Assembly: GCF_036588685.1 (NCBI RefSeq)
Contig: NC_086376.1
Location: forward strand, 40,672,001 to 40,736,000
Origin: Mytilus trossulus
Taxonomy: Eukaryota
Direction of reading: 5' to 3'
Length of the DNA: 64,000 nucleotides
Of this stretch, positions 1 through 64,000 are shown piece after piece; within the stretch, counting starts at the first letter, position 1, and the number at the start of each line of letters is the position of its first letter. The notes beneath the pieces are model-generated. The model worked only from the letters and a program-made list of their open reading frames with translations. It did no database searches and was not told the origin of the DNA. Made by a program: the position numbers and the translations under genes.

Positions 1-1215
1 AAAACTCCAATATTGATGAAAAACTGCGCGTGTTAAATGACAGCCTAGTAGGCAATACAAAAAATAATCCAAATATATTAAATTGATGTTGTACGATTGC
101 CATTAAAATAGCTATCCACCCGAGTGCAAATGTTCTGAACGTAAGCGACTATTCATCAGAACGAGACCTTCAACAACGAGCAAAATCCATACATAATAGC
201 ATGAGTAATGACAAAACAATAAACGAAAAATAAATGACATATAACAACAGACAACTACCAAAACAGAAAAGCCTCAGGACTTGCGACAGGAACATACAAC
301 TGACTCGATACAAGACGTGGCACAACACCACAAAAATATCATTTAAAAAGGACTGAACTCGTCAGAATGGCACTAAGCACAAAAGAATATATAAATATTT
401 TATGATTACCACTGGAGAAAAAAAATGTGATTCTGTTATCGATCCCCCCTTGCAGCACACTGTTATTCGTCGATTCAAATTAAATTAAAGAGGACATTTG
501 TTTGGTTTAATTATGTCTTTATTTATGAACGATGTACAATGCATACATTTTTAATAAAGCATTACGCAAAAGCAATTTCAATAACTGTTCGATAAAAGCT
601 GAGATAAAAGAGAATGTGGTAAAAATTCTTAACAGCAGTATTGATAGAAGGGAAACAAACCGTTTGGAGGTCTTTAGTCTAAGAACAGCATAGATACTCT
701 GCACTACTTTAATTTTAAAATGAATGAGCAAAAAGCGTTTGTTCAAATGTCTTTAGTCTAAGTACATCCATACTCTGAATTTCTTCAATGTTACATAAAT
801 TATATGCAAACAACTCGTAAACAGATTTAATCATGTTCATCAACTTGTATTACAAAGAGAAAATGAAATCGGAGACTGAATTTACATAATTTGTCATTTT
901 ATGTACAATTAGATGACACAAAGAGTGTTTCATTTACATACAAAAGGTCAGCTTCTAATTATATATACATATATTGGCAATATATATATATTTAGAGTAT
1001 TGTTGTATTCAGATTCTTCTCTGACTTTTCTACAAGGCTTGTATTATAAGTATTTACATGTACTGACGTACGTAATAACAGAGCCCAGGTATAGGGACAT
1101 GCAAAGAAAAAAATGTTGTGCGCACAAATTAATATATAATTGTGCACACAACTTATAATATAATGTGCGCACAAAATATGTATCTATTTCTATAATTACT
1201 TTTTGTCAGTTACAA

Positions 1216-1865
1216 TTACAAACTTTGTCGTCTCCTACAACCATGGCATCCTTTTATGATCTTGGAACCGACTCTGTTCATTTGATGTGCAGCTACTTTT
1301 ATGGAAACAATGTAAAACTCCATGAAGACGTTAATACATACGGATACCAATGCTAAACCAACAAAAACATAGATAGATGTCACTATAAAATATTTCGTAT
1401 GGGCTGGTGTTATGTCGCCAAAGCCAATCGTACTCACGGATATAAAAGTAAAATAAAAGGCATCTAAATAGCTCCAATCTTCCCAACGTGTGTACATCAA
1501 TGCTCCGAGAAAAAGGTAAATGAATAAAATGATAACTGGTACAGCTAAAGGAAGCCTATTTTCTATTTCCTTTATTAATGTTTCATCCTTATCTTCCCAA
1601 ACAATTTCTATATCATTGTTTTCCTTTTCTGTATGTTCGGTGGAAAGGGCAACACCATTACGTTCCTTCTTAAAGGTTTCCCCATCAGCAGTTTGCACAT
1701 TCTTAGCATAAAATCGTTTTACTCCAAAATAGAAGAACTTAATGACTGTTGTTAATTTTTTACCAATTTCTGCTAAGACTCTGAAAGCTAGTGGAATTCC
1801 AAAAATTGCATAAAATATTGCAATTACTTTTCCAGTATCAGTCCTAGGGTAAATATCACCATAGC
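1216..1865 (-). CDS. K2P potassium channel gene 1, exon 2 (M2, M3, P2, M4); spliced product 338 aa
   Basis: Acceptor TTTACAG|GC TAT completes GYGD; YAIFGIPL; P2 STIGFGD; 367+650=1017 nt in frame. Confidence 0.93.
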
Positions 1866-2425
1866 CTGTAAATAAATATACGAGGTTTGATATGAGTTTA
1901 TTTTTTATTTTCACAAAATATTTTCAAAAATATGAATTGACTTGCATACAGACATGTTCATCCCTTGATTTCGACTACCTGTCTTTAAAATCAGTGCAAA
2001 AGGTATAGGCATTCATTTTGATATGAGGGATATGAAGATACACAGAAACGTTCAGTCAGATAGTTTGTTTAAAGACTGAAACTTTCTCGTTTAACATAAC
2101 CTTCTCTTTCCCTATGTTTCGGTTATAGTATTTATGTCTTTCTCCGACTTGAGGTTTCTTTTGTTGAACCATTTATATTTTGTTAACACCTTTTTTCAAA
2201 CTAGATAAATAAAAGAGGGACGAAAGATACCAGAAACACAGTCAAAATCATAAATCGAAAATAAACTGACAACGCCATGGCTAAAAATGAAAAACTTACA
2301 AACAGACAAACAATAGTACACATAGAATAATAAACGATGAATTGAAACAAGTTTTAAAGGTTCATAATCATAGATTGATCTTCATACGGGTGTCTTAACT
2401 CTAATGTTAATGAAATAAGACATAC

Positions 2426-2792
2426 CTATTGCTGTATAAATAGTTCCACAGAAAAACAATGCTTTCCAGAAATCCCATCTTTTTCCATGATTTTTTTCAA
2501 AGTTATCAGCATCAAATTTATTCATCAGAGTAACAATTTCATCTCTTAAATTTTCAAACTCCGAACTGTTCAAGGACACAGTTAAGTTCAATAACAGCTG
2601 AACCATATTCTTGTGCTTAGGTTCTTTTGCTAATAAAAGTTCGTCTTGATACGGTGTCTCTACGTGGACGAATATAACAGCTCCAGTAAAACTGTATACC
2701 ATAAGTAAAATAATTAAACCAGTGAAAGATTTTAAACCGTTGTAAAATTGTCCTATAACATTTTTCGCTTTCGAACGAAACCCTTTTGTCAT
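2426..2792 (-). CDS. K2P potassium channel gene 1, exon 1 (M1, cap, P1)
   Basis: ATG at 2792; M1 helix; WDFWKALFFCGTIYTAIG; donor ATAG|GTATGT at 2426/2425; 367 nt, phase 1. Confidence 0.92.
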
Positions 2793-5156
2793 TTTGCACG
2801 TTATTGACAGTGTAAAGATAATAATTTGTAGTATTCAGTATTTCAGTATTTTTTCTTTATATCGGTATCAACTGAAAATATACTTTGTCTCGTTTTATTT
2901 CGAGTATATCAAATGGTAATGTTCCCATAGTCGACCACACAATGAATAGTGTGTTTTCCTCTTTGCCATTTGCACAAGATTTAGACGATTAAACGACCAT
3001 ATTAAGTGATATTTTTATACATTAATGGACGCTTTTGATATTGACATTAAATGTTTAATGACATCAAGGGAATCGTTTAATATGTGATGCAATCATCAGA
3101 CAATTACGAATACGACATCTCTTGGGTCAGTGAAAAATAAAAATAAAAATGTTATCACACTATTCCTACTAATTACTCCCCTTTGCTATTTCAAACAAAT
3201 TATTATGTAATCGAGAGATCAATTCAAAGCTCTTTCGAATACTTGTATATGCTTTTTATGAATTGACAATGCACTTAAAATAAGTGCGTGCTATGCTAAG
3301 TAGGGTTTCAACAGATAACTTGTTGATTTATCAGATTCCATAGTCTTAATTATTATCCAGGTAAATTTTAGGGAAATACTCTAATGATTTAACTTTATCC
3401 ATAATATTTTCCTGTAAGGTGTAAATTGATCTTTAAAATAATGATCAAGCTAATGATACGTAAAATGAAGTGCAAAAAAAAATTCCATAGGTGCATTTTA
3501 TTTGTCTCTACTTGACATGCATTACACCACATCTTCCTATATTTAATTACTATATCTGACCTATCTGACCGCGCAAAGAGTTGATTGTTCACTACCTAGC
3601 TCCTGACTTGGAACAGCCACAGAGAATGTGGCGGGTGTTTAACGTGTAAGTGGGTACATAACCCTCCACCTAATCATGGGACAGTGGTGCAGCAGACCAA
3701 TACAAGAACTGTATAAAACAATAAACAAACAACGCACACGATCAGCAGTAACAAACAACAACCACTCAATTACAGGCTTCTAAATTGGGAAAGGCACGAA
3801 TAAAATGTTTCGGGGTAAAACATGATAATTCCCATGTATACGGAATTGGTTTTGATCAATATTCAATCCCAGTGAATCTCCTTATTTTGTATTATTTCTG
3901 AAATTCATAATTTAGGCTATTGACGCAATTTAATATATCATGTCTTTGTGCTTTTCCTTCCTTAGTTTTGTTGTGCATTGTTATGCGATTTCTTTTGATT
4001 TCTTTTGGTTTTTAACCCTTTAAAGCATCCACATGACTCTAAAAAAGAACACCAAAACCAACTAAATCAACTATTAAATCCAATAATTCAATAGATATAA
4101 GTAACTTAAGAATAAACTAGAAAAGTATGCTTCCGTGTTAAGACGAAAACATATGCATTGTTTTACTGATAATTCCGAAGAACATTCCTTTCTCTTGATG
4201 AACGAACAAATGTTTTCTTTGGAATATTTAATGCTATTTTTTTCAAAGTGAAAAATTTCAAATATTCTGCAATACAGCTTACACTGTGAATAGTCACAAT
4301 ACTTTATTATTACTATAGTTAGAAGGAAATTAAGTTCAAGTGATGTTTGTTTCAATAATTTTTCGGTCGTAAATATTGTATTAAACTGGCCAACGACTCA
4401 AATTCTGTTATAAACACTATTAATAATTGCACATTCCAAAGTAATACGTATTTGTGTCACGGAAATGAATGTCACTCGTTATAATAATTTCTAAAAAAAC
4501 ATATATCTCTGAAGTTCCAAGCATGGTTATTAATCTCTGAAAAACTTGGCGTTTTATACATTACTGCAATTATGTTTGTCTGTATTTATACTTATCGTCA
4601 AATATGTATATGTTTTATCTCTATTGTAATAACACCATTTTTTTTCACAGAATACGACTGCTACGAAAGGTTAATCCCTCAATCCAACAAAATAAGACTA
4701 TTGTTTTAGGATTTGAGATGTAATGAAACTCGACAAATTTCTTGTTTAAACTATGTCGGGTCACAGCCAGATAAATAACATTGAGAAATAATTTTGGTAG
4801 CATTTTATTCTATGAAAATATTCACAAGACATGACATTCTGCACGATTCCTCAAGGATTACACATTGACATTTTGCAAATACTCCTTCAAACACAGTTAC
4901 TAATGATGAGCTATACTTTCCACATTTTCCCACTCATTCTCTCACACTAGGACATTTTGACCATATTTCCAAAGTCTGAGTCTGATTCATACATTAATAT
5001 TATGCACATCTTTTTCACAAGTTGCTGTTCATACCAGATTAACAAACGTGTATGTAATACAATTCGTTTTAATATACTTCTTCTTAAACTATTTTGTATA
5101 TTATTGGTCCATTTAATGCCTTCTCCTTTCCATAACACAAAATGATCCAAAATCCC

Positions 5157-5531
5157 TATTGAAGGTCTAAATTCTTACACATTGTCTTCTGCTTCCAAAA
5201 CGACATCCTTTCTTTACGGTAGATTTTACGACAAATTGAAGGTCTAAATTTATACACTTTGTCTTCTGCTTCAAAAAACGACAACCTTTCTTTACGGTTT
5301 ATTTTACGACAAATTGAAGGTCTAAATTTATACACTTTGTCTTCTGCTTAAAAAAACGACAACCTTTCTTTACGGTTGATTTTACGACAAATTGAAGGTC
5401 TAAATTTATACACTTTGTCGTCTGCTTTCACAAAGACAACATTTGTTTACGACAGATTGCAGGTCTAAATTCATACACTTTGTCTTCTGCTTCCACAGCG
5501 ACAACCTTTCTTTACGGTAGATGTTACGACA
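5157..5531. repeat. Tandem repeat (5 copies, 65-78 bp) of the last codons and stop of K2P gene 2
   Basis: G(A/C)AGGTCTAAATT units start at 5161, 5238, 5316, 5394 and 5459. Confidence 0.88.
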
Positions 5532-6120
5532 TCCATTTGATGAATTGCTAGTTTAATGGACATTATATAAAAGTCAATTAAAACATTTATACACATTGAC
5601 ACCAATGCTAAACCTATAAAAACATAAATTGAAGACACTATAAAGAATTTTGTATGCGCTGGTGTAATGTCTCCAAAGCCGATAGTGCTAACTGATATAA
5701 AAACAAAGTAAAAAGCGTCTAGAAAGCCCCAATCTTCCCACAACGTATACATTATGGCTCCAAGAAATATGTAGATGACTAGAATAATTATTGGCACTGC
5801 TATAGGAAGTTTGTTTTCGATTTCTTTTATTATTTTTTCTTCCTTATTTTCTTGTTCTATTTTTATTTCGCTTTTGTCTATTTCTGATAGTTCGACGTTT
5901 TCAACGTGATCTGCTTGTTTATCTCGAACGGTGTATCTGTTGTTATTTCGCCCATTGCATTTAAAACATTTTTTCACAAGCAAATAGAAAAACTTGAGAA
6001 TTATCATCAACTTTTTTCCAAGCACAGCTAAAACTTTCATGGCGAGTGGAATTCCAAATACAGCATAAAATATAGCAGCAACTTTTCCAGCATCTGTTTT
6101 TGGATAGATGTTACCATAAC
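5471..6120 (-). CDS. K2P potassium channel gene 2, exon 2; spliced product 338 aa
   Basis: Acceptor TTTCAG|GT TAT GGT AAC (GYGN); P2 STIGFGD; 650 nt; ends RRQSV*. Confidence 0.93.
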
Positions 6121-6758
6121 CTGAAATAATAATTTTTGAAAATTATAAAATATAACTACATTTCATTGTCATTATATTGATATAGATAAAGATAAGATAT
6201 ATTGTTTTACCGGTTAAGGGCCCAAAATGGACTTGAAGGCCGTACTTTAACCTATAATGGTTTACTTTTTAAATTGTTATTTGGATGGAGAGTTGTCTCA
6301 TTGGCACTCACACCACATCTTCCTATATCTAATTAGGGAGTTTTAGAGAATACCAGTATAAGAAAAAAGAACAATTCAATATGATTAGCATTGATATATA
6401 ATATATATACATCTTGTACACAACATATATACAACTACAATACAAATATAGATATGTTGTTATATATAATTGTTTTAGGATTGCCAGGTGAAGTAGTTAA
6501 TCATTCTTCTCTAATTCTATGGAAATTTATCCCTTTCCGAACCCATTGTATAAAAAAATATAATCAACGTGTGGTTTCTGGTGATCTCAAAAGATCATTG
6601 GATGATTTCAAGGGTCATGACCTTTTAAGCTAACTGAATGAATCAAAATTTGATAACAGGTGTTAATGAAATTGACAACTTCGTGCAATGTGAAAGGCAC
6701 TCGAAGGGGATTTTCGGTCAACAAAAAAAGAAAATGTCTTTTTAATCATTAGAGAAAC

Positions 6759-6921
6759 AGATTCTTACATAGTTACTCGTGGATTATCGGATTTATCCAA
6801 TCTCGATAGTTAAATTATAAATTTTAAAGTCCTCGCCGAGGCGGCTCGGACTTTAAAATTGATAATTTAACTATCTCGATTGGATAAATCCGATAATCCA
6901 CTGGTGTCAATGTAAGAATCT
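6759..6921. mobile_element. Hairpin MITE (~163 bp) in intron of gene 2
   Basis: Near-perfect palindrome AGATTCTTACAT...ATGTAAGAATCT with ~75-bp arms. Confidence 0.8.
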
Positions 6922-7919
6922 ATATATAACGGTGCTAAACTGAATATGCTAGTGAACAGAAAATCAATCCAAAAGAAATGTAAAAGAAAATTCAATTACA
7001 TCCTAATGACATATTCGGAAATTAATTTGAAAATGCATCAGGTGTATGACATTTACAAGATGCTGCAAATCATTGTTTTTAATTCTGTTTTTGGACATTT
7101 TTATCTCAGTAGAAACATTCCACACGTGACACCAAGCCATGGTCGATTTTTATTTTAGATAAAAATGTCCTCCGCCGGTTTAAAATTTTCTTTAAAATAC
7201 ATGTTAAATTGAACTACATGTATTTAATTTAATTAAAAACTTGTTTCAGCAGCAAAGTGTACTGCTTATTTCAAATGTCAAATTATATAAAACTCTTCTC
7301 AAGTACTAGTACATAGTTTATATTAGAAATCTCTCTCAAAATGTTTCAATAACTTTTAAATTGTGCCTGTACTTTCTAAGATCATTTACAAAGCTCTTAA
7401 ATTGAAACCCTGGCTGAACAAATCTTACAGAAGTGAAATTTGTGTTAAAATTTCATTTGAACTTCTATTTTTGTTGTACATACATAGTGTAAATGCCAAA
7501 TGGGGGTTCGAGCATTCTAACTATTGTGTGCTTTCACAAGCTTCGAATTTGAATTTTTAAACGAAATATTGGTCTGGAAAAGATTTTGAAAATTATAAGA
7601 AACAAATGAAGTAATTAGCATATCCTTTTTATATTGATACATTTATGTATTGTACCAAATACACACAATCACTTATTATACTTTCATATATAAACAAAAA
7701 CATGTTGCCATCTATTGTTTTTATAGAAATAAGTGTGGCACAGATGTCGCTTACTCGATGACCTGAAACTTGAAATTTCATTCAAACATTTTATGCCTAG
7801 GTGGAAACAAGATTTTAAACGGTGTAGTAATTATTCATCGGTACACTTGATATCTTTCCTGTGGGCGGTTGAGTTGACAAGATATTTTACAACTTATGTA
7901 CTTAAAATGTTATACTTAC

Positions 7920-8286
7920 CTATTGTTGTGTAGATAGTGGCACAGAAAAACAAAGCTTTCCAGAAATCCCACGTGCTCTCAGAATTCCCCTCCATATCTC
8001 CAAAGCCATACTGATTTATCAGATCGAAGGTTTTATTTCTTAGTATTTCAAAGTCAGAGTTGTTTAACGCCACTGTTACGTTTGTTAAGAGTAGAATAAG
8101 TTCATCATGCTCTGGTTTTTCTTTGATTACAATTTTCTGTTCATACGGCGCTTCCAATTCAACAAATATTACGGCTCCAATTATATTGTAAAGCACCAAT
8201 AAAATAATCAAACCAGTCAAAGATTTCAAACCTTTATAAAGTTTTCGAAATATGGTAGTAACTTTTGAACAAAATCCTTCAGCCAT
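7920..8286 (-). CDS. K2P potassium channel gene 2, exon 1
   Basis: ATG at 8286; WDFWKALFFCATIYTTIG; donor ATAG|GTAAGT; 367 nt, same length as gene 1 exon 1. Confidence 0.93.
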
Positions 8287-9323
8287 AGTACCTCACTTAT
8301 TCCAAGTCTACCGCGATGTTACATATCCGTGGAAAGGCAATGATAAAGTTTCAATCCGTTTTATCACAAAAGGATTACTGTTGTCTCTTTATAAGTCTTT
8401 TGTGTAAAAGAAATATGACATATTTCAACACACACTATACATTCACACTGGATTATTGTAAAATAACAAGCACACGGTTGATTTCACATATGTTATGTAT
8501 ATTGAAATAAAATGTGTAGAGACCGATGTGATATTAAATATACCTTTTCTATGAATAGACATTAATAATTCCTATAGATTCAAGTATCGTGACGACTTCA
8601 ATAAGAAGATAATACAAAACATCTATAATTACGCAATTGTATTATGCTAAAATCAATTTCCATGTTGGAGACTCTAAATAAGTGCTAAATATGGTGATCA
8701 TGAATATTATACAAGTCAGATGAAGCGTCGGCGTTCTGACAATATGGAATCAAAAAGTAACATTTTGCTCCTTCAACTTTTATTTAAGCAGTCCGGCAAG
8801 ACTGAACAACAAACTCCAAATTAAATGTAATGCAACATATAACATTAATATATATAAGGACATGTAATTAAAGGATTAAAAATTTAACAGATGCCATGCA
8901 AATAGAAATAAGAATAGATTCAAAGAGTATAATTAGTGTCTGACAAGTATTTGTTAATAAATTATTATTGTATAAAATGCCACAGAGAATAATAAATTAA
9001 ATGAAACAGCTAAATGCAATTCAGTCCTTTGTCCAAGATTATGACACTTTATCTGCGTAAAACACTTGGAAACTAATTTCACATTCCACAGTACAAATTT
9101 AGTCTGATCATAATAGTGTTAAGTTAAGGATTATACAAATCCTTTCATAAAGCTATCCATACAATAGAGAGAAAATAAAAGTTTTTCGATTTTGCAGAAA
9201 ATAATCACACGCATCGTGATTCGTATCTGTTTTTTTTTTTATCTGTATAGTACATAATAACAGCTTTAAATACAGCAAATTGAATCAAGTTTCGAGTGAA
9301 AGAAATTTTGGAATTATTATAAC

Positions 9324-9985
9324 TCATAAACAATAGTATAATGCTACAAGTACAAATGTAACATACTCCAGACCTAATAGAATACATAGGAAGTCTTTAT
9401 ATTCACTCAGTTTACAAAATTTCAGTACTTTTAGTATTTTCATTTCTTTCCGTGTGAGGTCGCATATTACCGTACTGAATTGCAGCATTGACGCAATCAA
9501 GCCAATAGGTAAATAAATACACGAGCCGATGTTATATTTATCGTCTGGTGGTATAATGTCGCCAAACCCAATGGTACTTAGCGATATAATCACCAAATAA
9601 ACAGCATCCATGTAGGTCACGTGTTCCCATGAGGAATATATAGATCCTCCTATCAAAATGTAAACAAATAAAAAAGCTACCGATGCCAAAAAGGGAATTA
9701 TGGAATTATGATTGTCTGTACGTTCTATTCTCATATTTGAACCAGTTTCAATACTTTCGGCATCAAGATTCAAATTGATGTTGTCCCCTTTTTGTGTGAC
9801 ATGTCCGTATTTGAGATAGGGTGGCTGCAATCGATTTCGTACCGTAAGATATATGAAACTGACAAAGGCGGCAAGTCTTTTACCAATGCCGGCTATGACA
9901 ATCATGGTAAGTGGTATTCCTACTGATGAATAAACCATAACAAAAATCTTTCCACCAGTTGTAGTTGGAGTAATATGGCCATATC
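9324..9985 (-). CDS. K2P potassium channel gene 3, exon 2; spliced product 315 aa
   Basis: Acceptor TTGTAG|GA TAT GGC CAT (GYGH); YSSVGIPL; P2 STIGFGD; 286+662=948 nt in frame. Confidence 0.88.
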
Positions 9986-10909
9986 CTACAATGGAATATG
10001 TTTTTTTTGTTTAAATGAAATTCAGTGTATGTAATAAATAACGAAAACAATAATTATAATTTCTTTTCTATCGGAAAGTAAAATAACATTATAGAAATTG
10101 GCGAATTAAACCTGGTTTTGTAACTAGCTAAACCTCTCACTTGTATGACAGTCGCATGAAATTCTATTATATTGACAACGATGTGCGAACACATCAAACA
10201 GACATTATCATAGATAAAAATTGTCGAAATTTCTTATATAGACAACGAATTATTCCTATGATAAAACTTTATGATATTTTGTACCTCTTAGCTTGAACAT
10301 CTATTATTTACCACAACTGTTAAAATGAATGAAAATAAGCATAATAGAAAATGTTGACGACAACGTTAGAATTATATCAATGACAGAATTCGGTGAATAA
10401 ATGAATTCATAGATTGTTGATTGATTTTCGCCCAGTGGCGAATATCACATGTATATTTCAGACAAACACAAATTAAAAAAAATTCAATCTGCAAAATTTG
10501 AGAGTTTCATCGATAGTTATCGAAAAAGAAATGGTTACAAAGGTAGATTAGAGGTAAAAGAACGGCCTTCAATAAGGAGCATAAAACAATCCCGAAACAG
10601 GAAAACCAATGGTGTAATCAATATAAAAAGCGAGAAATAGAACCTGAGATCAACCCTAGTTTTGATGGGGATCGTGTTGTTTAGTTTTTAGTTTTCTATG
10701 TTTTGTCCCGTGTGCTTAAATTTGTCTGTTTGTCTTTTTCTTTTTTAACTATGGCGTTGTCAGTTTATTTTTTTATCTATGAGTTTGAATGTTCTTTGGT
10801 ATCTTTCGCCCCTCTATTGCAATGACTTCGGAATAAGGGAATGTAGGATAAAGATAGAAATTGCAACTAGCAACTTCCATACTAACCACCATAGTGAAAA
10901 TAGACATAC

Positions 10910-11195
10910 CTATTGTTGTAAGTGTTGTGACAATGAAGAATAGAGATTCCCAGTAGTGCCAGGGATTAGTGTCCTCATCCTGAATTGGAAACTCATTTCC
11001 AGAGATATTATTACTACTCAGCGAACTGTACACTTCTAAATCTCCATATTCTCGGTAAACCTCATATGTATCTCCAATACGTAGATAGATAGCGGCACCA
11101 ATGATAATATATACACATAATGTAAAGACAACAAAAGGAAACGACTTGGCGATATGGAGAACTCTTTTCGGATTTAGCTTGAACTCACACGCCAT
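10910..11195 (-). CDS. K2P potassium channel gene 3, exon 1 (short cap)
   Basis: ATG at 11195; M1 YIIIGAAIY; WHYWESLFFIVTTLTTIG; donor ATAG|GTATGT; 286 nt. Confidence 0.88.
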
Positions 11196-11555
11196 GTTTA
11201 AATCCCTTTTTTCTATGGACGATCAACGTGTTATATATTTTGACCCAAATGAGTAACTATAATAGCTTTCATAAATATCATGTTCTATAAAATCACAGTA
11301 AATAATGTCTATTACTAGTAACAAGAGAAAATGGCACCGACGATTTGACAAAATTGGCTTTAATAACTCTAGACTCCAGACCTTTTATCATAATTTGATC
11401 TCGGATTTAATGATGTTGTTTTTCTGTATTTCTTCCATACATGAACGTACTGCATAAAATGCACATTTTGTTCATTGTTAATGATTTGAAAAAGAATTTA
11501 AAAAAGATAAAAAAAAAAAATCATCATTTTGTTATGTCAAAAGATTCCCTTCCTT

Positions 11556-11740
11556 GTTGACATTTCGCAGTTCGAAGTTTAATTTCTATGTTCCGAGTTG
11601 AAATTTCTTTGATCTCCGTTGACATTTCTCAACCACAAATTGACCTATCTCACACACAAGTTGAAGTTGCTCAGTTCCTAGTTGAAATTTCTCAGTTCCA
11701 AGATGACATTTCTAAGTTCCAAGATTAAATTTCTCTTCTG
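11556..11740. repeat. Degenerate 21-bp tandem repeat
   Basis: GTTGA(C/A)ATTTCTCAGTTCCAA-like units. Confidence 0.65.
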
Positions 11741-12336
11741 GTATTGTGAAATGTCACATCTACAAGCTATGAAATGTCAACTTGAAAGGTAAAACCGTGA
11801 AATTTGAAATAAGGACTTTAATAAGAGAATGTTCTTAACGGTTATTCCTAAAATGCATTTTATGTTTGACAATGTTTCTTTAAATAATTTATATATCTAG
11901 ATAAGTGTTTTTTTTTTTATATCATCTAAAAATTGAGTCTTTGTGTGTGGTTCTACCTAAACGACTATGAAAAGAATGTCACACTTTAACGTGACCGGTA
12001 AAATAGTGTAAAATTTCTTGCCGATCTTTTCAGAAGGAAATATGATATTTTGACCCTATACAAATGTATAAGTCACAAACTATAGCATTTCATACTTGAA
12101 CTTTTTTTTTTTATTGTTGTTTAACACATCTTAGGGAGTCATATTCTTAAATTCATCGGTGTGTTTGACGACAAAAAGCCTAATTACATGTATTATCTAT
12201 GAAACTGATCTATAACATACATATCCACAGAAGACCAAAGCACAAGGATGTAAATAACAACAGGTCACTCATTGTACGATATTTGTACCAGTAGACATTC
12301 TTTGACAATAGGTATATTTTATTTGTACCATATACG

Positions 12337-12536
12337 AGGGAGATAGGATGGTACCTGGTCCCGAAATCCCGGACTTAAAAAAAAACGAAATCCCGAGGTC
12401 CCGAATTTAAATAAAGTAAATCCCGACGTCCCGAAATCCGAAAAAAAGAATTCCCGGATCACGAAAGGGTCAATCCCGAAATCCCGAGCTTAAAAAGACC
12501 CGATCCCGCAGTCCCGATAAAGGTCCTATCCCCCCT
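12337..12536. mobile_element. MITE with internal TCCCG repeats
   Basis: TIR AGGGAGATAGGA / TCCTATCCCCCCT; flanking direct repeat CATATACG (6-8 bp TSD depending on the boundary). Confidence 0.75.
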
Positions 12537-13007
12537 CATATACGCTTCCATACAGCATTCACATACCATACATTATGTTCCAAAGTAGCTGATTCCGACT
12601 TAACTTGTGACGAACAAGAGTTAGGGATGCATAAATAAGTTTTGTTCTTATGTTGAACTGTAACACAACTGTCCAAGATAAGGGGAGGGTTAACGTTGAG
12701 CGGTCACAAACATGTATATCTCTGGCAATTATGTATGTACAAATGTTACTGTCCCAAGTCAGGAGCCTGTAGTTCAGGGATTGTCGTTGGTTCTTGTCTG
12801 TCATATGTGTTTTTCGTTTTTTTTTATGAATAAGACTATTATTTTTCTCACTAGAATTATTTTATATTTTTTCATATTGGGGAAAGGGGGGGGGGGGCTT
12901 TTAAAATCGACTTCATGTACTAGTATTAAATATGGGTTTTTACATTTAAGCTTTAGTCATGTTTTTGCTTGTATCTTGACAAACTCGAAATTGATAATGA
13001 AGTTCGG

Positions 13008-13075
13008 TTGAGAACAAAACTTTACGACAAAAGACATGATTTCAGCTTTCCAATTATAAACTTTCTATTTCTATG
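13008..13075 (+). repeat. Penelope-like RT fragment
   Basis: Translates LRTKLYDKRHDFSFPIINFLFL. Confidence 0.6.
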
Positions 13076-13949
13076 ATAACGATTGAAATGTTCCGACTAT
13101 CGTAAACTGAAATACAACCCTCATTTCATCGAATGTAAAATAACAAATTGAAGGCCGAATTTTAACCTATAGTTTTTTACTTTTTATACATTTGCACTTG
13201 GATGGAGAGTAGTCACATTAGCACCCATACCTCATCTTCATATTTATATTATCACCGGGGTTTTATTAACATGAGCGACACGACGGATGCTACTTGTTGA
13301 GCAGGATCTGCATACCCTTCCGGAGGAGATCAGTCTTACTTTTGTTTAAAATGGCTCATGTTGCATTTGATTTAGTTCTCAATAGTATTCTCTGTACTTC
13401 TTAATCTATAATGTATGTGTTGTTTCTAACACTAACAAATGTATCCATTCTTTGTCCTGAAAAAAACCCAGGTGTGTCTATTTCAAATTTTCATGTTTGT
13501 TCAAGCTTTATAATTAGAAAATTTACATGGTTGGTGGTTCACGGAGTTTGGTGTTGTCCTAGGATAAGGTAAGAGTCCTTTACATAACCGCCATTGCATG
13601 ATGCCTGGCTACCTTCTTAATATTATGTGTTAACGTATTAAATAGAAGTAACATTATACGGTTGTGATATATGGAACAGGATCTGCCCAGCCTTCCGAAG
13701 CACCTGCGATCATTCCCATTTCTGGTTACCATTTTTTTTAGTTTTGATTGTGTGACACTTCCCACCTTTGTTTTTTAAGGTCAATATAATTTCTTTATCT
13801 ATTTTCCGTCAGATTGCCTTTTTTCCAGATATTACTATGACTGTTATTCGTTTCAGTTCAGTAATAAAAGTTGGAATATATGATTTGTGAAAGATGTTTT
13901 GATTTATTCGATCAGAATCAGTATCGTTCTCTTTTTGTGGTTTATTCGT

Positions 13950-14385
13950 AGAAAGTAAAAAACACAAAAATACCGAACTCCGAGGAAAATTCAAAAAGGA
14001 AAATCAAAAATCAAAAGGCAAAATCAAAAGTCCAAACACATCAAACGAATGGGTAACAACTGTCATATTCCTGACTTGGTACAGGCATTTTCTAATGTAG
14101 AAAATGGTGGATTGAACCTGGTTTTATAGCTAGCTAAACCTCTCACTTATATGACAGTCGCATCAAATTCCATTAAATTGTCAACGATGCATGAACAAAA
14201 CAAACATACTCAAAGAGTAAAAATGTCAAAAATAGGGGTACAACAGTCAATATTGTGTTATCATCTTGATATCTCTACATAAACAACAAATGTAACAAAG
14301 AAGCACAAAAAGGCATACATTAATTTAACATTCTCATTTTATTTTTCTTATACGGCTGAATTTATCTATGTAAAGTCTACCCAGA
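13950..14385. repeat. Second interspersed repeat family (unclassified)
   Basis: CCTGACTTGGTACAGGCATTTTC..GGTGGATTGAACCTGG..CTAAACCTCTCAC; copies at ~10105-10200 and inverted at ~62270-62445. Confidence 0.65.
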
Positions 14386-14415
14386 ATACACACACTTTTT
14401 GATTTAAAACATATT

Positions 14416-15005
14416 TTAATTTTGATACTGCTCAACATTTGCATTATTTTCTTTTCGTTCTAAATGTTCAGTAGATTGAGATTTCACATTATTGTATTGG
14501 AGTGCCGCATAAACACACATCGACAATATTGTCAATCCAATAAGAATATAGATGACCGATCCAATATAATATGTACTATCAGATGGTAGAGTTGTACGGG
14601 CACCAATGGTACTAAGTAATGAAAATACCATATATACAGCATCAACGTAGCTCACGTTTGTAAAAGACGAATAGATTACGCTTCCCATTAGAATATAAAC
14701 TACTAAAACCGCCATTGATATTATAAGAGGAATAATGGATCCCTCATAATCTTTCAACACTGTATTTTCATATGTTTCGGTTTCCATTAAGATATTCATT
14801 TTGTCATCTTTTTGTAAACTGCGTCTTTTTCGTGCAATTCGCTCCTGGGATCGATTCCGCATAAGAAGACACACACGTGTGACAAAGGTGGATAGTCTCT
14901 TGCCAAAGTCGGTAATGATTAGAGCAGTTAGTGGTATGCCTATTGCTGAATAGGTCATAACAAATACTTTTCCTGGTATAGTATGAGGAGTAATATGACC
15001 ATATC
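14416..15005 (-). CDS. Divergent K2P channel gene 4, exon 2; spliced product 270 aa; non-canonical P2 STIGART
   Basis: Acceptor TTGTAG|GA TAT GGT CAT (GYGH); YSAIGIPL; 223+590=813 nt in frame. Confidence 0.85.
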
Positions 15006-16109
15006 CTACAATTAAAAAAGTGTATATTTTATTTACCTTCTTTTTCGGTGTCTGAAACTTTTACGACAAAGACAACTGTTTGATTTATACCATCTTAAAA
15101 AAGGATGGATTGAAATGATATATGTCTAGTTATATAATTAAAAGCAACCGCGTGAAGACCAAGATGTACATTTTATACGTTGTTAGTAGGCGAGTGGTTA
15201 ATTTCCATTCACGGTTAGTAGGGGTGTAACGTTACGTCCCTTTGTAAAAACAACACAGTGTTGATGAAAATCTGAAAGGTTTCATCAGACGAAGATATTC
15301 AGTGATGATGAAAGATTGAAATATGTAAAATTCATATAACACACTAAAAAAGCTTACAAGTTATTTTTGTTGACATTTTCTTTTTGTACAGACCAATGTA
15401 TGAGTAAAGTAGGTCCTTTAATTTTGAAAACTTAATCACTTTTATAAGCCACGTAGTCTTCAATATCACATTTTAGATAGTCGGTAAAAGAAATGCGTAA
15501 CATATAGCCCACACTGAGTTACTAATATATTTAGTGCAAACGATCTAACCCTCCGAATATCGAAACATAATTAATGACACATTTATTCACAAATGCACAA
15601 CAGAAGCTTTCATTATTGATTGATATGGTATTTCAAATGTATTGTAGTGTACTAAGTATATGGAAAGGAAACGAGCGCTGTACGGAGATTGATTCTGACT
15701 CTTAGGATTCTGATTCTGAAACTGGTGAAGATGCCGAAACGAAAGACAGTTACCGACGACTGGTCTCCTGCCTATAAAACAGAACAAACTCACAGACTGA
15801 TTATCAATGTAATCAATATGTAATCACTTGTATGAAATTGAACTTAATTGCACTGCTTAACTTGATTATTGGGCGTCATAATTGACAATAAAAAACTTTT
15901 TAATTGTATCTGTATTTGGTAGAGCGAATACAATTAAACGATGACTTTCGGTACTATTGATTTTTATTTTCAGTTTAATAAATCAAATCAAATCAAATAT
16001 TTTATTTTAATGAGTTCAAAAGACTGACTCCGACTGAAGACTTAACTTCAGTCGACACATTATAAAAATAGAAAATGTTTACAGGGTGCCACAAAATTAA
16101 GATTTTTAC

Positions 16110-16810
16110 TTATGTTCTTAATTCACGATGTTCAAACGAACATAACATATTTATGTGCTAACTTGCTCTATTTTTCTTGTACAACTCTGCTTCTAATTTC
16201 TGTTCTTAACTAACTCATATTGTATATATGTATATAAATAAGACAAGAATAGTTCTGATACTAACAGGCACGGTGACCATTTCGATTTATTCATCATAAT
16301 TCACAATCTACTAGTAATCAATTTTCTATAAATGTCTTTTCATTTCATTTCATCAAACAATAATGTCCTAAACATCTCTGCGTAAACACTTCATCATATC
16401 AAATCTATAAAATAAACATTACAAATCAGTATACTATATATACACATTTAACAATACACAAAAAAAAAAATTTGTCTGCAAGTCGAGTGGTCACCGCCCA
16501 GCCTTCGATAAACTTAAAAACCCGTTTTCTATCTATTATATACCTTACTAATTTGCATAACTAGTTTATTCTATTGTTAAACAATAGACTAAAATAGATC
16601 CGAAAATTCATACGCATACCGCACATAAATTTATTTATGTTCTTAATTCACGATGTTCAAACGAACATAACATATTTATGTGCTAACTTGCTCTATTTTT
16701 CTTGTACAACTCTGCTTCTAATTTCTGTTCTTAACTAACTCATATTGTATATATGTATATAAATAAGACAAGAATAGTTCTGATACTAACAGGCACGGTG
16801 ACCATTTCGA
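16110..16810. repeat. DIRS 3' terminal block: B2 (16110-16285), spacer, A2 (16467-16634), B1 (16635-16810)
   Basis: 176-bp B copies and 168-bp A copy; A2 abuts B1, giving the circle junction. Confidence 0.92.
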
Positions 16811-16838
16811 CGTACAAAGAAAGCAGTCAGTGAAAATG

Positions 16839-17862
16839 TTATAAACCTAAATTCTTAGAAACTGATAATCGTTTTTCTAAACTATCTGATACGTAACCAT
16901 CTTTAGCTAAATCAGATTTCCATCTTCCATGTATTTTAAAAAGTCTATCTGGTATATCATGTTTAGCGGCCGCTGTGGCACCGCCTGCTCTGAAACTGTG
17001 TAAACCAAATTTGTTTACATTCAAACCGATTTGTGATAAGGCCTCTTTGACTAACTCTCTTGCTCGAGTATACGAAATTTTTACATTTTTACTTCTCAAT
17101 ATAAAAGAATTAGTTTTCTTTAAAAAAGACAATGCACGAAATATAAAGAATTCAGAATTATTCTCAATCTTAGCTAAAACTAGATAACTTTGCAAAAGCT
17201 TTACAGGACAGTAAGAACTACATTGTATCTAATCTAGAAATGACAACATTATTACCATGTCTATAACAATCTGTTTTGCTCTTACGAATAAAAATGTTGA
17301 CATGCGAAGTATGAAAAACTATGTCTTTAGCTGTGATGTTGCATAACTCATTGAAACGCAAAAATCCTGTATACATCAACGAACACATTAACAATAAACG
17401 CACTTCTTTTAGTGAATTACGATTATGATATTTATCAAACAGTTTAATCATTGAATTCGAGTCAACTGGTTCTTTTTTCTTTTTCGGACGAGATAGTATT
17501 CTCTTAGCACCTTCTAGTATACTCTTGACTAGTTCAGATTCGCATGGATCAGTTACGCCAGCAATACGATGCGCCCATTTTATGCTATAAAATGCTGTAT
17601 CTACTGAACTAAAACCTTCGGATGACTCTATCAAATGTTGCAAGTATAAACCCACATAAAGTTTATTACACGGAAGTACTGAAGTTATCTCTTTGTATTT
17701 TTGTGTCCACTTTAGAAAACGTTTGAAACCTCCAATATATTTTGTAACAGTTGTCTTGGCCCTCGAATCTAAGACAGTTGCATTTAGATTTGAGTAAAGT
17801 AATCTGAGTTCTGTGTGCTTAACCAAACTTAACTGTGACCAGAATCCAGTCGAAAAAATGTT
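16839..17862 (-). pseudogene. DIRS/PAT tyrosine recombinase, frameshifted near 17219-17227
   Basis: GFLRFNE, RKSKTD, HSFR, HGRW, GY catalytic motifs split over two frames; removing 7 nt restores ISRLD-SSYCPV. Confidence 0.87.
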
Positions 17863-18092
17863 CTAAAAATAGATATACAGTAATTACAATCTTTTTGTAA
17901 AAAGATAAAAATTCTATTACATAACATATTTACCTGAATCAAAGCATATCAATCAGGTCCAGTGACCATACAGTATTACTAAAAGATTTAGTCCAGTGAC
18001 CAAAGAGTATAACGTCCAGTGACTTCCAACACACACATATTACATCAATATTCATATAGTAAAAACAATTCTGTAAATAAAAAGACTTAATA

Positions 18093-20444
18093 TTAACAAT
18101 ATGAAGCGTCTAACAAAACAGCTAATACAGATCCTTTGAAATCTCCTCTCACAAAAACAGAGTTCAAATTATTTCCAGATTCGAAAATTCTCTCTGGTTC
18201 GTTGAACTGAAGCACTTCAATTATGTACTTTCTATATTTTAGACCAGTGTCAAAAATCAACGGCCAAAATGGCGATGAAGGCCAATTCGGAACTATCAAA
18301 GTTCCTTTAGCTTTACATTTTACTAAATGATTTATAACTCTGCTAACCTCAGTTACTGGAGGTACTAGCAAATTGTTCCCACCGGACCAGTCGCACGTGA
18401 AAGCGTCGACGCATAAAGAACCTGGGTTCCAATACAAAGAATTAAACTTTTGTAATTTCGTATTTTCAAAGCTAGCAAACCTATCCACTGAAAATGGACC
18501 CCATAAATCATTCAAGAATGTGAAAAATTCATCTGAAATACGCCAGTCGTCAATATCGACAATTCTACTTAGCATGTCTGCTTGTTCATTCTGTTCCCTT
18601 GGAATCCAGTTAACAAAAATAGTAATATCATTTTTACGACAACAATCGTATATTGATAAAGCTAAAGACTGTAATTCTGGTACTTTACTACCCTTGTGAA
18701 CTATTGTTACAGCGTTTTGATTATCTGTATAAAACGATACCGTGCAATGTTTAAGCAAACGTGCAAAACTTAATATAGACAACTCTATTGCTTTGACTTC
18801 CCTCCAAGTGGAGCTCTTTAATTTCTCATCGTCAGACCAAGATTTATGCATAATCTGTTTTAGATTATCAATATATCCAGCAGCCCCTGTATTGCTTGCA
18901 TCTGTAAATATGTAAAATTCAGAATCCAATCCTAACAAAGAAACTGGTTCTAACTTACAAATGCTATCTCTCCAAAATATCAGATCTCTGATACAAGCGT
19001 TACAATGATTTATATTAATAGATTGGTTCCAATCTTGTCTTAAATTTATAACTTCAAACAAACCTCTCGACATGATCTGTGTAATGTGACCTAAAGCAGG
19101 CGTAAAAGAAATGATTTTACCAGCTGCTTTTGCTAACAATCTTACTTTCACTTTGCAGGAACTGTTAAGTATAACATTAACTAAGTCAATTAAATCATTC
19201 TTTTTTCTATCTGGTATATCTAGTTTACATATGTCTAAATTCCATATAAAACCTAACCACTCTAATGTTTGTGTTGGTGTCCAGTGACATTTATCTCTGT
19301 TTGGTACGAACCCCGATGATATAAGATCTGACTTTACTATATCAGAATGCATTTTACATGTGTTTTCATTATCGGCTAAACCGAACCCGTCGTCTAAATA
19401 AACAACGACTTTGATTCCTTTCTTTCGCCAATGTTTTACTAAAGGTCTAACTACTTTAGTAAAGATATATCCGCTAGATTTCAAACCAAAAGGAAGTACA
19501 GTAAAAACGAAAAACTTTGTTACACCTCCTAATTTCCAGGAGAAACCTAAATATTTCTGATGTTCGTTAAAAATATCAATATGATGATATCCTGATTTCT
19601 TATCAAAAACGAATCCAAAACAATTAGAAGATAAATACTGTTTAACTACTTTCCAATCTTCAAATTTAATCTTGCTATCAACTACCTGTTTGTTTACATG
19701 TCGTAAATCTAAAATTAACCTGTGTTTATTTTTCGCAGTCGAGACGGTCAAAGGATTAACCACGTGCGGTCTACTCGATACCTCTCGTATCAAGCCCCCT
19801 TTCATTAAATCTAAAATAGCTTTCGAGACAAATTCATTGTTATCAAATGCTGATTTGTTATTTCTTAAGAATATTTCTTCAGGCTCGTTAAGCAAAAGAA
19901 TTTTGTAACCATCTGTAATAACATTCAAAATGAAATCTGAAGCATTAATTTGTTTCCAAAAGTTAATAGATTTTTTCAAACGACCTTTAACATAAATATC
20001 AGAATTACAATTTTCATATTCATAAAATGTTTCAACAATATCATAATCTTGTACCTTGAAAATGTCACTGTTATGATCTTTAAGAAGAAGATCCTCTGGA
20101 AGGTCCTGTCCTTGCCTTTCCCTTCCTGCAGTCTCTTGCCCAGTGCCCTTGCATGCCACAGTTATAACAGACGTCTGAGGTCTTGAAGCTATTTTGGTTG
20201 CCGAAACTTTGGCCGCTGGCGGCCAAGCCCCCTCGAAAGGGCTGCAGGCGAAATGTAGCATCAGAACCACCTGTACCATTATGTGCCATTTGAGCTGTTG
20301 AACCAGATGCTTCTGCCGGACGCTTTCTACTGCTGCGTTTATCTGTTTTCTCTGCTTTGATCTTTTTAACTGCCCTGTTATCTGCGGCGCGTATTCTTTT
20401 CTCGTCTTCCGAGTCACTGGCCACTTCATCTGAAAGGTATTCAT
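18093..20444 (-). CDS. pol: DIRS/PAT reverse transcriptase - RNase H - adenine methyltransferase-like polyprotein
   Basis: RLILDLR, GYHHI, LPFGL, YLDD; RNase H FTDAS/REVKAI/TDNQ/ADMLSR; C-terminal DRFAS...DAF...VPP...VPNWP. True start uncertain (overlaps gag). Confidence 0.9.
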   Translation of the reverse strand: MNTFQMKWPVTRKTRKEYAPQITGQLKRSKQRKQINAAVESVRQKHLVQQLKWHIMVQVVLMLHFACSPFEGAWPPAAKVSATKIASRPQTSVITVACKGTGQETAGRERQGQDLPEDLLLKDHNSDIFKVQDYDIVETFYEYENCNSDIYVKGRLKKSINFWKQINASDFILNVITDGYKILLLNEPEEIFLRNNKSAFDNNEFVSKAILDLMKGGLIREVSSRPHVVNPLTVSTAKNKHRLILDLRHVNKQVVDSKIKFEDWKVVKQYLSSNCFGFVFDKKSGYHHIDIFNEHQKYLGFSWKLGGVTKFFVFTVLPFGLKSSGYIFTKVVRPLVKHWRKKGIKVVVYLDDGFGLADNENTCKMHSDIVKSDLISSGFVPNRDKCHWTPTQTLEWLGFIWNLDICKLDIPDRKKNDLIDLVNVILNSSCKVKVRLLAKAAGKIISFTPALGHITQIMSRGLFEVINLRQDWNQSININHCNACIRDLIFWRDSICKLEPVSLLGLDSEFYIFTDASNTGAAGYIDNLKQIMHKSWSDDEKLKSSTWREVKAIELSILSFARLLKHCTVSFYTDNQNAVTIVHKGSKVPELQSLALSIYDCCRKNDITIFVNWIPREQNEQADMLSRIVDIDDWRISDEFFTFLNDLWGPFSVDRFASFENTKLQKFNSLYWNPGSLCVDAFTCDWSGGNNLLVPPVTEVSRVINHLVKCKAKGTLIVPNWPSSPFWPLIFDTGLKYRKYIIEVLQFNEPERIFESGNNLNSVFVRGDFKGSVLAVLLDASYC

Positions 20445-20901
20445 TCACCGTTCTCCAACCACCCTCGGACTTATCCGCGATTCTAATTAATTTATTTCTC
20501 TTCTTGAGCTGGACAGACGAATCTTCTAAAACCCTAACTGCCTTTTTAGGTCGATTCTTCTCAATGTAGCCTATTGCCGTGCTTATACTGTCTTGAATGT
20601 CAGAGTTAAGCTCAAATTGTAACTGATTCCCCTTAAATTTAAAGGTATTCTCTGCCTTCTTTGCTCTCTTTACTAACGTCTCTGTAGTATCGGAGAAATT
20701 CTTCTCTATACCGGAAAGTTTATTATTGAAATAAGTTGTCATCAAAGAAAACAAATCTGCGTTTGAAACTTCAGGTGCCCTATCTTGCTCTGAATTACCT
20801 TTTCTCTTTGTTGGTTCAGCAGCAGAACGTAAAGCTTCAATTGACTTGTCAGGAGACTTGGTTAATTCTCTATCGTCGAGGTCTAGCTCTGAATCGGACA
20901 T
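20080..20901 (-). CDS. gag: DIRS/PAT gag-like protein with CCHC zinc knuckle
   Basis: 273 aa ORF; CYNCGMQGHWARDC; IRIADKSEGGWRTVNEY motif; ATG 4 nt after repeat A1. Confidence 0.88.
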   Translation of the reverse strand: MSDSELDLDDRELTKSPDKSIEALRSAAEPTKRKGNSEQDRAPEVSNADLFSLMTTYFNNKLSGIEKNFSDTTETLVKRAKKAENTFKFKGNQLQFELNSDIQDSISTAIGYIEKNRPKKAVRVLEDSSVQLKKRNKLIRIADKSEGGWRTVNEYLSDEVASDSEDEKRIRAADNRAVKKIKAEKTDKRSSRKRPAEASGSTAQMAHNGTGGSDATFRLQPFRGGLAASGQSFGNQNSFKTSDVCYNCGMQGHWARDCRKGKARTGPSRGSSS

Positions 20902-20905
20902 CTTG

Positions 20906-21073
20906 AAAATTTGTCTGCAAGTCGAGTGGTCACCGCCCAGCCTTCGATAAACTTAAAAACCCGTTTTCTATCTATTATATACCTTACTAATTTGCATAAC
21001 TAGTTTATTCTATTGTTAAACAATAGACTAAAATAGATCCGAAAATTCATACGCATACCGCACATAAATTTAT
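20906..21073. repeat. DIRS split direct repeat A1 (168 bp; copy A2 at 16467-16634)
   Basis: Direct comparison by eye, no mismatches seen. Confidence 0.92.
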
Positions 21074-21669
21074 ATACATATGAAATAATAAAAATGATAA
21101 ATTTTACTTACATACAATAACCACTTTTAAAATACCTAATATTTACGCTATAAACATTAACGGATTAAAAAAAATTATTAGAAATGAAATATAGATGTGA
21201 AGCATTCATGAACATAATCCTTTGTAGAGTTTAGATTAAAAAGTGACCAAAAAAGTAAAAAAAAAAAATGTGGGCATATAGAATACAGAGTTATGCCCCT
21301 CCTCCCTCCAGACTCCATTAAACTTCCTGGTTTGTAAAATATACAGGAAGTTAATAATAGAAATCAAGGTCATTATTTGTTATTAATGAGATTCAATAAT
21401 ATATAACATTTGGCTTGAATTTAAATGATTGTTAATAATAAAATATTTATTTTCGAATTGTCCATGATAATTGCTCTATTTTTCACGAGATTATTTCAAA
21501 TAGTTGCTACATGAATACATGCATGTTGATCGGTTCTTATTACGATTGATTGATCATAGTTGTTTTACATCGCATCAGCGTGAAAAGGCTATAACACACG
21601 GCGATATTAACCCCATGTATTTGAAATTGAAATTTATTGCACATATATACATACACTGGTGATACATAC

Positions 21670-21892
21670 CTATTGTTGTTATCATTGCAACAAAGAAGAA
21701 AAGCGTTTCCCAGTAATTCAACGTATTATCTTCCTCACATTGATTTTCGTTGCTATTTCTTCTATGATCTTCAATGTTCATGTAAACAGCAGCACTCGTG
21801 AAAGTATACACACATAGTATAAAGACAATACCTGGTGGTGACTTGGCGATACTCAGAAGTCGTTTTATATATACAGTGACCTCAAACTTCAT
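21670..21892 (-). CDS. Divergent K2P channel gene 4, exon 1 (almost no cap)
   Basis: ATG at 21892; LNYWETLFFFVAMITTIG; donor ATAG|GTATGT; 223 nt; similar to gene 3 exon 1. Confidence 0.85.
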
Positions 21893-23331
21893 TGTAAAAT
21901 ACTAGGATCCTTTCAAATCTTTCCAAAATAAATTGGATGAATGTGTAATGACCGCTGACACAGTTTGAATAAGTTTCCGATAGACACACATGAATAATCC
22001 GAGTATACGTGATAGTCAACGATATTTAGTGCTCAGAGGACAAAACTGTTTAAAAAACTAGGTGAATTAAAGATCGAGTCGTTAAAAATCGTAAACGCAC
22101 TATTAACTTGAAATCAGCAGTCTGAAAAATATCAGAATATATTAAATTACAACTTTAGCCTATATAGGAAATACCTTTGTTCTATTTATAGTTTTAACCA
22201 TAAAAACGGAACGTTTTTAAAAGGTAGAAAAACATAATTATCACATTTTATACTGTTTGCATACTAACAACGAAAAAAATGTTTCATCTAGTTCAATTGT
22301 TATCGGTCCTGGTAACAGTCACGGGACCTGTTAAAATAAAACTAAGACAGAAGATACAAAATAAAGAAATGTCTATACAAGTACCATTAATAATCTTTTG
22401 ATCATAATGGACACTAAAAAAAAAGCTTAAACTTAATTTTAAGCATATTTAGAATTTTAACATATACATAAAAATCGACAAGGATAAATAAAAAAAAGTG
22501 TTGTATTCGTCATTAAAAAAAGTATTTAGTGGAAATCTATTTTTTAATTTGCGTAAATTAAATACATTTATCACGGTTAAAAACACTTCCATTTGAAAAC
22601 ATATGTTATAAAACAGTCAAGTTTAAAATGATTTTTTTTGTGTGTCAAGATGACATGAATTGTGTATAGGTGAAATACCACCATCTATTACCCCCATTTA
22701 ACTTTTCTTAAATTGCATTTTTTTTTATAGATTATGCAGATTTTATCTCTGTTTCAAATCAAGAAATACTTGGCAAGAGCGAAGTTTTAAATTAGTCCTG
22801 TCCAGTACTATGGAAAAAAATTCACGTATCATTTCATTGCATATAATTTTTTTTAACCATCACTGGAAGTTAACCAATCAAATTCCCCCCTTATTTAACC
22901 TGTATACATGTACAAGCTTTAGTAACCATGTAACCTCAGGTTTCCAAACTATTCTATAAAACCCCAAATAAAAATAAATAAGGTGCTTTGAAATACCCAA
23001 AATATATGTTTATGACCCAGAACTGTTTTTCTGCAATAAAATGTAGGATAAATTACCTACAACTGTCAAATTCATTTTTTCGACCTATTTTCTGTGCAAC
23101 CGGGTGTGCAAACACTGATTTGGTGGTATAACATCTATACATACTGTGGCCATTAATGTATGAATATAAACTTATTATAGATCCAACGATTACAATTGTG
23201 TTCATTAAACGCGCGTTTTGTCTACAAAAGCATCAGTGACGCCCAAATATATATATATAAAAAAGATTAAATAAAGGGTACAGAGTTATAAAGCCATGTA
23301 GACCCAAAATTTAAAAGATTTTGCCTAATAT

Positions 23332-26050
23332 AGAGGAATTGAGAAGAACTAGAAGGGCAGAACAACTCAAGAACTGTAATAAGAAGAAAGCGAAAAAAAG
23401 AGCAAACTTTATTAAGAATCCATACAACTACACCAAAAACAATGTTGGGTGGAGAAAGGACAGGGCATCAGCTTGTAGTAAGGAAGAAGTAGAGAAGTAT
23501 CTGCATTAAACACACTCAGACAAAGAAAGAGAGACACCTTTGGGATATTGCCCAAGAGTTGAAGAAGAAGAACAATCAACAATAGAATTTGAAACAATGG
23601 AAACAACATGGAAGGAAGTTTGTGAGGTGGTAAAGAAGGCAAGAACAGGATCAGCACCTGGGTACAGTGGTGTACCATACAAAGTCTACAAGAAATGCCC
23701 AAAGATACTAAGAAAACTGTGGCAGCTATTCCGAACACTATTGAAAAAAGGAACCATTCCTGAAAGCTGGCAAAAAGTAGAAGGATACTTTGTACCAAAA
23801 GATCAGGATTCAAAAGACATCTCACAGTTAAGGACAATTTCATTGTTGAGCGTCGAGGGATAAATCTACTTCTCTGTTTTGGCAAACAGGATGACGATGT
23901 ATATGTAGAGAACAGCTACATTGATACGTCTATGCAGAAAGGAGGTATTTCAGGTTTTTCAGGATGTGTAGAACACATAAGTGTTCATAGCCAACTCATA
24001 CACGAGGCTAAGACAGGAGAGAAGAATTTGGAAGTAGTATGGTTAGACCTGGCAAATGCATATGGATCAGTACCACACAAATTGATAGAGATGGCAATGG
24101 ATCACTACCACATTCCAGAACACACCAAGAAGATAGTATTAGAGTATTTTGATGGAATACTGCTGCGATTTACTGTAGATAACAAGACCACAGCATGACA
24201 GAAGTTAGAGAAAGGAATAGTTACTTGTTGTACCATCTCACAAATACTATTCATTATGAGTATGAATATCATCATGAAGGCAGCAGAAAGAGAAACAAGA
24301 GGTCCATAGACAGTTTCAGGGATTTTTCTACCAGCAATAAGAGGGTTCATGGATGACCTTACAGTAACAACATCATCCCATATTCAAGCAAGATGGATAC
24401 TGACAGCACTGGAAGAAGTAGTCACTTGGGCAAGGATGAAATTCAAGCCAAGGAAATCAAGATCAATGATACTGAAAGAAGGTTGTAGAATGGCTTAAGA
24501 AGATAGATAAGAGTGGATTGCCTGGGAAGTTTAAGGCTTGGATATACCAACATGGGCTGTTACCAAGACTGACATGGCTTCTCCTGATCTATGAAATGAC
24601 AGCAACAACAGTCGAATCTATAGAAAGAAAGATAAACAGTCTAAGAAGATGGCTAGGAGTACCACCAAGTGTTACAGCCATAGGCCTTCACAGTAGATCA
24701 TCACAACTACAGCTACCTTTAACATCAACTTTGGAGGAATACAAGGTATCACAGAGCAGACTTGTTATGACTCTCAGAGACTCGAAGGATAGCAAGATCA
24801 GTTAGGCTGGAATACATACACGAACTGGGCGTAAATGGTCATCGAGAACTGCAGTAAATCAAGCAGAACGTATTCTTCACCACAAAGACATATTTGGCAA
24901 CACCTGTACTGGTGGACAAGGCTTAGGAATGACACATTTCCAATAGTGGTCAAAGGCAACACAAAAAGAGAAGAGTAGCATGGTACAGTTAGAAATAAGA
25001 ACAGTAGAAGAAGAACAAAGCAGAGCAAAAACAGTGGAGCTTAGCCGTCAAGGAGCATGGATGTAGTGGAACTTGCCAGAAAGAAAGATCACATGGGCAG
25101 AGTTATGGAGGATGGAACCATTCAGAATTTCATTCATACTTAGGGCAGTGTACGGTACACTTCCTTCCCCTTCAAACTTACACCAATGTGGACTGATAGA
25201 AGAACCAAGCTGCAAGTTATGTGGTGAAAGAGGTACTATGGCACATATACTTTCAGGCTGCAAAGTTTCTCTGACACAGGGAAGGTATCGATGGCGGCAC
25301 GATAAGGTTCTAAAACATCTAGCAGAGATCTTAAATATGAGAGAAGAAAGAAGAGATCATCACAAACAGAGGCAAAGCAGATCAGATTCGTTAAAGAGGG
25401 AGATACGGGACATGCAACAAAGTCACAACAGCACTTCATCTTGGACAAGAGCAGTGAATGGAACATAAGAGCTGACATTGGAAAGAAGCTTGTGATTCCA
25501 GAATGCGTACAGACAACCCTACGCCCAGATATTGTAGTTTGGTCACAAAAAGATGATAGTTGCAATAGAACTGACAGTTCATTCGGAAGAGAGATGTGAA
25601 GAGGCATACCAGCGGAAAAAGGAAAAGTACACAGAGCTGATGACAACATAAAAAGAGAGAGAGGGTGGAAAGCGTGGCTGTTCCCAGTAGAAATAGGCTG
25701 CAGAGGTTTTCATGCACAGTCAGTATGGAGGATGTTACAGGCAATGCAATTAGTTGGAAAGGCAAGAAAGACAGCGGTAAGACATCTAGGGGAAGCAGCA
25801 GAGCGTTCATTTTGATGGTTATGGCATCGCCGAGATGATATGAGCTGGAAGCCGAGTGCTGTTGAGTAGAAGTTTGGCCACCTCTACTGACCCGCCAACC
25901 GGAGGATGTTATGGGACAGGGTCGAAACATCTAATGAAGGTTGGAACCATCTGAAGAAATCAAAGCACCGACAGATAGCGAAAGGGATTCAGAGATGAAA
26001 GAAGATGAGCAATCAAGAGAATATGACAGCAGAAAATCAGAATACCACCA
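23332..26050 (+). mobile_element. 5'-truncated, decayed RLE-type non-LTR retrotransposon (HERO-like)
   Basis: RT fragments RTISLLSVEG, QKGG..GC.EH, WLDLANAYGSVPH, FMDD; CKLC..HILSGC zinc finger; RHDKVL; RPDIVVW..ELTV endonuclease; many stops and frameshifts; 3' end approximate. Confidence 0.88.
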
Positions 26051-29000
26051 TCTGTAAGTAATAATCACGATAGTATTTTCCTCAGGTTACACAATCCTTT
26101 AATATATTTATTTTAAAGTCAACGTCTTATAATATTTCTAAGTGCTGATAATACCTGTCATGCACATGGGGATAGATGAGGTAGAAAGTACACTTCTCAT
26201 TTATTTAGCATGAATTTAATTCTTTTGTTAAAAATCGCTTCTTTTTAGAATTTCGCAAGCCTGATTGAAGTTTTATATAAGAAATTCTATTTACCATATA
26301 ATTAACTCGTTATACTACCAAGCTTGCACATAACCTGAATATGTATCAACGATTCGTGTTTATTTAAGTCAAGACGCCATTGCATTAACCATCGAGGTGA
26401 CCTCCAAAGACTGCCAACGCCATACAACCCGATATATATGCATACACATATATATAAATAGACTTCGTGCAATTAGATTTTTACATGTTGTTCTCCTCTT
26501 ATATTTAATGCGTTTCACTCGGTTTTAGTTTGTTACCCCGATTTTGTTTTTGTCCATGGATTTATGAGTTTTGAACAGCGGTAAACTCCTGTTGCCTTTA
26601 TGTATAAGAATGTTTTGGGTCAAATCAATTAAATAAACGGTTTGCCCTTGCTTCCAATCTTGGAAGTGTTTTAATAGCTTAACACTCTGAGTTCATGCGT
26701 AACCCATGTCTTGCAATTGAAAAAAGAATTATTAGCGATTTTCTTTGCTTATTTTGACAAAACTGACTAAAAACTGACTGCTATTAGCGAATAATCATAT
26801 CACTACTTCACTTTCGTCAACGATTGAACAGAAACAAATCATCTTTTATATTTGTCAGCTACTAGTAATTCCATTTTAATATCACTGTCGTTATTTCATC
26901 TGATTATTAATATTTAATCTCTGCCAAAATTGCTGTTATTTTCTTAAACTTTACCGAGAGAGCGTTCGCCTCCGTAGTAGAAAATACCGTCTACACTTGA
27001 TGGTAATCAAATTTGACGATTGATATCAAGGTATATTATTATGAGTCAGATTATTATCCAAAGGTTATAGAGTTATTTACATATCACTAATGAATACGTT
27101 CTGTCGCCATTTTTGCTAATTAAGGAGACAAAAATATTTTTCTTATATACAGCCTCTTGTAAGATTCTAATGATTAAAAGAAGTGTGACTTCTATAATTT
27201 AAGTGTGAAAAGTATGTTTTTAATTTATTGTTTCAATTCACTTGTAAAATATTTATTAGTTAATATATGCAGCTAATTATCTCCATTGTGTGTGAAATTT
27301 GTCACGTATTCTGTTACAAGCAATTCGATATCTTTTAGTGTAAGACATTAGGTAAAATATAAGCTAGTTACATGCAAGTTCTATTTTGTTCCAATCAAAT
27401 CTATATATATTTATCTTGAAATAAGATACTTCGTATCATTGTTTTATATTTCACCTGTCAAATACAATATTGGTCACGTATTCTTTCCCAAGCAATTTAA
27501 TTTCGCTTCTTGCAAGACATTAGGTAAACTTTAAGCAAATTACATACAAGGATGTTTTGTTTAAAACTAATCTATATTCATTCATCTTGAACATTGGTTT
27601 ATATGTCGCTTTAAAAAAACCACATATATTTATATCAAGTATACAAATTATTGCACATTTTATATTCCAAGCAATTGTAGTTAAATGAGGGTGTTATGCA
27701 TTCCATCATATGAAATTAACATTGAAATATATAAATAATAAAATTGTATTTAGAAATGTTGAACAGCAAGGGTTAGAGGTTCACACATCCACCAATAAAA
27801 CTATTCGAGACAATGACTTATTTGTACGGAAGATCTGTTAAAATGTAAGCCAAGATAGAAATTCTTCGTCATTAAAGCTTAAGATTGAAATAAACAATTA
27901 ATTTCCCCGTAGGCGACAATGGTAGCCTTTTTCGAGATACAGACTTTAGAAAGTTGATTTTTTTAACGAAACCTTGCTAGAATCAAAGAAAAGTTATTAG
28001 GACAGTATTTTTTGGTCCCAAAAATATAGGTTCGCGTTGCTTTTCTTAGCGTATTTTGTACTTATCGCCCATGCCTATCAATTTTGCCCTTAAAAATACG
28101 TGTCTTGTCCTGGCGTTGAAAAGTCATCTCAGTGCCTTTAGGGCTACGGAATAATTTTTATTTTGCCTCTTGTATAAAGCAGAGTGCACGAAGTCTCTAA
28201 AAATAAAAAAAATACGGGCGCACATATCGACCAATCAGGATTAGCCATACTCTTAATTCTGAATACCATGTTATGCTCATAAAATGGCTGCGCCCATAAA
28301 ATCTAATGGTGTATTGTAACCTATAGTCACGTCTCAGCCATTAAGCTGGTCGCACGTGCCAGATCATCTCCTTGTTGTCTCCCTTTGTTAATAAGATGGC
28401 TGCTGCTTAGATCGCGATATGATAGTACTACCATGATACTATTTCGTACTTGAACTCAGTAACTTCTGGTATATTAAAGTGCAAATTCCAAATACTAGTA
28501 CTCACAATACACGTATTCACTTACTAGATGCTGTTCCAAAGACAGAGAGTTGAAACAAATAGATTCGTATCGCCACTGTCTCACAACTTTGTTCAAACTA
28601 CTTGTAAAGATAGCAACATTACACGTATGTGATAACATCCAATTATTTTCTGTTCACCGAGATCGAAGGCATCTAGATCTTTGTTAGCCTGGTCCCATTG
28701 ATCTTTATTCAATCTTGACAAACCAAATATCTCGTCAGAAGCCTGCAGTTCGGTGATTGTCGTCTGCTGCGGTATGACATACTTGTTTTTCGTGTATTTA
28801 TTTTCTACACAAATAAGGCTGTTAGTTTTCTTGGTCTACATTTGTTATTTCCAGGCCTTTTACAGGTTACTATGCGGTATTGGTTTTGCTCATACTTGAA
28901 GGGCCTGTGGTGACCTATAGTTATATACTTCTATGTCATTTGGTGTCTTGTTGAGAATTGTCTCATTGGTAATAATAGCACATTTTCATATATTTTGTGT

Positions 29001-30917
29001 TGTGAAACCTATTTTAACAAACTCCAACTGATCTACGGTATTAACGTGAAAACCGACTCCCAAAACATCGTAAACCGCTTCCAAGGTTTCATGAATCCTC
29101 TAAACTTACGCCGAACCCTCGGAACTTAAAAAAATAATTGAAGGTCCGTTAATATATGTTTCTCATTGAACATTAGGTTCCATATGTAAGACATATTATA
29201 TTCTAAGTATATGACGCGTGCAAAATGAAATTCTTCTTTAAAAAAAGGAACTTTCAATTAATTACTAATAGCAGGAAACACTAGTGATTAATTTTTGCGT
29301 TGTTGAATGGGCATGTAAAATTATCATGTACAGCATTTTTTAAATGTTAGTTTTTATAGTCTTAAAGTTTCACAATTTCTTATTAGCTACCATGAAATTA
29401 CTAACTAAAATTAGATATTAATTTAGCAACGTCTTCATTGTTATGCTCATTGGTGAAAGGTTTTTGTTCCTAATGATGATAATTTTAAATTCTGTTCAAA
29501 GAATCTTGCTTAGAAAATGATTATGCATTTCCTTCCTCATTCATAGATTCTACAGATACAAAATGTTATTATAATTTTAAAACAAAGGCTAAAATACACG
29601 CTTTAAAAAGAACATGTTTTGTAATGCATGTCACCTGCGCTCAGATTCCAAATTTGCGTTGTTATTATACATGAAACAGATTATTCATTTAAGTTTGATG
29701 TGTAAGTGTCTACACTGCTTCAGAAAATTGAGATTTGAAATGATAAGATTTTACTAATGAATAAAAGAAAGATGCAGCTAGGGTAAACGTTAAGGTTATA
29801 TCACCCCAAACACACAGAAATCAATACAACAAAAAGTCAAACAACCAGACTTGTCATTTCTGACTTACTCATCCGATGATTATATAGTTGCTCTTTTTAT
29901 AATGAGTTCGTGTTACAATGGGCTCATGTTGCTCAGTCTTGAGTTTTCTATGTTGTGTTTAGTGAACTGTTGTTTGTCTGTTGTGCCTTTTCTAGTTCAT
30001 CATTGCTTTTCCCGTTTATTTTTTACCTCTGAATTTGAATGGCTCTTTGGTATCTTTCGCCTCTCTTTCAAAAACATGACATACGCAGACGTGAAACGTG
30101 CAATGGGAGTATTGCATTCAAGTTCAACTAACGAAACAGTAAAATGATCAATGTTGTATAATGTTATGTCACACAAACTATTTATAAAAGAAACGGCTTT
30201 GGATAAAATTGAGCTGTTTATTGGATTGATTAAATAGTTTATTTGGATCCTTCAGTCTTGATAACACATTATACACGTGTTATTGGGTTTATCAAACACC
30301 GATGCATGTTACCATACAATGTAGCTTGATTTTGTTCTAAGTGACCCATCATAGATAAGATACCGCGAGACAGTTATTGCCCCTTAGCACTGAACCATGA
30401 CAACCGATAATTGTATGAACTACAAATAGATTTGTTTTACCAAATGTTCTTATATTGCTGTAAGTGATAAAAAAAAACTAAATTGCTATTTAAGGTTTAC
30501 AGAGAAAAATCTTCATTCAGCACAAGTTTCGTAGATTTTGAAATTTATAATGAAATACATTATGGGTGATAAAAGTATATGTTGAGTCAAAAAGACAGCT
30601 CAACAACAAAGTAAAACGAATCACGACATTTCAAGGTCACTGTTGGTCTTAATGTCAAGCTTGGAATAGAGCTAGTTGAACATTCAGGGTCTACCTAACG
30701 GCACATTTTGTCAAGGACACAAGGTTCTAAAGGATATACTCAGCTCCGGATGTGAGATTTTCTCGCTGCGTTGTAGCCCTATTTGTAACCTGCGCTATGT
30801 TCTGCTCTTTGGTCGGGTTGTTGTCTCTTTGACACCTTCCCTGTTTTTGTTCCTTTTTCTACAATAGGTGACTCAATACTCACTTATATTGTTTAATTAA
30901 ACCATGGTAACCGTCTT

Positions 30918-33551
30918 CACCGTGTAGAACGCCACATGCGGGGTGTCGGCTATGTTTGACATGAGGTGGCAATTTTGAAGCGACTAAAAAGTAACAAAGA
31001 AAGTTCAAGCATCAAAATTTCCTATTTTAAGAACTCTCAGTACCATATAATGTATTGCACGGAAGGAACCATAACATAATCTATTTTCTGAAAGCAGAAG
31101 CAGTCGTTTTCAGTGTTCAGTTTTCTCAAACACATCGCCCTAGTTTTCCGTGTTGCAGATTTTAAGGCTTTATATGCAAATTGCTGTATAAAAAACTACT
31201 TTACACAACTACCCTCCGTATTATTTATATAAAATTGTATTCCTCTCGTGGACTTCTACCAAATTCTTATTTCCTAGTTAAAATTAACTGGTTTTAAAAC
31301 TATTATTCATTAGGATATAAAGTGTCGCTCGGGGTGTCAGATTTTGCATCTCAAGGGGCGGAGGCTTGTCATAAAAAAGATATATTTGCATGTAAATTAG
31401 TCTTCATATGATACATTTTATTTCAAACACAACTTCTTAACTATGACAAAATAAGGATACTTCATTTTGCCTATTTTTAGTCTGATAAAACATGTGCTTT
31501 TAATTTCATTCATAGTAAAAAATAGCTCAAAATATTTAGTTTTAAAGCTGGTAAATGATTTCAGTCACTACTATGGTCAGAAGAAAGTCGAGGCTATGGC
31601 TCAATAAACCCAAACCTGAGGGAAAATCACATAATAGTCCTCAATTTTATATCTGCCCGAAACCTCCATCACCCAAACTACATCATACTTCATCACCAGG
31701 TCTTTTGAACTTTGTTCATCGAAATTTGAAATGGTATAGACTATCCCTGCCGTTATGGCCGTTATAGATATTGTGCGTCAAGATGAATGGTTTGGACACA
31801 TTCGTTCGTGTCTCCTCAGTGAGCTGGAATACGAATATGTTTTTCTACAAGCACATCTGTATTGTTCTGGATTTTGATTCTTACAAATCAAATGCTTCTG
31901 CAAATATGTTTTGCACAAAAAAAATATTTTTACAGATGTCACATTCATACTGTCTTGTCCTTTTATTGTTAATTTTTCAATGTGTAAGGTACTGTACAAC
32001 ATCCCTGAAAGATTGTTTACAATTAGGACATTCTTTCTTTGTTTTTAAATGCGACTCCTGGTGGCGTTTTACAGCATAGTTGCCTTTAAAATTCTTGTCA
32101 CAAATTGAACACACCAATGTTTTTTGTCTATGCTTAAACATCACATGATTATTCAATGCCATTTTTGAATTAAATCAAGCACCAAAGGTGGGTAGTTGTT
32201 TATGTGTGTGTCCTTCTTTTTATGTTTTTTTAATAGGTCCATGGTACGGAATGATTTTTTGACATTTCCTACAAGGATGCTCCTCTCCGTTATGCATCTT
32301 TAGGTGCTTATTAAGGGATGACTCGTGCTTATGTCTGTTGGTACACACTTGACAAACCAACTGCTCGCCAACCTTCTCTTCGTGGTCTATTTCAAATCCT
32401 TCTCGTTAATTCCATTACTTTAACAGGAATGTATATATACGCTTATGCATTTATATAATGTATAAACAGCAACTAATCTTTTTGGATGTCGATCAGTTTG
32501 TGAAAATTAACTGATACAGTTACTAAATAAAAATAATTATAATTGTGTTTTCCCGCGTTTCGTTTAGTATAGCGGGAAAATATTGTATTGACGGGTGCGG
32601 GTCGTATGAATATATAATAGGGTCACACTTAGTGACCAATGGGTATACTTTCTGGTAGTAAAGCATAGGGTCACTTTCTAGCTGTCGTGCAACGAGTGAA
32701 CACTCAACTTTAAATTTTCTATCGAGCATGACGGGCTGTCGGCAAACTAAGATTATGTTTGCGTTGTTTATATTTGCCACGAGTATGTAGTTAATACAAT
32801 CATTTACGATCTCGACTATACATTTTCATTTACAGAGTTGAAAAAAAATCATAAAAAAAGATTAAAGATTGGTCTGTTCAAAGCATTTAATTAATTGTAT
32901 TCCTATGCAACTTAATTTATATCATTTAATAATGATTTGATAATAAATCGGTTACACCCTTCTTCATTCATACATGTACTTTTCATATTCTTACGTGTAT
33001 TTGTTAATATTTTTGTTATTTAAATGTATTATAATAAAAAAAAATTACATTACAATTATATGCATATCCAATTAAGTTTCTACGTTGAGGCTTTATTTGC
33101 TATGTTTATAAAAAAAAATGCACATTACTTATAAGACTAAAATATGGACCAAATGACATACTATAAGTTTGTAATTTGTCATCATAACAGTGTAGATGTG
33201 TTTGAATAAAAAAGTATCAGATAGAGACCGATTTATAAGAAAATGTATTCTTTTTTTATGACAAGCCTCTACCCCTTGAGATGCAAAATCTGACACCCCT
33301 CAAAATCTGCAACACGGAAAACTAGGGCGAGGTGTTTGAGAAAACTGACCACTGAAAACGACTGCTTCTGCTTTCAGGAAATAGATTATGTTGTGTTTCC
33401 TTCCGTGCAAAACAGTATTTGGTACTGAGAGTTCTTTTAAAAAATAAGAAATTTTGATGCTTGACCTTACCTTGTTACTTTTTCGTCGCTTCAAAATTGC
33501 CACCCAATGTCAAATATAGCCGACACCCCGCATGTGGCGTTCTACACGGTG
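30918..33551. mobile_element. Non-autonomous DNA transposon with Transib/RAG-like ends (CACCGTG termini, 5-bp TSD GTCTT, long TIRs)
   Basis: Outer ~35 bp perfectly inverted; imperfect TIR homology extends several hundred bp; GTCTT at 30913-30917 and 33552-33556; empty site in the inverted paralog near 52232-52236. Confidence 0.85.
31778..32415 (-). pseudogene. Decayed multi-C2H2 zinc-finger gene carried inside the TIR element
   Basis: CQVC..HLKMH, CRKC, CSIC..HQESH, CPNC, CAC..HERMC across frameshifts and stops. Confidence 0.8.
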
Positions 33552-33624
33552 GTCTTGAATTTTAAAGTGTATGCTGAATGACATTACAATTTCTTAATTC
33601 GTGATATTTTCTTCCGTATTTTAA

Positions 33625-34433
33625 AGGGGCACTAGCGACGAGATACATAAAAAATCTAGAGTATGATTTTGTTTGTTCAATCATTAAAGAAAGTGAAAAA
33701 ATGAAATATTAATTCACTTTAAGCAGCTAAAACGGTTCAATTTTGTCAAATTAAGCTAATAAAAATTGATAATGAATTATTCACTTGCAAGTGAATAATT
33801 CGACCTCATTAAACCTGTACTTATGTGAATTCCAATTCAACCCTGTGGAAAGAGATATAATAACGCATGCCTCCGGGTGCGGGAATTTCTCGTTACATTG
33901 AAGACCTGTTGGTGGCCTTCCGCTGTTGTTTTTTCTATGGTCGGGTTGTTGTCTCTTTATACATTCCCCATTTCCATTCTCAATTTTATTATCCGTGTAC
34001 GGTAATTTAAAGGACAAGAATGTAAATATTGAAAGTGAAACAAAGGTAAACAACTTATTCTTACAATCTGATTCGATCCACAAAAAAAATTAATTCTTAT
34101 TTAGGAAAAAACGTCGATAAACATACATTTTTAATCTATAATACAAAATTTAGTAGACCTATAAAAATCCAATTGCATGAGTTGCTTAATCTATGTATAT
34201 ATATGTTCATGTTTACATCGCGTATATGGTCATAGAAGGTTAACTCGAAATCGAATTAGATGGCGTCATTGCTAAAATTCACGCGAATCGAAGCTAAATC
34301 TTATTGAGACCATGGCCTGCAAATTGTTTATTTTATATTTTTGATAGTTTGGAAAAATGTTTTACATTGTTATAAATAAAATATGAGAATTTGAGTCAAA
34401 TTGGTGAACATGAATTTGATAGTTAGTGCCCCT
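33625..34433. mobile_element. Kolobok-like non-autonomous DNA transposon (TTAA TSD) with a nested SINE-like insert (~33871-33990)
   Basis: TTAA|AGGGGCACTAGC ... GTTAGTGCCCCT|TTAA; truncated copy at ~51611-52177. Confidence 0.75.
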
Positions 34434-37400
34434 TTAAATGTAGTCAGAGTTTATTTTTTTAACAATTCTCTTCAAGACCTCGCAGAAAGACAAAAAAAAC
34501 CCAACAAGTAATAACTAAAACAAATTGGATAAAAATTCTTCAGATTTTAAATTTGATAATTCTAATCTAATATATATCTGGAAAGCAACGTCATTGTCAA
34601 TCAGAGAAGAAACACTATTAGTGAGAATCAAATATTCTGCTGAAACGTATTTAAGTAAATGGGTTTCTGTTATGAATTCTATTAAGATAAATGCTAAATA
34701 TGCTTTGAAAAAGTAGAAAGTCAAACTCTTTTCTCTCTTAAATTTATCCGAAAACAAAACTGGTGCAAAAAGGTGAATTCCAAATAATAAAAAACCTCAT
34801 CGACAAATTATATAAGGATAAAATCCATAAAAATTACAAAATCAAAAACTATGAATGGATATGACCTACTTTGGACAGAAACTTACAAGACATTTCAACA
34901 CTAACATACACGGCATATCTTTATTCTCAAATCAACTTATATCGACACTCAACAAAAACAGTATATGGGTCCGACCTTATATATTCTAATATTCTGAAAT
35001 AGCCCGATCTCTAACCGGATTCAACCATACTATACATAACAGAATTAACTTTTTTTTTAAATGTGAACAGCCACAGGCATATTTCTTACTTGTGCGGGTA
35101 TTTTCCGATGAAAACATGTGATTAAACCTGGTGTAATGGCTAGCTAAAGCTCACACTTGTAACAGCAATCTTCAGTAATCTTATTCATAATAAATTTATG
35201 TTACTTGTGTAAAGTTTGCTGGTGGTCAAGTATCTGTACAGTGACAGAAATCATATCATTACATTTGAAAGGGTTTTTATAATGTACGTTAAAAGGCAGA
35301 TTTATAAAGAATATAAACGATAAAACTGAATACAATACTTGGGGAAAATATTAATAACTGTGACAATAAGCTGAGCTTTGATAACAGATATTACACTCAA
35401 AAGGTACTTTGATCTTGATTATTGTTATTTTCCATGATATTTATCATTAAGTTACATTAAACAGACTTCGTTATTGTTTTGCTTTATGATATGATATACC
35501 ATAACTCAAAACATATGTTTCTGAAAGGACGTTTCTTTAATATCCATTATTATAATTTATAAGATTTAGTGCCTTGTGATAAACTTAATGCGTTATTCTT
35601 AAAAAAAATGTTTCTAAACTGTTCTGAATATTGCAATTAAAACCGGCAGTCTGAATGACTTTTTTTCTTATAGTAAAGTATTAGGCCGCGGCATCTTTAA
35701 ATGCTAACTATTCTTTATTGATTTACTTTTTTAATAATTTCAAATGTCAAAGTATTTTCATGTTTTTTTTTGTTTTTTTTTTTACATCCAATGATATATC
35801 GACCTAAATCCGTGCTTTTTGTGGCATTGAATAATTTTTTTTCTGGACTGTTTTTTAAAATACCTGTATTTCATGAAACACACTGAGGTTCTATAGTTAA
35901 CTTGAATATTTCATGGCAACAACTTAAGACAATGGTTGGTGTTTTAAAAGAACGTTTGAAGTCAATACCGCTGCTGGTGGACCATTGAAGTCGTCTCCGA
36001 GGGTGCTCTGCAATCATTTAATTTACTTCGTACTGACAAACTGCTTAAAATTGTTCGTTTATAAATTTTGAAATGATTAAAAATGAGGTTAAAGTTTCAA
36101 CAGGCAAGATTGGCCCTGGAAAGATTCGACTTATCATTTTGTTTAGGTAATATATCATCATGACTCCGACTTTATAACTGTTTAGGTTCTCTGCTTTTAA
36201 ATAAATATTTAGCTTTCAGCATTCCTGATTATGTCGGATCTGGAAAGGAACATGGGACTTATAAAGCGTGGTTTTCCTTTTACTTTAATTTGCAGAGATA
36301 GGTTCATAATATATAATTCTAAATATGAGCCAGGAGTTAAATGTTCCTCTAAAAAGGCAAAATTCCGTATCATTGCCATGATATATTTTGGAAATCAGGT
36401 TTCAAATTGCTAGGAAAAGCATGCTCCTTTATACATCGTACAAATAAAATATGCTTGTTGCTGAATTTACGCCTAGGTAACGGTGCTAGCTGGTACAAAT
36501 TGGAAATGAAATAATTGAGAACGCGATGGCATTGAAAGGTATAAAATAACGTAAATTCAACGGAGTTCAGTGTACATGTATGTCATCAAACGCAGAAATT
36601 AAAAAGATTTAGGATTCACCAGTATTCAAACGTTTCTCTGGATGATTGTTTAACGGTTCTGAGGACTTTGTATTTTAATACATGTGCTGTGCTTTATAAA
36701 CTAAACAAATCTTTTATTGCAATATTTAACGGTTCGGAACAATTAGAGGTCACAGTCAAGCTGTTATTGTTCAGTTTAGATCTGCTATTCCTAAAACCCT
36801 TATAGCTAAGCTTAGTCCTTACCAATTACGATTCTTTATTTGATACGTTTAAAGGAAGATTAAAGAAGAAATAACTGCTTCATAAAAATGTTGTTTACAT
36901 GGAGAAGATCATTGACTGTATTCCTTCTTTTTTTTAACATCTGCTGGACGTCAGAAGGATCAAAACAATGTCAGAAGAGTATTTGCAGGCTTAAATCGTT
37001 ATACGCTATTTCAACAACAGTCGGAACTACAGTTAACATATCATAGAGTGCTATGAAACAAACAAAATGCTGAAATCTTATGGTTGTTGTATCAATGAAG
37101 CTCTGAGATAAATTTCAAAAGTACATTTACCAACAGTTTACTTAATGACGTTCATGTTTTAGAAATTTGGTTTGATTGCTACAGTCATTTTGCTGACTCT
37201 TTGCCAAGCCTTCAAAGACATGCAACTAAAGTAGCAAATATAAAACTCCTATAAACTGGTTAGATTAAAATGTTTATGTTTTTATGATAATCTACCGAAC
37301 ATACATCGCTAATTTTAACACATCACGATCAATTACACTGATGACGTTATTTAAATCCGTTCCTTTCGACAGTAATATCCATTCAACTGAAAATTATTGA

Positions 37401-37714
37401 ATGTTTTTTGTTAATAAATATAGATATAACAGACTAATTTCTTTTTTTAAATGAAAAATTTTAAAACTTCAAAGTATAAAAGATGTTTTTGTTTATAAAA
37501 ATAGAATTAGCAGACTAATTGGTTGAAGTTTTAAAAAACAAATGTTAAAACCTCGAAGCCAAAAAAATGTTTTTGTTTATCAAAATAGAGTCAGCTTGAA
37601 TTTTTTAAAAGAAATTTTAAAGCATCAAAGCAAATAAGATGTTTTTGTTTATTAAAACAGAATCAGCAGACTAATTTTCTGAATCTTAAAAAATAGTGTA
37701 ATGCAAGTCTCAGG

Positions 37715-38092
37715 TGAGTTTATTTACAACCACTGTGTCGATGCCACTGATGGTGGAGTTTTAATTCCCCCACGGTATCACCAACCAAGTTATCATTGAT
37801 ACATATATGGTCATATATATAAATTAAATGTTTACAAAACTTTTGAATTTTTGAGATACTAAGACTTTTCTACCCCAGGAATAGATTGCCTTAGCTGTAT
37901 TTGGCAACACTTTTAGGAATTTCGGTCTTCAATGCTCTTCAACTTGGTAATTTATTTGGCCTTTATTTTTTTTATTATTTTTAAAAACTTTTTTTGGATT
38001 CGAGCGACGTCACTGATGAGTCTCTTGAAGACAAAACGCGCGTCTGGCGTTAATACAAAATTAAATCCTGTATGGTTTCTATGATCAGTTTA
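37715..38092 (+). mobile_element. Retrozyme copy with mutated hammerhead (GAAA to AAAA) at 38007-38050
   Basis: ACGTCA-CTGATGA-GTCTCTTGAAGAC-AAAAC-GCGC-GTC-TGGCGT; body homologous to 62831-63220. Confidence 0.82.
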
Positions 38093-39006
38093 GTTTCTCT
38101 ACTTTTTTGTTTTTGAATTGATTATTATTACTAGTATTCTTTTTTCTTTGACTGTTCAAGAAATTATTGTACATATTTATACGATCACATTCGTAACTGG
38201 TCACTATGCAGACAAAAAGGGTAAACATTTTGATGGTCCAACTAGAGTTATTTATTAATGCTTTCAGTTGCTGAACTTCGACAATGTTTCTTTTTCATTA
38301 TGAAAGATTTAGAAATACATCAACAATTTTACTTCGGAAGAACGTCCACAAAACAAATCGGAGCTATATAAATCAGTTTTAGGTTTTCAGAGCCTTGACA
38401 TACAAGGTCCACTCACTATTTAATGTGTGGTAAGGATCGCTAGAAAAGTTAACAATTTCAAGATTCATGTTATGGATTAGAGTGAAAATGTATTGTATGT
38501 GTGTTGAGGGGGTATACACTTCTGAAAGTGAAAAGCAAAACAAGAACTTTTCCATAGTCAAATCGTCTTGAAGTTAACTTTGAGGAAGTTAGTCAAGTGT
38601 TTTCCTTGCTCCTACGCCCCTGAATTTATAAAGACGCATCAATTTCTGAATTGAGGCAAACAAAACAATATTTCCATCTGAGATCAAGCACGTTTTTGTG
38701 GTTTCGTGTTGCATATTCTTCAGTTTTCTATGTTGTGTTTTTTTACTGTTGTTTTGTCTTTTTGTCTTTTTCGTTGTTTGTCATAGCGTTGTCAGTTTAT
38801 ATTGTATTTTTTAGTTTGAAGGTCATTTGGTATCTTTCGGCTCTTTTAAATCTTCTCCATTCTTGTGTTGAGGAAGAGGTCTGTCTGACATATAAACACT
38901 TCTGGTGGCAATTCGAACATTCATTATATGCAAATATAATTGCACTATCCGGTCTTCATACAGTGTAAACACTCCTTTTTTCTGTTGTCTCTATCGACCT
39001 ACTTAA

Positions 39007-39621
39007 CTACTTTAGTACAAGTAATCTTAATGTACAGTTCTAAAGATGCATATGTAATATACATCTGTAAAGCTATATATAAACTGTTCAGCTGTAAAGC
39101 TGTATATCAACTGTTCAGCTGTAAAGCTGTATATAAACTGTACATCTGTTAAGCTGTATATAAACTGTACAGCTGTAAAGCTGTATATCAACTGTACATT
39201 TTTAAAGCCGTATATAAACTGCAAATCTGTAAAAATGTACATCAACTGCACATTTTTAAATCTGTGTATAAGCTAAACATACAGATTCTAGCACTGCATC
39301 TTGTGTGATACAATATCTATCTACAGTTTATATACAGTTTTACAAATGCACAGTTTATACACAGTTTTACAAATGTACAGTTTATATATACAGCTTTACA
39401 GCTGTACAGTTGATATACAGCTTTACAGCTGTACAGTTGATATACAGCTTTACAGATGTACAATTTATATACAGCTTTACAAATGTACAATTTATATACA
39501 GTTTTACAGCTAAACAGTTTATGTACAGCTTTACAGATGTACATTTGATATACAGCTTTACAGATGTACATTTGATATTCAGCTTTAGAACTGTACATCT
39601 AGATTACTTGTACTAAAGTAG
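39007..39621. repeat. Foldback element: inverted arms built from 30-bp tandem repeats
   Basis: 21-bp terminal inverted repeat CTACTTTAGTACAAGTAATCT; CTGTAAAGCTGTATATAAACTG arrays in opposite orientations. Confidence 0.85.
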
Positions 39622-41873
39622 CTGTGTATTGTGCCCAAGGAACTAGACAATTGATTAAATTTTACACTTGTATATTTACATCTTAGATATGGCTGACATA
39701 TTTGACTCTCTACAGAATGCAAATACTAATAGGCAAAATGGAGATAGAAATGTATGCGTTAAACACCAGACATCAGATCTTGGGGTGATCCAAGTAAACA
39801 GAACAGTAGAACTTTGATTTATCATACTAAAAAATACACGTGATTGGTTGAGAAACGCAAACGTGATCACGCTGACGATTGAAACGAAAAGCTGTTAAAG
39901 CTATTTTCGGACTGATTATTTACATGAGGATGGATATGATAATAGATGACTAAAACATCAGAGATTTGTCGCGCTTAAAAACTTAGTTCAAAGAGCGCTT
40001 TCATTGAAAAGTGCTTGTACAAAGTCAAGATTGCGCACGTTTTTCAATTTTGTATGTTATAATTGATCACAGTTACTGTCTTATTTTCACCATCAACACC
40101 ACGATGTTGCAACTAAGGTTTTTAATGTACATGTATTTTGTTCGTTGACCCCTCTCTAATCGACTTCGAAGCAACCTTACACCAGGACGTTGTTGTGTTT
40201 TTTACATTGCGCATGCGGCTTGCCCTGCATTACATGTAACAGTATTCGTCCATACCAATTTTAAGCAAATTAAGTTGTCTTGCAGGCCTGCAGATTTTTT
40301 TGAAAATTTAGTGTTTACCCCAAGAACCGGTTTGGCCACAACATTATTTACAATTTACACAATGTGTATATGTAAAGTATGTTTAAATGAACATATGTTC
40401 TCATAGTTTATGAATTTTATTCATTATAGGTTAAAAATGCAGGCAAAGTTTAGATGTTTATGAAGTGTCCTATATTTTGACTTTAGTGGAACCTTAAGTA
40501 TATTAAGATGGGGTTTACGGAATGAGGTATTATATCAAATAATAAAACGCTTTTATTTGTTTTTGGTACAAGCGTGGACACAAATCAATGTGGCCGTGTT
40601 TTCATTGTTTGATATAGCTCGGGACATAAATAAATACGCACTTTCCCCTAAACCCGATCTCTGTTATATCGACTGTATAATATCTTTGACGATAGGTTCA
40701 GTTTATGATTACCATTTTAAAAATAAGAAATAAAACCATTGTGATAATTATGCTAAAGTGTTATTTAAATTTGTTGTTATAAGACTTTCAAAATTATTTT
40801 GAACTTACGAATATATTACCCTCATGCAAAGTTCTGATTTCTTTCCCGATTTTAGCTATTCATTAATTTGTGTCTCTGGGTGATGAGCTCTCCACTTTTT
40901 TTAGTAAGCGTATTAATTTGGCTTCAAGCAAACTGATATTTATTGTTGAAATGATCTGGTGCAGAAATATTGGTATCGTCAATTTTATTAAAGATGACAT
41001 CGAGATAGACTTTTGCTAAACAGATGGGAATTACATTTCCCCGCGTTACAACGAATAGCGGGAAATATTTGTATCAACGATGCGTATGAATTTTCTAATT
41101 TAGTCACGTGAAAATTTTCATGTGCGGGAAAATATTTTGAAAGCCTTCACTTTCTACCCAAAAGTCAGTGAGTCGTAGTGTCAAGTTTGTTTTTACAGAT
41201 TTCACATTTTAGATTTCATGTTTCTGCTCATGGTTAGTGGTGTTTTGTTACGAATAATTATAATTAATTTTATTTTTCTTCTTTTTTAAATACTGTCCAA
41301 GTATACCTCTGAAGACGGTCTTCTGAGAATAGGGTTTGGACGCGGGTTTCCAACTTTTTTCCAAGTGCATATTTGGTATTTAAAGTTGACCCGAGTTAAC
41401 TCGTTTTAGTTGGTTGTTCCTGACCGGCGGGATCGTCGATGAAAGAGCCTTTGAAATTATTTGGTATTTTTCAAAAAATACAACATATATGCCATATATC
41501 AGCATTCAGTAATCATCTATAATTGTATTGATTTATTTATGTATTTATGCTTATGAATTGTATTTTCAACTTATTAAAATCCGGTGTCCTTCGAGCTGTC
41601 TGGGTTATCGGCTTTACAAAATGAATATATTGTTTTGTTTTATTCAAGGATTTGTATATTTGTAACTATACAAATCCTTGTTTTATTATAGCCCATATAT
41701 TCAAGGGGAAAAAGGTTGAGGTAATACTATCTAACCCTTTTATTTGTTTATAATTATAACTTTATTAAAACTCAACGGTTGCAAACTTGTCGAAAGGAAT
41801 ATATTTGAATATGAAGCAATCACTTTTAATATGTAAACTTTTCATTAAGATGAAGACAAAAACATCGTTGCGT

Positions 41874-42460
41874 GTACATCTAAGGGGTGTGAATAATGCG
41901 AAGAATATAGAACGTCTGAGGGGTGTGAAGAATGCGAAGAGTATAGTACATCTCAGGGGTGTGAAGAATGCGACGGATATTGTACATCTCGGGGGTGTGA
42001 CGAATGCGAAGAATATAGAACGTCTGAGGGGTGTGAAGAATGCGACGGATATTGTACATCTCAGGGGTGTGAATAATGCGAAGAATAGAGAACGTCTGAG
42101 GGGTGTGAAGAATGCGAAGGATATAGTACATCTCGAGTGTGAAGAATGCGAAGGATATATTACATTTCAGAGATGTGACGAATGCGAAGAATATAGTACG
42201 TCTCAGTCGGGTGTCGAATGCGAATAATATAGTACGTCTAAGAGGTACGGAGAATGCGAAGAATATAGTACGTCTAAGAGGTACGGAGAATGCGAAAAAT
42301 AATTATATAGTACATCTAGGGGGTGTGAAGAATATGAAGAATATAGTATATCTTAGGGGTGTTAAGAATGCCAACAATTATACAAATAGTACATCTCAGG
42401 GCTGTGAAAAATGCCAATAATGTAGTACATTTCAGGGTGTGATGAATGCCAACAATATAC
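41874..42460. repeat. 36-bp minisatellite (~16 copies) downstream of K2P gene 5
   Basis: Unit GTACATCTCAGGGGTGTGAAGAATGCGAAGAATATA. Confidence 0.9.
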
Positions 42461-43064
42461 ATCCGTTGTTTTTTGAAAGAACTATGATATAATTTGTTTT
42501 TTTTCGAGTAGCGAACTATTTTTGTTTCGTATGACATAGTTTAAAAAATGTTGAGTTCTTTCCAAATTTATAAGTATAACAACAGTCAGCATTTCACATT
42601 TACCTACAACAAACTGAGTTTTAATCTCTGGGAATCAACCCCACAAAGAATATTCGCACATGTTTTCTGTATTTTACATTTTATTTACAAAAAATCGAAG
42701 AGGTAGAAAGCTAACGCTAACGTTAAATACATCTGCTTAATGATGATTTGAAAAACAATTTTAGACAGATGGCAAGAAGGTTGATGTACAAATTGTAATT
42801 ACGTCGAGAGCTGTGTTTGTGTAACGTCACACAGTGCTTTCACTTCATTAAAGCACTATTTGTTGTGTAATCTTCCACTTTGATGAAATCACACGGAAAA
42901 CAATTTAACAACTGAACATTCATACTGAAAACAGTCTCAAAAGTGGACGGAATGTAGTAGAGACTTAAATCAGGGAACAAAAACAAAACATGAAATTGTA
43001 TGTGGAAATATCGAACAGTTTTTGCGTCACTTGTAGCAGAAGCCATTTGTAACATATGGAATAA

Positions 43065-44059
43065 CTACGGCTTTGGTGTGTTTTCTTTTGATCTGCTCTC
43101 AGATGAATCTAAAGAATGTTTTTTTGCCCTCTTTAATTCGTTTTGAATATTAGTTTCAATGTTTTTCTTTACTTCTGATATTTTACCCTTCGCACTGGTC
43201 CCTGCTTTCGACACTTTGTCTTTTGCTTTATTCATTTCTTTGCCGACAGAGGCCATCTTTTCTTTTCCCGCCTCAACAACTCGTTCTCTAGCTTTATTCA
43301 TATGATCTTTCGCTTTGTCTATTTGAACAGTGAAGAATTCGATTCCAACATTAACGCACATGGAAACTAAGGAAAGACCCATGAATAAATATATTGCGGA
43401 GATGAGAAAATATTTCGGATGCTCAGGTACTACATCCCCAAATCCAATAGTACTTATAGATATAAATACAAAATATATGCAATCCAAGAAATCCCATGAT
43501 TCCCAAAATTTGTACATGATTGCACCAAGAAAAATATAAATCAGTAATATTATGCAAGCAATTGATATTGGCAAGTTGAAAGAGTCATCAATCTCTATGT
43601 CATACATAACTTTTACGCGATCTGTTGAAGACAAAGTCGACTGGACATCAGGTGATTCATCTAAAGAATCGTCACTTCCGGTTTTTGATTTTAAACTCGA
43701 ATTTGGAGAAGGACTTAATCCAGATTGTTTTTTTACAAACACTATTGACTCTTCGCTCTTGCTTTTTTTCTTTGTAGATTGGTCTATTTCGTTACTACAT
43801 GTTCCATTTTCTGCATTCTGAACGCTCTGTTTATTACTTTTTCTACTGCTCAGGCGACTTCGGACTTGTCTAATTACTTTTTTGCGGAAGGTTCCAGTGT
43901 AGTAGTATCGACGTGCACGTGCATACATCCATTTAAGAAGGACAGTAAATCGTCTACCAACTTCTGCCAATACTAGCAACGCGAGAGGTATGCCCAATAC
44001 AGCATAAACCATGGCTATAAATTTGCCAATTCCAGTAAGCGGTACTATGTTTCCATAAC
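43065..44059 (-). CDS. K2P potassium channel gene 5, exon 2; spliced product 486 aa
   Basis: Acceptor TTACAG|GT TAT GGA AAC (GYGN); YAVLGIPL; long Ser/basic M2-M3 loop; P2 STIGFGD; 466+995=1461 nt in frame. Confidence 0.95.
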
Positions 44060-45107
44060 CTGTAAGAAGAAGATTATGCATATTAAATAAACGTATGACA
44101 AAAAAGGAAAGGACTAAAACTGTTAACGTAAATATTTTGTGTGTGCGTTTCGGCAAAACTGATGAATTTCGAATTGTGGTCTTTTAAAAATGTACGTCAA
44201 CATCATTATCTCTTTTAAGCCCAGCTTAATTAATTGGACAGGTCAAGGTTTCTATAGTGATTTTAAAGGTTCTTAAAGAACCGTTACACATTTTCCTTCT
44301 GTTTTTGGCCATAAAGATGTTGAATTATAATAATATAATGGTGCAATCCATTTTTTTGTGTAGAAAGATTAAATTTCATGCTTATGCAATGCTTTGAAAG
44401 CAAATTAATGCATAATATTTCTTATTTTTAATGCCGATTGGATGCCTAATAAATGCTCACTAGCTTGCTAGAATCAAGCTATCAGCCACACTTAAGGTTT
44501 GTCAATGTATTTAAAAACTGACTGTTAGTTGAGTGGCTGCTAGGTTGATTCTAGCCATCAGTGTTATTGACTAATACATTTGGGGAAAATGTCATTTTAA
44601 GATAAATAAGAGTATTACCTTAAATTTCTTTTCATTTAACCGAAATACCACAGTTCTCAACAACTCTGTTTGTACATTCAATTTTTTATGACTTCATTTA
44701 AACACTTGATTGAACAAAGAGTTTAGAAATACTTATTGCACATGTGCTTATGATTTTTGTGATCCAATTCAATGAAACAAAAAAAGTTGACATTAAGCGA
44801 AAAATAGACTTTTTCGTTTTGTTTCATAACTGCATAAGTTAAATTTTGTCGCATGACCATATATATGTTTTGAACTGTTATACAACGCTGACATTTCTAG
44901 TAACGTGAACTAGTTTGTGAAGTCTAGCACCGTTGGCCCGATGTTTCTTTTTTTTTTTATTCAAGCCATCTATAAACTGTAAAGATTGTCATTTCGGGAC
45001 GTTGTATACATGTAGCTTACTATGCGGTATGCATTATGCTTATTGTTGAAGGCCTAACGATGACCTACAGCTGTTAGTTTCTACAAAGTTCTATGATGAA
45101 GAGTTGT

Positions 45108-45289
45108 AATTAAACTCAATGACATCATAGATACCAGGACTAAATTTTGTATATACGCCAGACGCGAGTTTCTTCTACAAAAGACTCATTAGTGACTCGA
45201 ATCCAAAAAAGTTAAAAAGGCCAAATAAAGTACGAAGTTGAAGAGCATTGAGGACCAACATTACAAAAAGTTTTGCCAAATACAGCTTA
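45108..45289 (-). mobile_element. Truncated retrozyme with 13-bp TSD, in intron of K2P gene 5
   Basis: GATGAAGAGTTGT at 45095-45107 and 45290-45302; mutated core CUAAUGA. Confidence 0.78.
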
Positions 45290-48283
45290 GATGAAGAGTT
45301 GTCTTATTGCCAATCATACTATTTATTTTCATATGAGAATAACCCTGTTTATTTGGCAATAAACAACATACAAAGATGTACAACACAAAAATGTATATTA
45401 TTACTGGAAAGTCAAGATGCCACCATGACATCATAGTGCCCAGTACAGATACGTTAGATCTATATGTTACCCACATCGATCTAAACACAAACAGAACTTT
45501 ATTGACGTCTATCTGCAGATAACTGCCGTCCTTGGAGGATTCTCAGACAGCTGTCAGGTGCTATAGAGTTGTCTGTATGATGCGTGTTGTTGTTATTTTT
45601 TCTGCACCATCGGTAGCAATAAGAATTAAACGTTCCATTAAACACTAATATTTTTTGTTATTTTCTAACTGCAAATAGCCAAATCTAATTAGAGAGATCA
45701 ATAACTTAAAATAACATTTAAGCGCTAACTGATATATAGAGGTTAATGACCTCTAGCTATAGAGTTCATCATCATTATCTTATCTCCGACAGATATATTC
45801 ATCCTCTATTGTAGATGATTAAACGGTTTCTGTTATTTTTTATACGAAAAGGATGAATGTTATCAAACATTACTGTGGAATAATATATAAGTAATGTTTT
45901 CCTTCAAACTGACACTATTTAGAGAATTTTTTGTTTTTAATATTGTCTTATCTTTTTCACAAATTCAAACTTTATTCTTGAATATCGAAACCATGGAATC
46001 ATTATAATACAAATTAAATGACTTCATTTTTTCTTTTTAAAATAGTTTTTATTCGGATTTGCACTTGTGTCAGGGTGTAGTTAAAGATATAGTTAAAGTT
46101 AAGATTTGTTCTTGTAAAAAAAGTCAAAGATATTTACGATGCGTACAAAAAGAAAAGTCAAAAAGTGTAAACTTAAACAAAATCCATGTCTAATGGGGTA
46201 AAATTCTCGCCACCCCTATTGTATTTCTCTTTTTGTCGTTTCCAAATTTCCGGTTGGAGAATTGTGTGTATGCTTGTTTAGTATTAATCCATATTCTTTA
46301 CAATTTTATACGCGAATCTTGAGTCATAACAGTAAAAGATAAGCGATATTTAAAATCATAAGTCGAAAAGAAACTGTCAAAGTCGTGGCAAACAACGAAA
46401 AACAACGATGAGATCATCAGTACACAGAACACAACAAAGAAAACTAAAACCCAAGCAACACGAACCCCACCAAACCCGTGGGTGATTTATTATGCTCTAG
46501 AAGGGTACTAAGCAGATTCAGCACCTTTTCTTGTCGCTCATGTAGGTACGAATCCAATGAAAAGTCTTATTCGGTAGGTAACATTCGAGGAAAAGTGGGA
46601 TGCATTGATGTGTCCGATCATTTTGAGATATTACATCTTGTTATCATGGAAAGTTACGGAAATTAAAACGAATAGGGAGATGTATCTGTTGTCTGTGAAT
46701 TAATCAGTAACCTAAGATTTTGGATGGAATACATGTACTTTTTATTACCAATCTGGAAACAGTACAATCTTCTTTTGTACCCCAACAATCAGTACGCTGA
46801 GAATTCCCATGGAATGAATGTTACGTTTTATCGCCAATTTAAAAAGCAATGTGTCTATGCAGGTGCGAAGTACTTGTCTCCTAACAACCAGAGCCATTAG
46901 AATTCCCATGGAATACATGTTTCGTTTAATCGCAAATCCAAAAATCAATATGTCTATACAGGTGCAATGTATTACAGTACCATTACAACACTTGCATTGT
47001 TTGCACCAGATAAGAAACACCAATCCGAATTATTTATCGACTATATCTATCAGATAATAGTTTCGAGTATGTTTTATTAGGTAATAACGACCTAATTGAT
47101 ACTTATTACCTAGCAATATACGTTACAGATGCGATATTTTCATGTGGCAGGGAAAAGGTAAAGAGAAACCTCAAACAACTATTCCCTAGATTATTAATTG
47201 ATATATATCCCTACAGTGTTAACACAACACTTATTAATTATATTCTCATCAGGAGCATTTGTAATTAGCATACAAAGCAGCCTGGCACTATCTAAATGTC
47301 AAGTGTACATGACTGTCAAATATCATCAGCGATTTATTATCGGTTCGTTATATATACATCCCTTCTTTCTTAATAAATTTCACAAACAAAAGTGAAGAGA
47401 CCTATGTGTTTTGTTAACTAATAAAAAGAAGCCCCCCCCCCCCAAATTGAACCTTTGGTTTCCTCTAAATCAATTTGCAATGATGATAGCGGCAAGCTCG
47501 AGTGCCATGAAATATTGTACTTAGAAGATGATATCCTCTTTTTCAATCATTATAAAGATAAGCTTCTATCTTTCGATCTAAATTTCTATTTATATGCAAT
47601 TAAATCATATAAAATATGTTCCTGCTTTATAAATTTATAAACCTCTTGAAATTATAATGTCAAACTATTGATTTCAAAGAACAAATTTAGAAACTCCAAC
47701 GTTACCAGACATTGTTATCTATTCAAATGAAAATTTTGGAAAACTCGTTATTATACTTAATGTGACAATGTACGGGACTTACTCAGCATACGAGACATTT
47801 ATGCATTGTTCTACTGAAAGAATAAATAAGTATGAACATACAAAAGGGACGCTCAAAACTTAATTCGAAGAAAAGACGGACAATGACCAAAACTAAAAAA
47901 GAAAAGACAAATAACAATCGACTTCTAAAACAGAACAAAACTGTAAACATCATCTTCAAAAGCGTTAATTTTACTGTATTTTATATATAGTTAACGTTTT
48001 ATATTCTAAATAAAACCGTAAAAATTTAACTGCACCTGAGCATTTCAATAAGTCATGTCTAATCAGTGTTACTCGAGGACAAAACATTTAAAATCCCAAA
48101 ACCTGAAATCAACTTTGATGAGCTATTAAAATCAAGGACACAATAGTCAAACCAGAACAGGGAATCAGAATTGTGTATAATGGGATCGATTTCTATTATA
48201 AAGTTACCTCCTTCCCTGTAAGTAGTAATGCAACCATAAGGAACTGAAACTTTCAATGAATGCACACATCCATTGATACTCAC

Positions 48284-48749
48284 CAATAGTTGTATAAATA
48301 GTCCCACAGAAGAACAAGGCGCTCCAGAAAGTCCACACAGTGGCTGGACCAGCAACTGTTCCACGACTGCGGACCTCTGATTCATATTGCATTAATAACT
48401 TTCTAGTTTGATTAATCCACGTGTCATTGTATGTTGTATAATTCACCCAGAAATTTTTTGCTTCCACGTAAAAAAATCTAATATAATTTTCTCTGGTCAT
48501 TTTCATATCGTGCTTCGCTTCTAACTCATTTTCAGATTCAATACTTTGGAATAGTAATGCGCCTAAGATACTGTATATAACTAACAATATAATTAATCCA
48601 CCAATGGATTTACAAACACGGTAGAACTTTATAATCGCATCTTTTATCCTACTTAATATCATTTGCATGTTAAATTGCTTTTTAACTCCGAGTTCGTCAT
48701 TTTGTTGTTCAAATTTTCCGTTCTCTTCATCTCCGTTATTATTCTCCAT
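48284..48749 (-). CDS. K2P potassium channel gene 5 (TWK/KCNK18-like), exon 1
   Basis: ATG at 48749; YSILGALLFQSIE; WTFWSALFFCGTIYTTIG; donor ATTG|GTGAGT; 466 nt. Confidence 0.94.
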
Positions 48750-50296
48750 GTTTAAGTCTAAGTATGATATACAACTAACGACACAGAGAAGCAGTTTATA
48801 TATACAAGAATATTACAACTGTGTTTATTAATAGAACAATTTGCATACTCGTCGAAGTCAGCAACAGAGAGTTGAATCATTCGCACTTTAGAATGTATGT
48901 TGTACGAATAGGCGTTGTTTCTGGTAGGTAAGAACCAGTAGCTGTCAGTATGTGATTGTAGAAAATGCATTACATAATTATGTTTATTACTGCATGTAAT
49001 GTGGATTATCATCTTAATAAACATTTATTTAATAATTTTGTGTTGCCATTTCACAAATTAGCAAATTTTTGCGACGCCATCCAGTTAATGATAATAAAAC
49101 TGATATTAACATAATAATAAATTTAGTATTTTGTTCAATTATGACACGAAATCTAATGTTATGTATATAAAAGCTTGTAATATTTTTTAATCATCCAAAG
49201 TTGTTATATATATTCTAGACCGAATGACGTAGTAGTATACAACTATAAGTTCATGTTTCAGTTCAATACAGAATGGCATGTTGCTGCAAGTTATTTTCAA
49301 ACAGAATTTGTATTTTGGGTAAATAATGAAAGCTGGTCGTGTTAATAGCCAAACAGAAGATGTAGCTGTAATGTTAAAAAAATGAGAGTGGAAACGGTTG
49401 GGAATGTGTAAAGGAGAGCAGAGAACAGTCGTAGGCCACCAATGTGTTTTCAACACAGAGAAACAAATCTTCACCCATAGGCGCTCTTCAGCTGGCCCCT
49501 TAACAAAAATGTGTACTAGAGTAGTTCAGGAAAAATGGACGTCACACTAATGCATTTTCTTTCTGGGTTGACAATACCCACGAGAACCTTCGCCAGCAGA
49601 GATACACATGTACAATAAAATTAAGCCAGGTTAATATTGTTTTACATGTATCTGTGGTGATTACCAGGATGTACAGGAATCGACATTATTATTAGAATAT
49701 TTCCCGTAATGTCCCGGCATGTTGATAAATTAAGAAATCACTATATACCGATTTCGACTTCTTTAGGCAGAAATGATCGTAGCTGAATGTTGCTATATAA
49801 TTTGGTAACCTTTTAAATTCAGATCCTAACGTTTCTTTGTATTAACACATTCCTGTTTTAAAATGTTTGGGTTTGAGCGTTCTTGATAAACAAAATCATG
49901 AAAAGCGTTTCGGACGCACAAAACCTGTTAAAATAGGAAATGAGAGGCGAAAAGTCCAAAATAAAGATTCAAACTTCAAACTCATAAGTCGAGGAAGAAG
50001 ACAAACTGTAAAGTGAGTGAGGGTTTAGTCAGAACCGAAAATATTCAAAGGAATTCCTAGCACCTACTGAAATATTCCGACGGCAAGGACTAAATTTTTA
50101 ATAAACACCTGACTTACTTTTAGTATTCCATGACTGAAACAGTTAACTCATAAAAATTCATGAATTATCTAGGTACGCACTGCATGAGAATCACACTAAC
50201 GGAATCGAATCAGAAATTCAGCAATACGTCTAGTTCATGGTTTTAGTTTTCAACTCGATCGTGCCAAGACGAAAATTTCCTAGAATCCGATGTTGG

Positions 50297-53200
50297 TAGT
50301 TATTAAAAAAGAAAATCAATATCAGCAATATTATCAATAAAGAAACAGTTATATAGCATTTAAAGATGCCGCGGCCAAATACTATACTAAAAGGAAAAAA
50401 GTCATTCAGACTGCCAGTTTTAATTGCGATATTCAGAACAGTTTATATACATTTTTTTTTTAAATAACTCATAAAGTTTATCACAAGGCATTAAATCTTA
50501 TAAATTACAATAATGGATATTAAAGAAAAGTCCATTCAGAAACATATGTTTTGAGTCAGGTATATCATAAAGCAAAACAATAATAATGAAGTCTGTTTAA
50601 TGTAACTATATGATAAATATCATGGAAAATAACAATATTCAAGATCAAAGTGTTTTTTTGAGTGTAATATCTGTAATCAAAGCTCAGCTTATTATTTGTT
50701 AATATTTTCTCAAGTATTGTATTCAGTTATATTGTTTATATTCTTTATAAATCTGCCTTTTAACGTACATTATAAAAACCCTTTCAAATGCAATGATATG
50801 GTTTCTGTCACTGTACAGATACTTGACAGCAAACCTTACGCAAGTAACATAAATTTATTATGAATAAGATTACTGAAGATTGCTGTTACAAGTGGGAGCT
50901 TTAGCTAGCTATTAAACCAGGTTTAATCACATATTTTCATCGGAAAAATACCTGCACAAGTAAGGAATATCTCTGTTGTTGTTCACATTTTAAAGTTTAT
51001 TCTGTTATGTATAGCATGGTTGAATCCGGGCTATTTCAGAATATTCGAATGTAAGGTCGGACCCGTATACTGTTTTTGTTGAGTGTCGATGTAAGTTGAT
51101 TTGAGAATAAAGATGTGTCGTTTATGTTAGTGTTGACTTGTCTTGTAAGTTCCTGTCCAAAGCCTGGTCATATCCATTCATAGTTGTTGATTTTGTAATT
51201 TTCATGGATTTTATCCTTATTGAATTTGTCTATGAGGTTTTTTTAATTTGATTTCACCTTTTTGCACCAGTTTTGTTTTCGGATAAATTTAAGAGAGAAA
51301 AGAGTTTCTACCTTTTCAAAGCATATTTAGCATTTATCTTAATAGAATTTATAACAGAAACCCATTTCATTCTGCTGAAAATCTATTGTTTCAGCAGAAT
51401 CTTTTGATCTTTACGAATAGTGTTTCTTCCCTGTTTAACACATCGTAAAAATTTCCAAATTTGACGTTGCTTTCCAGAAATATATTAGATGTGATTAATT
51501 TTGAATTATTAAATTTAATTTTTATCCAATTTGTTTTAGTATCGCTTCTTTTTGTTTTGTCTTTCTGCGAGGTCTTGAAGAGAGTTGTTAAAAAAATAAA
51601 ATAATTTACAGGCCATGGTCTCAATAAGATTTAGCTTCGTTTCGTGTGAATTTTAGCAATGACGCAATCTAATTAAATTTAGAGTTGACCTTCCATGACC
51701 ATGAACACATAAACATAGATATAAACAGATTAAGCAACTCGTGCAGTTGGATTTTTATAGGTCTACTAAATTTTGTATTATAGATTAAACATTTATTTTT
51801 ATCGTCGTTTTTTTCCTAAATAAGAATATTTTTTTGGTGGATCGAATCAGTCATTCAAGTTGTTTACCTTTGTTTCACTTTCAATGTTGACATTCTTGTC
51901 CTTTAAATTACCGTACACGGATAATGCAAGCGTTATTATATCTCTTTCCACAGGGTTAACATGGAGTTCACATAAATACAGGTCTAATGAGGTCGGACTT
52001 GATTATTTACTTGCAAGTGAATAATTCATTATCAATTTTTATTAGCTTAATTTGACAAAATTGAACCGTTTTAGCTGTATAAAGTTAATTTATATTTCAC
52101 TTTTTCACTTTCATTAATGATTGAACTAAAAAAAATCATACTTTAGATTTTTTATATATCTCGTATCTAGTGCCCCTTCAAAATATGGTAGAAAATCATT
52201 GTAATATCATTAAGCATACACTTTAAACTTCAAGACGGTGACCATGGTTGAAACAATATAAGTGAGTATTGAGTCACCTATTGTAGAATTAGGTACAAAA
52301 AATCAGGAAAGGTGTCAAAGAGACAACAACCCGACCAAAGAGCAGAACACAGCACAGGTTACAAACAGGGCTACAATGCAGCGAGAATATCTCACATTCG
52401 GAGCTGAGAATATCCTTTATAACCTTGTGTCCTTGACAGAATGTGTCGTTGGGTAGACCCTGAATGTTCAACTAGCTCTATTCCAAGCTTGACATTGAGA
52501 CCAACAGTGACTTGAAATGTCGTGATTCGTTTTACTTTGTTGTTGAGCTGTCTTATTGACTTACACCCAACATATACTTTTATCACCCATAATGCATTTC
52601 ATTATAAATTTGAAAATCTACGAAACTTGTGCTGAATGAAGATTTAGCTCTGTCAACCTTCAATAGCAATTTAGTTTTTTTTATTTATCACGTACAGCAA
52701 CAGAAGAACATTTGGTAAAACAAATCTATTTGTAGTTCTCGTCTGACAACATACAATTATCGGTTGTCATGGTTTAGTGCTAAGGGGCAATAACTGTCTC
52801 GACGTATCTTATCTATGATGGGTCACTTAGAACAAAATCAAGCTACATTGTATGGTAACATGCATCGGTGTTTTATAAACCAAATGACACGTGTATAATG
52901 TGTTATCAAGACTGAAGGATCTAAATAAAGTGTCCAATCAATCCAATAAACAGCGCAATTTTATCTAAAGCCGTTTCTTTTATAAATAGTTTGTGACATA
53001 ACACTGTGCAAACTTGATTATTACACTGTTTCGTTAGTTTAACAGGAATGCAATTCTCCCATTGCGCATTTCGTCTGTTTATGTTGTGTTTTTAAAAGAG
53101 AGGCGAAAGATACCAAAGTTGAATTCATAACAAACATAAACGGGAAAAGCAATGGATGAAAAAAAAAGCAACAAACAAACAACAGTTTACTAAACACAAC

Positions 53201-54807
53201 TTAGAAACTCAAGACTGAGCAATACGAGCCCATTGTAAAAAAAAACAAATATATATATATGTATCATCGGATGAGTTAGTCAGAAATGACAAGTCTGATT
53301 TTTTGACCTTTTGTTGTCTAGATTTCTGTGTCGTTGGGGTGATATAACCTTAACGTATACCCTAGCTGCATCTTTCTTTTATTCATAAGTAACATCATAT
53401 AATTTCAAATCCCAATTTTCTATAGACACTTATACATCAAACTTAAATGAATACTCTGTTTCATGTATAACAACGCAAATTTGTAATCTGAACGCAGGTG
53501 ATATGCATTACAAAACATGTGCATTTTAAAGCGTGTATTTTAGTCTTTGTTTTATTTTGTATCTGTAAAATCTATGAATGCGGAAGGAAATGCATAATTA
53601 TTTTCTAAGCAAGTTTCTTTGAACAGAATTTAAAATTATCATCATTAGGAACAAAAACCTTTCACCAATGAGCATAACAATAAAGACGTTGCTGAATTAA
53701 TATCTAATTTTAGTTAGTAATTTCATGGTAGACAATAAGAAATTGTGAAACTTCAAGACTATAAAAACTAAAATTTAAAAAAATGCTGTACATGATGATT
53801 GTATATGCCCATTCAACAACGCAAAAATTAATCACTAGTGTTTCCTGCTATTAGTAAATAATAGAAAGTTTCTCTTTTTAAAGAAGAATTTCATTTTGCA
53901 CGCGGCATATACTTAGAATATAAGATGTCTTACATATGGAACCTAAAGTTCAATGGGAAACGTATATTAACGGACCTTCAATTATTTTTCAAGTTCCAAG
54001 GGTTCGGCGTAAGTTTAGAGGATTAATGAAATTTTGATAGCGGTTTACGATGTTTTGGGGGGTCGGTTAAACGTTTTAAAATACCGTAGATCAGTTGGAG
54101 TTTGATAAACATAGGTTTCACAATACTTAATATATGAAAATGTGCTATGATTGCCAATGAGACAACTCTCCACAAGACACCAAATGACATAGAAGTATAT
54201 AACTATAATAGGTCACCACATGTCCTTGAAGTATGAGCAAATCCAATACCGCATAGTAACCTGTAAAAAGCCTGGTAATAACAAATGTAGACCGAGAAAA
54301 CTAACAGCCTTATTTGTGTAGAAAATAAAAACACGAAAAAACAAGTATGTCATACCGCAGCAGACAACAACCACCGAACTGCAGGCTTCTGACGAGAGAG
54401 TTGGTTTGTTAAGATTGAATAAAGATAAATGGGACAAGGCTAACAAAGATCTAGACACCGAACAGAAAATAGTTGGATGTAATCACATGCGTGTAGTGTT
54501 GCTATCTTCACAACAAGTTTGAAAAAAGTTGTGAGACAGTGGCAATACGAAGGTATTTGTTTCCGAACTATCGAAAAATGGCTCTCTGTCTTTGGAACAG
54601 CATCTAGTAAGTGAATACGTGTATTGTGAGTACTAGTATATGGAATTTGCACTTTAATATACCAGAAGTTACTGAGTTCAAGTACGAGATGGTATCATGG
54701 AAGTATTATGATCTCACGGTCTAAGCAGCAGCCATCTTATTAACAAGGGGAGACAACAGGGAGATGATCTGGCACGTGCGACCAGATTAATGGCTGAGAC
54801 GTGACTA
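50297..54807 (-). repeat. Right arm of long inverted duplication
   Basis: Reverse complement of 28324-30917 plus 33557-35738; lacks the Transib-like insert and the short repeat insert. Confidence 0.9.
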
Positions 54808-56565
54808 AAGCTTTAATGACGAAGATAGACAAAGTTAATCAGCAAATATTAATTGTGATACTTATTGATATTAATTAGTTTTTAGTGTTCATACTGCAAC
54901 TGACCTCTATAAATGCATTATTAAAATGTTGGATATAATTAGTTAAAAAATGGGGAAAAACTGGAGTCATACGCCCTGACTAACCTTGGTTAGTAATGCT
55001 TTGTTATACCGGAGACAATATAGTGCATAGTTCTGTGGTATCCAACAATGAATCTGACAAATCTGAACAAAGAACCGATTAACCGCACTCATTTTCTCTT
55101 TTATCAAATATAATTGTTTCCGACATACATTAAAGTAAAAAGTGCATTGGATGTACTCATTGGACAGTCTATTTCTATATTACAACAAGCAATTCCAATC
55201 CATTTCTGTACAGATAACCACAAAACAGTAATTATGACATTAAAATCCCTATCTGATTCATAGTTTATTTAGTTTTCACTTAATCAAAGCTTTTGAATCC
55301 ATCAACAACGAAGCAAGCCAAAACAGAATGTTTTCGCATTCACACTCAATATCAAAGCTTATTTATTTAATTGAGTTGTCTATTACCTGCGTACAGAATG
55401 ATTGAAGCGTAATTGTGTTTCTAACCTTCAGTATGTATGTTCAAATCGTAAGGCACAAATGGCAATAACAATAACTGTACTTCCGCAATTATTATCCATT
55501 AAGAATATATTTCTTCACACCAAAATGTGCAATACTTCACGAAAAACTCTTCAAAAAATACGATTTTTAACTTTCACCCTAAAGAATGTGAAGTGATAAA
55601 AAATAAAATATCGTTATATTGAAAGGGTTTGGTATGCTCTCAATGCAAACAAAATGCATTTTTGAAAAACCTTCAGGAACGATCGAGACAAAATTCTATT
55701 TGTAAAAAAAAACCGTCCCTTATGGACTTTTTAATGTATTAACAGCCCTTCTCCGAAGGTTCGTGTTAAGTTTTAACTAAAAAAATATTTTTTTGTAGTT
55801 TATATTACAATATGGTTCAACATGCGGTCATGTTATTAAGTAAATTAAAAAGTTATAGAAAATATACACAGCATTACAATATCCTCATGCGCTTGTATTG
55901 TAAATCTGTCTCCCCTCAAATTAGGAACGCCCTAAGCCAAAAATTAGATGTAAAAAGACCCACATGAAACTGGTAATTCAAAGACAATTATTACGAACAC
56001 TAAATAATAAATAAAATGAAAGACAATCTTTTTACATTGAATGTATTAAATATTAGCTATCTTCTATTATGCTTTGGTACTTTCCGATAATGTTTTTGAT
56101 AAATAAAACGAATCATTCTTTAACCATCCCCGGGGTCATTATTTTTTCACGCAGACACCGATGACGTTCAACAAGGTTTGAGTAGCAGTGGAAAAGCTCT
56201 TGAATAGCATCATATACATGTGTATCAGTTGAAAAATGCGTGGCCGAAGTCAGTATATTGCTGCTAATGTATGGAAATTTATTATAATGATTCAAATCGT
56301 CTCATCTGTCGTAGTCTCCAGTACTGAGATGACGCCGGAGTTTATTCTAGGTATTTGTCGAGCAAGAGACAGAAGCGACGTCTGTGGCTTCTTTAATATA
56401 TTGTTAAAGAGGATATACTAATTGGGCCGAATCAGGAAAGTTTAAAATGTAATGGCGAACACGTCATCCCAGGAATAGATGACCTTAGCCGTATTTGGCA
56501 CAACTTTTTGGAATTTTGGATCCTCAATGCTCTTCAACTTCGGCTTTATAAATATTTTGATATGA

Positions 56566-56609
56566 GTGTCACTGATGAGTCTTATGTAGACGAAACGCGC
56601 GTCTGGCGT
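56566..56609 (+). ncRNA. Type I hammerhead ribozyme, intact core, predicted cleavage after C56603
   Basis: GUGUCA-CUGAUGA-GUCU(UAUGU)AGAC-GAAAC-GCGC-GUC-UGGCGU. Confidence 0.88.
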
Positions 56610-56928
56610 ACTAAATTATAATCCTGGTACCTTTGATAACCATTTACACCACTGGGTCGATGCCACTGCCGGTGGACGTTTCGTCCCCGAGGGTATCACC
56701 AGCCCAGTAGTCAGCACTTCGGTGTTGACTGTTGACATGAATATCAATTATGTGGTCATTTAAAAAAAAATTTCTGTTTACAAAACGTTGAATTTTTCGA
56801 AAAACTAATGATTTTCTTCTCCCAGGAATAGATGACCTTAGCCGTATTTGGCACAACTTTTTGGAATTTTGGATCCTCAATGCTCTTTAACTTCGTACTT
56901 GTTTGGCTTTATAAATCTTTTTATATGG

Positions 56929-56972
56929 GCGTCATTGATGAGTCTTATGTAGACGAAACGCGTGTCTGGCGT
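56929..56972 (+). ncRNA. Type I hammerhead ribozyme variant (UUGAUGA core)
   Basis: GCGUCA-UUGAUGA-GUCU..AGAC-GAAAC-GCGU-GUC-UGGCGU. Confidence 0.75.
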
Positions 56973-58329
56973 ACTAGATTATAATCCTGGTACCTTTGAT
57001 AACTAATTATACCTGTATGTGAAAATAAATGATCTAGCTTTCTTGCTCTTATTGTTGTTACAAGTATATGTAGGAAATCCGAATCATTTTAAAATAGTAA
57101 ATGGTCGGTAAGGAGAGCAGAGTTGGTTGCCATAGGAATGCATATATATAACATGTCGCATAATTCGACTTTCAAATTCAACCAATATGTAGTCAATAAG
57201 AAACTAAATCCAACTGGTTAAGTGTTCTGCGATGTAGGATGTTTCATCATCTTGTCGGTATTAAATATGAAATGCCTATTTTTCTCCTAGCACAATTAAT
57301 TTGTAGCGTATGTTACTCTTTTAATGGAGAACAGCATTCTGGATTAAATCACGGGTTTTCAATTTCATGTAGTATGGTGTTTAGTTCGACCTTATATCGT
57401 TTTGTCCATGTTCTGGCGTTGTCCTCAAATGAACAATAATGAGTTTCAAGTTATTATTTTATACGTTGTGACTCTCTAAAATTATGAACATGAGAAACCC
57501 CCTTTCGAAGTTATCAATTTATGAATAACTATATTACCAGGAGAGTATTATTATATAGAAATTAGGTACAGTCTCATGGCAGCGTTTTCAAGTATTATTC
57601 TAAATAAAGGTTTTCCAATCGTTGTTAATAGTTATAGATTTTAGGTGCAATGCTTTTGGTGTATCTGTGTTATGGTTCCGATCGTATTGGTTTAAAAAGA
57701 CAAAAAACATCTACATTACAAGAGGGGGTAAAAACCAGAGGAACATTCAAATTCAAAGATCTAAAATAAAATGAAAACGCCATGGCTAAAAATGAAAAAA
57801 ACAAACAGACAATTGACAAACAATAGTACACAAGACACAACATAGAAAACAAAAGAATAAACAACACGAATCCCCACCACAAATATGTTTATTGATTGGA
57901 AAACATAATCTATACATCCGTTGTCAAGTGCATAATATCTTAGACATTTAAGAAAGTTTATTGGCAGTAAAAGTGTTTTATTGCAGAAAGCTTCAAGTAA
58001 AGGCAGATTCAACATTGATATATTTTAGCAATAGGCACTACTTCAACTCAACCACAACAAATAACAATATACCACCAACAAATTATAACTCATCATCATA
58101 TCATTTATATATAATAAATAACGAAAATAAATCATATGGAACAAACGAGCTTTGATCTTCCGCAAATGAAGTTGTATAAATCTAACTACATCTTCTAATG
58201 ATTGTTTATCCTGTTTGTTGGTACTTTTAAATGATTTCATTATATATATAATAAAACAAACATTTATGAATCACCCAAAGTCTTTAAGTGGAAATGAATG
58301 GTTTGAGCGTGAAAGGGTGTTAATAGAGG

Positions 58330-59145
58330 CCAGGATTAAATTTTGTATTACCCCAAACGCGCGTTTCGTCTACAAATTAAAAGATTCATCAGTGACGCTC
58401 GTATCCAAAAAAAAGTTAATAAAAAAGGCCAAGCAAAGTACGGAGGTGAAGATCATTGAGGAAAAAAATCCTAAAAGGTTTTCAAAATACAGTAAGGATA
58501 ATCTATTCCTGAGGTAGAAAAGCCTTAGTTTTTCAAAAATTTCAAAAGTTAATCTATAAATATGACCACATCAATGATAATTCATGTCAGTACAGCACAG
58601 AAGTGCTGACTACTGGGCTGGTGATACCCTTGGAGAAGTAAAGCTCAACTAGTAGTGACATCGACCAAGTGATTGTAAATAAAGTCATCATACATACTAG
58701 AATTACATTCTGTATTTACGCTAGACGCGTGTTTCGTCTTCAAAAGTCTAACCAGTGACACTCAATCCCCCAATCCCCCCAAAAAAATAAAATAAATAAA
58801 AGACCAAAATAACGTACGAAGTTGAGGAGCATTGAGGACCAAAATTCCTAAAAGTTTTACCAAATACAGCTAAGGTAATCTGTTCCTGAGGTAGAAAAGC
58901 CTGAGTATTTCAAAAATAAAATAAAAAAAGTTTTGTAAACAGTTAACTTATAAATAAGACCATATCAATGATAATTCATGTCAGCACAGAAGTGCTGTCT
59001 TCTGAGTTGGTGATACCCTCGTGGAATAAAACTCCACCAGCAGTGGCATCGACCCAATGGTTATACATTAACTCATCATAGATACCAGAATTAAATTTTG
59101 TATCTACTCGAGACGCGCGTTTCGTCTACAAAAGACTCATCAATG
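58330..59145 (-). mobile_element. Degenerate retrozyme tandem array (three damaged hammerheads, periods 368 and 388 bp)
   Basis: ACGCG..TTTCGTCT motifs at 58357, 58725 and 59113 with homologous spacers. Confidence 0.82.
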
Positions 59146-60789
59146 AAAGAGCGAAAAAATCTATTTACGAAAATAGAGGTCGGTTGTGAGGTTGTAGGGA
59201 AACATGTAATAACGTTTATATTATTGCTTTTAATGCAGGATTTATAAAGTATTTTACAAGGTATACAGATAGAAGAATTTGCATGCGGTGACTTTAGTTT
59301 AAATGATTTCTAAAAAAATCAGTATTCCAAATTTAAAATAAATTAATGTCTAAATTCAATTTGGGCTTTTAAAAAAGTAGAAAAAAGACAGATCAGTAGT
59401 AGTAATTATCTCGCTTCAAAAGGCAAAAAACACAGATACATCATATTAAAAAAAATCTAAAACTGCAATTAGTACAAGATGTGTGGTACGGAAAATACAT
59501 TTACCCCTCAATGAAGTTGCAGAATGAAGCATTTATAAATTTATTGTCGTGAAGTTTTTTATGGACACGAACGACATTATATTATTCAAATAACTAATTA
59601 ATCTAAGCTCCAATGCAAAAAGTAAGACATACATTTAATGAATGTTAGTTGCTTCAACGTCTATTTTGAATTGTCAGCACTTGTTTGTCAGAGTATATTT
59701 TTTTTCTTAAAATTAAAACTAAGTGAATCATCAAGCAGGAAAGGCCAAACTTCTGTGTTGCTGAGTTTTAACAACTTCATTAGCTCGTGTTAGAGGATAT
59801 TTCTTTTGTGTTTGATATTATTTTTTATGTATAATTACAGGAAATAGATATATATTGAAGAAGTAATTAAAAGTGGTTAATAATCTGTTTTATGTTTGTT
59901 TTTGTAAAATGTCATTTCTCAGGAAGTTTGGAGGTCATCTTCACTAAACTTCTCAACAATTTTGTAGTCGATTGGAATAATGAAAAAGGCAGGTTATGCA
60001 AAAAAATCTTTTGATGTATCAAACTTGTCCAGTCGATTAAGTAAGGATTTGAATGATGTAATAAAAAACATAACTGCAAACCACTAAAATCGCAAACATA
60101 ACAAGCTCTGCAAATAATCAACATGACGAAGCATCCTCATCATAATAAATTATAACGATAACCGAGGTAAGATTATTTTAAGTTCGAATAAAACTTAAAC
60201 CATTATAAAGCGCCTTTTTGGTGCTAAATGTTTGAAAGAAAAAAGTGAATTCTAATGAAAATGAATATCATTCTGGTAATGAAGCCCATTATACAAAATT
60301 TAGTCCTGGTATCTATGATGAGTTTATTTAGAAACTTATGTTGTTTTTGTCGTTTTATTTGTTTCGGTTAACCCACCCAAACAAAGTTTATTATGTGAAT
60401 ATAAAATTAAACCTAAAATATGTAAACTTTTCAATATATTTTACTTAAACAATTATTGTTTCAACATTACTTTTCGATTTGTCAGCTCTTGTTTGTCAGA
60501 CCGTATTTTTTTTCATAATCAAAACTAAGTGAATCATCAAACAGGAAAGGCCAAACTTCTGTTTTTCTGAGTTTGAACAGCTTCATTAGTTCGTGTTAGA
60601 GGTTATTCATTTTGTGTTTCAGGTTATTTACTACAATGTAAGTCTGTCTGGTAAATAGTTTATCAGCCGTAATTAAAAGTGATTTATGATCTTTTTAATG
60701 TTTGTTTTTGTAAAAATGTAAGGATAACTTTTGTGGTCATCTATACTTGTCAACCATTTTTCCAAAAACATTTATGGATTTGTATATAA

Positions 60790-61172
60790 ATAAGAAGATG
60801 TGGTATGATTGTCAATGAGACAACTGTTCACAAGAGACCAAAATGTCACAGATATTATCAATTATAGGTCACCGTACGGCCTTCAACAATGAGCAAAGCC
60901 CATAACGCATAGTCAGCTATAAAAGGCCCCGATAAGACAAAGTAAAACAGTCCAAACGAGAAAACTAACGACCTTATTTATATAAAAAAAAATGAACGAA
61001 AAACAAATATGTAACACATAAACAACCGACAACCACTGAATAACAGGCTCCTGACTTGGGACAGGCACATACACAAATAATGTGGCGGGGTTAAACATGT
61101 TAGCGGGATCCCAACCCTCCCCTAACCTGGGACAGTGGTATAACAGTACAACATAAGAACGAACTGTAAAAA
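60790..61172. repeat. High-copy interspersed repeat (SINE/HINE-like, unclassified)
   Basis: Fragments recur at ~100-300, 3600-3830, 6235-6330, 12640-12800, 28800-28980, 45015-45320, 54140-54400. Confidence 0.7.
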
Positions 61173-62830
61173 TCAATAAGTTCATTTTAATTATTACAAT
61201 TTGAACAGTTGATGCTACTATTAACAGTAAACCGCCAACATAACTATCAATCATCAATTTATTACTTGCAATAAATTCCAATTATTATCCCTTTTGCATT
61301 TTGAGATATTCTCTTGAATATCACAAAACATGTAGAAAAAAATCAACAAAAGTTATCTACAAGGTTAACAAATAACCATACACTACTGTCAACATATTGT
61401 AATACATGTGCATATAAATATCAAAATGCCATAGATATGCTAGGTGCGGTTTTCGGCTTTTGAGAACAACTTGTTTAATCACGACTCGTGGTATTGCTTA
61501 TAATTATAGCAGCCAACCTTTATTAAGCACTATCATAACCGAAGTAAGAAATATTTTAGTTCCAATACAACAATATTGAATTTGCTGTGTTTGAAGCGAT
61601 CGCTTTTTGAAGAGAGATCTCACAAAACATACTTAACCCCGCCTCAACTGTTTGCACCTGTCCCAAGTCAGGAGCCTCTGGCCTTTGTTTTTCTTGTATG
61701 CTTATATAATTTTAATTAATTTGTATGTTTTGAAAGTAAGTATGACGTTCATTTTCACTACGCTTAAACACCTTTGTTCTAAGGGACGAGCACGAGCCCG
61801 CCTTCGGGTTAGGGATTTCCTCGCTATGTTTAAGACCCTTTTTACTTGTTCTTTTCTGTTTGATTTGTTAATAAGAGTACAATGTATTTATTCAACAATC
61901 AAAACCAAGTGAATCATCAAACAGGATCGACCAATGACTTTGTTGTTTGAGTTTGAACAGCTTCATTAGCTCGTTTTAGAGGATATTTCTTTTGAGTTTG
62001 AAGTTATTTAAGTATGATTGGTAAATAATTCATCAGTCGCAATTAAAAGTTATTTATTGGCTGTTTTATATTTGTATTTGTGAAATGTCTTTTCGTAAAA
62101 ATGGGATGGAAGAATGATGTATAACTTTAAACAGAAAATGCAAATTTAATTAATCAGATTCGAGCATGCAAAAAATAACTCAAGTAATTCTTCCATTTAT
62201 TTAGAACGAATGATTTTATTTCGTTCGGTTATTTGATAAGACAGTCGTTAGAGTGAGAGGTTTAGCGCTATAAACCCAGGTTTAATCCACCATTTTCTAC
62301 ATTTGAAAATGCTTGTACCAAGTCAGGAATATGACAGTTGTTGTCCATCCGTTTGATGTGGGTTTTTTTCATTTGATTTTGCCATGTGATTGGGGACTTT
62401 CCGATTGTATTTTCCCCGGAGTTCAGTATTTTTGTGATTTTTTTTTCTGTTTCAATAGATTTAACCAAAATTTCAATGTTTGCATAAATAATTAAGATGA
62501 ATCTTAAAAATTTAAAAAAAAACAAAAAACAATCTGTCAATGATAGTTACTCGGATAATAATTATTGTTACGTTTCGACTTGATTTGTCAGTAAGTATTT
62601 ATTTGATAATGAAAACTAAGTGAACGGTCAATCAGGAAAAACTTAGCTGTTGTTTAGATTGAACAACTTCATTAGCTCGTGTTAGAGGTTATTTTTTTTT
62701 TTATGTTTGAATTTATTTGTTTTCAGTTCCATGACTAGAAAACAATCCATAATTCGTTACCAAAACTGATTAATAATCTGTTTGAACATCGGTATACAAC
62801 TATCGTTTTTATTTATGTGTGTATTATATA

Positions 62831-63220
62831 TAAACTCATCATAGATATCAGGACTAAATTTTTTAAATACGCCAGACGCGAGTTTCGTCTACAAAAGACT
62901 CATCAGTGACGTTCGAATCAAAAAAAATAAATAAAAAGGCCAAATAAAGTACGAAGTTGAAGAGCATTGAGGACCCAAAATTCCTAAACGTTTTGCTAAT
63001 TCCAGCTAAGGTTATCTATGCCTGAGGTAGAAAAGCCTTAATATTTCAAAAATTCTAAATTTTGTTAACAGTTAATTTACAAATATAACTTTATCAATGA
63101 TAATCCATGTCAGCACAAGTGCTGACTACTGGACTGGTGATATCCTCGGGGAAATAAATCTCCACCAGCAGTGGCATCGACCCAGTAGTTGTAAATAAAC
63201 TCATCATAGATATCAGGATT
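62831..63220 (-). mobile_element. Non-LTR retrozyme, ~1 unit (period 365 bp)
   Basis: TAAACTCATCATAGATATCAGGA repeated at 62831 and 63196; contains a hammerhead. Confidence 0.85.
62869..62912 (-). ncRNA. Type I hammerhead ribozyme, intact core
   Basis: Minus strand ACGUCA-CUGAUGA-GUCU(UUUGU)AGAC-GAAAC-UCGC-GUC-UGGCGU. Confidence 0.85.
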
Positions 63221-63444
63221 TAATTTTTTTTTTTATATCATAGTACCATTTCTCAGAAAATTTGGCAATCCTCTATTATACTTCTCAGTAATTTTGCAAA
63301 ATCTTTTTGGAGATAGAATAAAGTATAAATAAATTTAAAAAGATACGCAAATCTCATTTGATTAATAAGATTAGATCTGCAATTAAATAATCAACATAAC
63401 CAACAATCTTCATTTGTCGCCTTGTATGGAGTGCTAATGCTACC

Positions 63445-63500
63445 GAAACGCGCGTCTGGCGTACTAAATTGTAATCCTGGTACCTTTGATAACTATTTAC
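63445..63500 (+). repeat. Retrozyme fragment (3' half of hammerhead)
   Basis: CGAAACGCGCGTCTGGCGTACTAAATT..GGTACCTTTGATAAC matches 56591-56640. Confidence 0.75.
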
Positions 63501-64000
63501 CTGTTTCTGGATTTTTTGAATATTTCTTAAATACTATAAAACATATAAATAACTAGAAAGCAACAAAAATAATAAACATATCCAATAGGAATACACATGA
63601 AAAAATATATATATATAAAATGGCATAGATGTTAGGTTATAAATAAGCCTCTAGAGTTCCTCTTGTTTAATCAAGACTCTTCAATTCGTATTTCTTTTAA
63701 GAACAGTTTCCAACCCATTTTAATTTAATACCGTGTCACAAGTTATTGGTTTTTTTTTAAGATCGAGGTATCGAATTTTTTGGTGTTTGAAGCAATTTGT
63801 TTTGTTGAGAAGTCTAAAGCGAATACTATTGAAAATAGTTACAGTATAATAAAGACTATTATTTTTATAAGTTTTCATGAAGAACTTTTTCTTTTTTTCT
63901 TTTTGGTTATGATTTTGGTCGGTTGCTATTTACCAACATCTCTTTGCACTTTATGTGTGAAAACTTTCAATTTCTTCCATAAGAGATCAACTAAATTAGC

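What the first reader, a model, noticed from the sequence alone, without database searches (positions are those of the whole stretch)
1216..48749. Tandem expansion of five K2P channel genes diverging at the pore and cap
All five lie on the same strand and have one phase-1 intron at the identical position in the P1 Gly codon. Genes 1 and 2 have identical exon lengths (367/650 nt). Genes 3 and 4 form a second, more derived pair, and gene 5 looks like the conserved parent. All five reading frames and splice sites are intact while the filter, cap and tail differ. Inference: a lineage-specific set of channel subunits, possibly heterodimerising, with new selectivity or gating.
Basis: partly seen in the sequence, partly recalled or inferred. 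Interest (0 to 1): 0.72.

Follow-up and report, generated by a model that had tools for sequence, protein, structure and literature searches.

The report
Mussel K2P array with altered pores
Mytilus mussels carry a tandem row of five two-pore potassium-channel genes: one copy is frameshifted in this genome, one has an alanine in place of a key filter threonine (predicted to remove voltage gating), and one has lost most of its cap loop and its second potassium-filter motif yet still shows signs of selection, likely as a silent partner subunit.

Summary
The five minus-strand, two-exon K2P genes are real, with the stated exon lengths and intron. Three corrections. Gene 3 is not intact: a 13-nt deletion shifts the frame inside M4, so its odd tail is a frameshift product; orthologs in M. 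coruscus and M. galloprovincialis are intact. The shared P1 intron is family-wide. The array is shared across Mytilus (eight consecutive genes in M. coruscus, gene 4 four times), and the tree does not show gene 5 as the parent. What stays unusual: gene 1, well constrained, has Ala at the P1 S4 threonine in five Mytilus species; Cys there abolishes voltage gating in vertebrate K2Ps. Gene 4 has a 20-residue cap loop and P2 TIGART instead of TIGFGD. It still looks spliced, folds like a K2P and is weakly constrained, but its P2 differs between lineages and some copies are broken. Best reading: birth-and-death expansion giving working leak channels (genes 1, 2, 5) and a likely non-conducting modulatory subunit (gene 4). 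No function was measured. Atypical K2P filters are known from C. elegans, so this is a new variant of a known kind.

The parts
2426..2792 (-). g1 exon 1 (M1, 64-aa cap loop, pore helix 1); P1 reads TAIGYGD, with Ala121 (2430-2432) at the S4 threonine position
   Evidence: identical to RefSeq M. trossulus P0230
1216..1865 (-). g1 exon 2 (M2-M4, canonical P2 TIGFGD)
7920..8286 (-). g2 exon 1 (64-aa cap loop, canonical P1)
   Evidence: a contig starts at the donor
5471..6120 (-). g2 exon 2 (canonical P2)
   Evidence: two contigs break at the acceptor
10910..11195 (-). g3 exon 1 (41-aa loop rich in N/G/S/D/P in place of the cap; canonical P1)
9324..9985 (-). g3 exon 2; canonical P2; 13-nt deletion near 9495 shifts the frame in M4; the ancestral frame would end near 9412, the shifted frame ends at 9324
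   Evidence: intact in P0126, in the g3 part of P0228 and in contig X19 record 12
21670..21892 (-). g4 exon 1 (20-aa M1-P1 loop, no cap helices in the model; canonical P1)
14416..15005 (-). g4 exon 2; P2 reads STIGART (about 14593-14613), GFGD lost; Ala at TM2.6
   Evidence: three contigs break at the acceptor
16105..21076 (-). DIRS/Ngaro-like tyrosine-recombinase retrotransposon inside the 6.7-kb g4 intron (zinc knuckle, RT/RNase H/Dam-like, recombinase ORFs; 99% identical split direct repeats); the class name is recalled
48284..48749 (-). g5 exon 1 (71-aa cap loop, canonical P1)
43065..44059 (-). g5 exon 2 (long M2-M3 loop, canonical P2, long tail); slowest-evolving member

Best explanation
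This is a tandem array of five K2P genes shared among Mytilus species, in which genes 2 and 5 keep canonical filters and likely work as ordinary K+ leak channels, gene 1 has Ala at the P1 S4 threonine and is predicted to be a leak channel without filter (ion-flux) voltage gating, gene 3 is frameshifted in this assembly, and gene 4 has lost most of the cap loop and the P2 GFGD motif and likely acts as a non-conducting subunit that would damp partner K2P channels by pairing with them. Shown: gene structures, the frameshift, filter and loop sequences, conserved order in M. coruscus, a rate gradient g5<g2<g1<g3<g4. Inferred: birth-and-death turnover; splicing of g2, g3 and g4 (contigs from runs only guessed to be RNA); continued weak selection on g4. 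Predicted: g4 folds and dimerises like a K2P; a K2P filter is built from two P1 and two P2 loops, so two Gly-Ala-Arg loops would not coordinate K+, and a heterodimer would carry one defective loop of four. Untested: any current, any heterodimer, any co-expression. Odds by part: array history about 0.9, g1 without voltage gating about 0.6, g4 as silent modulator about 0.4.
For: Synteny: M. coruscus CAC5414235-242 run g1, g2, g3, g4 x4, g5 on contigs of one length. Clade: g1-g4 100/99, g3+g4 100/99. Rates, window versus M. coruscus: g5 34/485, g2 29/338, g1 42/338, g3 50/259, g4 62-65/264 residues differ. dN/dS between paralogs: g1/g2 0.18 (0.11-0.26), g3/g4 0.45 (0.32-0.66). g1: TAIGYGD in all five named Mytilus species; 6 of 555 filter-motif matches in 419 (redundant) fetched proteins have Ala there and 5 of them are g1; only 2 of 81 family-conserved columns differ from M. 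coruscus against 40 of 257 others (p=0.0006). In TREK-1, TRAAK and TASK-1/2/3, Cys at this Thr abolishes voltage gating, and GFG mutants of TREK-1 are non-functional (PMC4771873, passages). g4: every copy with a readable P2 lacks Phe and Asp, so that loss predates the M. coruscus split; since then replacements are more conservative than a neutral simulation (p=0.003-0.02, three comparisons) and rarer in membrane/pore segments than in loops (p=0.002, 0.022, 0.074); contigs in 3 of 4 laid runs break at the g4 acceptor with 29-136 further letters. AlphaFold2 model: pLDDT 85, four helices and two pore helices, no cap helices; all 39 listed PDB fold matches are K2P channels. Predicted g4 homodimer scored 0.38 against a best control of 0.00, runs agreeing in at least 83% of contacts, pLDDT at least 68 (the mark was reached by 21 of 30 solved pairs and 0 of 23 single chains in microbes, and by 17 of 29 eukaryotic pairs, animals 7 of 16, but only 1 of 7 without an older solved relative; K2P dimers are solved, so this may be from memory).
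Against: g4 constraint is weak: the conserved-column test gave p=0.086, 0.025, 0.15, 0.22, 0.32 and 0.11 in six g4 comparisons, and no p-value is corrected for multiple tests. g4 has changed 41 of 80 family-conserved columns. Its P2 differs among lineages (GART, GARA, GGRA, GVGA, SVSA). The M. galloprovincialis RefSeq model reads g4 out of frame just before P2 (P0228), M. coruscus copy P0127 lacks large parts, and one unnamed ENA gene call suggests Glu at the P1 Gly (P0209). No partner or co-expression is shown. The g1 prediction rests on Thr-to-Cys mutants of vertebrate channels, not Thr-to-Ala, and the parent channel was never shown to be voltage gated; a simulated double T103C TRAAK conducted poorly. 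The exon-1 side of the g4 junction is not displayed, and g1 and g5 junctions were not covered.
Confidence: 0.55

Rival explanations
1. g4, and in some lineages g3, are decaying duplicates: transcribed but functionless, with the residual constraint left over from earlier selection.
For: Highest rates in the array; frameshifted g3 here and frameshifted g4 in the M. galloprovincialis model; a broken-looking M. coruscus copy; P2 changes differently in each lineage; a young retrotransposon in the g4 intron; M. galloprovincialis has about 20,000 dispensable genes, mostly in young expanded families (PMC7653742, abstract).
Against: After loss of the P2 Phe and Asp, g4 kept the P1 motif and the GIP hinge in all named full copies, an open exon-2 frame in M. 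trossulus, M. edulis and three M. coruscus copies, conservative replacements and slower membrane segments, and was quadrupled in M. coruscus.
Confidence: 0.28
2. g4 is a conducting, poorly selective cation channel: an open, cap-less mouth and a relaxed P2 would let Na+ pass and depolarise cells, as UNC-58 does.
For: Engineered cap-less TASK-3 conducts and is poorly K+/Na+ selective (PMC6121469, section 2.2; that construct also changes GYG to GFG); natural filter variation gives Na+ permeability in UNC-58 (PMC11513965); three M. coruscus copies keep both glycines (TIGVG); all g4 copies have Ala at the TM2.6 gate position, a residue listed for 1 of 66 K2Ps (PMC6377628).
Against: In the M. trossulus and M. 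edulis copies the second Gly is Arg, which would place two positive charges at the mouth (inference); GFG mutants of TREK-1 are non-functional; a selected new filter should be conserved, and this one is not.
Confidence: 0.12
3. Neighbouring genes are spliced together into single-chain four- or six-pore channels, as the RefSeq models g3+g2 (607 aa) and g4+g3+g1 (869 aa) suggest.
For: Both models exist (P0212, P0228); contigs cover much of the 1-kb g3-g2 spacer.
Against: The g3-g2 junction needs a non-canonical intron (GT...GA at best); no canonical single-intron or micro-exon route was found; in both models the first join follows a frameshift; M. coruscus has separate genes; no such joint is among those displayed (184 not shown).
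Confidence: 0.04

Closest known systems
K2P (KCNK/TWK) channels, protostome clade annotated 'KCNK18-like' or 'TWK-18/TWK-7-like'
   Same: 4 TM/2 P layout, P1 intron, GIP hinge; g5 exon 2 is 42-43% identical to scallop and about 33-39% to insect proteins and groups with mollusc orthologs.
   Different: Four extra fast-evolving tandem copies; S4 Ala in g1; shortened cap loop in g3 and g4; P2 motif lost in g4. Orthology to vertebrate KCNK18 was not tested.
C. elegans TWK expansion and UNC-58 (PMC11513965, passages and part of Discussion)
   Same: Lineage expansion (47 genes) with atypical filter sequences.
   Different: UNC-58 has Cys at the second position of TxGYG; g1 changes the first position, g4 changes the P2 GFG itself. 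The mussel set is a small tandem array with copies still being gained and lost.
Silent K2P subunits KCNK7/TWIK-3, KCNK12, KCNK15 (PMC8616229, passages)
   Same: K2P-fold subunits with no current alone; an altered P2 in KCNK7 is recalled, not from a call.
   Different: These keep the M1-P1 cap domain (PMC4906011 calls it conserved in all K2P channels); g4 has 20 residues there. No silence has been measured for g4.
Drosophila Sandman/Galene heteromer (PMC5362267, passages)
   Same: Invertebrate K2P subunits silent alone and active together; precedent for selective pairing.
   Different: That pair makes a K+-selective current; no relationship to g1-g4 was tested, and g4 is expected to reduce rather than enable current.
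Engineered S4 mutants (TREK-1 T157C, TRAAK T103C) and cap-less TASK-3
   Same: g1 and g4 are natural counterparts of these laboratory constructs.
   Different: Ala rather than Cys in g1; g4 combines cap loss with P2 loss.

Membership tests
K2P channel | Four transmembrane helices and two pore domains in one chain | tested here: met
   g1, g2, g4, g5: hydropathy, Pfam, models of g4 and g1
K2P channel | Intact M4 (g3 in this assembly) | tested here: not met
   13-nt deletion shifts the frame mid-M4; met in M. coruscus and M. galloprovincialis g3
K2P channel | P1 signature TxGYG with the S4 threonine (g2-g5) | tested here: met
K2P channel | P1 S4 threonine (g1) | tested here: not met
   Ala in five species; GYG kept. 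g1 is kept as a K2P variant, since GYG/GFG, cap and constraint are intact.
K2P channel | P2 signature TxG(F/L)GD (g1, g2, g3, g5) | tested here: met
K2P channel | P2 signature TxG(F/L)GD (g4) | tested here: not met
   GART here; GARA, GGRA, GVGA, SVSA in other copies. g4 is K2P-derived and is not filed as a canonical K+ channel.
K2P channel | Helical M1-P1 cap (g1, g2, g5) | tested here: met
   64-71 aa loops like relatives' 64-84; two helices in the g1 model, pLDDT about 57-72 there; g2 and g5 not modelled
K2P channel | Helical M1-P1 cap (g4) | tested here: not met
   20-aa loop, no cap helices in the model
K2P channel | Helical M1-P1 cap (g3 and M. coruscus g4) | tested here: inconclusive
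   41-44 aa, 40-58% N/G/S/D/P against 21-29% in capped relatives; not modelled
K2P channel | Dimer assembly | tested here: inconclusive
   g4 homodimer prediction 0.38 versus control 0.00, may be from memory of solved K2P dimers
K2P channel | K+-selective background current | not testable with these tools
   needs electrophysiology
Vertebrate TRESK/KCNK18 subfamily (database label) | Orthology to KCNK18 in a tree | not tested
   no vertebrate KCNK18 was among the sequences used
UNC-58-type Na+-permeable K2P | Cys at the second position of P1 TxGYG | tested here: not met
   Ile in all five
Obligate or silent heteromeric K2P subunit (Sandman/Galene, KCNK7 type) | No current alone, effect on co-expression | not testable with these tools
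   needs co-expression

The most novel reading that the evidence does not exclude
Mytilus has evolved, in one tandem array, natural versions of two K2P constructs known from laboratory mutagenesis: g1, a leak channel with no S4 threonine in P1 and so no ion-flux voltage gate, and g4, a cap-less subunit with a dismantled second filter that selection keeps as a dominant-negative or selectivity-changing partner. Copy number and loss-of-function alleles of g3 and g4 would then tune background K+ conductance among mussel species.
Probability: 0.3. Interest if true: 0.7.

Novelty: new variant of a known kind. Interest (0 to 1): 0.45.

Why it matters
The cap and the S4 threonine are treated as general features of animal K2P channels, and their roles come from engineered mutants. 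A constrained natural S4-Ala channel and a natural cap-less subunit, next to their canonical relatives, give ready-made tests: is flux gating dispensable, can a K2P assemble and traffic without a cap, and can a pore-defective subunit be kept as a regulator. It also corrects two RefSeq fused models. If g4 is only decaying, the locus is an ordinary example of mussel gene turnover with one interesting allele in g1.

Tried and rejected
No whole genome is held, so copies elsewhere in the genome were not counted. Run search: no RNA holder listed; all 24 runs are only guessed to be RNA and hold 7-14% of the words; 4 of 24 were laid, on 2300-22100 only. No displayed contig from a run near-identical to the window covers the g3 deletion, so assembly error, private allele and species-wide loss are not separated. 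A metagenome scan with the g3/g4 alignment found 168 pattern matches and no relative; the second scan gave 80 loci, of which 8 were examined and one (L001) was a g3/g4-side relative. dN/dS between orthologs was not possible (no ortholog DNA); dS between distant paralogs and to L001 is at or near saturation. The P1 intron as evidence of local duplication: rejected, 50 of 333 fetched gene calls start just upstream of GYG without a pore helix, the mark of this intron, including Limulus, tick, stick insect and bichir proteins; a paper search for the intron found nothing. The g3 tail as a diverged tail: rejected, frameshift. Fused RefSeq models as real proteins: rejected for g3-g2; the M. galloprovincialis joins could not be checked. 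His after GYG in g3/g4 as a new pH sensor: rejected, it is common in the clade. Gene 5 as direct parent: unresolved; no AU test was run. The 86-row tree is a quick tree with long-branch warnings; the 34-row tree is a finished search on a subset I chose. Earlier scan notes: nothing. Paper searches listed no description of this array; the library lacks most subscription papers, I saw only the top listings, and no supplements were read.
Full report
Gene models. Six-frame translation showed ten K2P-like exon ORFs on the minus strand, all matching Pfam Ion_trans_2. Built into models they give five two-exon genes, g1 to g5 from low to high coordinate, each with a GT-AG phase-1 intron in the first Gly codon of P1. 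g1 and g2 have exons of 367 and 650 nt. tblastn found no sixth copy in the window. g4 exon 2 is 100% identical to a RefSeq M. trossulus protein, and g1 and g5 equal RefSeq M. trossulus proteins, so the window is Mytilus, most likely M. trossulus.

Correction 1: g3 is frameshifted. Against g4, exon 2 of g3 lacks 13 nt inside M4. The M. coruscus ortholog continues in another frame for residues 266-292. g3 is intact in M. coruscus (P0126), in the g3 part of the M. galloprovincialis model P0228, and in a 1081-nt contig of run X19 that joins 9453-9984 to 10909-11439 and has 13 gap positions in the first piece. The shifted frame stays open for about 56 codons and begins fairly hydrophobic, so some function is not excluded. 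Whether the deletion is an allele, a species-wide loss or an assembly error is open.

Correction 2: the intron is family-wide. 50 of 333 fetched gene calls with a P1 motif begin just upstream of GYG with no pore helix, as expected when a gene caller reads out of this intron; they include Limulus, tick, stick insect and bichir proteins.

Correction 3: age and parentage. M. coruscus has eight consecutive accessions in the order g1, g2, g3, four g4 copies, g5. M. edulis has g1, g4 and g5 models, M. californianus g1, g2 and g5; other members were not found there, which is not proof of absence. In a 34-row tree g1-g4 form one clade (100/99 in the group table), g3+g4 group at 100/99, and an unnamed protein with canonical P2 (P0142, about 35-40% identical, matching L001) is their sister at 100/97. 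Unnamed g1/g2-like proteins at 55-68% also exist; I infer these are other mussels. The g1-g4 clade and the g5 clade lie in an open polytomy with scallop, Solemya and other bivalve orthologs, so g5 is the conserved member but not shown to be the parent. A profile of g3/g4 against 1.84 billion representatives gave three strong hits, all from the Mytilus g3/g4 set (511-360 bits), then a drop to 193; relatives within 50% clusters would be hidden.

Selection. Differences from M. coruscus rise from g5 (7.0%) through g2 (8.6%), g1 (12.4%) and g3 (19.3%) to g4 (23.5-24.6%). dN/dS is 0.18 (0.11-0.26) for g1/g2 and 0.45 (0.32-0.66) for g3/g4. g1, g2, g3 and g5 spare family-conserved columns (p at most 0.003 against M. 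coruscus). For g4 that test is mostly not significant (p 0.025-0.32, six comparisons). Two other tests favour constraint on g4: conservative replacements against a neutral simulation (p 0.003-0.02) and fewer changes in membrane and pore segments than in loops (p 0.002, 0.022, 0.074). In the first of these g1 itself scored only p=0.07, so the test is noisy. None is corrected for multiple testing.

Expression. Four of 24 listed runs, all only guessed to be RNA and kept as contigs, were laid on 2300-22100. One contig joins the two g3 exons. Contigs in three runs break at 15004, the g4 acceptor, with 101, 136 and 29 further letters whose placement is not displayed; two of them have no mismatch to the window. 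Two contigs break at the g2 acceptor and one starts at its donor. I read these as spliced transcripts. g1 and g5 junctions were not covered.

g1. P1 reads TAIGYGD. The Ala stands where the S4-forming Thr is. It is present in all five named Mytilus species; of 555 filter-motif matches in 419 redundant proteins, 6 have Ala and 5 are g1. Schewe et al. (PMC4771873, passages) show that Cys at this Thr in P1 or P2 gives linear, instantaneous currents in TREK-1, with similar results in TRAAK and TASK-1/2/3. I therefore predict a leak channel without flux gating. The substitution differs (Ala), and a simulated double T103C conducted poorly. The g1 model keeps two cap helices at modest confidence.

g4. 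The M1-P1 loop is 20 residues in M. trossulus, M. edulis and M. galloprovincialis, 43-44 in M. coruscus g4, 41-43 in g3, 64 in g1/g2 and 64-84 in relatives. The model has no cap helices and matches K2P structures. P2 reads GART here, GARA and GGRA in close relatives, GVGA and SVSA in M. coruscus. Phe and Asp were thus lost before those lineages split, and the second Gly later. P1 and the GIP hinge are kept in named full copies; TM2.6 is Ala in all, a residue listed for 1 of 66 K2Ps (PMC6377628, passages). A homodimer prediction passed narrowly: 0.38 against 0.00, at least 83% contact agreement, pLDDT at least 68, interface on pore helices and filter; calibration 21 of 30 pairs and 0 of 23 single chains in microbes, 17 of 29 eukaryotic pairs (animals 7 of 16), 1 of 7 without an older solved relative; K2P dimers are solved, so the pass may be from memory. 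Against function: g4 reads out of frame before P2 in the M. galloprovincialis model, one M. coruscus copy lacks large parts, and one unnamed gene call suggests Glu at the P1 Gly.

Mechanism. A K2P filter needs two P1 and two P2 loops (PMC4906011, first third read). GFG mutants of TREK-1 are dead. With Gly-Ala-Arg in both P2 loops, a g4 homodimer is unlikely to pass K+. A protein that is apparently spliced, folds and remains weakly constrained but cannot conduct is most simply kept for its effect on a partner, so I commit to a non-conducting modulatory subunit (about 0.4 for this step). Decay is the main rival (0.28), a poorly selective cation channel the next (0.12): cap-less TASK-3 conducts with poor selectivity (PMC6121469, abstract and section 2.2). 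Read-through four-pore chains are unlikely; the RefSeq g3-g2 join needs a non-canonical intron.

Known systems and novelty. Expansion with atypical filters is known in C. elegans (PMC11513965, passages and part of Discussion), obligate heteromers in Drosophila (PMC5362267, passages), silent subunits in mammals (PMC8616229, passages), and heavy gene turnover in Mytilus (PMC7653742, abstract). Searches listed no account of this array; the one mussel paper returned mentions only a Kcnk10-annotated transcript raised at low salinity (PMC8774603, passages), which I could not link to these genes; its supplements were not read. Verdict: real, partly misdescribed, a new variant of a known kind, interest 0.45.

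Noticed in passing
window 16105-21076: Near-complete tyrosine-recombinase retrotransposon in the g4 intron, with zinc-knuckle, RT/RNase H/Dam-like and recombinase ORFs and two pairs of 99% identical direct repeats, so probably a recent insertion; the recombinase lies in two ORFs in different frames.
   Followed up: partly
window 28318-35722 and 50333-54813: Long inverted duplication (85-88% identity, several kb) flanking g5; it could be two copies of one element and could favour inversion of the g5 segment. M. edulis accessions run g5, g1, g4, a different order from the window.
   Followed up: no
window 5158-5531: 78-bp tandem repeat (five copies) made from the last codons of g2 and its 3' flank.
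   Followed up: partly
window 23500-25600: Degenerate plus-strand reverse-transcriptase element in several frames (zf-RVT hit).
   Followed up: no
window 39031-39587 and 41874-42459: A 27-bp satellite in two inverted blocks and a 36-bp satellite just downstream of g5.
   Followed up: no
P0128 cluster and P0228: The g2 cluster has no M. edulis or M. galloprovincialis member, and the M. galloprovincialis fused model passes from g3 to g1; g2 may be absent or moved in those assemblies.
   Followed up: no
P0212 (XP_063435694), P0228 (XP_076101234): RefSeq models fuse neighbouring genes right after frameshifts; probably annotation artefacts.
   Followed up: partly
P0242: Unnamed 1016-aa gene call with five pore motifs in one chain; either a fused call or a natural tandem K2P.
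   Followed up: no
P0353: One unnamed, distantly related K2P also has Ala at the P1 S4 position, so the change may have arisen more than once.
   Followed up: partly

What the first reader, a model, noticed from the sequence alone, without database searches (positions are those of the whole stretch)
14578..14625. Gene 4 second pore loop reads STIGART: the K+ signature is replaced in an otherwise intact gene
The sequence is AGT ACC ATT GGT GCC CGT ACA, so GFGD becomes GART by several substitutions. P1 (TTIGYGH), four TM helices, splice sites and frame are all preserved. An Arg at the outer Gly position should abolish normal K+ conduction. Inference: a silent or dominant-negative regulatory subunit, or a channel with altered selectivity.
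Basis: partly seen in the sequence, partly recalled or inferred. Interest (0 to 1): 0.7.

Follow-up and report, generated by a model that had tools for sequence, protein, structure and literature searches.

The report
Mussel potassium channel lacking second filter
A duplicated mussel potassium-channel gene has lost the second of its two ion-selecting loops in every Mytilus copy found while keeping the first loop and its membrane helices, so it likely cannot carry potassium alone and may instead modify its sister channels, though broken copies suggest it may be dispensable.

Summary
The minus strand at 14613-14593 reads STIGART, the frame is open, the intron is GT-AG, and two public runs show the same filter codons. 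The gene is a Mytilus K2P (KCNK18/TWK-like) tandem paralog, sister to gene 3.

The loss is genus-wide, but the arginine is not the conserved feature. The second filter reads GART, GARA, GGRA, GVGA or SVSA in 8 orthologous domains, against G[FLY]GD in 404 of 404 others. Pore domain 2 evolves like a free loop (15 changes in 22 sites). Pore domain 1 (1 in 22; p=5e-4) and the membrane helices stay constrained. The gene is not "otherwise intact": the cap is largely deleted and several family-invariant residues are gone.

The same Gly-to-Arg change in human TASK-1 gives no current (preprint passage), so the homodimer likely conducts no K+. Best guess: a silent or modifying partner subunit (0.42). 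Slow decay is a close rival (0.33): an M. galloprovincialis model is frameshifted, one allele comparison gives pN/pS near 1, and gene 3 is frameshifted here. Splicing was not shown. New variant of a known kind; interest 0.42.

The parts
14593..14613 (-). Second selectivity filter of gene 4, STIGART (residues 206-212); family T-I-G-[FLY]-G-D
   Evidence: same codons in runs X11 and X7
14614..14649 (-). Pore helix 2 (residues 194-205); Y199 and F202 kept, C-terminal I-S-L changed to S-L-L
   Evidence: position 14621 differs in both covering runs (Ser203 to Leu)
14416..15005 (-). Gene 4 exon 2: rest of SF1 (GYGH), M2, M3, pore domain 2, M4, stop
   Evidence: contigs of run X11 cover 14432-14941
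21670..21892 (-). Gene 4 exon 1: M1, shortened cap (23-24 residues shorter than M. coruscus copies), pore helix 1, TTIG of SF1
15006..21669 (-). GT-AG intron, 6664 bases, splitting the first Gly codon of GYG
16105..21076 (-). DIRS/Ngaro-type retrotransposon inside the intron, same orientation as the gene: zinc-knuckle ORF, RT/RNaseH ORF, tyrosine recombinase interrupted near 17221; two pairs of split direct repeats 99.4% alike (recent insertion, inferred)
   Evidence: the class name is from recalled element anatomy
9413..11195 (-). Gene 3, sister paralog with canonical filters; out of frame in M4 between 9495 and 9494 (about 13 bases missing relative to P0011, inferred from the protein)
5471..8286 (-). 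Gene 2, canonical K2P paralog (TTIGYGN / STIGFGD)
1216..2792 (-). Gene 1, K2P paralog (TAIGYGD / STIGFGD)
43065..48749 (-). Gene 5, the slow-evolving member with orthologs across molluscs

Best explanation
Gene 4 is an old Mytilus K2P duplicate whose second pore domain has been released from constraint while its first pore domain and four membrane helices remain conserved; the trossulus form likely passes no K+ as a homodimer and most likely acts as a silent, modifying partner that would pair with a canonical neighbour and damp or detune its current. Shown: the filter sequences, the sister relation to gene 3, the asymmetry between pore domains, the shortened cap. Inferred order of loss, by single-base steps on the tree: F to V, D to A and I to T before the M. 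coruscus split (GVGA); then V to A/G, G to R, pore-helix S to L and the cap deletion in the blue-mussel complex. Inferred: no homodimer current, from TASK-1 G203R. Inferred: in a heterodimer three of the four filter loops would be intact, which would explain why SF1 is still kept. Untested: expression of a spliced mRNA, assembly, the partner, and the sign of the effect. The gene is probably non-essential, since null-looking copies exist.
For: Four full-length orthologs: pore domain 1 has 1 change in 22 sites, pore domain 2 has 15 in 22 (p=5e-4). Pore domain 2 matches the loop rate (0.68 vs 0.61 per site) and exceeds the helix rate (0.20; p=6e-4). Controls, pore domain 1/2 changes: gene 1 0/0, gene 2 0/1, gene 3 1/1, gene 5 0/2. 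Against neutral simulation at equal amino-acid distance, changes in the membrane helices are conservative: mean BLOSUM +1.15 to +1.36 vs about -0.4 for trossulus-coruscus (0 of 1000 simulations as high under each of four mutation models), and +1.0 for trossulus-edulis (P 0.011-0.018). Within the blue-mussel complex pore domain 1 has 0 of 22 variable sites vs 33 of the other 177 (p=0.014). The stem is long (0.70 vs 0.24 for gene 3), and M. coruscus has four tandem models. TASK-1 G203R, G203D and W78A gave no current, and T89 supports the filter; these map to R211, L58 and A69 here (offset of 20, motif position). Pore-dead K2P subunits assemble with and inhibit relatives (PMC9520024; PMC6376074). 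Run X11, with only 60 million contig letters, covers exon 2 at depth 4-9 and not the intron 15006-15221: a weak hint of transcription.
Against: A pure poison subunit would not need an intact SF1 (a G-to-E SF1 mutant is itself dominant negative), so the SF1 conservation does not single out this mechanism. SF1 straddles the splice junction, so part of its conservation may be splicing constraint. The cap, which may matter for dimerisation (PMC4906011), is largely gone. The M. galloprovincialis model is out of frame at pore helix 2. One ENA sequence has GYG to EYG in SF1 (P0010). The second allele in X11 differs by 16 listed non-synonymous and 4 listed synonymous changes, plus 1 unlisted, over 253 and 77 sites: omega about 1.0-1.3, with omega 0.2 rejected (p<0.001). 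The closest possible partner, gene 3, is frameshifted in this assembly. No splice joint was seen. Orthologs come from gene predictions, so broken ones are under-counted.
Confidence: 0.42

Rival explanations
1. Dispensable duplicate in slow decay. The ancestral GVGA form had some function; in the blue-mussel complex the Arg, the cap deletion and further changes mark loss of that function, and the residual conservation only reflects selection against a misfolded membrane protein while the gene is still weakly expressed.
For: Frameshifted M. galloprovincialis model. pN/pS near 1 in one allele pair over about 330 bases. Fastest-evolving gene of the cluster: trossulus-edulis identity 89.6% vs 97.5% (gene 5) and 95.1% (gene 1); trossulus-coruscus 76-77% vs 93%, 91% and 88%. 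Two of four M. coruscus models look partial (P0003, P0007). No gene 4 model turned up for M. californianus, or for the RefSeq M. edulis set, in searches that found their neighbours. Recent retrotransposon in the intron. Mytilus has many dispensable genes (PMC7653742, abstract and passages).
Against: Conservative helix changes and an invariant pore domain 1 persist inside the blue-mussel complex. The sharp asymmetry between the two pore domains is not expected from uniform decay. The X11 stretch excludes pore domain 1 and includes the free M2-M3 loop. The frameshift is inferred from a protein model only and could be an assembly error. Absence from a protein database is not absence from a genome.
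Confidence: 0.33
2. Conducting channel with altered selectivity. The inner half of SF2 (S-T-I-G) is kept and the outer half is free, so the pore would keep its inner binding sites and lose the outer ones, giving a weakly selective cation leak like NaK or HCN. Most plausible for the M. coruscus GVGA form.
For: S206, T207 and I208 show 0 changes and G209 1 change, while positions 210-214 each changed. SF1 is invariant in the four full-length orthologs. M. coruscus GVGA keeps both glycines. Loss of the two outer sites goes with Na+ permeation in NaK and HCN, and a natural K2P filter variant, UNC-58, is Na+ permeable (PMC11513965 passages).
Against: Three unchanged positions at the loop rate is not significant (about p=0.13, my arithmetic from the rate). 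The outer residues vary freely (F, V, A, G; G, R, S) instead of settling on a new motif. G203R in TASK-1 gave no current at all. Two Arg side chains at the outer mouth would repel cations (inference).
Confidence: 0.18
3. Reversion to a one-pore channel: with the cap gone and pore domain 2 unused, four subunits would build a K+ filter from four copies of the intact first loop.
For: Explains both the intact SF1 and the free SF2, and the lost cap.
Against: M3, M4, Y199, F202 and P215 remain conserved as in a normal K2P fold. Pore domain 2 was already degenerate while M. coruscus still had a 62-63 residue M1-SF1 linker. W58 and T69 behind SF1 are lost. I know no precedent in animal K2Ps (recalled, not searched).
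Confidence: 0.04
4. Assembly or sequencing artefact.
For: None found; one nearby base (14621) differs from the assembly in both covering runs.
Against: The filter codons are the same in runs X11 and X7, and degenerate filters occur in 8 orthologous protein domains from several species.
Confidence: 0.01

Closest known systems
Mollusc KCNK18/TWK-18-like K2P channels (gene 5 clade; genes 1-3 of this cluster)
   Same: Four-helix, two-pore-domain layout, SF1 TTIGYGH, same intron position within GYG, nested in the mytilid tandem expansion as sister to gene 3.
   Different: SF2 outer half replaced, pore helix 2 evolving freely, cap shortened, several invariant residues lost.
Silent vertebrate K2Ps: KCNK7 (TWIK-3), KCNK12, KCNK15
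   Same: Retained K2P genes with no proven current alone (PMC8616229 passages). KCNK7's SF2 is GLE, also lacking the outer Gly (recalled; searches did not show the motif).
   Different: Not orthologous: gene 4 arises inside a mytilid cluster. Three filter residues are replaced, not one, and they vary among close species. Silence here is predicted, not measured.
TASK-1 disease and engineered pore mutants (G203R, G203D, G97R; TALK1 G110E)
   Same: Same outer-Gly position of SF2 changed to Arg; no current in oocytes. Pore-dead subunits act as dominant negatives.
   Different: Those are single mutations in otherwise normal channels; here the change is natural, shared by the blue-mussel sequences seen, and sits on older losses.
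C. elegans UNC-58 and other atypical-filter K2Ps
   Same: Atypical filter arising in a lineage-specific K2P expansion (PMC11513965).
   Different: UNC-58 changes one inner residue of SF1 and keeps GYG; gene 4 keeps SF1 and loses the outer half of SF2.

Membership tests
K2P (KCNK) channel family | Four membrane helices and two pore domains in one chain | tested here: met
   Pfam Ion_trans_2, two stretches in exon 2; predicted model pLDDT 86 with the helix pattern; all listed Foldseek hits are K2Ps
K2P (KCNK) channel family | SF1 signature TxGYG | tested here: met
   TTIGYGH across the splice junction
K2P (KCNK) channel family | SF2 signature TxG[FLY]GD | tested here: not met
   STIGART; 404 of 404 non-lineage second domains are canonical
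K2P (KCNK) channel family | Helical extracellular cap between M1 and pore helix 1 | tested here: not met
   39 residues from G33 to T72 vs at least 70 in 59 family members; no cap helices in the model
K2P (KCNK) channel family | Dimer that carries a K+-selective leak current | not testable with these tools
   needs biochemistry and electrophysiology
Mytilid KCNK18/TWK-like tandem cluster (descent) | Groups with genes 1-3 and keeps synteny | tested here: met
   gene 4 rows form one group (SH-aLRT 100), sister to gene 3 (99); quick tree, 45 rows, long-branch warning printed; M. coruscus accession order g1, g2, g3, g4 x4, g5
Silent regulatory K2P subunits (KCNK7/12/15-like behaviour) | No current alone; changes a partner's current | not testable with these tools
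   only analogy to TASK-1 G203R
Pseudogene | Stop or frameshift in this copy | tested here: not met
   open 270-codon frame
Pseudogene | Neutral evolution | tested here: inconclusive
   helices and pore domain 1 constrained; one allele pair omega near 1; one ortholog model frameshifted
Pseudogene | No spliced transcript | tested here: inconclusive
   exon 2 covered in two runs guessed to be RNA, no joint seen; exon 1 was not in the stretch laid
Na+-permeable atypical K2P (UNC-58, TWIK-1 type) | Changed inner filter residue with both glycines kept | tested here: not met
   inner S-T-I-G normal, outer Gly is Arg; M. coruscus GVGA keeps both glycines

The most novel reading that the evidence does not exclude
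A natural, genus-wide 'one-and-a-half-pore' K2P: selection keeps one filter loop and frees the other, giving a subunit that turns K+ leak channels into weakly selective or silenced heterodimers. The Mytilus series GFGD, GVGA, SVSA, GARA, GART would then be a ready-made ladder for asking how much of SF2 a K2P needs to conduct and select.
Probability: 0.25. Interest if true: 0.7.

Novelty: new variant of a known kind. Interest (0 to 1): 0.42.

Why it matters
K2P channels build one filter from two different loops, and the functional effect of natural filter variants cannot be predicted from sequence (PMC11513965). This lineage shows one loop released and the other kept within a single genus, including a change that silences human TASK-1 in pulmonary hypertension mutants. 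If expressed, it offers natural test cases for filter asymmetry and for silent-subunit regulation in an invertebrate. If it is decaying, it is an ordinary example of birth-and-death in a mussel gene cluster.

Tried and rejected
Compensating frameshifts or a micro-inversion at the filter: rejected; codon-by-codon the loop has gene 3's length and each change is one or two base steps.

Conserved Arg as a new selectivity motif: rejected; M. coruscus has G or S there.

Homodimer fold job: no answer, score 0.24 under the mark of 0.32, alignment not used, controls not folded. It is no evidence either way.

The metagenome scan returned 2 loci at 20-21% identity from 187 candidate stretches, no Mytilus copy. 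So no codon-level dN/dS across species.

Run laying: X5 and X17 covered only flanking repeat; uncovered parts prove nothing because a filter drops records. The stretch laid (14250-15300) did not include exon 1, so a splice joint could not be bridged.

The 'no stop codon' simulation (P 0.02-0.09 for trossulus-coruscus, 0.2-0.36 for trossulus-edulis) is discounted, because only open predicted proteins reach the databases.

The careful tree did not finish; the quick tree is used.

The 40 kb downstream of the window showed no further K2P motif pair. The own-genome search found no second gene 4 copy among 29 candidates.

The protein atlas gave only generic K2P clusters.

Paper searches for this gene or for degenerate mollusc K2P filters found nothing relevant; subscription papers are not covered. 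A divergence date for M. coruscus was not found in the passages read, so none is given. Earlier scan findings: none in three look-ups. No supplements were read.

Full report
Observation. The minus strand at 14613-14593 reads STIGART where the four neighbouring paralogs read STIGFGD. Exon 1 (21892-21670) and exon 2 (15005-14416) are joined by a 6664-base GT-AG intron and translate exactly to P0001, a 270-residue model labelled Mytilus trossulus. Of four public runs laid on 14250-15300, two (X11, X7) cover the filter codons and list no difference there; two covered only flanking repeat. The feature is a real allele.

How unusual. A profile scan of all 428 proteins fetched found 412 second-pore domains: 404 read G[FLY]GD and the 8 exceptions are all gene 4 orthologs. 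The set was gathered by similarity and holds near-copies, so it overstates independence.

Orthologs. M. edulis P0008 reads GGRA, three unnamed sequences (P0002, P0009, P0010) GARA, and M. coruscus tandem models GVGA (P0003, P0005, P0007) and SVSA (P0004). Accession order in M. coruscus matches the window's gene order, with four gene 4 models. A quick tree of 45 rows places gene 4 as one group, sister to gene 3, with a canonical unnamed outgroup (P0133); stems are 0.70 for gene 4 and 0.24 for gene 3 (no bootstrap, long-branch warning). So the filter loss predates the M. coruscus split and the Arg is a later step. No relative with a degenerate filter appeared outside Mytilus in three word-indexed searches and one exhaustive profile search.

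Not otherwise intact. Against 59 family members, gene 4 has lost G33, E45, W58, T69, W189 and E190 as well as F210, G211 and D212. The distance from M1 to SF1 is 39 residues, against 62-63 in M. coruscus copies, 60-62 in gene 3 and at least 70 in the family. The predicted monomer (pLDDT 86, pTM 0.77) has the K2P helices but no cap helices, and its listed structural matches are all K2Ps. The intron holds a DIRS/Ngaro-type element with 99.4% identical repeats (class name recalled).

Selection. Among four full-length orthologs, pore domain 1 shows 1 parsimony change in 22 sites and pore domain 2 shows 15 (p=5e-4). The latter equals the loop rate (0.68 vs 0.61) and exceeds the helix rate (0.20). 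Genes 1, 2, 3 and 5 show 0, 1, 1 and 2 changes in pore domain 2. Neutral simulations matched for amino-acid distance give radical helix changes (mean BLOSUM about -0.4), while the real ones are conservative (+1.0 to +1.4). Within trossulus, edulis and the in-frame part of galloprovincialis, pore domain 1 has 0 of 22 variable sites against 33 of 177 elsewhere (p=0.014). SF1 spans the splice junction, which may account for part of this.

Signs of decay. The M. galloprovincialis model P0376 starts as gene 4 and switches at pore helix 2 to the frame that the window gives one base over; this is inferred from the protein, without DNA. P0010 has EYG in SF1. A second allele in run X11 differs by 16 non-synonymous and 4 synonymous listed changes (1 more unlisted) over 253 and 77 sites, omega about 1.0-1.3. 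That stretch lacks pore domain 1, and its contigs may not be one haplotype. Gene 4 is the fastest gene of the cluster. Two M. coruscus models look partial. No M. californianus or RefSeq M. edulis gene 4 model was retrieved though neighbours were. Gene 3 is itself out of frame in M4 in this assembly. Mytilus carries many dispensable genes (PMC7653742, abstract and passages).

Expression. X11 holds only 60 million contig letters yet covers 14432-14941 at depth 4-9 and none of 15006-15221; X7 covers 14503-14762. Both are only guessed to be RNA. No joint was seen, and exon 1 was not in the stretch. Transcription is plausible; splicing is unshown.

Mechanism. In human TASK-1 the outer Gly of SF2 is G203. 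G203R, G203D, G97R and W78A produced no current, and T89 helps stabilise the filter (10.1101/2025.04.23.650279, passages). Gene 4 has Arg, Leu and Ala at the G203, W78 and T89 positions. A homodimer of the trossulus form is therefore unlikely to carry K+ (inference). Pore-dead K2P subunits still assemble and suppress partners (PMC9520024 and PMC6376074, passages). The kept helices fit a subunit that still folds and pairs; the kept SF1 fits a heterodimer in which three of four loops remain in use. I put this modifier reading at 0.42, slow decay at 0.33, a weakly selective cation leak at 0.18 (best for GVGA; NaK, HCN and UNC-58 precedents in PMC11513965, abstract and passages), a one-pore tetramer at 0.04 and artefact at 0.01.

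Comparison and novelty. By descent it is a K2P of the mytilid KCNK18/TWK-like cluster. It fails two defining features of a functional K2P subunit (SF2 signature, cap), so I do not file it as a working K+ channel. Silent K2Ps (PMC8616229, passages) and atypical-filter K2Ps are known, so this is a new variant of a known kind. Two searches found no paper on this gene or on degenerate mollusc K2P filters; subscription journals and supplements were not seen. The cap's role is taken from PMC4906011 (passages); PMC9628169 (passages) gave no usable date.

Verdict. Observation confirmed; interpretation partly supported. The interesting fact is the one-sided release of pore domain 2 across a genus, not the arginine itself. 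Interest 0.42.

Noticed in passing
window 2435 region, minus strand (gene 1 exon 1 end): Gene 1's first filter reads TAIGYGD: the signature Thr is Ala in all 5 Mytilus sequences seen, with 0 changes in either pore domain. A conserved filter variant in a well-constrained gene, arguably a better candidate for altered gating or selectivity than gene 4.
   Followed up: partly
window 9494-9495, minus strand: Gene 3 goes out of frame in M4 (about 13 bases missing relative to P0011); the database model fuses it to gene 2 (P0392). Null allele or assembly error, not checked in reads.
   Followed up: partly
window 16105-21076, minus strand: Near-complete DIRS/Ngaro-type retrotransposon in the gene 4 intron; repeats 21076-20906 / 16637-16467 and 16810-16630 / 16285-16105 are 99.4% alike; the recombinase frame is interrupted near 17221.
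   Followed up: partly
window about 23500-25600, plus strand: Fragmented ORFs that look like a degraded non-LTR retroelement about 1.6 kb upstream of the gene 4 start codon (identity by eye, not scanned).
   Followed up: no
window 14621: The assembly has Ser203 where both covering runs and M. edulis P0008 have Leu: a rare allele or an assembly error next to the filter.
   Followed up: partly
window 9327-11195 (gene 3) and orthologs: Gene 3 also has a short, divergent cap (60-62 residues, no conserved Glu after M1), so cap erosion began before the gene 3/4 split.
   Followed up: partly
P0231 (unnamed protein): An unrelated K2P representative with first filter TLIGSAH, another degenerate filter.
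   Followed up: no
window 41768-42302 and 39030-39613: Tandem-repeat-like stretches giving long repetitive reading frames on both strands.
   Followed up: no

Follow-up and report, generated by a model that had tools for sequence, protein, structure and literature searches.

An Apparently Undescribed Non-autonomous CMCT-Type Transposon Carrying a Zinc-Finger Gene

Two-Gene Transposons and the CMCT Clade

Two-gene DNA transposons with a small accessory DNA-binding gene inside their terminal inverted repeats (TIRs) include Harbinger (Myb/SANT), CACTA (TnpA) and VANDAL (VANC), and in some derivatives of such transposons the accessory gene has been kept. RAG originated when a Transib-type transposase gained a second gene. 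Harbinger, CACTA and VANDAL differ from the element described here in transposase class, in target-site duplication (TSD) and in protein fold.

Termini of the form CA..TG, together with a TSD of 2-5 bp, are described as marking the whole CMCT clade, i.e., EnSpm, Mirage, Chapaev, Transib and their kin (PMC12730594), whose transposases are said to carry C(2)C and H(3-4)H motifs located after the second D and before the last E. Elements reported to have CAC ends and a 5-bp TSD include Transib, ProtoRAG and the RAG-like elements of protostomes (PMC1131882, PMC7204232, PMC10462144, PMC9435367); the TSD of CMC elements is given as 2-4 bp, and that of Chapaev3 as a 3-bp TWA (PMC4411706, PMC3014272). 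Close Transib relatives with 5-, 3- and 2-bp TSDs have been described, with a warning against classing elements by their ends (bioRxiv 10.64898/2026.08.26.747230). The TIRs described for Transib and RAG-like elements are tens of bases long (37 bp, for example). In 21 Transib families an AA at positions 5-6 of the RSS23 nonamer (TIR positions 35-36) is reported as conserved (PMC1131882), and in the wider lineage this block is reported as not invariant. For protostome RAG-like TIRs the consensus is given as CACTWMCAAACKTYKBB, with AAA at positions 8-10 (the TR2 block), and further background on TIRs can be found in PMC8289069 and PMC8355894. As to molluscs, a bivalve Chapaev3 consensus, CMC_M.nervosa_3 (PMC10294476, supplement file 24), starts CACCGTGTA, the same nine bases as the element reported here, and one survey of mollusc genomes is described as having found only one Transib ORF.

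The element is a non-autonomous CMCT-type transposon with a zinc-finger gene, and it is apparently undescribed. Our literature search found no description of an element with CAC ends, a 5-bp TSD and a free C2H2 gene (Repbase, Dfam and TIR alignments given only as figures were outside its scope). Of the 16 supplement files of PMC10294476 that were searched (400 characters per record), 15 were free of the TIR motifs and all 16 of the long motifs; the supplement of PMC9435367 gave no TIR match. New here are the finger segment in divergent contigs of three other DNA runs, an intact and near-identical N-terminus (the partial protein P0185), and a set of proteins that share the finger layout.

The Element and Its Insertion Site

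The window, i.e., the whole 64,000-nucleotide stretch of DNA that was analysed, is animal DNA rich in AT, and clustered genes for two-pore potassium channels lie in it. The element occupies window positions 30918-33551 (2634 bp), with the ends CACCGTG...CACGGTG. Its features, in window coordinates, are as follows.

30913-30917 (+): left TSD, GTCTT; paired copy at 33552-33556
30918-31165 (+): left outer TIR, beginning CACCGTG (30918-30924); first 36 nt perfect
31166-31330 (+): 165-nt block in the left arm only; also in the left end of locus L001
31331-31530 (+): left inner arm, with 73% inverted homology to 33085-33299 and the second GGGGTGTC motif at its start
31778-32415 (-): broken stand-alone ORF for a seven-zinc-finger protein of about 215 aa, with at least four frameshifts and two in-frame stops; intact relatives P0185, P0135 and P0129
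32535-32793 (no strand): 259-nt segment absent from some other copies; joint 32534->32794 in three of four runs (all three DNA runs), with a depth spike
33085-33299 (-): right inner arm, partner of the left inner arm
33300-33551 (-): right outer TIR, with CACGGTG at 33545-33551
33552-33556 (+): right TSD, GTCTT, paired with 30913-30917
52232-52236 (-): empty paralogous target site with a single GTCTT, in an inverted segmental duplicate that is 85-88% identical including gaps

The element was inserted in one arm of an inverted segmental duplication, the other arm of which aligns across the junction with one GTCTT. When all 21 possible splits between element and duplication were tried, the 5-bp split left 36 nt of complementary ends, and each of the other 20 left 0-1 nt. 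The first 16 nt of the element matched the window twice, at the two element ends (expectation from shuffling, 0.08). Insertion took place with a 5-nt stagger at the CAC ends, and the arms and the gene subsequently decayed.

Aligned left against right, the outer arms are identical at 231 of 248 positions (about 250 nt, 93%); inward of the left-only block, the inner arms extend for about 200 nt at 73% identity. GGGGTGTC and CAGATTTT are each present twice in the arms. In neither arm do the first 900 nt contain an exact RSS nonamer; an earlier note on this DNA had likewise reported none. The same note had described termini one base away from the RSS heptamer CACAGTG, a 5-bp TSD with an empty paralogous site, and TIR homology of several hundred bp with an asymmetric block of about 165 bp on the left, and all of these were borne out by the coordinates and splits given above.

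The Seven-Finger Gene, Its Relatives and Other Copies

This copy of the element is dead: it is transposase-less, and its finger gene is broken. The ORF ends at 31778, and its start codon, at 32415, was placed by P0185. Of the seven fingers, the fifth is short and of C2HC type, and the seventh is of CxC type. Compared with its relatives, the ORF carries four additional bases following codon 2 and one additional base at each of about 32255, 32217-32218 and 31917-31918; it also shows a small deletion at about 32200 and is interrupted by stops at 32177 and 31979. It decays like neutral DNA. Its read-through frame matched Pfam zf-C2H2 (E = 1e-5). In a six-frame Pfam scan of the whole element there were zinc-finger and weak unrelated matches, and no match to a transposase family, RAG1, kelch or PHD; an Rfam scan gave one chance-level match.

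We searched with the finger ORF against 1.84 billion representatives, and then with a profile. The former search returned mostly long generic arrays at 24-32% identity, and also P0135 (214 aa) and P0129, both of which match collinearly from the ORF start at 36% identity. The profile search yielded P0185, in which 59 of 73 residues are identical to the finger ORF. By frameshift-aware alignment, P0135 could be aligned over the whole ORF with a score of 376, compared with 32-66 for eight shuffles and 97-174 for seven generic finger proteins. The scores of P0173, P0181, P0194, P0199 and P0192 were 145-192, and because these overlap the generic controls, the kinship of the wider set rests on finger layout. 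A C2HC-C2H2-CxC triplet was present in 15 of 286 screened proteins (about 4750 triplets). All but one of these carriers were P0135, P0129, P0173, P0181, P0194, cluster members or the P0135-identical fragment P0155, the remaining one being a generic 2765-aa array; P0199 and P0192 are without the triplet. The proteins sharing this unusual layout are unannotated and 214-262 aa in length, and they stem from unannotated sources, not from named host genes.

P0135 matched Pfam PF00096 (E = 1e-26), and its predicted structure contains seven hairpin-helix units (mean pLDDT 73, pTM 0.25, 11 sequences). By the Pfam matches and this model the finger protein qualifies as a classical C2H2 array (beta-beta-alpha fold), with fingers 5 and 7 deviating. 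The P0181 cluster has 12 members of 84-98% identity on megabase-scale ENA contigs, about half of them truncated or frameshifted; being multi-copy and partly decayed, it would be in line with a transposon gene. Used as a query for homologs, the decayed frame found one generic match among longer proteins and none among those of similar length. Only generic C2H2 clusters were returned from the ESM Atlas, and the PDB matches were generic finger proteins. Scans for loci related to the finger family produced one giant-virus-like finger gene (L002) and a weak match (L197, 24%), and the other scans nothing.

The family is multi-copy. A metagenome scan with the TIR pattern recovered one locus, L001, which has the left end only: it is 91% identical over the outer arm, includes most of the left-only block, and retains homology to element position 390, with a different flank. 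The L001 contig, which is without the element interior, is probably chimeric, because its tail, from about position 1640 on, looks like a frame of bacterial type. When the element was compared by BLAST with 196 scan loci, the match extended only in L001, with one additional 24-nt match in L040.

Words of the element were shared by 24 public runs, none of which contained half or more of this copy's words. Contigs were compared from four of them, i.e., three DNA runs (X1, X3 and X9) and one RNA-labelled run. Across the finger region, contigs of X1, X3 and X9 form a tiling that differs from this copy by about 6-12%, with up to nine contigs per listed site. In X9 a contig covering 31517-31833 runs from the left interior into finger 7, and in contigs of X1 and X9 the inner arm is continuous with the left interior. 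The finger gene is thus connected with the left arm at places other than this locus; no single contig among those of X1, X3 and X9 spans the whole element. The other-copy contigs are without the extra bases at about 31917 and 32217, have sense codons at both stop positions, and at 31991 and 31977 supply the His and Cys of finger 5. The ratios of outer-arm to finger summed depth were 66, 29 and 73 in the three DNA runs (rough values, since contig depth is not copy number), which suggests that most family members are ends without the finger gene. The RNA-labelled run gave no cover on the finger ORF, which is neutral as evidence.

Close to one end of the 259-nt segment, which lies upstream of the ORF, there is a hairpin (fold z = -2.0), and the segment is probably a nested fragment of a repeat, ending in a hairpin. 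A TTTTCCCGC pair near 32550-32580 had been considered as promoter sites, and was dropped because the surrounding segment is missing from other copies.

Taken with the finger segment in other copies, the near-identical P0185, the layout relatives and the multi-copy, decayed cluster, the layout suggests that the finger gene is a second gene resident in a transposon lineage and not a one-off capture. The earlier note had placed about seven decayed C2H2 fingers and no transposase in the interior; both points stand, refined in that fingers 5 and 7 are atypical and that the ORF is stand-alone, with its own ATG. The note's view of the element as a derivative within a family is upheld: with the second left end in L001, it is a non-autonomous cut-and-paste element of a multi-copy family. 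The reservation that the note had attached, that the finger segment might be confined to this copy, is answered by the contigs of X1, X3 and X9.

Transposase Class and Alternative Readings

With CA..TG termini and a TSD within the 2-5-bp range, the element has the ends of the CMCT clade and is filed there. In its working it resembles a non-autonomous Transib, and we do not call it a Transib or RAG-like member. As non-autonomous Transib elements are described (Kapitonov and Jurka 2005, PMC1131882; Hopper/Kodama, bioRxiv 10.64898/2026.08.26.747230), it is like them in its CAC termini, its 5-bp TSD, its heptamer one base from CACAGTG, its transposase-less internal-deletion form and its asymmetric arms. 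However, its arms are 250-450 nt long, as against about 40 nt given for Transib; it is without the nonamer-like AA block, having AT at TIR positions 35-36 in both arms; its target GTCTT is not GC-rich; and its seven-finger gene is a separate one, whereas descriptions of canonical Transib give the transposase as the only gene.

The element also has the CAC heptamer and 5-bp TSD described for RAGL/ProtoRAG transposons of protostomes and lancelets (PMC7204232, PMC10462144, PMC8289069, PMC9435367). Non-autonomous forms of similar size are described among them, and the two-gene layout would be alike as well if the parent that we propose below is right. Unlike those elements, it has no RAG1L or RAG2L remnant in the six-frame Pfam scan and no TR2/AAA block (TAG at positions 8-10), and its second gene is a C2H2 array, not kelch-PHD. 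With Chapaev and Chapaev3 (PMC4411706, PMC3014272; CMC_M.nervosa_3, PMC10294476) it has in common CAC termini and, in the bivalve consensus, the first nine nucleotides. Chapaev3, however, is described with a 3-bp TWA TSD (here, 3-bp splits gave no complementary ends), with TIRs of 11-19 nt in Anolis, and with zinc modules (Chapa, RING) within the transposase, whereas the finger gene of the element is free.

CACCGTG is found at both ends of the element and in L001, but this RSS-like heptamer is not diagnostic, because the bivalve Chapaev3 consensus begins with the same nine nucleotides. Since no autonomous element or transposase was found (among the fetched scan loci there was neither a long copy nor an autonomous partner), the transposase class rests on one TSD. 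This 5-bp TSD, seen at one site, is the only feature favouring Transib/RAG. Of the earlier claim that CAC ends and a 5-bp TSD typify Transib/RAG, the part concerning the TSD keeps some weight (one site, and a length reported as labile within Transib), whereas the heptamer is non-diagnostic and the AA and AAA blocks are missing. The RAG reading is thus weaker than had been proposed, and a link to the antibody-gene recombinase RAG is unproven.

Our preferred reading, which we hold tentatively, is that of a non-autonomous cut-and-paste transposon with a 5-bp TSD and a broken, likely resident seven-finger gene, likely moved in trans by a transposase from the Transib/RAG side of the CMCT clade. The same anatomy and resident gene might instead go with a transposase from another CMCT branch (Chapaev, Chapaev3 or EnSpm-like), its TSD having shifted to 5 bp. 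The nine nucleotides shared with a consensus labelled Chapaev-3 would fit such a transposase, as would the CAC..GTG ends described as common to EnSpm and Chapaev3, the 2-5-bp range given for CMCT TSDs, the variation in TSD length and termini reported even among close Transib relatives, and the missing Transib/RAG TIR hallmarks. We nevertheless consider it unlikely, in that Chapaev3 TSDs are given as 3-bp TWA and CMC TSDs as 2-4 bp, no 2-4-bp split here gives complementary ends, and the likeness to the Chapaev3 end stops after nine nucleotides. We judge it highly improbable that the element arose by deletion from a true RAG1L-RAG2L transposon of the ProtoRAG type, or from an unrelated family with 5-bp TSDs, hAT5 for example. 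A pearl oyster and lancelets do have non-autonomous RAG-like elements, 1.5-2.6 kb in size and with 5-bp TSDs (PMC7204232, supplement file 2), and hAT5 is described as making 5-bp TSDs; but RAG1, kelch and PHD were matched in no frame, the protostome RAG-like consensus is unmatched beyond CAC, RAG-like TIR similarity is described as short and bipartite, and hAT termini are described as having G, not C, at position 3.

A different kind of alternative concerns the gene itself, i.e., that the finger ORF is an anciently captured host gene or retrocopy (Pack-type cargo), amplified passively and playing no part in transposition. By the rough depth ratios, forms with fingers make up a small minority, this copy decays like neutral DNA, and a predicted protein of Mytilus coruscus, P0199 (CAC5365699.1), has a loosely similar seven-finger layout, all of which would be expected of cargo. 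P0199, however, is without the triplet signature and scores within the control range, and no close named host gene emerged from the homolog searches or from the 1.84 billion-representative search. In addition, the closest relatives are unannotated, one related cluster is multi-copy with decayed members, and the other-copy contigs read sense codons and are without two of the frameshifts. We regard capture as doubtful, and doubtful also is the earlier idea of a cargo carrier that spreads zinc-finger genes: the copy is dead, and the relatives would seem to resemble a resident transposon gene. Counting against our preferred reading are that the transposon residence of P0135, P0129, P0173, P0181 and P0194 is putative and that only one Transib ORF is reported from a survey of mollusc genomes.

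If our preferred reading is correct, an autonomous parent would have encoded both a DDE transposase and the finger gene, and the transposase would have been lost by internal deletion. Mobilisation would then occur in trans, with the transposase binding the long inverted arms, cutting at CAC and inserting with a 5-nt stagger, and end-only copies would come to far outnumber finger-bearing ones. The finger protein is predicted to bind DNA, most simply the arms of the element itself (the GGGGTGTC and CAGATTTT repeats) or its promoter, and might act as a transposition cofactor or regulator, either assisting or restraining. A bolder version, which we think improbable, is an undescribed and widespread two-gene Transib/RAG-type lineage of marine invertebrates, in which a transposase is paired with a conserved seven-finger C2H2 protein in the slot of RAG2; a second subunit for reading the long asymmetric arms would then have been recruited independently, and host genomes would have in it a mobile supply of finger arrays.

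Were that version true, a sister lineage with a different second gene would offer a comparison made by nature on the question of why transposases of this kind take on partners, and one open to testing in vitro. A transposon-borne C2H2 array bears on the source of finger-gene expansions in invertebrates, and among the finger genes that bivalve annotations give as "host" genes there may be mobile ones. With a Chapaev-like partner, or with a gene that is plain cargo, the element would amount to little beyond a new repeat family, useful for mollusc-type genomes.

The scans also yielded some minor observations. With the TIR pattern there were no matches in viral contigs at 21 nt, at least 120 chance loci there at 14 nt (26 of 64 parts scanned), and 74 matches in prokaryote genomes at 18 nt. 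The repeat that flanks the element is high-copy, and dominated the contig junctions in public runs. Runs labelled "mollusc metagenome" held small shares of the element's words.

An empty target site in the inverted duplicate

The empty site for insertion of the zinc-finger transposon is supplied by an inverted segmental duplication within the window (about 28300-33100 and 33560-35700 versus 50300-54800, with 85-88% identity). At this empty target (52228-52246, minus strand) there is a CACCGT, i.e., the same six bases that start the terminal inverted repeat of the element, which directly overlaps the duplicated GTCTT; the filled flank differs from it by one base. As a single site (n = 1), this may be coincidental or may mean that targets resembling the element's ends are preferred.

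Related sequences outside the window

The metagenome locus with a left end of the element family (L001) contains an open frame at 1640-1805, past the end of the transposon homology, which we take to resemble bacterial FG-GAP-repeat proteins; the contig is probably a chimeric assembly. Two Mytilus proteins from the homolog searches, P0199 (CAC5365699.1) and P0188, are named "KRAB" at source, and their precomputed Pfam lists contain finger families only. The N-terminal 100 residues of P0188 are non-finger sequence.

Other features of the window

Genes and retroelement parts
1200-15100, 21575-21901 and 43065-48812: tandemly clustered genes resembling two-pore potassium channels
16100-21100, minus: tyrosine-recombinase retroelement of DIRS/Ngaro type, with long open frames
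20080-20952, minus: its gag, with a zinc knuckle
18093-20444, minus: its reverse transcriptase, RNase H and Dam-like tail
16839-17862, minus: its recombinase, in two frames

Similar two-exon pieces recur in each of the channel-like genes, and Ion_trans_2 was confirmed in one exon of the cluster. The split direct repeats of the retroelement are 99% identical.

Broken reading frames at 23400-25900 resemble, by eye, a non-LTR retrotransposon; the two pieces scanned against Pfam gave no match. Several frames are open in a 36-bp tandem array (41815-42457); a Pfam scan of one of them gave no match. At 39000-39628, a 27-bp unit is repeated in two arrays that lie in inverted orientation and together make up a long imperfect palindrome.
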